A DNA stretch of 24,000 nt from positions 38,564 through 62,563 of the forward strand of contig DASZVP010000002.1 of the NCBI GenBank assembly GCA_035546935.1, read 5' to 3'. The first letter of the stretch is position 1. Each line of letters starts with the position of its first letter. The notes below the pieces were generated by a model. The model searched no databases, had not been told where the DNA came from, and saw only the letters and a list, made by a program, of their open reading frames with translations. This document shows, one piece after another, positions 1 to 24,000 of the stretch. The translations under genes and the position numbers were made by a program. The stretch is from Candidatus Saccharimonadales bacterium. GTDB lineage: Bacteria; Patescibacteriota; Saccharimonadia; Saccharimonadales; UBA4665.

Positions 1-1287
1 AGCGACCAAGACGTGGCCCAGATTTTAGCTTCTTTTATGCCTGGCTTATTGCCGCAAGCCGACTTTGTGAGCACTTATCAACCGGGCGTGTTAACAGTTT
101 CTGTAGGCGGCAACGATATCGGTTTTGGAGACATTTTGCAGACCTGCGTCGCGCCGCACATAAGTTTAAGGTCTGGAGCAAACACGTGTTTTAGCAGCTA
201 TGAAGATCGTCTGGAGCTAAAGAATTTGATAGACCGGACTGTGCCGCGGTGGACGGCTCTATACGAACAGCTGGCCCATGCCTCGCCTTTGAGCCGAATT
301 TATGCAATCGGCTACCCACAAATTGCTAAAGCCGGCGGTGATTGTGCGTTAAATGTCCATTTGAACGCTGCCGAACTGACTTTTACAGAGGAGCTAATAA
401 ATTATTTAAACGATCAGGTGGCGTCAGCGGCCGCCGCGGCTGGTGTGAATTATGTAGACATCAGTCAGGCTTTGGTTGGGCATCGACTCTGCGAAGCAGC
501 CAGCTATGATGTTGCGGTCAATGGTCTAACGGCTGGCAGCTCCCGCTCAAGACCTTTTAGTTCGGCCAGCTATCATCCTAACGCCTTAGGACAGGCCTTG
601 ATCGAGCAGGCCATTATTAAGCAAACGCAGCGTTTCAAATCTAGCACTTCCATCCCTGTTAAAGATGATGTTTCTGCTCTGTTGGCTGCGCCCGTCAGCG
701 GGAGGACTGTCAATGTTATAGTGCCTGATGATGACCTGACAGACTCTGGAGCTCAGCCTGGACAAACAATTAATATTAGAGCGATTTCAGACAACTTAGC
801 GGTTAGTCGCGTTTATAATTTGCGGCTGGACGGGGCAGGCGGGACAAGTCTCGGCGACTTAAAAAGTGACAGTTTCGGCAATGTTTCGAGCAATGTCAGG
901 CTGCCCGAAGATATAGCAGCTGGCGGGCATACAGTTGATTTAACAGGGGTTAATCTTGCGGGCAAGCCGGTCGATGTACGGCGCCCGATATTTGTAGGCA
1001 CTTTCGAAGAGGCAGGCGTTGATGCGCCGGCCAGCAAGCCGAGAACGGTTGCTAATTTTGTGAGTCCACAATCGCCTCAAGTTTTGGGAGCGGCCGCGGT
1101 TTTACCAAACGCCACACCACCACTCGAGTCGGACCAGGCATTGCAGCATACGGGCACGGCCAAAACAGCTAAAAATGTCGCTGTCCGGACATCAGTGCTG
1201 GCCCGGGCCGGTCCATGGTTTATCGGCGTCGGTGTCGTGATTTTGATACAAATTTATTGGCCCCGCCGGCGGTTTCCTCTACAATAG
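1..1287 (+). CDS. SGNH/GDSL-family hydrolase (esterase/lipase-like), 5'-truncated by the window edge, with a C-terminal hydrophobic anchor
   Basis: The reading frame is open from nt 1, and the track ORF 13..1287 begins at an internal GTG. It has SGNH block II 'VSVGGNDIGFGD', a block III-like 'GYPQ' and a block V-like 'SYHPNALGQ'. Block I (GDS) is absent, which fits truncation. The C-terminus is a hydrophobic helix 'WFIGVGVVILIQIYW' followed by the basic 'PRRRF'. Confidence 0.75.
   Translation, partial: SDQDVAQILASFMPGLLPQADFVSTYQPGVLTVSVGGNDIGFGDILQTCVAPHISLRSGANTCFSSYEDRLELKNLIDRTVPRWTALYEQLAHASPLSRIYAIGYPQIAKAGGDCALNVHLNAAELTFTEELINYLNDQVASAAAAAGVNYVDISQALVGHRLCEAASYDVAVNGLTAGSSRSRPFSSASYHPNALGQALIEQAIIKQTQRFKSSTSIPVKDDVSALLAAPVSGRTVNVIVPDDDLTDSGAQPGQTINIRAISDNLAVSRVYNLRLDGAGGTSLGDLKSDSFGNVSSNVRLPEDIAAGGHTVDLTGVNLAGKPVDVRRPIFVGTFEEAGVDAPASKPRTVANFVSPQSPQVLGAAAVLPNATPPLESDQALQHTGTAKTAKNVAVRTSVLARAGPWFIGVGVVILIQIYWPRRRFPLQ
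1257..1285 (+). promoter_or_regulatory. Sigma70-like promoter TTGGCC-17-TACAAT, 7 nt upstream of ATG 1293 (candidate leaderless transcript)
   Basis: TTGGCC lies at 1257-1262, followed by a 17-nt spacer and TACAAT at 1280-1285. Then come 7 nt (agctgtc) and ATG 1293, with no Shine-Dalgarno in between. Confidence 0.4.
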
Positions 1288-1292
1288 CTGTC

Positions 1293-2504
1293 ATGATGTG
1301 GCTGAGGAAGTCGTTTGTTCATCTGTTAGCGTCTCTCTTATTATTGTCACTTTTGGTATTAGGCGTCTCCACCGCCATCGCTCAAAACTTTTCCAAGCCG
1401 ACCAAAGTTGAAGGCTGGCTGGCCGATAGCAATATTTACGGCCATTTCGTTAAAGACGTTATCTTGCAGTCGGACCAATCTATTGGCAGCAGCCAACAGA
1501 TGAGCGGCATCTCCTTGAGCGACACCGCAGTGCAGCAAGCCGCGCAAAGCGCTTTTCCTACCTCGCTGATTAAGAAATCGATTAACGACGTCCTCGACGC
1601 TAACTATGCCTGGCTACAGGGAAAGACCGCCACGCCGGAATTTAAGGTGGACCTTACTGCCGCCAAGCAGTCTTTTGCTCAGCAAGTTGGCACGTATGTG
1701 ACGAATTACTTTTCCAGCCTGCCGGTTTGCACGGCTGCTCAAGCTGCACAGCTCACTAATATCGACCCGTTGTCGGCGCCCTGTCGACCAAGCAATGTGA
1801 CCGCTCAACAAGAAGGCCAGATGGTGCAGCAACAATTAACTGAGGGTGGCAGCTTTCTTACTAAGTCAGTACTAACGCCCGCAACGCTTAACCCGGATCA
1901 AAAAGCCGACAGCCAACCTTATTATCAGAATCAAAAATTGCAACATCTGCCAAAAATTTATCGTACAGCGGTGGCGATACCGTGGATTGCTTTGGCGGTG
2001 GCCGTTGTGACCGCTTTGGGAGTGATCTTCATTTACCCGGTTCGCCGGCGCGGCGTTCGCAAGGTTGGTTACGGGCTGGTGATTGCTGGCGTTTTGTTGT
2101 TGGCCAGCAAGTTTGTGGTTGATGCGGTCTTCAATCATGTGAAGAAAAGTACCTTCAATAACAGCAGTGTCGGTGAACTGCAGAAGTCTTTGACTAACTT
2201 TTTGGGTCGTGCCGAGCATGGCGTAACCCAAACAGAAGTTTATCTGGCGGTAGTCTTTATTGTTCTGGCAGTTATCATTTTTGTGACATTAATTGTCACT
2301 CGCGACAAAGGCACAAAGACAGCTGACGCCCCTGTTAATGAGCCTGTTGCAGATGCGCCAGCTCCCACCGATAATGTTGCACCAGCAGCAACTAAGCCTG
2401 TGGTCAAGCCGACCGCACCAACCGTGAGCAAGCCCAAGACAGCCGGGCCAATTGGTGGACGGCCAAAACCGGGCGGCCCCAAGCGACCTCGTTTGATCCA
2501 ATAA
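1293..2504 (+). CDS. Hypothetical polytopic membrane protein with a Pro/Lys-rich C-terminal tail
   Basis: The track ORF is 1215..2504. The likely start is the in-frame ATG at 1293 (MMWLRKSFVHLLASLLLLSLLVLGV..., an N-terminal TM or signal). Downstream there is a roughly 230-aa hydrophilic domain and three further hydrophobic helices. The tail reads 'KPVVKPTAPTVSKPKTAGPIGGRPKPGGPKRPR'. I recognise no family. Confidence 0.65.
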   Translation: MMWLRKSFVHLLASLLLLSLLVLGVSTAIAQNFSKPTKVEGWLADSNIYGHFVKDVILQSDQSIGSSQQMSGISLSDTAVQQAAQSAFPTSLIKKSINDVLDANYAWLQGKTATPEFKVDLTAAKQSFAQQVGTYVTNYFSSLPVCTAAQAAQLTNIDPLSAPCRPSNVTAQQEGQMVQQQLTEGGSFLTKSVLTPATLNPDQKADSQPYYQNQKLQHLPKIYRTAVAIPWIALAVAVVTALGVIFIYPVRRRGVRKVGYGLVIAGVLLLASKFVVDAVFNHVKKSTFNNSSVGELQKSLTNFLGRAEHGVTQTEVYLAVVFIVLAVIIFVTLIVTRDKGTKTADAPVNEPVADAPAPTDNVAPAATKPVVKPTAPTVSKPKTAGPIGGRPKPGGPKRPRLIQ

Positions 2505-2541
2505 AAAAGCGACAGGACAACCTGTGGTTATCGTGCCGCTT

Positions 2542-2618
2542 TGGTACGCGTGGTAGGATTCGAACCTGCGACCTTTGGCTCCGCAAGCCAACGCTCTATC
2601 CAGCTGAGCTACACGCGC
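2542..2618 (-). tRNA. tRNA-Arg (anticodon GCG), CCA encoded
   Basis: The reverse complement folds as a cloverleaf. Acceptor GCGCGTG pairs with CACGCGT, the D arm is GCTC-AGCTGGATA-GAGC, and the anticodon stem is TTGGC/GCCAA with loop TTGCGGA (anticodon GCG). The T arm is GCAGG-TTCGAAT-CCTAC with one C.A mismatch. Discriminator A plus CCA gives 77 nt. Confidence 0.88.
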
Positions 2619-2818
2619 ATATTGCTTGTGCGCCTGTGCGCAAAACAGAGGTAATTTTAGCACGTTCGGTCTTGAATTACCAGTCTGGCGACCTTGTAAC
2701 ATTAAATTTCCGTCAGGTAGAAATGTGATATACAAAGTACATACATTTTTGCTTGTGGCTTTTGATACAGGCGAAGCGGGCTTTTTAGTAAAAGTCAATC
2801 TGTTAAAATAGCTGGAAC

Positions 2819-2909
<91 letters not shown>

Positions 2910-3082
2910 GTCAGAAAATCGTTGTGAGAATATTAACAGCTTCCGCTCAGCTTCGCGTCGTATTATGGGCTCGTAACTAGGGTAACGGGAGGGCTCAAGT
3001 TATGGCAGATAAACACGTCACGCGCACGCGAGCATCGGCCCCCACACGGGCATGGTGGCGCCAATATCTGGTTTAGAAGAAC

Positions 3083-3997
3083 CTAGATAGGTTCACGAAG
3101 GCGTTCTTGTTGAGCACGATTGTCGCCTGAAGTTGGTGGTTTGCCATTCAGGCTGCGCGGCCAAAGTTCATGGGTATGAACGGCCGCAATTTCCAAAGCG
3201 TAACAGATGACTTGGGCTTGTAAGTAGAGCCAGAATAACAGGCCTAAGGCCAGCGCAAAGTAACTATACAGCACATCCAGATTTTGAAGCTCCCGCTTGA
3301 GCAAATACCCGCCAACAGTTTGCAAGATGACCAGCCCAATAGCTGCCGACAATGCCGCTGAGCTGGTCTGTTTTAGATGTATTTTATGGGGCAGGCTGAT
3401 GTTAAGCAAAGCTTGGAACAACCAGAACAGGACCACCAGATCAACGCCGATAGAAAGCGCCCTGAAGCCAACGCCTTGACCGGCGGCAGCTGTAATGGCT
3501 GTGCAGACGCCTGCCAACACAAAACCGATACCACCGACAAAAATTATCATTAAGTTTTTGGCTAAAGATTTCGGGAACCCGGGCCGCTTGTGGCGCGGGA
3601 CACCCCAGATATGATGAACACTATTACGAAAGGCACTGGCCACACCGCGGGCACCATAAAGTGTAAATAACAAACCGGTCAGCAGTGCCAGACCGCTCTT
3701 GTGCAGTCCTTGAACATGACTGGATAGCTGCTGTCCAAGAATCGGAAAAGACTTGGTAGTGTCATTGATAATTGTTTGTTGCAGATGCAGGTGGCTATTG
3801 TTAAACAGAGCGGTCACGGTGCTCAATATCAGTAACAGGGGGAAAAGCGCCAAAAAGCCATAGTAGGTAAGCAGAGCTGCCTGATAACCGGCCTGGTCGT
3901 CGTCATATTTTTTAATGACAGCAATTAAGAAGGCGGGCAAACGATGGCGCTGCTGCAAGCGATCGAGATATTTTAGCCAGCGAGATGGCGCGCTCAT
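3083..3997 (-). CDS. YihY/BrkB-family (formerly 'RNase BN'-like) integral membrane protein
   Basis: This is a 304-aa ORF. The N-terminal region 'FLIAVIKKYDDDQAGYQAALLTYYGFLALFPLLLIL' matches the characteristic YihY/BrkB opening, and about six hydrophobic helices follow. Confidence 0.8.
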   Translation of the reverse strand: MSAPSRWLKYLDRLQQRHRLPAFLIAVIKKYDDDQAGYQAALLTYYGFLALFPLLLILSTVTALFNNSHLHLQQTIINDTTKSFPILGQQLSSHVQGLHKSGLALLTGLLFTLYGARGVASAFRNSVHHIWGVPRHKRPGFPKSLAKNLMIIFVGGIGFVLAGVCTAITAAAGQGVGFRALSIGVDLVVLFWLFQALLNISLPHKIHLKQTSSAALSAAIGLVILQTVGGYLLKRELQNLDVLYSYFALALGLLFWLYLQAQVICYALEIAAVHTHELWPRSLNGKPPTSGDNRAQQERLREPI

Positions 3998-4114
3998 TTG
4001 GCTATATTATGCCAGTTTAGGGGCGGAAAACTAAATTTGTTAAAAAGTTTACAGCTTCCCGTCAGTCATAAGCGTCATAATGATCATTACCAAAAAAATA
4101 AATGGAGGATTACA

Positions 4115-4246
4115 ATGTCCAACGAAGAAGCCGACGCCTTAATGGAACAATTTGATAAGTGGGATGACCACAGCCGTAAGCGCGACTTTATTAATCGTAT
4201 GGAACATAAACTCTACCGCAAAGAGCGGCGCATACGTCGCCGGTAA
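4115..4246 (+). CDS. Small (43 aa) acidic-N / basic-C hypothetical protein
   Basis: The track ORF 3998..4246 contains an in-frame ATG at 4115 preceded by a strong SD (aaatGGAGGattacaATG). The product is MSNEEADALMEQFDKWDDHSRKRDFINRMEHKLYRKERRIRRR. A hairpin with a T-run follows directly. Confidence 0.45.
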   Translation: MSNEEADALMEQFDKWDDHSRKRDFINRMEHKLYRKERRIRRR

Positions 4247-4268
4247 CCCCTTTGGCTTGCCCACCCTG

Positions 4269-4300
4269 AAGCTGCTTGTACCCCCAAGCAGCTTTTTGTT
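4269..4300 (+). terminator. Rho-independent terminator
   Basis: A perfect 10-bp stem AAGCTGCTTG (4269-4278) / CAAGCAGCTT (4285-4294) encloses the loop TACCCC and is followed by TTTGTTTG. It sits between the convergent genes ending at 4246 and 4304. Confidence 0.65.
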
Positions 4301-4303
4301 TGT

Positions 4304-4822
4304 CTAAAAACGGATACGCCTCATGAGATTGTCGATCGGATCTCTCCGTGGCTGCTCTTGCGGGAGACGAAGCGTTAACAGTTCAAGAATTTTATCGCCG
4401 TCGTCCGGATCGAAATAAACGCTGACCGGCGTGCCAAATCGTTTTAGCGGCCAGAAAGTAATGCTGGTAAACGGTCCCTCTGGCATTAATGAAAAGCTGC
4501 GGAATGTTTGGTAATTATAGGTTTTCTCACCTATCTTCAGATGCTGTCCGCTTAGCTCATAGCTAAGCTGGCGTGGCTGCCGGTTAGCATAGGCCCCCAA
4601 AAATATGGCGGCGATAATCACTGCCGCCGCCGAAACTTCATCTCTTGTAATCAGGTAAATTACCCCCGCAAATGCTGCCGCCACGAGCGCTAATATCAGA
4701 TACCAGCCTGCAGTCTTTTGGTGTGCAATAAATTCAGAAGCTGTCCAATTTATTGGCTGCACCGGCTCACCCTGCAAAGGGCTTTCGTGATCAAAGTTTG
4801 TGGAATGAGCGTCTTTGGCCAT
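4304..4822 (-). CDS. Hypothetical membrane protein with two TM helices and a bacterial PH-like (YdbS/YdbT, bPH_2-like) C-terminal domain
   Basis: This is a 172-aa ORF. Two adjacent hydrophobic helices (WYLILALVAAAFAGVIYLI and AAAVIIAAIFLGAYA) are followed by a roughly 90-aa soluble domain (LSYELSGQHLKIGEKTYNYQTFRSF...). The domain assignment rests on architecture only. TACAAT (revcomp of 4830-4835) lies 7 nt upstream of the ATG. Confidence 0.6.
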   Translation of the reverse strand: MAKDAHSTNFDHESPLQGEPVQPINWTASEFIAHQKTAGWYLILALVAAAFAGVIYLITRDEVSAAAVIIAAIFLGAYANRQPRQLSYELSGQHLKIGEKTYNYQTFRSFSLMPEGPFTSITFWPLKRFGTPVSVYFDPDDGDKILELLTLRLPQEQPRRDPIDNLMRRIRF

Positions 4823-4990
4823 AAGCGTTATTGTACCGCAACTGCTTGACGTACTTCCACACTAGGAATTATGAAAAATAAAAATGCCTATACTTTATAC
4901 ATCACTTTTTACATCTAGCGAAATTAACGCGTAAAGCTGTCACTATATCAAACCGGACCAACCAACGGGCTGCTGCCCACTGCCTGGTCC

Positions 4991-5011
4991 TGGCGGAGAG
5001 AGAGGGATTTG
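4991..5011 (-). pseudogene. Orphan 21-nt copy of the 3' end of tRNA-Ser(GCU) (half T-arm, acceptor 3' strand and CCA)
   Basis: tggcggagagagagggatttg at 4991-5011 is identical to 5124-5144, the 3' end of the intact tRNA-Ser(GCU). No matching 5' half (GGAGAGR...) lies upstream of it. Confidence 0.6.
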
Positions 5012-5123
5012 CTTTGCACACGCAAGCCGCGGGCAAAGACCGGGGCAGTCCACTGGACTGCCCGTTCAAATCCCTTTAACTTAACAAGCTCGGCCAACGA
5101 ACCTAGGGTCCATTGCCCGAGCT
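5012..5123 (-). other. Highly structured 112-nt spacer (three hairpins) between the tRNA-Ser(GCU) gene and its 3'-end duplicate
   Basis: Four sets of perfect stems are present. They are AGGGATTTG (5003-5011)/CAAATCCCT (5067-5075), CTTTGC (5012-5017)/GCAAAG (5033-5038), GGGCAGTCC (5043-5051)/GGACTGCCC (5055-5063) and AGCTCGG (5087-5093)/CCGAGCT (5117-5123). The last one abuts the tRNA CCA end. Confidence 0.5.
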
Positions 5124-5216
5124 TGGCGGAGAGAGAGGGATTTGAACCCTCGCGGGGGATTGCTCCCCCCTATCGATTTAGCAAACCGACCCCTTCAGCC
5201 ACTTGGGTACCTCTCC
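5124..5216 (-). tRNA. tRNA-Ser (anticodon GCU), class II, CCA encoded
   Basis: In the reverse complement, acceptor GGAGAGG pairs with TCTCTCC. The anticodon stem is TCGGT/ATCGA with loop TTGCTAA (anticodon GCT). There is a long variable arm (GGGGGG-AGCAA-TCCCCC) and a T arm GAGGG-TTCAAAT-CCCTC. G plus CCA gives 93 nt. Confidence 0.92.
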
Positions 5217-5259
5217 GTTTAGACTGACACGTCAAAGTATTGTAACGCGTAATCTGGTC

Positions 5260-5349
5260 TGGCGGAAGGGGAGAGATTCGAACTCTCGGTACCGTTTCCG
5301 GCACGCCAGTTTTCAAGACTGGTTCCTTAAACCACTCGGACACCCTTCC
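5260..5349 (-). tRNA. tRNA-Ser (anticodon UGA), class II, CCA encoded
   Basis: In the reverse complement, acceptor GGAAGGG pairs with CCCTTCC. The anticodon stem is CCAGT/ACTGG with loop CTTGAAA (anticodon TGA). The variable arm is GCCGG-AAA-CGGTA.. and the T arm is GAGAG-TTCGAAT-CTCTC. G plus CCA gives 90 nt. Confidence 0.93.
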
Positions 5350-5370
5350 AAAAGTTCCAGAACAGGGGTA

Positions 5371-5399
5371 ATTATACCGTCTTTTTAGGCCCGGGCAAA
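5371..5399 (-). promoter_or_regulatory. Candidate promoter TTTGCC-17-TATAAT for the tRNA-Ser(UGA)/tRNA-Ser(GCU) unit
   Basis: On the minus strand, TATAAT is the revcomp of 5371-5376 and TTTGCC the revcomp of 5394-5399, with a 17-nt spacer. The -10 lies about 21 nt upstream of the tRNA 5' end at 5349. The -35 overlaps the end of comF. Confidence 0.4.
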
Positions 5400-5996
5400 G
5401 GTTAGAGCCGCAATTTCTGCAGCTCCGGCAGCTTTTAACGCCAAGGCGGCAGCTTTAAGAGTCGCGCCAGTAGTGACAACATCATCGATAAGCAGCACTC
5501 TCTGGCCGCTTATCAGTTTCGGCCTGGTGACGCGAAAAACATCGGTCAACTGCGCCAAACGTTGCTCGCGATTAGCGCCGACCTGGTGCTGGTTGCCCTG
5601 CCTGGCCAGCACATTAACAGATATCATATGGCCTAATCGAGCCAGTTGACGACTTATTAGCTCAGCCTGATCATAGCCGCGCTGGCGGCGGCGGCCGGTG
5701 GTGGTTGGCACCGGCACCAACAGCCAATCGCCGGCCGGTAACAGATTGAGCAGTTCGCTGGCAATGGCTTTAGCGGCGGTCTGTGCGGCGCCAAACTTCA
5801 GGCGCCAGACTAGATCTTTGGCCAGACCATCATACGTAGTGCGAGAGTAAACCGCTAATGTTGTGCCAGGAAGGTGTAACGGCTGGGCTGCTGGAAGCAG
5901 TTTTAGGCAGTCATAACAGATTAAATTGGGTTGCCGGCCGCAGCCTAAGCATTCATGCGGGACCAGCAGGCCGACAACTTCATCAATTAACCCCAT
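5385..5996 (-). CDS. comFC: ComF-family protein (ComFC-like phosphoribosyltransferase-fold competence protein)
   Basis: This is a 203-aa ORF. It has an N-terminal four-Cys zinc-finger-like motif 'CLGCG...CYDCL', the motif 'RQRGYDQAELISRQLA' and a PRTase nucleotide-binding motif 'VLLIDDVVTTGATL'. Confidence 0.85.
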   Translation of the reverse strand: MGLIDEVVGLLVPHECLGCGRQPNLICYDCLKLLPAAQPLHLPGTTLAVYSRTTYDGLAKDLVWRLKFGAAQTAAKAIASELLNLLPAGDWLLVPVPTTTGRRRQRGYDQAELISRQLARLGHMISVNVLARQGNQHQVGANREQRLAQLTDVFRVTRPKLISGQRVLLIDDVVTTGATLKAAALALKAAGAAEIAALTFARA

Positions 5997-6042
5997 AGAC
6001 CACCTGTTGTGTTTAATGTGTTGTAAATAAGTGGGGTGGTCG

Positions 6043-6072
6043 TTGCACCCAGCTCAATAGCTAAGCTATACT
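6043..6072 (+). promoter_or_regulatory. Candidate sigma70-like promoter TTGCAC-18-TATACT upstream of hsp20
   Basis: TTGCAC lies at 6043-6048 and TATACT at 6067-6072. This would give a 5' UTR of roughly 105 nt before the SD CTGGAGGG and ATG 6185. Confidence 0.4.
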
Positions 6073-6184
6073 GCTAGTAACATAAAAATGCAAGTTCTCT
6101 TATTGTTTATTTAAGGTGTAGTCGCTTGACCGGATTAACTGGAGCCGGCAAAGACCACCACAACATACCTGGAGGGTAACAACT

Positions 6185-6670
6185 ATGGCGCGACGCAGCC
6201 AAAATGACGATTTATTACTAGAAGAAGATGAGCTGACCGCTGCCTTCTTGGGCGATGACGACCTTGGCGCAGCCGTCGAGGCTGCCGCAGCGCCAAGCGC
6301 GGCTGAACCGGCCGCTGAAGATGAATGGGATGACGACGAAGCCGTACCCGGCCAACTGGCTGTAGATGTCTACGAAACTCGCGATAAGCTAATCGTTAAA
6401 GCTCGCACCGCCGGCGTTAACAAGGGCGATCTGGACGTCAGCATTTCTGACAACCAGCTGACGATTCGCGGCACTTTGAGCTCGGGCAGTGAAGAAGGCG
6501 TCGAAAACTACTTCTTGCAAGAGTGCTACTGGGGCGAATTCAGCCGCACTATCGCTTTGCCCGTACCGGTCAAAGAAGAAGAGATTGAGGCTGTTCTTAA
6601 AGACGGCGTGCTAACCGTTAGCTTTGGCAAGGTTCAGCAAGATACTGTTAAGAAGATCCAGGTTCTTTAA
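6185..6670 (+). CDS. Hsp20/alpha-crystallin-family small heat-shock protein with an acidic N-terminal extension
   Basis: This is a 161-aa ORF. The alpha-crystallin domain shows in 'LAVDVYETRDKLIVKARTAGVNKGDLDVSISDNQLTIRGT...GEFSRTIALPVPVKEEEIEAVLKDGVLTVSFGK'. A strong SD (GGAGGgtaacaactATG) precedes the start. Confidence 0.9.
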   Translation: MARRSQNDDLLLEEDELTAAFLGDDDLGAAVEAAAAPSAAEPAAEDEWDDDEAVPGQLAVDVYETRDKLIVKARTAGVNKGDLDVSISDNQLTIRGTLSSGSEEGVENYFLQECYWGEFSRTIALPVPVKEEEIEAVLKDGVLTVSFGKVQQDTVKKIQVL

Positions 6671-6694
6671 GATCTCCGGTTTAACAGACAAAGT

Positions 6695-6722
6695 AAAACC
6701 CCCGGTTCGCCCGGGGGGTTTT
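6695..6722. terminator. Bidirectional rho-independent terminator between hsp20 (+) and the last pilin gene (-)
   Basis: The sequence is AAAA-CCCCCGG-TTCG-CCCGGGGGG-TTTT. A GC-rich stem is flanked by an A-run on one side and a T-run on the other, so it can terminate in both directions. Confidence 0.75.
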
Positions 6723-6739
6723 AATAGCCTAGAACTAAC

Positions 6740-7174
6740 TTATTGCAGGTTGCCGACGCCCGACTGCGTGGTGTTGATCACGTAGTGGACAATAATCTGC
6801 GCCAGCGCGACGACGACCAGGCCGACGATAGCGTAAATTAAGGTGTTCTTGGCGCCCGTGACACCGTCACCACCACCAGAGGTAATGTATTTGAAACCGC
6901 CATAAATAATCATGATGACGGCCACGATACCGACTACCACTGAGAAAATGTTGACTACTTTAGAAGCCACATTGCTCAGATCGGTGGTGCCGCCCTTACC
7001 GGCGTTGCCACACCCAGTGCCGTTACCCTCGCCAGTAGCGTTGTTAACACCCTGACATAGACCACTAACAATACCGCCTGATGCGGCGCTAGCGCTGGCC
7101 GGAATCAAAGCAGGGGCAAACAAGCCAAGACTGGCAACTGCCACGATGATGTAAGTTTTTAATTTTCGGATCAT
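6740..7174 (-). CDS. T4SS pilin-like protein (TrbC/VirB2-like), paralog 1 of 6, last in the array with its own promoter
   Basis: This is a 144-aa protein. It has a signal peptide (…PASASA), two Cys in a Gly-rich segment (LCQG…GTGCG) and a TM helix. Then come the loop 'GGFKYITSGGGDGVTGAKNTLIYAIVGL' and a second TM helix. This matches the architecture of VirB2/TrbC and the CPR 'T4SS_pilin' family. Confidence 0.75.
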   Translation of the reverse strand: MIRKLKTYIIVAVASLGLFAPALIPASASAASGGIVSGLCQGVNNATGEGNGTGCGNAGKGGTTDLSNVASKVVNIFSVVVGIVAVIMIIYGGFKYITSGGGDGVTGAKNTLIYAIVGLVVVALAQIIVHYVINTTQSGVGNLQ

Positions 7175-7200
7175 AGTTACCTTTCTTTAATCTTAACCTT

Positions 7201-7230
7201 TTTATACCACAATACTTAAAGCTATTTCAA
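7201..7230 (-). promoter_or_regulatory. Extended -10 promoter TTGAAA-18-(TGg)TATAAA dedicated to pilin paralog 1
   Basis: On the minus strand, TTGAAA is the revcomp of 7225-7230 and TGGTATAAA the revcomp of 7201-7209. A 26-nt leader containing an AAAGAAAGG-type SD precedes the ATG at 7174. Confidence 0.5.
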
Positions 7231-7245
7231 CTCTGTCGCCACAGC

Positions 7246-7647
7246 CTAGCCGGTGCCGGCCGCACTGCTGGTGCTATTAATGACAAAGTGAACAAGGAAT
7301 TGGGCCGCCACGGTAATAGCAATACCGATGAGCGCATAAATTAGGGTTGTTTTGGCGGTGGCTGCCTTATTGGAATCACCAGCTGCCGTAATGTATTTCA
7401 GGCCGGCGACAATGACCATTATTACAGAGATAATACCAGTGATTAGGCTCAAGATGTTAACCACTGTGCCGGCGACTGTGCCCACACTTTTACCGCCGGA
7501 GCCACAATCTGTGGAGCTATCAATTTGGCTGAGGCCTTGGCAAGCGTCTTGCTGCAGAGCGCTAGCTGCGTAAACTACCGAGGTTGAACCTACGCCAGCA
7601 AAGGCTACGCTGAGTGCAATTGCGAGTGATAAGAATCTGCGTTTCAT
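7246..7647 (-). CDS. T4SS pilin-like protein (TrbC/VirB2-like), paralog 2
   Basis: This is a 133-aa protein with a signal peptide (…VVYAAS) and a Cys pair (DACQG…TDCG). It continues with a TM helix, 'AGLKYITAAGDSNKAATAKTTLIYALIGI' and a second TM helix. The SD GGAGAGGAAAA precedes the ATG. Confidence 0.75.
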   Translation of the reverse strand: MKRRFLSLAIALSVAFAGVGSTSVVYAASALQQDACQGLSQIDSSTDCGSGGKSVGTVAGTVVNILSLITGIISVIMVIVAGLKYITAAGDSNKAATAKTTLIYALIGIAITVAAQFLVHFVINSTSSAAGTG

Positions 7648-7657
7648 TTTTCCTCTC

Positions 7658-8053
7658 CTACGTTAGCCTATCCAATACCACAACAACAATAGTTTGGGCC
7701 AAAATGGCTATTGCCACGCCAATCAATGAATAGGTGAGCGCGTTACGCGCTTCGGCCACCTTGCTCGAGTCACCGCCGTCAAGCGCCATCCGCATACCGC
7801 TGACCACTACACCGATAATGGCTGCAATACCGATTACCCAGGATAAAACTTCAATGGCTATTTTAATGGTGTGGATCACAGGATTATTGCTGCCGTTGTC
7901 ACCGCCCTGCGAATCGACATCTTGGCAGACAGCCGGGTTGCCACCGGCGCTATCTTTACCGCAGTGTTGGAAAAGATCTACGGCAGCAGCTTGGCCAACC
8001 GTCGCAGTGGCCAAAACTAAAGGTGCCAGCAACATTAAGATGATACGTTTCAT
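7658..8053 (-). CDS. T4SS pilin-like protein (TrbC/VirB2-like), paralog 3
   Basis: This is a 131-aa protein with a signal peptide (…GQAAA) and a Cys pair (HCGK…AVCQD). It continues with a TM helix, 'SGMRMALDGGDSSKVAEARNALTYSLIGV' and a second TM helix. Its start overlaps the stop of paralog 4 by 4 nt. Confidence 0.7.
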   Translation of the reverse strand: MKRIILMLLAPLVLATATVGQAAAVDLFQHCGKDSAGGNPAVCQDVDSQGGDNGSNNPVIHTIKIAIEVLSWVIGIAAIIGVVVSGMRMALDGGDSSKVAEARNALTYSLIGVAIAILAQTIVVVVLDRLT

Positions 8054-8382
8054 AGGCGGCTCAATACTAATGACACTATGGCTTCGGCGCTAATCGCCAC
8101 CGCTAAACCAACCAATGCATAAATGATAGTCTGGCGGGCCTTGCTGATTTCTTCGGGGTTGCCTTGAGCTGTAATAAACTTCAGGCCACTAATGACAATA
8201 ATTAAAACGGCAATCGCACCCATAATGCCAAACACTATCTGTAAAACCTCGTGCACTTGATTGGAGCTCACGCCCACCGTTGGCAGACCGGTATTACAAC
8301 TGGTTTGCGTTTTGGGGTCACACAAGGCTTGAGCAGTAGCCAGGAGATGCATGACGTAGTGGGCGGCAGAGTTCATAATCAT
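8050..8382 (-). CDS. T4SS pilin-like protein (TrbC/VirB2-like), paralog 4 (short N-terminus)
   Basis: This is a 110-aa protein with a short, atypical leader (MIMNSAAHYVMHLLATAQA) and a Cys pair (LCDPKTQTSC). It continues with a TM helix, 'SGLKFITAQGNPEEISKARQTIIYALVGL' and a second TM helix. Confidence 0.7.
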   Translation of the reverse strand: MIMNSAAHYVMHLLATAQALCDPKTQTSCNTGLPTVGVSSNQVHEVLQIVFGIMGAIAVLIIVISGLKFITAQGNPEEISKARQTIIYALVGLAVAISAEAIVSLVLSRL

Positions 8383-8385
8383 ATT

Positions 8386-8760
8386 TTACTTGATACTCTT
8401 TGCTACAAAGGACACAATCGCGGCTGCCATAACGGCTATGGTTAGGCCAACCAGGGCGTTGACAATCATGTTTTTGGCCTTGGCGGTTGCCTCGGTCTCG
8501 GCCTGGCTAGTTATATAGGTAAAGCCACCGTAAATCACAAAGATAACAGCGATAACAGCGGCCAAGCGCAGCAGTATCTCGATAACAGCCGCAACGATGA
8601 GCCAGATGTCGCTCAAACTGCCAAGTTGCGGTGTACAGAGGCCAGAGTTAGGATCTGTGGTTTGTTTAAGGTATTCATACCAGGTTGGAAATCCCAAAAA
8701 GCCGGAGTGAGCACCATTGGTACAAGCGGCGGCAAAATTAGAGAAGGCGGTAGCGATCAT
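8386..8760 (-). CDS. T4SS pilin-like protein (TrbC/VirB2-like), paralog 5 (divergent N-terminal region)
   Basis: This is a 124-aa protein with no canonical signal peptide. Its Cys pair is widely spaced (AAACTNG…SGLCTPQ). It continues with a TM helix, 'GGFTYITSQAETEATAKAKNMIVNALVGL' and a second TM helix. Its start overlaps the stop of paralog 6 by 4 nt. Confidence 0.7.
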   Translation of the reverse strand: MIATAFSNFAAACTNGAHSGFLGFPTWYEYLKQTTDPNSGLCTPQLGSLSDIWLIVAAVIEILLRLAAVIAVIFVIYGGFTYITSQAETEATAKAKNMIVNALVGLTIAVMAAAIVSFVAKSIK

Positions 8761-9152
8761 TGATGTAAGAATCCTGCTGGCAAAATGTAATTAAGAAAGG
8801 CGTAGCCGAAAATGTAAAACAGCATGGCCATAACTGTACTGCGGATGCGCTTCACGGCATTGGCCGTGCCGTTCGGATCCCCACCGGCTGCCGAATACTG
8901 AATGCCGGCCACAACCAGCGAGCCCACAATCACCAAGCCAACGCCATCGGAGAGAATGCGAATTATGGCAAAGACCAGGTCGGTGATCGGGTTGCCGATA
9001 CCTTTACAGCCAATATTAATGGCCGTGGTGATGCCGCTGTGCCCGCCACCACCGCCACCGCAAGTATCAGCAAAAGCTACGGCTGTGGGTGTCGCGGCAA
9101 AAAGCAGGGCTAGAGCAAAAGCTGAAATTAGTTTGTGTTTTATGCGCTGCAT
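8757..9152 (-). CDS. T4SS pilin-like protein (TrbC/VirB2-like), paralog 6 (first gene of the operon, most divergent)
   Basis: This is a 131-aa protein with a signal peptide (…AVAFA). Its Cys pair flanks a Gly run (DTCGGGGGGHSG…IGCKG). It continues with a TM helix, 'AGIQYSAAGGDPNGTANAVKRIRS' and a second TM helix. Confidence 0.65.
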   Translation of the reverse strand: MQRIKHKLISAFALALLFAATPTAVAFADTCGGGGGGHSGITTAINIGCKGIGNPITDLVFAIIRILSDGVGLVIVGSLVVAGIQYSAAGGDPNGTANAVKRIRSTVMAMLFYIFGYAFLNYILPAGFLHQ

Positions 9153-9160
9153 TTTCTGTT

Positions 9161-9189
9161 ACTATAGGTGCTTTTTGGCCTTTGGTCAA
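9161..9189 (-). promoter_or_regulatory. Promoter TTGACC-17-TATAGT for the pilin operon; ATG lies 8 nt after the -10 (candidate leaderless)
   Basis: On the minus strand, TTGACC is the revcomp of 9184-9189, followed by a 17-nt spacer and TATAGT (revcomp of 9161-9166). Then come aacagaaa and the ATG at 9152-9150. There is no SD. Confidence 0.5.
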
Positions 9190-9292
9190 GCTTGGGTACG
9201 CTGTTGGCGGCGCCTATGGCAGCTTTATTTTTTAGCATTAGGGTGATTAAATAAGAGCTGTAATTTAGCCGAACCAGGCTTCGGCGGACAGT

Positions 9293-11581
9293 GTGGGCAA
9301 ACAAATTTATATGCGATTAAAATTAAAACCAACCGGCAAACTCCGAAAAGTGTCGCTGATTGTCTTTCTTTCTATTGTTCTTTCACTAGAGTGGGGCAGC
9401 ACACTTCAGGGCCAGAGTCCGATTAGTGCCGATGCCCTGGCTGCCGGGCACCAAAGCCATTCATTACTGAGCAAGTTTACGCTGTTTGGCGACACCGTCG
9501 ACCCGAACTGCGAAAGCAGCGGTATCACCCTTAACTGGGTGTTTTGTGGCATTTATGATGGCATATCTGACAGCGCGACTTTCATACTGACACACTTAAT
9601 TGAGCCGGAGCTTAAGACCGCACCACTTTGTTTAAACGGCACAGGGCCTAACTGTAGCCCTCACGACCCCACCTATGCGATTTGGTCCAACTTCCGTGTT
9701 TATGGCGACATTTTTCTGGTAATTGCCTTGTTGGTGATTGTTTTTGGCGAGGCAATCGGTGGCGGGGTAATCGACTCATACACTGTTAAGCGAACCTTGC
9801 CGCGTTTGCTGGCAGCTGCCATTCTTATTAACTTGTCTATTTATATTGTCGCCTTCGCATTGGACGTCGGCAATATTCTTGGCGGAGGCATAGGCAGCTT
9901 GATTACCGCGCCGCTACAGGGCGCTGGCGCCTTCACTATCCACCCCAATGGAACAGTCGCCACCGCAGAAGTTGGAGCTCTTGGCATCATTGGTCTGGCA
10001 TTTGCCGCAAAAGGCGCAGCCGGTGCTCTAACCAGTAAAGCCGGCCTGAAGGCCTTGTTTACTTTGAAGGGCGGCTCAGTCCTTATCGATGGTATTCTCA
10101 TACCGGCTTTCCTGTTATTTGTGGCTATCCTAGCAACCATTGCTGTGCGAAAAGCCATCATTTTGGCCCTGGTTTTTGTCTCGCCTGTAGCCTTCGCGCT
10201 GTACGCGCTGCCCAACACCGAGCAGTACTTTAAGCGCTGGTGGAAGCTACTCCAAGAAATGGTGCTTGTCTACCCGATTATTGTGCTGATGTTTGCGGTC
10301 AGTGATGTTTTGTCGGTAACCGTCGAGGCACCCACAGCTACCACTGGCGCAGCCAGTGCAGGAGTAAACCTGCTACTATCCTTTGTTTTCTTGATCATCC
10401 CACTGTTTATGATTCCTTTCAGCTTTAAGTTAGCTGGTGGTGTCTTGGGGCGAATTCACGACTTCGTCGACAATGGCCGCCAAAAAGCACACAGCTGGAA
10501 CGAAGGCCGCCGCGAACGCGGCAAAGCCAAGTGGAAAGCAGCCGACGTCCAGACCCGCTCCGACCGCTATGCCGCAATGCAAAAGTACGCCTCCACTAAA
10601 GGCAAGCCTTTCAGAGGACTTGTAGGCGGTATGGCAGGTTTTTACGGCGGCTACAATATTGAGGCTGAAGCCTCCAAAATTCGCGCCGATACCGCCAAAG
10701 AGGTAAACGACCAGATTGCTACTGGTAAAGATGACGAAATTCGCGGCCTATTGATTGATAAAAAGACCGCTGAACGCAAAGTGGAGAACGGCAAAGTACA
10801 GTACCGCAGTCTTGGCGGTCAATGGGTTGATGAAGCGGCCGTCGATGCTGGTCAAGCTCGTTGGGGTCACGATACTTTTGCTATGCAAGCTGCTCTGTCT
10901 TACGAAATGCGTAAAGCCGACTCTGAAGAAGATGTTGCGCGTATTCGTAGCAACTTTGGCAATACCGCAAAAGCCCTTGGTGTAAGCAGGACAGCAGCTC
11001 AAGGGATGTGGATTGGTGCCGCTTTTGAAAACCAGAACCAGCACTTAGAATTCAAATACCGTGACTGGGAAACTGGCCAAATGAGTGCCGATAATGCTCG
11101 GAAGTTTGCTTCAGAAGCATACGAGAAGAAGGGCAGCTACCAAATGGCCCAGATGCATGCCAGCACTATCGAAAGCTTAAGCACGGCTTATGATGTAGCT
11201 GAACGAGCGGGCGACACTGAAACCATGGACAAAATTGCAGCTGTCGCCGAAACCTTTATGACACGTTACGGTGGTGCCGCAGGTGGTGCTGGGGCACCTG
11301 ACGATCCTGCTCAGCAAGCGGTTGCAGCACAACAAGCCCAACAGGCAGCTGCTTGGGCCGCCACCATGGGCGCCACACCTGTTGGCACCGGAGCTCCTGG
11401 TGCGGCTGGTGGACCAGTTCCACAAGCTGAGCCTGTGGTGCAGACAAACACACCTGGCGCAGGCCACGTGGCAGAGAAAGTACGCCAGCTAGCAGTCAAA
11501 ACCGGTGTTTACCGACCGCTTAGTCGACCTACTGATATTGGCCCCGAAGATTCGGGACCAACTATTGATCGCCAAAACTAA
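9293..11581 (+). CDS. VirB6/TrbL-like polytopic T4SS membrane protein with a large C-terminal hydrophilic domain
   Basis: This is a 762-aa protein; the start could be GTG 9293 or ATG 9311. It has an N-terminal signal/TM and a 4-Cys ectodomain, then about 7-8 hydrophobic helices across residues 130-400. A roughly 360-aa hydrophilic domain ends in a Gln/Ala/Pro-rich low-complexity tail. The architecture resembles the VirB6-like proteins of Gram-positive T4SS (TcpH/PrgH/ConG type). The call rests on architecture and context. Confidence 0.6.
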   Translation: MGKQIYMRLKLKPTGKLRKVSLIVFLSIVLSLEWGSTLQGQSPISADALAAGHQSHSLLSKFTLFGDTVDPNCESSGITLNWVFCGIYDGISDSATFILTHLIEPELKTAPLCLNGTGPNCSPHDPTYAIWSNFRVYGDIFLVIALLVIVFGEAIGGGVIDSYTVKRTLPRLLAAAILINLSIYIVAFALDVGNILGGGIGSLITAPLQGAGAFTIHPNGTVATAEVGALGIIGLAFAAKGAAGALTSKAGLKALFTLKGGSVLIDGILIPAFLLFVAILATIAVRKAIILALVFVSPVAFALYALPNTEQYFKRWWKLLQEMVLVYPIIVLMFAVSDVLSVTVEAPTATTGAASAGVNLLLSFVFLIIPLFMIPFSFKLAGGVLGRIHDFVDNGRQKAHSWNEGRRERGKAKWKAADVQTRSDRYAAMQKYASTKGKPFRGLVGGMAGFYGGYNIEAEASKIRADTAKEVNDQIATGKDDEIRGLLIDKKTAERKVENGKVQYRSLGGQWVDEAAVDAGQARWGHDTFAMQAALSYEMRKADSEEDVARIRSNFGNTAKALGVSRTAAQGMWIGAAFENQNQHLEFKYRDWETGQMSADNARKFASEAYEKKGSYQMAQMHASTIESLSTAYDVAERAGDTETMDKIAAVAETFMTRYGGAAGGAGAPDDPAQQAVAAQQAQQAAAWAATMGATPVGTGAPGAAGGPVPQAEPVVQTNTPGAGHVAEKVRQLAVKTGVYRPLSRPTDIGPEDSGPTIDRQN

Positions 11582-12183
11582 TTTGGTGGCATGCCGAGTA
11601 ACAGACGCCCGTTAGCTCGGGCTTGGCGCTCTAGATTTTCGACATTAATAGCCAGGTTGATGGTCTTTTGATCTATGCCATAAAGACCGTTTTCAAACGG
11701 AATGTCAGGATGCTCGCCACTAAATATTTCTGAACGTGAACCTTGAGTTGTGGCATACCCAGCCGCTTTCAGAAAGTCTGGGTGAATTGGGTAGGCGCTC
11801 AGGTCTACTGTCCCGAGGTCGACAGCTTTACCATCATCCTCTACGGCTTGAGTCATACGAATAGTGCCATCTTCCAGTAAACAGATGGTGCGCTCGCCCT
11901 TTTCATGAGTTTTAACACTTGAGATCGTCCAACCCTTACCTACTGAACTAATCTTTTTTCTTACACCATTTTTATCAACCTTGTCGACAGTTATAACCTC
12001 AAGGTCTGTGGCAACGTTTCTGCTTGCTAATACAGTGCGTAGATCAGAAAGGGCAACACCCAGCTCAGCAGCTAATTCCATTACTGCCGCTCGAGCCTCA
12101 GCGTCCCGTGTACGCACTTCGTCGCGCCATTCTTGGCGGCGTGTGCGAGGATTTGGCCGGTTAAAGAATGCTGGTGTTGTCAT
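11578..12183 (-). CDS. Hypothetical cytoplasmic protein with an HTH-like N-terminal segment, embedded antisense in the T4SS locus
   Basis: This is a 201-aa protein with no TM helix. The N-terminus is Arg-rich and is followed by 'MELAAELGVALSDLRTVL', which resembles a helix-turn-helix. A strong promoter lies directly upstream. Its stop overlaps the stop of the convergent VirB6-like gene (CTAA, 11578-11581). Confidence 0.6.
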   Translation of the reverse strand: MTTPAFFNRPNPRTRRQEWRDEVRTRDAEARAAVMELAAELGVALSDLRTVLASRNVATDLEVITVDKVDKNGVRKKISSVGKGWTISSVKTHEKGERTICLLEDGTIRMTQAVEDDGKAVDLGTVDLSAYPIHPDFLKAAGYATTQGSRSEIFSGEHPDIPFENGLYGIDQKTINLAINVENLERQARANGRLLLGMPPN

Positions 12184-12205
12184 AACTCTTATACATTAGC
12201 ATAAT
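12177..12205 (+). promoter_or_regulatory. Candidate promoter TTGTCA-17-CATAAT for the prgI-virB4-hydrolase operon, interdigitated with the opposing promoter
   Basis: TTGTCA lies at 12177-12182 and overlaps the start codon of the minus-strand gene. A 17-nt spacer precedes CATAAT at 12200-12205. The two -10 hexamers, 12193-12198 (minus) and 12200-12205 (plus), are adjacent. Confidence 0.45.
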
Positions 12206-12221
12206 AGGTTAAAAATGTCAA
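12193..12221 (-). promoter_or_regulatory. Near-consensus promoter TTGACA-17-TAATGT for the 201-aa gene; ATG lies 9 nt after the -10 (candidate leaderless)
   Basis: On the minus strand, TTGACA is the revcomp of 12216-12221, followed by a 17-nt spacer and TAATGT (revcomp of 12193-12198). Then come ataagagtt and the ATG at 12183-12181. Confidence 0.55.
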
Positions 12222-12242
12222 TCTAGACAGGGGTATTGGAGG

Positions 12243-13229
12243 GTGAATTTGCTATACTTATGCTTAATGGCAACTTATAAAGTGATTCAGGATATTGAGG
12301 CCGAGGACCACATCCTTGGGCCTCTGACGCTGCGCCAGTTTATATATGGGCTTATCTGTGCGTTTTGTTTATACCTTTGCTTTATCGGTTTCAGCAAACG
12401 GGTCTATCCGCTGCTGATTATTTTCTTCCCGCCGGCTCTGTTAACCGGCTTTTTCGCTTTTCCGTTTCGGCAGGATCAGCCGACGGAGATTTGGGCACTG
12501 GCTAAAGTGCGCTTTATGTTCAAGCCGCGACGACGGGTTTGGAGCCAAAGCGGCATTAAAGAGCTGGTAACTATTACGGTGCCTAAAAAGTTCGAGCCGC
12601 AGCTTACCAAAAACATGGACCAAGAACAGGTGCAAAGCCGCCTGAAAGCTTTGGCGTCCACCATCGACAGTCGTGGTTGGGCAATTAAGAATGTTGACTC
12701 TAATATGTACAGCCAGCCTTCGGACAGATTGGTAACACCTGATACCATACACCGTGAGGTGCCAGAATTGGATATTCGGGCATCGGACGACATTTTCGAT
12801 TCACAGAGCAGTCCGCTCAGCGCCCACTTTGAGCAAATGATTGGCGCAACTACAGAGAATCGGCGGCAGCAACTGACTGCCACTTTGACCGGGCAACCAG
12901 CGCCCAGCAATTTACCGGCCCCAAGTATGGATAAAGATCGCAGCTGGTTTATGAACCCTGTGGCTCCAAGTGTGGCTCCGGCGCCTACCGCTAACAGCCA
13001 TATGCGTACCTTGCAGCCCTTGAGCGACGGTCAGCAGACAGCATTACCTGCGACGACTATTCCGCAGCCGCCATCATCCGCCTCAGTCGCTAGTCCGGCC
13101 ACGCCCGATCCTGCTATACTTAATCTGGCAGGCAACAATGACCTAAATGTAGCCACACTGGCTCGCGAGGCACAAAAAGCTAAGCAGGGTGATGGCGCGG
13201 ACGGTGAAGTTGTCATTTCGCTCCATTAG
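12243..13229 (+). CDS. PrgI-family (VirB3-like) T4SS membrane protein with a long Pro/Ser/Ala-rich C-terminal extension
   Basis: The N-terminus 'YKVIQDIEAEDHILGPLTLRQFIYGLICAFCLYLCF…LLIIFFPPALLTGFFAFPF' matches the PrgI-family opening (a conserved …G.LT.RQ… motif plus two TM helices). The start is ambiguous among GTG 12243, TTG 12249 (6 nt after GGAGG) and ATG 12267. About 200 further residues are largely low-complexity. Confidence 0.65.
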   Translation: MNLLYLCLMATYKVIQDIEAEDHILGPLTLRQFIYGLICAFCLYLCFIGFSKRVYPLLIIFFPPALLTGFFAFPFRQDQPTEIWALAKVRFMFKPRRRVWSQSGIKELVTITVPKKFEPQLTKNMDQEQVQSRLKALASTIDSRGWAIKNVDSNMYSQPSDRLVTPDTIHREVPELDIRASDDIFDSQSSPLSAHFEQMIGATTENRRQQLTATLTGQPAPSNLPAPSMDKDRSWFMNPVAPSVAPAPTANSHMRTLQPLSDGQQTALPATTIPQPPSSASVASPATPDPAILNLAGNNDLNVATLAREAQKAKQGDGADGEVVISLH

Positions 13230-13277
13230 TTCGTCATTAACAGATTGGCGAACAAATAAAGGTGGGACAGTAAAAAC

Positions 13278-14126
13278 ATGAATCCTCAAGCACCAAGACC
13301 GGTCGATCCCTTGTCTCAAGGCGCCGCACCGGCTCCTCAGCCCGTGGCTCCCGGAGTTCCGGGCGCTGCTCCTGTACCGGTAGCTCCAGGTTTTCAGTCC
13401 AACCCCAACAGCACACAAAACACTCTGCAAATCGCGGAAGTCCGTGATGGAGTTGTTATTATGAACGACGGCTCGTACCGCTCAGTAATTATGGTCAAAA
13501 GCATAAACTTTGATCTGATGAGTGGTGCTGAGCAGGAAGCTGTGGAATATAGCTATCAGGGTTTCCTAAACTCCTTGTATTTCCCGGTGCAGATATTCGT
13601 GCGCTCTTCGAAAGTCGATCTGAAGCCTTATATTGAAAAGCTGGAGAAGATCCGCACCGAACATGAAAACATGCTGCTGGCCGTACTGATGGACGACTAC
13701 ATCGGCTACATCGATTACCTCAGCCAACGCACCAACATTATGGACAAAAAGTTTTATGTGGTGGTGCCGTTTTTCCCTGTTGTTGACGTCCAAAAAGCTC
13801 TGACTCAAAGCAAGAACTTCTTCAGCGGTTTGGGCGAGATTTTCAGCAAAAAAGAGCAGCATGTGACAATTAACGAAGCCGATTTAGAGGCTGCCAAAAC
13901 TGAACTGCGCAACCGCGTGCAAGCCGTGCTGGCCGGTCTGCAACAGTGCGGCATTCAAGGTTTGCCGCTGGATACACAGGAACTAATTGAGCTTTACTAC
14001 GACAGCTATAACCCAGATACCGCCACCCGCCAGTCGCTGAAGAGCTTCCCAGACTTGTCGGCTGATGTCATTAGCAAAGGTGAGGGTTCGGCGCCGCAAG
14101 CTCACTTGCAAAGGGAGATGCAGTAA
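13278..14126 (+). CDS. Protein resembling a VirB4 N-terminal domain (Gram-positive ConE/PrgJ type), encoded separately
   Basis: This is a 282-aa protein. A Pro-rich N-terminus is followed by 'LQIAEVRDGVVIMNDGSYRSVIMVKSINFDLMSGAEQEAVEYSYQGFLNSLYFPVQIFVRSSKVDLKPYI'. That stretch resembles the extreme N-terminal region of Gram-positive VirB4 ATPases. There is no Walker motif. The stop TAA overlaps the next ATG (TAATG at 14124-14128). Confidence 0.55.
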   Translation: MNPQAPRPVDPLSQGAAPAPQPVAPGVPGAAPVPVAPGFQSNPNSTQNTLQIAEVRDGVVIMNDGSYRSVIMVKSINFDLMSGAEQEAVEYSYQGFLNSLYFPVQIFVRSSKVDLKPYIEKLEKIRTEHENMLLAVLMDDYIGYIDYLSQRTNIMDKKFYVVVPFFPVVDVQKALTQSKNFFSGLGEIFSKKEQHVTINEADLEAAKTELRNRVQAVLAGLQQCGIQGLPLDTQELIELYYDSYNPDTATRQSLKSFPDLSADVISKGEGSAPQAHLQREMQ

Positions 14127-16075
14127 TGGCTTTTGGCGGCAAAAAAAACCAAACTCCGACAGACCCCGTGGCAATCGCTCAGATGCAGCAAGCCCGCGAG
14201 CAGCAAGAGGTGCAGCTGGCCTTTCAAAAAGGTATTACGGCGCTGCGCGACTTTATTTCGCCGAGCTCCATCGAACTTTTTAATACGCACTTCCAGCTGG
14301 GCACGCGTTACGCTCGCACTTATTATGTCTACGGCTACCCGCGCCAGGTTTACACCGGTTGGTTGAGCGGCTTGGTTAATGTCGATGAAGTTATCGACAT
14401 CAGCATGTTTATTTATCCGGTAGAGAGCCAGGTGGTGCTGGAAAACTTGCGTAAAAAGGTGACACAGCTGGAAGCTGGCATTCAGATCGATAATGAAAAG
14501 GGCCGTGTGCGCGACCCGGGTAAGCAGGCCGCGATTTTGGACGCCGAAGAAATGCGTGACAAGCTGCAGGTAGGCGAAGAGCGTTTCTTCCGCTTTGGCC
14601 TGTACTTTACGCTGTACGCTGGCTCGATGGACGAGCTGGAATTTGTTTCACACAAGGTGGAGTCAATGCTCGGCCAGCAGCTGGTTTACTCCAAGGCGGC
14701 CACCTCGCAGCAAGAGCAGGGCCTGAACAGTACGATTCCGCAGCTTACCGACCAGTTGCAGATTCGCCGCAACATGAACACCGGCGCCTTGTCGACTAGT
14801 TTCCCCTTTACCAGCGCTGACCTGACCCAGGACAATGGCATTTTGTATGGCATCAACATGCACAACTCCGGCTTGGTGATTTTTGACCGTTTCTCTCTGG
14901 AAAACAGCAACTCAGTGGTCTTCGCTAAGTCTGGTGCCGGTAAGTCATTTGCAGTCAAACTGGAAGCGCTACGCAGTATGATGTTCGGCACCGAAATCTT
15001 TATTATCGACCCAGAAAATGAGTATCAGCGAATGTGCGACGCCGTTGGTGGTGCTTATGTACGCCTCAGTCTTAACTCCACCACACGCATTAACCCCTTT
15101 GATTTGCCCAAGGTGGTCGATGCTGAAGAAGCCGACAACGCCCTGCGCTCCAACCTGATCACCTTGCACGGTCTGCTGCGGCTGATGATGGGTGGCGCTC
15201 AAGCTCAAATGTTGGGCGGTAATGCCGCCATTATGCCTGCTTTGTCGCCATCTGAGGAGGCCGATCTGGATGCGGCCCTGATTGAAACCTACGCCAAGGC
15301 CGGCATCACCAACGACCCACTGACCCATACAGCCATTCCGCCGACAATTGCTGATTTGTATGATACTTTGCTGCACATGGGCGGCAGTGGACCGCAGCTG
15401 GCCCAGCGCCTGCGCAAATACACCAGCGGAACTTTCGCCGGCATCTTCAGCCAGCAAAGCAACATCGACATTAACAACCCGTTGGTTGTCTTCAATGTCC
15501 GTGACCTGGAAGACGAGCTGCGCCCGGTCGCTATGTATATTGTGCTAAATTACATCTGGAATAAGACAAAAACCGACCAACGACGGCGCATCCTGTTAAT
15601 CGATGAGGCCTGGCAGCTAATGAAATACGAAGATTCAGCCAACTTTATGTTCTCGCTGGCCAAGCGTGCTCGCAAGTACAATTTGGGCATTACCACTATT
15701 TCCCAGGACGTCGAAGATTTTATGGGCTCCCGCATGGGCCGGGCAATTGTGGCGAACGCCTCGATGCAATTGCTTCTCAAACAATCACCATCCGCCGTTG
15801 ACATCTTGGCTGATGTGTTCAAATTGACAAGTGAAGAAAAGAAACGTTTGAGTCAGTTCCCGGTTGGCCAGGGTCTATTCTTTGCCGGTCAAAACCACGT
15901 GCATGTTCAGGTTGTGGCCAGCCCGACCGAAGAAGGATTGGTTAGCAGCTCGCCGGCTCAAGCCGCGCCAAATGGTCCGCCAGGCATAACTGGCGAGATT
16001 AATCAGAGCCAGGGCACCATCGATCTTGGCAACCGTTTGAGCCCGGGCAGCACCGGACTTGTCGGCGGTATGTAA
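14126..16075 (+). CDS. virB4: VirB4-family T4SS ATPase (lacks the extreme N-terminal segment)
   Basis: This is a 649-aa protein. It carries 'RYARTYYVYGYPRQVYTGWLSGL', the typical VirB4/TraE '…yP..v..gwl' motif. Walker A 'AKSGAGKSF' sits near residue 270, Walker B is 'RILLIDEAWQL', and 'ITTISQDVEDF' follows. The SD GGAG lies 8 nt upstream of the ATG. Confidence 0.9.
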   Translation: MAFGGKKNQTPTDPVAIAQMQQAREQQEVQLAFQKGITALRDFISPSSIELFNTHFQLGTRYARTYYVYGYPRQVYTGWLSGLVNVDEVIDISMFIYPVESQVVLENLRKKVTQLEAGIQIDNEKGRVRDPGKQAAILDAEEMRDKLQVGEERFFRFGLYFTLYAGSMDELEFVSHKVESMLGQQLVYSKAATSQQEQGLNSTIPQLTDQLQIRRNMNTGALSTSFPFTSADLTQDNGILYGINMHNSGLVIFDRFSLENSNSVVFAKSGAGKSFAVKLEALRSMMFGTEIFIIDPENEYQRMCDAVGGAYVRLSLNSTTRINPFDLPKVVDAEEADNALRSNLITLHGLLRLMMGGAQAQMLGGNAAIMPALSPSEEADLDAALIETYAKAGITNDPLTHTAIPPTIADLYDTLLHMGGSGPQLAQRLRKYTSGTFAGIFSQQSNIDINNPLVVFNVRDLEDELRPVAMYIVLNYIWNKTKTDQRRRILLIDEAWQLMKYEDSANFMFSLAKRARKYNLGITTISQDVEDFMGSRMGRAIVANASMQLLLKQSPSAVDILADVFKLTSEEKKRLSQFPVGQGLFFAGQNHVHVQVVASPTEEGLVSSSPAQAAPNGPPGITGEINQSQGTIDLGNRLSPGSTGLVGGM

Positions 16076-16143
16076 AACAGCTTTTTTCTCAGGTTGACGG
16101 GGTATAATAAAGGCATTAGAGGAATTGGCAGGAAAAACTAAAA

Positions 16144-18885
16144 ATGGCCGTTTACGACCCGGAGCCAGAGGATAGCAACAAACCTGGTTTTTATAACCCG
16201 CACGACGGTTCGATTCAAAATGGTTTGGGCTCTAATGGCAGTTATCGTGAAAAGTACTTAAGCCGGGTTCGTGATCAAGAAGATAACCCCGACGACTCCA
16301 GCCAGGGCGATGATTCAAGCACTTCAGATGAGTCGGACAGAGTTAACCAAATCTCTGGCGACTCAAGTGGTCATGCTAATAGGGGCAGAAAGAGCACAAG
16401 CGACGACCGAAACTCTAATAATGACGATGGCGGCAGTTTCAAGCGAGGTGGCAAAGCTGGCGCCGGTAAAACCGGTACAGACGGAGTTAAAGGCGCTGAT
16501 GGTGGCGGCGCAGCCGGAACAGCCGGCCTGTTCAGGGCTGCCGATCCCATGGGGGGCCTGGGCAAAGCTGTGCAATTTTTGGGCAAGAACAAGGGTAAGG
16601 CTGGCGCAGCCGGCGGCGGCTTAACAGCTTTGATTTTGTTGCTGGTCATGGGTTTTGGTGCGGTGGCATCTTTTGAACTGGAAACAATAGCTAAAGATAT
16701 TTCTAAAGACGTTAGTAAAATTGAGCAGGCCGCAGAAAGAAACTCTTCTAAAAGACTTATCAAAAAGATTAAAAAGCGTCTCGAGAAGAAGGCTACTGCC
16801 AACGAGGCCGAGAAGGCCGCCATGGCCGCCGAGGATAGCGCCGGCAGATTAGCCAGCGAAATGGACAAATTCAATTTTACTGACTCAGAGGTGAAGGCAA
16901 GGTTAGCTGCACGTGGTATCCACGTTAAAACCAATGCTGCGGGTGAGTTTACTGGTTTTGAAGACGCCGCCGGTAACGATATCACCAAACAAATAGGCGA
17001 GGATAACGCTTTTACCGATGCTTTTAATGAGGCCTTGCCTGAAGCCGATGTCATGCAGCTGAAACCGTTCCAGGCCATAGAAACCGAACATGCCGGCAGT
17101 ACTTTTGATGGCATACCTGAAGATACGCCACCAGAAGAAACTCAAAAGACCATTGAAGATAAAATAATGAATGGCGCCAGCGAATCAGACATAATCAGTG
17201 CCGAGGCGGGTGATGAAAGTGACGACGGTCAGGTCGATGAAAACAATCCTGATGAAGCCAAACAGGCCAGCGATTTTGATGAAATAAAAAAACAAGGTGG
17301 CGAGCTTGGCGACGCATTGGAAGCCACTCAAGAAAGCTTGGCAAAGGGTGAGTCGGGCGCCAGTGCGCTGAGTAAGGGCGTTAAATCATTCAAGCTTGGT
17401 AACCCGATATTGGCCAGCCAGCTGGCAACAATGGCCTGCGGCTTTAAAAAGGATGTTGACGAGGTCTCCAAGGCCCGTATTCCGTTGATTATGCATCTGT
17501 TAACACGGCATTTTACATTAGTGATGAGTTTGGCTGGACAATTGGTCACCGGCCACCTCAAAGGCGCTACTGTGGCTAAGGTTATGTCCGTGTGGAATGG
17601 CGACCAGAGCGTGAAGCCAACCAAGGACGACCCCAACCCTGAGGCGGCAATGCCGTTCAGTAAGTCAGCTGCCTGGCAACGCATTACCGGTGGCACCATT
17701 GACGACAATCCCAAGAGTCCCGGCTTCACGCCCGATATTGCCAAGTCGGCTTTGCCGTCCAAAAATACTGGCACTAAGATTGTTGAGGAAATTGATAAGG
17801 TGTTCAGTAAGATTAAGGGTGCAAACCTTTCCTGTAAGGTTCTGACCAGCAAGTTTGGTTTTATTGTTCAGACTGTGGTCGGTATTGGTCAGCTGTTCGC
17901 GGATCTTGGCTCGCTGGGTGCTTCTCAGGTAGCTATTACCGCTGGAATTGTAGCTACTCAGCAGCTGATAGAACACGTGGTGCTGCCTGACATTATCAAG
18001 TATTTCACACCGGTCGGTATTTATGGTGGTGAAGATTCAGTACAACAACTTAACAACACACATGCTGGCGGCGTGATTGCCGAAAGCGACTTTGCGCGCA
18101 GCAACGGCGGCGAACCACTGACAACCAGCAAGGCAAACGAGATAACCAGGTCCCAAAACGCACATCTCGCTATGGTAGAAAGCCGGAAACCCTGGACAGA
18201 ACGCACCTTTAGCCTTGATGATCCCGGCTCTCTGGTTAGTCGCATGGCCCTGTACTTACCCGTTAACACTCACCAAATGGTTGGTGATGTAGCCAGTTTC
18301 TTTGCTACACTGCCGCAAACTTTAGGACATGTTTTCAGCAATCTAATTACGCCGCATATTGGCGCATTAACAGATAACGACCAGAGTGCGGGTGCGGCTT
18401 ACGATATTACAGAATATGGCTTTACTGAAGCCGATGCCAATAAATATGATGTCTTGGAAAATGAAAAATATCTTAACACAACGGTTACTTACAACGGCAA
18501 CAGCGCCACTCGTTTAGAAATGGCTGGCGATCCCAACAACTTTTTAGATGGTGTAATTGATTCCAGCGATACCGATTTGCTGCACTGCTATTTGCAGAGC
18601 TACACACAAGAAGATTCCAACGGCCAGATGTTGGTAAATGATGACGGCAGCGACAAAATATGCGGTTCGTTGGGCAATTACGATCTGGGCCGTCATGCAC
18701 CGCAACCAATGACTGACACCAATGTGGCAATATCTTATTGCGAATACCTGGAAGGCTCTTCATCGCCGTCTGGTGATTGCCTGGATGCTGTAATCCCACA
18801 ACTGCACGACGACATCGGTCACTTCCGACAATACATCTTGGACTCACACGTTATGCACGCTTACACGCTGTTGGTGGGCTCATGA
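16144..18885 (+). CDS. Large (913 aa) orphan membrane-anchored protein of the T4SS operon
   Basis: The first ~150 residues are disordered and rich in Asp/Ser/Gly. One clear TM helix (LTALILLLVMGFGAVASF) follows, then a Lys/Glu/Ala-rich helical region and an acidic linker. The remainder is a globular region of about 550 aa with an internal hydrophobic stretch (FGFIVQTVVGIGQLFADLGSLGASQVAITAGIVA) and a Cys-containing C-terminus. I recognise no family. Confidence 0.7.
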   Translation: MAVYDPEPEDSNKPGFYNPHDGSIQNGLGSNGSYREKYLSRVRDQEDNPDDSSQGDDSSTSDESDRVNQISGDSSGHANRGRKSTSDDRNSNNDDGGSFKRGGKAGAGKTGTDGVKGADGGGAAGTAGLFRAADPMGGLGKAVQFLGKNKGKAGAAGGGLTALILLLVMGFGAVASFELETIAKDISKDVSKIEQAAERNSSKRLIKKIKKRLEKKATANEAEKAAMAAEDSAGRLASEMDKFNFTDSEVKARLAARGIHVKTNAAGEFTGFEDAAGNDITKQIGEDNAFTDAFNEALPEADVMQLKPFQAIETEHAGSTFDGIPEDTPPEETQKTIEDKIMNGASESDIISAEAGDESDDGQVDENNPDEAKQASDFDEIKKQGGELGDALEATQESLAKGESGASALSKGVKSFKLGNPILASQLATMACGFKKDVDEVSKARIPLIMHLLTRHFTLVMSLAGQLVTGHLKGATVAKVMSVWNGDQSVKPTKDDPNPEAAMPFSKSAAWQRITGGTIDDNPKSPGFTPDIAKSALPSKNTGTKIVEEIDKVFSKIKGANLSCKVLTSKFGFIVQTVVGIGQLFADLGSLGASQVAITAGIVATQQLIEHVVLPDIIKYFTPVGIYGGEDSVQQLNNTHAGGVIAESDFARSNGGEPLTTSKANEITRSQNAHLAMVESRKPWTERTFSLDDPGSLVSRMALYLPVNTHQMVGDVASFFATLPQTLGHVFSNLITPHIGALTDNDQSAGAAYDITEYGFTEADANKYDVLENEKYLNTTVTYNGNSATRLEMAGDPNNFLDGVIDSSDTDLLHCYLQSYTQEDSNGQMLVNDDGSDKICGSLGNYDLGRHAPQPMTDTNVAISYCEYLEGSSSPSGDCLDAVIPQLHDDIGHFRQYILDSHVMHAYTLLVGS

Positions 18886-20993
18886 TGAGGCGCATAAAGT
18901 ACCTGATTGTGGCCCTAGCTGTAAGCTTGTCTATTGGTAGTAGCGCTTCAGGGCTAGGCCTAACAGATCAGGAATGGAACCGCATAAACGGTGACAGCAT
19001 TTACTATAATGGCTGCTCCAATAGTAGCAGTGCGGCAGTTAACGGCAGCGGCCCCACCAGTGGCGGACCAACCATTGTCATCGATCCGGGGCACAGCGGC
19101 GACGATATTCACGATAACGATCCTCAGACCGGCTTATACGACCATGACTATCCCAATGAACCAGAGATGACTGAGGTGTTTGATGTGGCACAAAAGGTCC
19201 AAGACAAATTACAGGCTGATGGTTACAAAGTTATTATGACCAAGCAGAGCGTTAACGATGATGTGTCGTTCCGTGAACGCGCTGACGTCGCCAACCAGGC
19301 TAATGCCGACCTGGCATTAAGCATTCATGACAGCCACGATACGTCGTGGCAAAACATGTACGGCAGTGGCGATGGCGGCCAGGTTTATGTCCAGGCAGTG
19401 GGCGATTACCGCCAAAACAAACCGGGTATGGGGGTTGGCAATAAAAAAGTTAAGTTTATGGATAATGATGTGGCTAAAAAAAGCCAAGAATACGGCCAGA
19501 TATTTGCCGACCAACGCACCAAAGACGAAGACCATAAGGTGTCTGTGGCGCCAGAGAACTTTAATGGCCGTGATGGGTTGCCGAGCGGGAATATTCCGAT
19601 GGTTCAGCTGTTTGCAGCTGTGCCGTGGGTTTACAACGAGGTGGGCGCACCTCACGGAAAGCTGTCGGCAGCTGAGCTAGACAAATACGCCAAGGGCATC
19701 ATTGATGGTGTTGAGAAATCGGTACCAGTTACCGCCAGCGCCATTACAACTAATACCCCAGACAGCGGCGCAGTAGAGTGTTGCAATAATTCCAGCTCGG
19801 CCAACACCGACATCACCGTGCCGGGCGACGCTGACGGTGCCAAGGGTGCTTGGAGCAGCGGCTTGACCGGACCTTACATTATTGAACAGTTTGCAATTAA
19901 TGTTCTAGAAGATTTGGCGCAAAAGAAGGGCGTACCCACCACCGACACAGTTACCAAACAGCATGTTTTGGCATTAGTTGCCTGGGCCTATATTGAAGGC
20001 GGCGATATTGCCAACGACAGCTTGTTTAATCTCTATAACTCCGGGCAGCGAGATTCGGGCTTTACGGCCGGCGCCCACACCACTGACGGCCTGGGCTCAT
20101 ACGTCTCATTTGATGCGGGCGTCGAAGAAATCACCCGCAATATTGATGACGGCAACCATAATGGCATGGTCAAAGTCTTGTTGGACCCCAACTCCAGTGC
20201 CGAAGACTTTGGACACGCTGAAGCCACCTCTGGCACCCAGCAGGGAACCTTGATCTGGGCCGCCGCATCCAAAGACCCCAGCTACTTCCGTCGAACATGG
20301 GCCCCTGTTTTGGCTCAAACCGAAAGCGCCTACAAAGACTATGCTTCTTTGCAGATTGGCACCACCGCACACGAACTATACGCCCACAAACATCTTCGCA
20401 GCCAGCTATCCGACATTGGCAGTGACGGCTTTGTGGTGAACACCGGCGATATTGCCTGTGGCGTCAGTGCCGAGGGCGCGGCTGGCATTGTCCAAGATGC
20501 CTTGAAGTTGGCTTGGCCCGAACCATTCGGCAGCCAGGCTCCGGGCAGCGAACCGAATCGTACCAGCGCACTGACTAATACCGCTGCGTATCAATCAGCT
20601 CTGGACAGCCTGTGGCCACATGGTGGGGCACCTTATAACGGAGCCGACTGCGGCACTTTTGTGAGTGCAGTTGTTAGAGACAGCGGAGCCGACCCCAACT
20701 ATCCGCCATCTGGCACGGGCGCGCAGTGGGCTTATGTTACCTCTCACCCCAAGAAGTGGTATGTTCAACAGGACGTGACCAGCATGTCTGATTTGCAGCC
20801 AGGTGATGTCCTGATTATCGGTGGCGCCGGTGGTGCTGGGGCGGCCGGCCACACCTGGATTTATGTTGGCAAACAACAAGGCGGTTATTGGTCAGCCAGC
20901 GCTTCTATGGGCGGCCGCAGCGGTAACCTGACCAATGATGTGTTGACCGATGCTGCAGCGAGTGGCAACTATTTATTAGCGAGGCTAAAATAA
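18882..20993 (+). CDS. Secreted multidomain cell-wall hydrolase: N-acetylmuramoyl-L-alanine amidase (Amidase_3-like), unknown middle domain, and NlpC/P60 (CHAP-like) peptidase
   Basis: The track ORF is 18777..20993. The likely start is ATG 18882, which overlaps the upstream stop (ATGA) and gives the signal peptide MMRRIKYLIVALAVSLSIGSSASG. The amidase domain shows in 'IVIDPGHSGDD…NEPEMTEVFDVAQKV…DLALSIHDS', with a His/Glu/His Zn-ligand pattern. The C-terminal domain has 'GADCGTFVSAVV' (catalytic Cys) and 'GHTWIYVG' (His). Confidence 0.8.
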   Translation: MMRRIKYLIVALAVSLSIGSSASGLGLTDQEWNRINGDSIYYNGCSNSSSAAVNGSGPTSGGPTIVIDPGHSGDDIHDNDPQTGLYDHDYPNEPEMTEVFDVAQKVQDKLQADGYKVIMTKQSVNDDVSFRERADVANQANADLALSIHDSHDTSWQNMYGSGDGGQVYVQAVGDYRQNKPGMGVGNKKVKFMDNDVAKKSQEYGQIFADQRTKDEDHKVSVAPENFNGRDGLPSGNIPMVQLFAAVPWVYNEVGAPHGKLSAAELDKYAKGIIDGVEKSVPVTASAITTNTPDSGAVECCNNSSSANTDITVPGDADGAKGAWSSGLTGPYIIEQFAINVLEDLAQKKGVPTTDTVTKQHVLALVAWAYIEGGDIANDSLFNLYNSGQRDSGFTAGAHTTDGLGSYVSFDAGVEEITRNIDDGNHNGMVKVLLDPNSSAEDFGHAEATSGTQQGTLIWAAASKDPSYFRRTWAPVLAQTESAYKDYASLQIGTTAHELYAHKHLRSQLSDIGSDGFVVNTGDIACGVSAEGAAGIVQDALKLAWPEPFGSQAPGSEPNRTSALTNTAAYQSALDSLWPHGGAPYNGADCGTFVSAVVRDSGADPNYPPSGTGAQWAYVTSHPKKWYVQQDVTSMSDLQPGDVLIIGGAGGAGAAGHTWIYVGKQQGGYWSASASMGGRSGNLTNDVLTDAAASGNYLLARLK

Positions 20994-20995
20994 CC

Positions 20996-21640
20996 ATGAA
21001 CCCTGTGACAAACCGCCTATACTTTCCGTTGGCTGTTGTTATCGTCGCGGCCCTAAGTTTTTGGTCGATGCTGCGCCCTTACGGTCCGCCGGCGAACAGC
21101 ACGCTTAAACTAGAAGTGGCGCCGGCCAGCGCCGTTATTAAGCTTGATGGGCGCAACATTAAGGCTGGTGAGCAAAAAGTTACGGCTGGCAGCCATGTAG
21201 TTTCGGTAAGTCTGGGCGGTTTCGAGCGCAAAACCATCAGCCTAATTGCCCAGGCTAATCAACCCAGCTATGCGGCGATAGTTTTAACTCCGAATTCGGC
21301 CGATACACAGAATTGGTATAAAACTCATCCGTCTGATGCAGCTATTGTTAATGTGGTGGGCAGCCACCAGGCGGATTTTGAGGTGCAGCAAATCAAACAG
21401 GCAACCCCCTTCATTAATCAGTTGCCGGTTACTTACGGCGATGGACATGGCGGTTTGGTGACAATCAGCCCGGGCGCAGCCGTGCGCAAAGGTTCGCCCA
21501 CTGCAATTTATATCAATGCCGCCACCCCATCACTACGGCAAGACGCTCTAGCTTACATCCGAAACCGCGGTTATGATCCGGCCAACACCGATATAGTGTT
21601 TACAGCCTTTAACAACCCGTTTGGCAGGAGCAGGGATTGA
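20996..21640 (+). CDS. Bitopic membrane protein with a PEGA-like domain
   Basis: This is a 214-aa protein with an N-terminal TM helix (LYFPLAVVIVAALSFWSML). The segment 'LEVAPASAVIKLDGRNIKAGEQKVTAGSHVVSVSLGGFERKTISL' fits the PEGA pattern. Its ATG lies 2 nt after the hydrolase stop. Confidence 0.55.
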   Translation: MNPVTNRLYFPLAVVIVAALSFWSMLRPYGPPANSTLKLEVAPASAVIKLDGRNIKAGEQKVTAGSHVVSVSLGGFERKTISLIAQANQPSYAAIVLTPNSADTQNWYKTHPSDAAIVNVVGSHQADFEVQQIKQATPFINQLPVTYGDGHGGLVTISPGAAVRKGSPTAIYINAATPSLRQDALAYIRNRGYDPANTDIVFTAFNNPFGRSRD

Positions 21641-21641
21641 T

Positions 21642-22277
21642 ATGGTCAAACGAGTAATAATTCTTTTGCTAGCAATAGTTGTCGGCGTAATAGGTGGTGG
21701 CATGGTTAATCAGCGACGCGGATTTGGTCAGGTTGAAGTTCACATTGATGACGGACTAACGGTGGCGGTTTATCCGGACTCGGGCGGCAACAACAGCTAC
21801 AACTATGACCCGCACCAAACGCCATTGTTTACCTTGCGTGCCGCGGAACAAACTATAAAACTTAAGCATGGTATCTATGACTTCGTGCTTATTGGATCAG
21901 TTTCTCAGTACGAAAACCCAGTCACCAAATTAGTTGTTAACAGTTCTCGCGAAGGAATTTCTATTAGCCCGACATACACTTACGGGAAGCTGAACAATCT
22001 ATTGAGTGATGAACGCAGTCAGATACAACAAGCCCTGTATAACGCCTATCCGGACCTTGGCGGGTCTTACATTGTGGGTGGTGATCAATTATTCGACAAA
22101 GGTGAATGGTATGGTGCGGCGCTACAGCCAATCGATCCCTCAAATGACAGGTTACACATTATCATGAAACGGTCTGGCGATCAGTGGGTGGTCGCGGCGG
22201 CGCCACAGATTAATATTGCTATCCCGGCCTACCCCAACATTCCCGACAATATTATAGATACGGTCGATCTACTTTAG
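21642..22277 (+). CDS. Bitopic hypothetical membrane protein (last gene of the T4SS operon)
   Basis: The track ORF is 21621..22277. The likely start is ATG 21642, giving MVKRVIILLLAIVVGVIGGG as an N-terminal TM helix. An SD-like AGGAGCAGGGA lies upstream. About 190 soluble residues follow, with no recognised family. Confidence 0.6.
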   Translation: MVKRVIILLLAIVVGVIGGGMVNQRRGFGQVEVHIDDGLTVAVYPDSGGNNSYNYDPHQTPLFTLRAAEQTIKLKHGIYDFVLIGSVSQYENPVTKLVVNSSREGISISPTYTYGKLNNLLSDERSQIQQALYNAYPDLGGSYIVGGDQLFDKGEWYGAALQPIDPSNDRLHIIMKRSGDQWVVAAAPQINIAIPAYPNIPDNIIDTVDLL

Positions 22278-23333
22278 CGCCAGCACTGTGCAGCTGTCGG
22301 TGAAGTGGTGAGTAATGATGTCAGCATCAGTGGTGGTAATAAAGGTTTGGTAGGGCGCCAGGTGCTCGGTTAAAGCGCGGCGACGTGAGCCGTCCAGTTC
22401 TGAGAAAACGTCGTCCAATAACAGTAGTGGGGTGGTGTCACGAGCTTCGGCCAGAAGCTTGAGTTCAATTATTTTTAGGGCCAGAACTAGGGTGCGTGTC
22501 TCACCACGTGAAGCGGCGGCGCTGGCTGGATGACCACCGATGCTCACCAGCAAATCTTCGCGGTGAGGGCCGCTGCCGGTGAAGCCCCGGTCTTGATCGA
22601 GCTCAATGCTGGTGGCGAGTTTTTTGAGGAGTTGGCTCTCGTAGTTTTCGGGTGGCCATGTAGCAGCATACTCAGCCATAACACCTGGTTGTTTGCCGCT
22701 AATATGGGCCAGTTCGCGGTACAACAAAGGCATTTCATTATTAATGCGTTTGGTTAGTTCGTGACGCGCACGAACAATTTGACCACCAAGTTGGCTAAGT
22801 CGCACGTCCCAGGCAAATAGCTGCTTTTGTAGATCTTGCGGGCGGCTCTTCAAAAGGGCATTGCGCTGAGCTAGTGTGCGCCGATATTGACGCCTAACAG
22901 CACCGTACCCAGGGGTGGTCTGCTCGATAAGATCGTCAAGATAATCGCGGCGGCGTTCGGGCGAACCGCTCAAAAGCTGAAGGTGATTTGGTTCAAACAG
23001 AACTGTTGGCAGACTATGAGCCAGTGTTAAACGCTTAAACGGCTTGCCAGCTATCTCATAGGTTTTGGATGGTTCTGGCGCCAGCACTAACTTTAGGCTG
23101 CGCTGTGAACCATCGTCGAGGTGGCTGTCCAGCCGCGCCCAGTCTTGTTTAAACTGCACGAGGTCAGTATCGCGCACCCTGTAAGATGTGCCGCGGGCCA
23201 GCACCAAAATCGCTTCTAACAGATTGGTTTTACCGCTGGCGTTCGGGCCAACAATAATGTTAACTCCCGCACCAAACTCAAACGACGCGTCTTTATAGGA
23301 CCTGAAGTGCTGCAGGCGCAGGTCAGTCAACAT
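22269..23333 (-). CDS. recF: DNA replication and repair protein RecF
   Basis: This is a 354-aa protein. The opening 'LRLQHFRSYKDASFEF…IVGPNASGKTNLLEAI' carries Walker A. The signature region is 'SGGQ'-like (here 'GSGPHREDL'), and Walker B is 'LLLLDDVFSELD'. It sits immediately downstream of dnaN. Confidence 0.93.
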   Translation of the reverse strand: MLTDLRLQHFRSYKDASFEFGAGVNIIVGPNASGKTNLLEAILVLARGTSYRVRDTDLVQFKQDWARLDSHLDDGSQRSLKLVLAPEPSKTYEIAGKPFKRLTLAHSLPTVLFEPNHLQLLSGSPERRRDYLDDLIEQTTPGYGAVRRQYRRTLAQRNALLKSRPQDLQKQLFAWDVRLSQLGGQIVRARHELTKRINNEMPLLYRELAHISGKQPGVMAEYAATWPPENYESQLLKKLATSIELDQDRGFTGSGPHREDLLVSIGGHPASAAASRGETRTLVLALKIIELKLLAEARDTTPLLLLDDVFSELDGSRRRALTEHLAPYQTFITTTDADIITHHFTDSCTVLALK

Positions 23334-23352
23334 GGTCTTATTGTACTAAGCC

Positions 23353-24000
23353 TTAGCTCTTGAGCGGCATGATGATATGCACGTAGTCGTCCTGGGATGG
23401 ATCGCTCAGCAGGGTAGCCTCCAGCTTACCGTTGAAGCCGAAGCGAACCTGCTCACCATTTAGGGCACCAAGGGCGTCCAACAAATAACGCGAATTCAGG
23501 GTAATGCTGCCGTTGCCTTTAACTTTGGCGCCGGCTGTTGCGGTGTTTTCGCCCAGCTGAGAAGCCACAGAGCGAATGCTGAGGTTTTGTTTGTCTTCGT
23601 CGACTTCAATTGTCACACTACCGGCGCTTTCGCGGGCAAACAGGCTGGAAACTTTGGTAACATTCAACAGGTCTGCGCGAGGCAAAACCACCTCGTTAGC
23701 AAAGCTGGCTGGAATTAGTTTACGGTAGTCTGGGTAATTACCATCTATCAGGCGTGTAACTAGTTCGGTGTCACCCACCTGGAACAAAACCTGTTGTTCA
23801 TCGTGAGTAACCTTTACGTCGCCGTCTTCGTCGCCCAAGATACGTAGCAAGTCTTGAAGGGCAGAGGCCGGTATCAACAGCTTGGCTTCGTGTTTGTTGG
23901 CGCCGAGGGTTTTCTCGGCTAAGCGGTAGCTGTCGGTGGCCGCCAGATACAACTTGCCACCCATACTGTGCAGCAAGGCCCCGGTTAAAATTGGTCGTGT
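23353..24000 (-). CDS. dnaN: DNA polymerase III beta sliding clamp (DnaN), C-terminal part; the gene continues beyond the window
   Basis: The frame is open to nt 24000. The sequence '…YRLAEK…LIDGNYPDYRKLIP…LNSRYLLDAL…HIIMPLKS' is typical of clamp domains II-III. The gene order is the canonical dnaN-recF. Confidence 0.9.
   Translation of the reverse strand, partial: TRPILTGALLHSMGGKLYLAATDSYRLAEKTLGANKHEAKLLIPASALQDLLRILGDEDGDVKVTHDEQQVLFQVGDTELVTRLIDGNYPDYRKLIPASFANEVVLPRADLLNVTKVSSLFARESAGSVTIEVDEDKQNLSIRSVASQLGENTATAGAKVKGNGSITLNSRYLLDALGALNGEQVRFGFNGKLEATLLSDPSQDDYVHIIMPLKS

Follow-up and report, generated by a model that had tools for sequence, protein, structure and literature searches.

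The window analyzed here, a stretch of 24,000 nucleotides from a MAG of Candidatus Saccharimonadales, contains a T4SS-like gene cluster with an array of pilins among core chromosomal genes. Is this cluster a conjugative element or a fixed device of the cell and, if the latter, what might it transport and in which direction? Taken whole, the locus is best explained (at a probability of about 0.8) as the chromosomal T4SS of Saccharimonadia (Patescibacteria), fixed, vertically inherited and descended from an MPF-FATA-like machine for conjugation in monoderms. The features discussed below are as follows.

5385..5996, minus strand: comF-like phosphoribosyltransferase (Pfam Pribosyltran, 38.9 bits)
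6185..6670, plus strand: hsp20, small heat-shock protein (Pfam HSP20, 62.4 bits)
6699..6717, unstranded: GC-rich hairpin, 7 G-C pairs, T-runs on both strands
6740..7174, minus strand: pilin 1, VirB2-like, 144 aa (PF18895, 51.6 bits)
7246..7647, minus strand: pilin 2, VirB2-like, 133 aa (PF18895, 40.8 bits)
7658..8053, minus strand: pilin 3, VirB2-like, 131 aa (PF18895, 32.2 bits)
8050..8382, minus strand: pilin 4, VirB2-like, 110 aa (PF18895, 47.5 bits)
8386..8760, minus strand: pilin 5, pilin-like, 124 aa (PF18895, 26.3 bits, just under the 26.6 cut-off)
8757..9152, minus strand: pilin 6, divergent pilin-like, 131 aa (PF18895, 20.1 bits, under the cut-off)
9153..9292, unstranded: intergenic region from which the pilin operon and the VirB6-like gene diverge
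9293..11581, plus strand: extended VirB6/TrbL-like polytopic protein, 762 aa (756 aa from the NCBI start)
11578..12183, minus strand: orphan antisense ORF, 201 aa, hydrophilic, no TM segment
12243..13229, plus strand: PrgI/VirB3-like protein, 328 aa, two TM helices, then a long Pro/Ala/Ser-rich tail
13278..14126, plus strand: TrsD-like protein, 282 aa
14126..16075, plus strand: VirB4 ATPase of monoderm (MPF-FATA-like) type, 649 aa
16144..18885, plus strand: bitopic protein, 913 aa
18882..20993, plus strand: anchored bifunctional cell-wall hydrolase, 703 aa, N-terminal Amidase_3, C-terminal NlpC/P60-like
20996..21640, plus strand: exported or anchored protein, 214 aa, N-terminal hydrophobic segment
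21621..22277, plus strand: anchored protein, 218 aa (211 aa in the other gene call), TM segment 12-30
22269..23333, minus strand: recF (SMC_N, 71.7 bits), conserved flank gene, syntenic in 66 loci
23353..24000, minus strand: dnaN, truncated by the window end (DNA_pol3_beta domains)

Layout and setting of the cluster

The cluster fills exactly the span that an earlier sequence-only reading had assigned to it, from the stop codon of pilin 1 at 6740 to that of the last gene at 22277. That reading counted 16 genes; we count 15, as does a second gene call made independently, and a 16th is excluded because the intergenic gaps are only 48-140 nt, too small for any further gene. The 15 genes encode six VirB2-like pilins, a VirB6-like protein, the antisense orphan, PrgI/VirB3, a split VirB4 (two genes), the 913-aa bitopic protein, the Amidase_3 plus NlpC/P60 hydrolase and two small exported proteins.

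It is bounded by comF-hsp20 and recF-dnaN-dnaA. Its flanks are those described before: hsp20, the comF-like PRTase and tRNAs lie to its left, recF and dnaN to its right; dnaA lies directly past the window end, where the DnaA C-terminus can be read in the source contig (L001:19537-20202). The comF-like gene, syntenic in 22 related loci, is a conserved flank gene and at most a putative part of the machine. The hsp20 gene, likewise a conserved neighbor (median identity 76% in 35 loci), and the pilin operon are convergent, hsp20 and the pilin 1 gene facing each other with their 3′ ends, and the hairpin between them, which the terminator scan called on both strands, is by consensus match probably a bidirectional terminator common to the two. 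The pilin operon has a promoter-like site (TTGACC-17-TATAGT, 10 of 12 matches, a consensus match only) at 9189-9161 on the minus strand, and the promoter scan lists another at 12177-12205 with the PrgI gene.

Components of the machine

The claim of six pilins stands: all six match PF18895 (T4SS_pilin), four of them above its gathering score of 26.6 bits and two below, and the TrbC/VirB2 model PF04956 gives all six a sub-threshold score in the Pfam scan. Pilin 1 in addition scores 29 bits against the NCBIfam Mbov_0395 pilin-like model, below its cut-off of 40. Pilin 1 is predicted to start with a signal-like segment and to end in two hydrophobic helices, and pilin 6, the first gene of the operon, to have a signal-like N-terminus plus two helices; pilin 4 has only two TM-like segments and no clear signal peptide, and pilin 5 also has no signal peptide. 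The paralogues are 23-40% identical to one another in pairwise comparisons. Among 24 six-gene arrays, best matches fall on the same position for 98% of pilins 1, 83% of pilins 4, 100% of pilins 5 and 96% of pilins 6; the figures are weaker for pilin 3 (54%) and pilin 2 (44%, many matching position 1 instead). By these matches, the paralogues are positionally orthologous across species.

The VirB6-like protein has the layout expected of its name, with an N-terminal anchor, an exported loop containing two invariant cysteines (C67 and C79), and five or six TM helices; its C-terminal domain of ∼380 aa, K/R-rich and confidently helical, probably lies in the cytoplasm. In precomputed tables it is labelled PF19590 (TrbL_3), as are the majority of its 479 homologues, but our own hmmscan found no match and did not reproduce this label. 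The top five Foldseek matches in the PDB to its AF2 model (pLDDT 79.7) are five R388 TrwI/VirB6 chains, with probabilities of 0.85-0.99, E values of 5e-3 to 0.1 and low TM-scores. The VirB6 assignment draws on the precomputed label, the fold matches with their low TM-scores and the topology; the blank result of our own profile search counts against it.

The slot between the VirB6-like gene and PrgI is variable, and relatives carry unrelated charged genes there. In the window it holds the antisense orphan ORF, which has the top codon score among the six frames, yet a GC3 of 0.40; the spacing of NCBI locus tags implies a PGAP gene call at this place. It has no homologue in the related loci, the profile libraries or the other searches made, and its membership in the system is uncertain. 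The PrgI assignment is borne out by PF12666 (43.8 bits, cut-off 27), and PrgI/VirB3 was found in 74 related loci.

In VirB4 a Walker A motif (KSGAGKS) and a Walker B motif (LLIDEAW) can be spotted by eye, and the protein is of the monoderm type as had been claimed: it scores 352 bits against NCBIfam conju_CD1110 (cut-off 325), at profile positions 182-732, and 97 bits against P-loop_TraG. Among solved structures the closest is 4AG5, a monoderm VirB4 (E 2.6e-47), whereas the diderm TrwK gives only E 6.6e-05. Across 80 species genomes of Saccharimonadales the identity of the protein is 82-88%; these 80 loci were retrieved from 572 confirmed relatives in species genomes, and those listed are nearly all Saccharibacteria. 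Identity, profile and PDB match together would place it with the Patescibacteria clade that is related to MPF-FATA.

The gene immediately upstream, whose stop codon overlaps the virB4 start codon in the shared base 14126, was left unassigned in the first reading. Its 282-aa product matches CD1110 at positions 2-117 of 752, VirB4_plasma at 99-253 and TrsD at 20-142 of 201, all below cut-off, and bears the precomputed label PF26593 (TraC-like); the gene is present in 79 of the 80 loci at a median identity of 72%. By these partial profile matches, this TrsD-like protein is the detached N-terminal domain of VirB4, which is thus split in two genes.

Downstream of virB4, the 913-aa protein has a disordered N-terminal region of ∼158 aa and a single TM helix (159-177); its large extracytoplasmic domain is all-alpha and contains conserved Cys. 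Its family has 148 representatives, among which relatives add VanY, M23, M74, GH26 or EEP modules, and its AF2 model (pTM 0.74) has no fold match in the PDB or BFVD. The hydrolase that follows had been called CwlT/PrgK-style. It is indeed bifunctional and anchored and has an NlpC/P60-like end (22.3 bits, cut-off 23, with candidate catalytic Cys and His found by eye), but its other domain is an Amidase_3 (61.7 bits; PDB amidase 4RN7 at E 1.3e-3) in place of the muramidase/SLT domain, and the middle region between the two has no family assignment. Judged by its domains, it is functionally analogous to CwlT/PrgK with a different architecture. At least 12 types of envelope-degrading domain occur in the proteins of 84 relatives in the enzyme slot downstream of virB4, a polymorphic slot in which the Amidase_3 plus NlpC/P60 pair is a minority variant. 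The 214-aa and 218-aa proteins have homologues at the same slot in 13 and nine related loci, respectively; the former has no Pfam match and the latter no family match in the profile scans.

A fixed chromosomal locus and its known counterparts

The synteny comparison with relatives shows that the order comF-hsp20-pilins-VirB6-PrgI-TrsD-VirB4-[variable]-recF-dnaN is kept in the ∼45 related Saccharimonadales species genomes with long loci. Median identities are 85% for VirB4, 72% for TrsD, 68% for DnaN, 56% for RecF and 35-48% for the pilins; the 913-aa protein, the hydrolase and the small exported proteins stay under 30% where any similarity is detected at all. Conservation thus drops steeply from the motor, which lies above DnaN, to the extracellular parts. 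Profile scans of all window proteins found no T4CP, relaxase or integrase and no VirB7/9/10 family match, all as claimed; no VirB8-like protein was found in the cluster. Element ends are likewise absent, the terminal-repeat search having given only short chance repeats, and GC content is uniform along the window. Synteny between the same core genes in ∼45 species and the lack of mobility genes bear out the earlier view of a chromosomal, non-conjugative system, though a T4CP may still be encoded in another part of the genome.

By position and content, the locus is orthologous to SEML1_0004-0019 of Southlakia epibionticum ML1, according to the published gene table, in which order, gene sizes and domain types match gene for gene over SEML1_0004-0021. 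The order shared with the ML1 T4SS (SEML1_0004/0006-0019; Wang et al. 2023, Cell) runs from dnaA-dnaN-recF through two small exported proteins, a large hydrolase, a ∼1000-aa protein, VirB4, a ∼290-aa TrsD-like protein, PrgI, VirB6-like and six pilins to hsp20, comF and tRNA-Ser, and both clusters are without T4CP and relaxase. The 913-aa protein takes the position of SEML1_0007, the 214-aa protein that of the PEGA-domain protein SEML1_0005, and the 218-aa protein that of SEML1_0004. There are differences: ML1 has two VirB6-like genes flanking a non-essential NTF2/VirB8-like gene, whereas in the window a single, shorter VirB6-like gene is accompanied by the unrelated antisense orphan; the ML1 hydrolase has two lysozyme-like domains and a Cys protease instead of Amidase_3 and NlpC/P60; and the large ML1 protein has at its end a DD-peptidase module, which is missing from the 913-aa protein. 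Tn-seq showed the ML1 T4SS to be essential (Wang 2023, PMC10633639); the corresponding genes are all essential, including all six pilins and SEML1_0020, the hsp20 counterpart, barring the recF counterpart, the comF counterpart SEML1_0021 (classed NE, non-essential) and SEML1_0012, which has no homologue in the window cluster.

Pilin arrays, relaxase absence and origin proximity have been described across Patescibacteria (McLean 2020, PMC7427843; Quinonero-Coronel 2025, PMC12102498). Everything essential in the Patescibacteria-clade T4SS survey (PMC12102498) and the TM7x region (PMC7427843) recurs here, namely an MPF-FATA-related VirB4, TrsD, PrgI/VirB3, VirB6, 2-11 divergent VirB2-like pilins, no relaxase and dnaA/dnaN proximity.

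The pilins had seemed at odds with the idea that T4SSs of Gram-positive bacteria have no VirB2 pilins, but that idea is being overturned: in pCF10 the VirB2-like PrgF, assembling on VirB6, is reported to be essential (ter Beek 2025 preprint, bioRxiv 10.64898/2025.12.18.695078). Among monoderm conjugative T4SSs (pCF10 Prg/Pcf, ICEBs1 Con and the C. difficile CTn CD1110 type), it is the CD1110-family cut-off that VirB4 passes. The cluster shares with MPF-FATA systems PrgI/VirB3, a VirB6-like protein, an anchored multi-domain wall hydrolase and the absence of VirB7/9/10. It differs from them in having no relaxase, T4CP, oriT or mobility, in being chromosomal and vertically inherited, in its six pilin paralogues rather than one, in its split VirB4, in that no VirB8-like protein was found and in being essential for growth in the sole species tested (ML1).

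The Ced system of Sulfolobales consists of a VirB4/HerA-like ATPase, a VirB6-like polytopic protein and VirB2-like pilins. Ced and Helicobacter pylori ComB are minimal T4SS-derived DNA importers without T4CP or relaxase, and the comparison made here is one of parts lists alone; both are dispensable for growth, have neither large lytic proteins nor a six-pilin array, and are distant in sequence from the window's proteins. Bordetella pertussis Ptl is likewise T4CP-less, and a resemblance to the ptx/ptl locus was remarked by McLean 2020 (PMC7427843). Ptl, however, works in a diderm, has VirB7/9/10 and exports a single toxin that is assembled in the periplasm, and nothing of this kind is present here.

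Proposed working and direction of transport

How such a machine might work follows mostly from homologous systems. The six pilins would enter the membrane as helical hairpins. VirB4, made as two polypeptides (the TrsD-like N-domain and the motor) from genes with overlapping stop and start codons, would dock on a platform of PrgI/VirB3 and the VirB6-like protein and pull the pilins out, and these would polymerise on VirB6, forming a short pilus or tube, although no pilus has been observed on these cells. The anchored lytic proteins (the 913-aa protein and the amidase plus NlpC/P60 hydrolase), with the two small exported proteins, would breach the cell wall, and the tube would connect the epibiont to its host bacterium. 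The wall that is opened probably includes that of the host, because the lytic parts differ strongly from species to species and the motor hardly changes; the hypervariable hydrolases may instead mirror differences among the epibionts' own walls.

Since coupling protein and relaxase are absent from the cluster, the cargo probably does not originate in the epibiont cytoplasm as relaxase-bound DNA. We favor uptake of host material, with nucleic acid as the leading candidate cargo, by analogy with Ced and ComB, with whose T4CP-less parts lists the cluster agrees. A partial match to the NCBIfam CedB model in the profile scan of window proteins (52.5 bits, cut-off 700) points the same way, as does the dispensability of comEC in ML1 while the T4SS is essential (PMC10633639, PMC11665869).

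Export of effectors or toxins that subvert or permeabilise the host is a possible but tentative second choice after uptake. The cargo might be loaded outside the membrane post-Sec as in Ptl, although a monoderm lacks the periplasm for such loading, or might pass through a T4CP encoded elsewhere in the genome. Homologues of the latter are common outside such clusters (5,713 in 2,918 Patescibacteria genomes; PMC12102498), but the distant one in ML1 is non-essential, against an essential T4SS (PMC12102498). Most T4SSs export, Ptl and Brucella VirB function without a T4CP (PMC12857230), the likeness to the Ptl locus noted by McLean 2020 fits, and protein export was among the options suggested by Wang 2023 (PMC10633639). 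The polymorphic enzyme modules beside virB4 could themselves be cargo, in polymorphic-toxin fashion, but the N-terminal anchors of the lytic proteins suit resident wall-breaching enzymes more than released cargo, and neither an effector nor a chaperone or secretion signal can be recognised.

It is rather improbable that the organelle serves attachment or penetration only, anchoring the epibiont in the host envelope and transporting nothing, with nutrients entering through other transporters. Conjugative pili are primarily attachment organelles (PMC12857230), the profile scans of window proteins recognised no substrate-handling component, and strong variation of the extracellular parts is expected for host recognition. 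Saccharibacteria, however, already attach by two type IV pili and several adhesins (PMC12206443, PMC10633639), and an energised VirB4/VirB6/VirB3 channel core conserved above DnaN exceeds the apparent needs of adhesion.

An ICE or its decayed remnant, with relaxase, T4CP and integrase outside the window, is very unlikely and already close to refuted: VirB4 does fall in the conjugation-type family conju_CD1110, tRNA genes and a 35-nt duplicate of the tRNA-Ser 3′ end lie ∼1.7 kb leftward and a few Patescibacteria have relaxases (109 in 103 genomes; PMC12102498), but the conserved placement of the whole cluster between comF-hsp20 and recF-dnaN in ∼45 species genomes argues it out, as do the uniform GC, the lack of terminal repeats and mobility genes in 24 kb, and the essentiality of the ML1 genes, which is unexpected for an ICE.

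The favored reading, a fixed chromosomal T4SS probably engaged with the host, agrees with published Saccharibacteria work and supports the earlier suggestion of a host- or partner-interaction device in a small genome. It is a correct rediscovery and not a novelty, because the system was described and shown to be essential between 2020 and 2025 (PMC7427843, PMC10633639, PMC12102498, PMC12857230). The present analysis makes modest additions to the Patescibacteria surveys: the positional orthology of the pilins, the conservation gradient from motor to extracellular parts, and the catalogue of enzyme modules that make the slot downstream of virB4 polymorphic. The locus is a real and biologically important T4SS cluster beside the replication origin of the ultra-small, host-dependent Saccharibacteria.

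Gene content and chromosomal setting

[quoted passage not shown]

Left flank: comF-like phosphoribosyltransferase gene, hsp20, three tRNA-Ser, one tRNA-Arg, and genes for a BrkB/YihY membrane protein and a GDSL lipase-like protein
6740-9152, minus strand: pilin array, six tandem genes of 110-144 aa (p1 to p6; p1 lies nearest hsp20)
After the pilin array: divergent intergenic region, 140 nt
Plus strand: genes of 762 (VirB6-like), 328 (PrgI), 282 (TrsD-like), 649 (VirB4), 913, 703 (hydrolase), 214, and 218 aa
11578-12183, minus strand: 201-aa ORF wedged between the 762-aa and 328-aa genes
Right flank: recF and dnaN

A sequence-only reading of the window had counted 16 genes, but the gaps are too short for an extra gene and an independent gene call also gives 15. 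Its description of the flanks as core genes (hsp20, comF-like gene, and tRNAs on the left; recF-dnaN on the right) agrees with the map. The GC content of the window is even (about 0.50-0.55), and an Rfam scan of it finds four tRNAs and nothing else. On the source contig the C-terminus of DnaA follows directly after dnaN. DnaA boxes are not enriched near dnaA-dnaN (6 versus 3.7 expected) and the intergenic region contains none, so the label "origin-proximal" derives solely from the dnaA/dnaN adjacency. Three independent assemblies (sequencing runs SRR12170512, SRR12170514, and SRR12170518; L001, L082-L084, and L087-L089) all stop inside dnaA, just to the right of the window, suggesting that assemblies repeatedly break at or near the origin.

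Three features of the left side may be mentioned. Between the convergent hsp20 and p1 genes, a hairpin with a perfect 7-bp G-C stem and a T-run on each strand (6699-6717) looks like a bidirectional terminator common to the two. A 35-nt, 86% identical copy of the tRNA-Ser(gct) 3' end (4977-5011; compare 5110-5144) lies 133 bp downstream of that tRNA; neither ARAGORN nor Rfam calls a tRNA there, and the copy may be what is left of a former integration site. The GDSL lipase/acylhydrolase-like protein (13-1287, plus strand) has a C-terminal hydrophobic anchor, and its gene is separated from the left edge of the cluster by about 5.5 kb; in relatives, 10 of 84 proteins from the enzyme slot downstream of virB4 likewise carry a GDSL lipase domain.

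A scan of one genome per species confirmed 572 VirB4 relatives. The 80 retrieved are 82-88% identical to the window's VirB4, and nearly all belong to organisms named Saccharibacteria or Saccharimonadales. About 45 loci are long enough for the gene order to be read, and they share comF-hsp20-pilin array-VirB6-PrgI-TrsD-VirB4-(5-8 kb variable)-recF-dnaN. No window protein matches a coupling protein (T4CP), relaxase, integrase, or VirB7/9/10 family, and a repeat search of the window returned only short chance matches, so that the parts and element ends reported as missing are indeed not seen there. Since the cluster is fixed between the same core genes across many species, it is not an integrative conjugative element, as had been proposed; the synteny in those 45 or so loci rules that alternative out.

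The T4SS of the window is already known. All the headline features of the sequence-only reading are in the literature (the monoderm-type core, the pilin array, a cluster without relaxase or T4CP, and the origin-adjacent position), and so the window does not bring a new kind of system. The identification of a chromosomal monoderm-type T4SS in that reading is supported, with small corrections. McLean et al. 2020 (PMC7427843) described a VirB4/VirB6/VirB2 region in TM7x and across Saccharibacteria, and the 4-6 small Sec-secreted proteins arrayed in it. Wang et al. 2023 (PMC10633639) found the cluster of Southlakia epibionticum ML1 to be essential by Tn-seq; they noted that it is akin to Gram-positive conjugative T4SSs, that it has an essential pilin series, and that coupling and relaxase proteins are not recognizable in it. 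The published ML1 gene table shows the genes of the window in mirrored order: dnaA, dnaN, recF, small exported proteins (249 and 211 aa), a 643-aa hydrolase, a 1113-aa protein, VirB4, a 293-aa protein, PrgI, VirB6-like proteins, six pilins (103-185 aa), hsp20, comF, and tRNA-Ser. The ML1 counterparts of the window genes are all essential, except those of comF and recF (PMC10633639). Quinonero-Coronel et al. 2025 (PMC12102498) surveyed the system across Patescibacteria and reported a VirB4 clade that adjoins MPF-FATA; TrsD, PrgI/VirB3, and VirB6; 441 pilin arrays, each with 2-11 genes; almost no relaxases; T4CP homologs mostly far from virB4; and a site near dnaA/dnaN. A 2025 review places the Patescibacteria T4SS among the newest T4SS types.

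The motor and its membrane platform

The PrgI/VirB3-like and monoderm-type VirB4 assignments of the sequence-only reading were both borne out. PrgI passes PF12666 at 43.8 bits, and VirB4 scores 352 bits (cut-off 325) against the NCBIfam equivalog of the CD1110 family, whose members are VirB4-like conjugal ATPases. The nearest solved structure is the monoderm Thermoanaerobacter VirB4 (4AG5, E 2.6e-47), whereas diderm TrwK reaches only E 6.6e-05. The CD1110 match is restricted to profile positions 182-732. The 282-aa gene just upstream, whose stop overlaps the virB4 start, accounts for the missing part: its product aligns to the N-terminal positions of those VirB4 profiles as well as to TrsD. 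Thus VirB4 is split into two genes. This TrsD-like protein (13278-14126) carries PF26593 (TraC-like) in precomputed tables, and our own Pfam hmmscan did not return that family at E up to 10.

The VirB6 label is the weakest of the earlier assignments tested. Neither hmmscan against Pfam (E up to 10) and NCBIfam nor a profile search of PDB, built on an alignment of 60 sequences, found a match for the 762-aa protein (9293-11581); the label is upheld by a fold search and precomputed Pfam labels alone, and its topology is in keeping with it. Precomputed tables give PF19590 (TrbL_3) to this protein and to most of its 479 homologs; the PF19590 and PF26593 discrepancies may reflect different Pfam library versions. 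An AlphaFold model from the 60-sequence alignment has a pLDDT of 79.7, and its top five PDB fold matches are TrwI/VirB6 chains of the R388 machine (probability 0.85-0.99, E 5e-3 to 0.1), with low TM-scores. The predicted topology fits an "extended VirB6": the N-terminal anchor is followed by an exported loop, in which two cysteines are invariant, then by a block of TM helices and finally by a helical, K/R-rich C-terminal domain of about 380 aa. In relatives (816-1085 aa) the N-terminal exported region is longer by about 250 residues, which the window protein lacks; its residue 67 aligns with about residue 320 of theirs (L028:4619-7699 and L009:4545-7706, two retrieved loci).

The slot between VirB6 and PrgI is variable, and in relatives it holds unrelated, highly charged genes of 304-376 aa. 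In the window it contains the 201-aa orphan antisense ORF, whose product is hydrophilic and whose coding signal is weak but positive (highest codon score of the six frames; GC3 0.40 versus about 0.5 elsewhere). It is convergent with the VirB6-like gene, the stops overlapping by 4 nt; searches for a homolog among 80 related loci and in PDB, Pfam, NCBIfam, and phages were all negative.

Pilins, conservation gradient, and the slot after virB4

Pfam T4SS_pilin (PF18895) matches all six small proteins, as expected from their earlier description as VirB2-like; four exceed the gathering score (26.6) and two fall below it (26.3 and 20.1). None of the six reaches the threshold of the classical TrbC/VirB2 model, and a pilin profile finds no meaningful match in PDB. 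Two C-terminal hydrophobic helices are present in every pilin and a signal-like N-terminus in four of the six. The presence of such pilins had seemed paradoxical on the premise that Gram-positive T4SSs generally lack them, but a December 2025 preprint reports an essential role for the VirB2-like PrgF of pCF10 and the presence of VirB2-like proteins in about 95% of Gram-positive plasmid classes (bioRxiv 10.64898/2025.12.18.695078), and so the paradox disappears.

The six paralogs are 23-40% identical to one another. When best matches were sought in other genomes, among 24 six-gene arrays, p1, p4, p5, and p6 found the same position in 98%, 83%, 100%, and 96% of cases, respectively, with p2 and p3 less fixed (44% and 54%); larger arrays appear to expand via p1-like copies. 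This positional conservation, with the essentiality of all six in ML1, argues for old, specialized paralogs with distinct, non-redundant roles and against interchangeable antigenic variants.

Conservation drops steeply from the inside to the outside of the machine.

Median identity across the same loci (picking loci for their similarity to VirB4 somewhat raises the value for VirB4; the comparison with DnaN, made within those genomes, still stands)
VirB4: 85%
Hsp20: 76%
TrsD-like: 72%
DnaN: 68%
RecF: 56%
PrgI: 44%
Pilins: 35-48%
VirB6-like: about 29% overall; 43-49% in the TM block among closest relatives
913-aa protein, hydrolase, two small exported proteins: undetectable in most relatives

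In the related loci L002-L081, VirB4 (14126-16075) is more conserved across species than DnaN (23353-23976) or RecF. A conserved motor beside diverged exported parts points to the host interface as the probable evolving surface.

The genes after virB4 are a polymorphic slot of interchangeable envelope-degrading modules. The first always encodes a protein of 800-1700 aa. With the window's copy, phmmer recovers only 14 of about 65 of these; an exhaustive search gives its family only 148 cluster representatives. Longer relatives carry extra VanY, M23, M74, GH26, or endonuclease/phosphatase modules, none of which is present in the 913-aa window copy (16144-18885, plus strand). Its confident all-alpha model (pTM 0.74) has no counterpart in either PDB or BFVD (viral structures), and may represent a fold absent so far from both. 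The domains of the next one or two genes differ between species.

Domains in 84 slot proteins from relatives
Phage_lysozyme2: 43
Amidase_3: 11
CHAP: 11
NlpC/P60: 11
GDSL lipase: 10
M23: 9
SLT_2: 8
C39-like: 7
Also present: GH3, glucosaminidase, SLT, Amidase_2

The window's amidase plus NlpC/P60 pair is a minority version among these 84. Its hydrolase had been likened to CwlT or PrgK, which it resembles in being bifunctional but not in its modules (a clear Amidase_3 and a borderline NlpC/P60, 22.3 bits versus 23).

Proposed working and direction of transport

The observed basis for a mechanism is the parts list, its conservation, and its essentiality in one relative. By analogy with homologous machines, VirB4 and its detached N-domain would be seated on PrgI/VirB3 and the VirB6-like platform; VirB4 would extract membrane-inserted pilins and stack them on VirB6 as a tube, and anchored lytic proteins would open a path through the peptidoglycan. 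That the exported parts vary so extremely, when the motor hardly varies at all, suggests that they face the host envelope.

A cluster without relaxase or coupling protein makes cargo drawn from the epibiont cytoplasm less likely. The nearest parts lists are those of the T4CP-less importers Ced and ComB, and organisms of this group are unable to make nucleotides, yet do not need ComEC (PMC10633639, PMC11665869). Together these points lean toward uptake of material by the epibiont, to which we would give a probability of roughly 0.35-0.4. Export of Sec-delivered proteins, in the manner of the T4CP-less Ptl system, ranks next and is only slightly less likely than uptake. Within the uptake reading, it is a tentative proposal, more doubtful than uptake itself, that the six pilins are fixed, specialized subunits of one heteromeric tube that, with species-specific lytic modules, pierces the envelope of the host bacterium and serves as a feeding conduit through which nucleic acid or other macromolecules of the host are taken up.

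The fixed pilin positions, the inside-outside conservation gradient, and the polymorphic slot after virB4 go beyond the literature and are possibly useful to the field; the enzyme modules of that slot are candidates for host-range determinants. If the feeding conduit proposal is true, a conjugation machine would have been reversed into an essential nutrient-uptake organelle; to our knowledge, no other T4SS is essential for the growth of its bearer. The system is important for its conservation throughout a huge radiation of mostly uncultured bacteria, and its function is an attractive problem.

Follow-up and report, generated by a model that had tools for sequence, protein, structure and literature searches.

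Judged from their sequences, six tandem genes in the window (the whole stretch of 24,000 nucleotides analyzed here, from a Candidatus Saccharimonadales (Patescibacteria/CPR) MAG) all belong to the T4SS_pilin (PF18895)/TrbC-VirB2 superfamily. They are not interchangeable copies but represent five old orthologous lineages in a fixed order, P6, P5, P4, P3 and then a P2/P1 pair. As described in the initial annotation, the six open reading frames lie on the minus strand and encode proteins of 110 to 144 aa. P6 (8757-9152, 131 aa) is the first gene of the operon and is followed by P5 (8386-8760, 124 aa), P4 (8050-8382, with 110 aa the shortest of the six), P3 (7658-8053, 131 aa), P2 (7246-7647, 133 aa) and P1 (6740-7174, 144 aa), the last gene and the candidate for the major pilin. 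The sequence confirmed the 4-nt ATGA overlaps at 8757-8760 and 8050-8053 as well as the gaps of 3 nt (8383-8385) and 10 nt (7648-7657); 71 nt precede P1. Each protein possesses exactly two cysteines, which according to the hydropathy profiles are all located N-terminal of two long hydrophobic segments, and in P6 they are separated by a run of six glycines (Cys-Gly6...Cys). As seen by sequence and hydropathy, P1, P2, P3 and P6 begin with a basic n-region followed by a hydrophobic segment and an A-x-A-like site; in P3 the two-cysteine segment follows this signal-peptide-like stretch. P4 and P5 have no such N-terminal segment, and their reading frames cannot be extended upstream because they already begin at the first start codon after a stop codon. 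The loop motif given in the initial annotation matches P1, P2, P4 and P5 well and P3 and P6 only loosely. Pairwise protein identities range from 23 to 40%, and no DNA repeats of more than 20 nt linking the paralogs were found. Therefore, the genes are too diverged at the DNA level for a recent duplication, which agrees with the earlier claim. Since all six proteins match one Pfam family and the array recurs in related loci, it is far above chance expectation.

The assignment as VirB2-like pilins, first made from the letters alone, is now backed by profile matches, by the linkage to VirB4, PrgI, TrsD-like and hydrolase genes and by structural models. All six proteins gave matches to PF18895 (E values 1e-13 to 7e-4). 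The gathering cut-off of this family (26.6 bits) was exceeded by P1 (51.6 bits, E 9.7e-14), P2 (40.8 bits, E 2.3e-10), P3 (32.2 bits, E 1.1e-7) and P4 (47.5 bits, E 1.9e-12), P5 scored 26.3 bits, 0.3 under the cut-off, and P6 remained below it with 20.1 bits. About half of the P6 orthologs match PF18895, and a profile-profile comparison by hhalign tied P6 to the P1 subfamily with a probability of 96.2% and an E value of 2.3e-9. For PF04956 (TrbC/VirB2), the best score was obtained with P1 (24.1 bits, E 4.2e-5), followed by P2 to P5 with 15.6 to 21.7 bits; in these five proteins the TrbC and PF18895 matches cover the same region. None of the six reached the curated PF04956 cut-off of 27.9 bits, and P6 did not match this model at all. 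In the P1 subfamily, 57 of 57 proteins match PF18895 and 47 of 57 match TrbC at E values of 1e-3 or lower (best 2.6e-8). By their sequences, the six proteins are thus to be regarded as relatives of the TrbC/VirB2 pilins, not as members of PF04956 by its curated threshold. AlphaFold models of P1 (H66-98/H104-141, core pLDDT 85-90) and P6 (H55-88/H93-129, mean pLDDT 79) are helical hairpins. Together with hydropathy and alignment, they reveal the two hydrophobic helices and the short loop with basic residues that are typical of TrbC/VirB2 pilins. The loop has conserved K/R positions, its net charge being just 0 to +2, and -1 in P6. Neither sequence profiles nor Foldseek recovered a solved conjugative pilin such as F TraA or T-pilus VirB2. 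Therefore, the structural link to VirB2 is based on the Pfam profiles and on a generic hairpin fold. In the NCBI annotation, a protein identical to P1 is named 'pilin' and P6 is named 'hypothetical protein VHB51_00825'.

The surroundings of the array are those of a T4SS. Divergently oriented from the pilin operon, a gene on the plus strand (9293-11581) encodes a polytopic membrane protein of 762 aa that gave no Pfam or NCBIfam match and is VirB6-like by position only; it is the positional counterpart of SEML1_0013, which was matched to TrbL/VirB6 by structure (Wang et al. 2023, PMC10633639). Further along the plus strand are genes for a PrgI/VirB3-like protein (12243-13229, PF12666, E 3.8e-11), a TrsD-like protein (13278-14126, NF041427, E 3.4e-6, below the cut-off of this model) and the VirB4 ATPase (14126-16075, TraG P-loop, E 1.2e-27, and AAA_10), whose orthologs are 82 to 88% identical in 80 Saccharimonadia genomes. 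The linkage of the array to VirB4 is kept in all complete related loci. A cell-wall hydrolase with Amidase_3 and NlpC/P60 domains (18777-20993, plus strand; PF01520, E 1.3e-16; PF00877, E 1.5e-4 and 22.1 bits versus a cut-off of 23) may be the functional counterpart of the VirB1/PrgK-type hydrolases of other T4SS. The genes recF and dnaN are located at the right end of the window, and no relaxase or T4CP domain was detected among the window's scanned reading frames. By their domains, and by position for the VirB6-like protein, these genes make up the MPF-FATA-related chromosomal T4SS gene set of Patescibacteria, situated near the origin and without an adjacent relaxase or coupling protein. The system is related to the T4SS of monoderm conjugative elements.

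To compare the subunits between genomes, 80 related loci were fetched. Pilin reading frames were found in 49 of them and a six-gene array in 30 of these 49; the comparative set comprised 31 complete six-gene arrays. In this set, the position within the array predicts orthology. The nearest neighbour of P5 in other genomes is the position-5 protein in 31 of 31 cases, and positional orthology was likewise observed for P4 (31/31) and P3 (30/31). Positions 3, 4, 5 and 6 are occupied by strict one-to-one orthologs in the 31 genomes. Because positional orthology is this strict, the suggestion that the paralogs are functionally distinct subunits gains support. For P2, the nearest neighbours elsewhere were position-1 proteins in 15 and position-2 proteins in 16 cases. 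In the window P2 is closest to P1 (40% identity), in other genomes the cores of the first two proteins of one array are up to 78% identical, and arrays of seven to nine genes gain P1-like copies. P1 and P2 form a pair that recurrently duplicates or converts. The hairpin core of P1 is the most conserved, with a median identity to its orthologs of 62% versus 35 to 50% for the other five. Among orthologs, identity amounts to about 25% in the variable N-terminal segment, 40 to 69% in the core and 4 to 9% in the C-tail. Across the 31 arrays, cysteines are retained or lost pairwise; the P4 orthologs contain none in 18, two in 11 and one in 2 of the 31 genomes, and a third hydrophobic segment was present in none of them (0/31). 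Orthologs of P4 and P5 generally have no signal peptides, and those of P5 keep the motif C..FLGFPTWYEYL..C preceding the hairpin. P6 orthologs carry Cys-rich ectodomains of very variable length; P6 has a C-terminal motif ..LPAGF, and a ..LIPGG tail emerged as a P6-specific feature from the ortholog alignment.

A promoter scan revealed a primary promoter-like site on the minus strand (TTGACC-17-TATAGT, 9161-9189; 10 of 12 matches). The 8 nt between the end of its -10 hexamer and the P6 ATG contain no Shine-Dalgarno sequence. This arrangement points to an mRNA with no leader or almost none. Among 29 orthologous loci, 15 have a TAnnnT hexamer that ends 5 to 10 nt before the start codon of the first gene, and about a dozen of these 15 were recognized by eye as TATAGT or TATAAT at 7 to 9 nt. 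A second, internal promoter-like site (7201-7230, minus strand) was read from the sequence. It consists of TTGAAA, 18 nt and TATAAA, the TG lying one base before the hexamer (extended -10, TGgTATAAA), and was missed by the scan only because the latter requires a T at the last -10 position. The ribosome-binding site AAGAAAGG (7180-7187, minus strand) is located 5 nt upstream of the P1 ATG. A block of TTGnnn, TGnTATAA and AAGAAAGG precedes the last gene in most arrays: the extended -10 TG-n-TATAA was found in 22 of 30 related six-gene loci, most of the remaining ones showing an untagged GTATAA at the equivalent place, and GAAAGG occupies the position of the ribosome-binding site in nearly all of 31 intergenic regions. 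In the related six-gene loci, the last gene is preceded by a median of 74 nt, compared with -4 to 5 nt at the other junctions. An intrinsic-terminator-like hairpin (6699-6717; 7 G-C pairs with an A run on one side and a T run on the other) was detected by a scan and is bidirectional. It is common to P1 and the converging hsp20 gene. Thus, the extended -10 site and the terminator that the initial annotation had ascribed to the last gene are both present, and its two-tier promoter organization is corroborated by the conservation of the internal block between genomes and by terminator-like hairpins, which in 26 of 31 arrays lie no more than 120 nt downstream of the final pilin gene.

The explanation we propose, which joins a chromosomal T4SS pilin operon of five fixed lineages with the following topology, assembly, subunit roles and transcription, is considered probable as a whole. 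The proteins would sit in the cytoplasmic membrane such that the N-terminal segment faces outward and the loop inward. P1, P2, P3 and P6 presumably lose a Sec signal peptide by cleavage, while the short N-terminal tails of P4 and P5 would be translocated independently of a signal peptide, and the cysteine pair may form an extracytoplasmic disulfide. Together with the adjacent VirB3-like and VirB6-like membrane proteins, the VirB4 ATPase would extract the subunits and polymerize them into a tube crossing the cell wall. P1 is the likely bulk (major) subunit, given that a conserved promoter and a strong ribosome-binding site of its own add to operon read-through and that its core is the most conserved. 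P6, P5 and P4 might be low-copy, specialized subunits for the tip, initiation or base. Transcription of the operon would start at the promoter abutting the start codon of P6 and probably yield an mRNA without a leader, and translational coupling may carry expression from P5 through P2. So far, the literature contains no demonstration of a VirB2-type pilus in Patescibacteria. M. amalyticus, a member of the Saccharimonadia, has yielded filaments that are Pam pili with an Ig fold, and a 2025 study on N. lyticus attributed the filaments seen to type IV pili, not to a T4SS pilus.

It is conceivable that the paralogs are interchangeable alternatives serving to vary antigenicity or host range, as has been put forward for the multiple VirB2 copies of Bartonella and Anaplasma. 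The hypervariable N-terminal segments and C-tails (25% and 4-9% identity between orthologs) and the repeated duplication or convergence in the P1/P2 group, including the additional P1-like copies of the 7-9-gene arrays, would be in line with this idea, and Quinonero-Coronel et al. suggested it for Patescibacteria (PMC12102498). However, one-to-one orthologs at positions 3 to 6 in 31 genomes, distinctive features (the missing signal peptides of P4 and P5, the WY motif of P5, the variable ectodomain and ..LIPGG tail of P6) and translational coupling within a single operon make such variation improbable. Moreover, each of the six genes scored essential in S. epibionticum, and genes that are all individually essential are not redundant variants. 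Still far less probable, and in our view hardly credible, is that the genes encode two-helix membrane proteins unrelated to secretion (holin-like proteins or transporter subunits) that merely adjoin T4SS genes. Weak, non-specific matches to DctQ and cytochrome bd subunit II and the generic helical hairpins yielded by Foldseek could be read in this way, yet the top match was consistently PF18895/TrbC, VirB4 is linked to the array in all complete related loci, and a pilin gene near virB4 has been published for 1,135 assemblies (PMC12102498).

Two further readings concern the structure that is built. The six proteins might never form an extended pilus but belong to the channel of a monoderm T4SS, spanning the membrane or the cell wall as a short stalk or pore lining, or acting as assembly factors. 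T4SS of the Gram-positive type are normally devoid of pili, no T4SS pilus has been seen on Saccharibacteria, M. amalyticus sheds filaments that are Pam pili only, and the closest NCBIfam model stems from ICEs of the wall-less Mycoplasma. On the other hand, the homology to the pilus-forming TrbC/VirB2 proteins, the dedicated strong promoter suggesting a bulk need for one subunit and the tube of M. amalyticus, approximately 9 nm wide and 60 to 70 nm long, render a mere channel rather unlikely. Moreover, a short tube and a pilus differ only in degree. A bolder reading, which can be put forward only tentatively, is that all six proteins, each with its fixed task, assemble into a single heteropolymeric tube of the VirB2 type and that this tube is the lance of M. 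amalyticus. P6 with its signal peptide and variable Cys-rich ectodomain would be the distal tip, P5 and P4, without signal peptides, would serve as initiator or adaptor subunits, and P3 would be a minor subunit of the shaft or base, the shaft itself being made of P2 and P1, much as type IV pili and T2SS have major and minor pilins. F-type and T-type conjugative pili have diameters of about 8 to 9 nm. In cryo-ET, a 'lance' or 'tube-like conduit' of the above dimensions with a barbed tip bridges Mycosynbacter amalyticus to its host. If true, a T4SS pilus would be known from a monoderm for the first time, and it would be the physical route by which CPR bacteria exploit their hosts.

Like other CPR bacteria, Saccharibacteria live as obligate epibionts. 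Their T4SS, with the six-pilin array included, proved essential in the only species in which this was tested, and VirB2-like pilins have been reported for no other monoderm T4SS. This significance belongs to the published work (Wang et al. 2023; Quinonero-Coronel et al. 2025) and not to the window; the six-pilin array of the saccharibacterial T4SS is of a kind already published and not novel. Positional orthology, subfamily features and conserved promoters are absent from the available part of Quinonero-Coronel et al. 2025 (PMC12102498). What is added here, as derived from the sequence comparison, are five lineages in order, one subunit with a putative conserved promoter, paired cysteines and one variable ectodomain. 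These features argue for a heteromeric structure rather than antigenic variation and give a sharper and testable picture.

The closest known counterpart is SEML1_0014-0019 of Candidatus Southlakia epibionticum ML1, a syntenic and essential array (Wang et al. 2023, Cell, PMC10633639; reviewed in PMC12857230), in which all six pilin genes were scored GD/ES/ES (PMC10633639). Both loci contain six tandem PF18895 genes that diverge from a VirB6-like gene and converge on an Hsp20 gene, with the same order of sizes (in ML1 about 132, 185, 103, 126, 127 and 138 aa), a gap of approximately 80 nt before the last gene (83 nt in ML1) and the last gene as the only one annotated 'pilin'. They also share PrgI, an 880-nt TrsD-like gene, VirB4, a very large unknown protein and the hydrolase as neighbours. 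By synteny, gene sizes and domain positions, the operon of the window is the positional ortholog of SEML1_0014-0019. A 4-nt overlap occurs in ML1 as well; it links genes two and three there, at the junction following the one that corresponds to the overlap at 8757-8760. The two loci differ in that ML1 is a human oral isolate while the window is from an environmental MAG; essentiality is known for ML1 only. Quinonero-Coronel et al. (2025, Microb Genom, PMC12102498) catalogued 441 VirB2-like arrays, those of Patescibacteria comprising 2 to 11 tandem PF18895/PF04956 genes near a monoderm-type (MPF-FATA-related) virB4. They are commonest in Saccharimonadia, have an average within-array identity of 25% (maximum 54%) and occur near the replication origin without a nearby relaxase or coupling protein. 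The window fits every one of these points (23-40% identity, recF/dnaN at the right end). However, the copies are described there as variable paralogs, possibly for host adaptation, whereas the comparison of the 31 arrays reveals fixed positional orthology.

The TrbC/VirB2 pilins of diderms (PF04956; Agrobacterium VirB2, RP4 TrbC, F TraA) are likewise small and contain a leader and two hydrophobic helices joined by a short basic loop, and their genes adjoin virB3, virB4 and virB6 homologs. By contrast, the host of the window is a monoderm with six paralogs in one operon instead of one, a cysteine pair in the N-terminal segment and two members without a signal peptide, and the window gave no sign of a VirB5 tip protein, an outer-membrane core or cyclization. 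The 'pilin-like conjugal transfer proteins' Mbov_0395 and MMCAP2_0565 of Mycoplasma ICEs (NF045849) have an 80-residue two-helix core and belong to a monoderm T4SS as well. All six window proteins match this core over nearly its full length (17.9-36.6 bits, E 3e-9 to 2e-3), and since all scores are below the equivalog cut-off of 40 bits they are relatives and not members of that family; the Mycoplasma proteins are single-copy and encoded by mobile elements, unlike the six-gene chromosomal array. Tandem amplification and divergence in a host-dependent bacterium is also known from the VirB2 paralogs of Anaplasma and Bartonella (cited in PMC12102498). While those copies are thought to be alternatives for antigenic variation, the copies in the window represent old lineages of fixed position, and in a relative each copy was scored essential.

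Six tandem pilin-like genes were identified on the minus strand of the window, the ORF listing reproducing the coordinates of the initial annotation: P1 (6740-7174, 144 aa), P2 (7246-7647, 133 aa), P3 (7658-8053, 131 aa), P4 (8050-8382, 110 aa), P5 (8386-8760, 124 aa) and P6 (8757-9152, 131 aa). They are transcribed in the direction from P6 to P1. ATGA overlaps can be read at 8050-8053 (P4/P3) and 8757-8760 (P6/P5), and the other junctions are gaps of 3 nt, 10 nt and, preceding P1, 71 nt, as had been described. The six proteins share only 23-40% pairwise identity, and a repeat search of the window detected no DNA repeat common to the paralogs. Thus, the paralogs were judged to be neither recent duplicates nor products of cassette conversion in the window, as already proposed from the divergence of the genes. 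Scans for tRNAs and Rfam families revealed no match within the array.

All six proteins match the T4SS_pilin family (PF18895). In a Pfam scan, P1 to P4 passed the curated cut-off, P5 fell 0.3 bits short of it and P6 reached 20.1 bits. TrbC/VirB2 (PF04956) matched the same two-helix region of P1 to P5 below the curated cut-off. The P1 subfamily was represented by an alignment in which P1 was joined by its five paralogs and 51 homologs from the database; PF18895 matched all 57 sequences, and TrbC/VirB2 matched 47 of them at E<=1e-3 (best value 2.6e-8). This Pfam scan replaced a profile-profile comparison with a VirB2 reference alignment, which was abandoned because a tblastn search of plasmids with Agrobacterium VirB2 gave too narrow a set, restricted to Rhizobiales and Acetobacteraceae. 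For P6, hhalign linked its subfamily to that of P1 with a probability of 96.2% (E 2.3e-9) when the paralogs were left out of the template; an earlier value of 99.3% was discounted because P6 sat in the template alignment. The AlphaFold models of P1 (helices 66-98 and 104-141, core pLDDT 85-90) and P6 (helices 55-88 and 93-129) are helical hairpins. The postulated VirB2/TrbC-type relationship is thereby supported, and the predicted fold is compatible with a pilin hairpin. In the PDB, the 57-sequence profile found no conjugative pilin at E<=10, only two irrelevant membrane proteins, and Foldseek with the P1 model returned only generic helical hairpins (E>=2.5), a search that is not discriminating because a two-helix hairpin is too simple a fold. 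At NCBI, the exact P1 protein is named 'pilin [Candidatus Saccharimonadales bacterium]' and P6 'hypothetical protein'.

The array is linked to T4SS genes. Divergently from it lie, in order, genes for a 762-aa polytopic protein, which gave no family match, a PrgI/VirB3-like protein, a TrsD-like protein and a VirB4 ATPase, for which at least 80 Saccharimonadia genomes contain orthologs of 82-88% identity. In the same direction follow a 913-aa protein, an Amidase_3 + NlpC/P60 hydrolase, recF and dnaN. The 913-aa protein (16144-18885, plus strand) has no convincing family match; by position, it is the counterpart of the essential 3342-nt SEML1_0007 of Southlakia epibionticum. With its first TTG taken as the start, the hydrolase ORF shares 109 nt (18777-18885) with the 913-aa ORF; its true start is probably located further downstream. 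Elsewhere in the window, four tRNA genes (Arg-GCG, Ser-CGA, Ser-GCT and Ser-TGA) occupy 2542-2908 and 5124-5349. A 206-aa ORF at 2289-2909 (minus strand) is probably not a gene since it overlaps two of them.

Each of the six proteins contains exactly two cysteines, spaced 7-28 residues and located N-terminally of two long hydrophobic segments, in agreement with the two-cysteine plan ascribed to them. P1, P2, P3 and P6 possess an additional N-terminal hydrophobic segment after basic residues, resembling a signal peptide. P4 and P5, for which the absence of a canonical signal peptide had been claimed, lack this segment and have no room for it, because their ORFs are already read from the earliest start codon that follows the upstream stop. 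For comparison, 31 complete six-gene arrays were used, the window and 30 related loci. Exactly two cysteines precede helix 1 in 29/31 orthologs at position 1, 25/31 at position 2, 21/31 at position 3 and 25/31 at position 5, while the orthologs of P4 contain none (18), two (11) or one (2). Cysteines have thus mostly been kept or lost in pairs, which is what a disulfide would produce. The P4 orthologs never carry a signal peptide. Those of P6 have one; their ectodomain contains many cysteines and varies in length between about 20 and over 200 residues, and they end in a conserved ..LIPGG. The P5 orthologs mostly lack a signal peptide and have the motif C..F[FL]G[FL]PxWYxYL..C in common. In this lineage (window 8386-8760 and orthologs), the aromatic stretch between the two N-terminal cysteines is strongly conserved. 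A short hydrophobic start, ending in F-A-A directly before the first cysteine, is conserved too; a docking motif or a very short leader that is cleaved off is conceivable here.

To relate the arrays to each other, every protein was reduced to its C-terminal 80 residues and its nearest neighbour outside its own genome was sought. Classification of the orthologs by BLAST of whole proteins against P1-P6 had muddled the labels for positions 1 to 3, which the 80-residue core resolved. The nearest neighbour was found at the same position in all 31 arrays for positions 1, 4, 5 and 6 and in 30 for position 3. Position 2 matched itself in only 16 arrays, the other 15 having their neighbour at position 1. 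In other genomes, the cores at positions 1 and 2 share up to 78% of their residues within one array, although each is only about 50-60% identical to orthologs elsewhere (e.g. loci L074, L036, L061, L043 and L018); in the window, the P1/P2 pair shows 40% identity. Extra copies in larger arrays are P1-like. Because of the nearest-neighbour positions and the high core identity within arrays, the array is composed of five old pilin lineages plus a recurrently duplicating or converging P1/P2 pair. The sequences point to recurrent duplication or gene conversion that is confined to the promoter-distal positions 1 and 2. The pilin orthologs are about 36-46% identical, compared to 82-88% for VirB4 from the same loci. 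Most of the variation falls on the C-tail, with 4-9% identity, and on the exposed N-terminal segment, with about 25%, whereas the helices and the loop are 40-69% identical, with P1 showing the highest value.

Regulatory blocks are conserved as well. The gap preceding the last pilin gene has a median length of 74 nt in the 31 arrays, compared to -4 to 5 nt elsewhere. In this gap, a block recurs that consists of TTGnnn, TG[GCA]TATAA[AG] and AAGAAAGG, the last being the conserved ribosome-binding site of the gene. The promoter-like site of P1 (7230-7201, minus strand) reads TTGAAA, 18 nt, TATAAA, with a TG one base upstream of the -10 hexamer; of the 30 related loci, 22 have an extended -10 as well. 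Downstream of P1, a hairpin at 6699-6717 with seven G-C pairs, a T run and an A run on the other flank is common to P1 and the converging hsp20 gene (6185-6670, plus strand) and looks like a bidirectional terminator of both; terminator-like hairpins follow the last pilin gene in 26/31 arrays. The suggested two-tier design, with a separate promoter and terminator for P1, is therefore reflected in conserved sites. Upstream of P6, the promoter scan identified a strong promoter-like site (9189-9161, minus strand; TTGACC-17-TATAGT), whose -10 hexamer ends 8 nt before the ATG without a Shine-Dalgarno sequence after it (9153-9189, minus strand). In 15 of 29 related loci (L008, L018, L024, L033, L055, L056, L072, L079 and others), a TAnnnT hexamer likewise ends 5-10 nt ahead of the first start codon; about a dozen of these, judged by eye, read TATAGT or TATAAT at 7-9 nt and lack a Shine-Dalgarno sequence. 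Due to this proximity and the missing Shine-Dalgarno sequence, a leaderless mRNA is suggested for the first gene of the operon, unlike the last gene with its conserved ribosome-binding site.

Family, gene context and conserved regulation agree with the initial interpretation as a pilin array, which was essentially right. Presumably, P1-P6 are inserted in the membrane with the N-terminus outside and the loop inside, P1-P3 and P6 being cleaved by signal peptidase at A-x-A-like sites while the N-terminal tails of P4 and P5 would be translocated without a signal peptide. The cysteine pair would form a disulfide in the exposed segment, and VirB4 may drive extraction of the subunits and their polymerisation on a VirB3/VirB6 platform. 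P1 is the presumed bulk subunit, because no other gene of the array has a separate promoter and a strong ribosome-binding site and because the P1 core is the best conserved. Specialised low-copy subunits would be provided by P6, P5 and P4.

According to the main rival to such a filament, an extended pilus is not formed and the proteins serve only as the lining of a short wall-spanning conduit, in line with published work, in which Saccharibacteria have shown no T4SS pilus. M. amalyticus sheds filaments that consist of Pam pili unrelated to these proteins, and it is such Ig-fold Pam pilins, not the array proteins, that a 2026 preprint on a 'novel pilus in CPR' deals with. On the other hand, cryo-ET of M. 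amalyticus revealed a tube or 'lance' of about 8.6-9 nm by 61-70 nm that bridges to the host and ends in a barb. VirB2-type conjugative pili have a matching width, and the lance is a lead for a possible T4SS pilus worth recording. Antigenic variation of the paralogs, as suggested by Quinonero-Coronel et al. 2025 (PMC12102498), fits in part: it agrees with the hypervariability of the exposed segments and with how P1/P2 behave, but is at odds with the fixed orthology of P3-P6 and with the essentiality of every array gene in S. epibionticum ML1.

Since its kind, copy number, divergence and importance are all in the literature, the array as such is already known; what this analysis adds are the points from the 31-array comparison and a testable hypothesis of a heteromeric tube. 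All six proteins also match, below cut-off (E 3e-9 to 2e-3), the NCBIfam model NF045849 of a Mycoplasma ICE 'pilin-like conjugal transfer protein'. Hence, contrary to the usual statement, VirB2-like proteins may not be wholly absent from monoderm (MPF-FATA-type) systems, which bears on the question of whether the pilin was inherited by Patescibacteria or co-opted. The survey by Quinonero-Coronel et al. 2025 lists 441 arrays of 2-11 VirB2-like genes, mostly from Saccharimonadia and Microgenomatia, with a mean within-array identity of 25%. In S. epibionticum ML1, SEML1_0014-0019 are six PF18895 genes of 399, 558, 312, 381, 384 and 417 nt, every one of which was scored essential (Wang et al. 2023, PMC10633639, supplementary tables). 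They diverge from a VirB6-like gene, converge on Hsp20 as in the window and have an 83-nt gap before the last gene. With the same synteny, the window array is the ortholog of this published, experimentally essential array.
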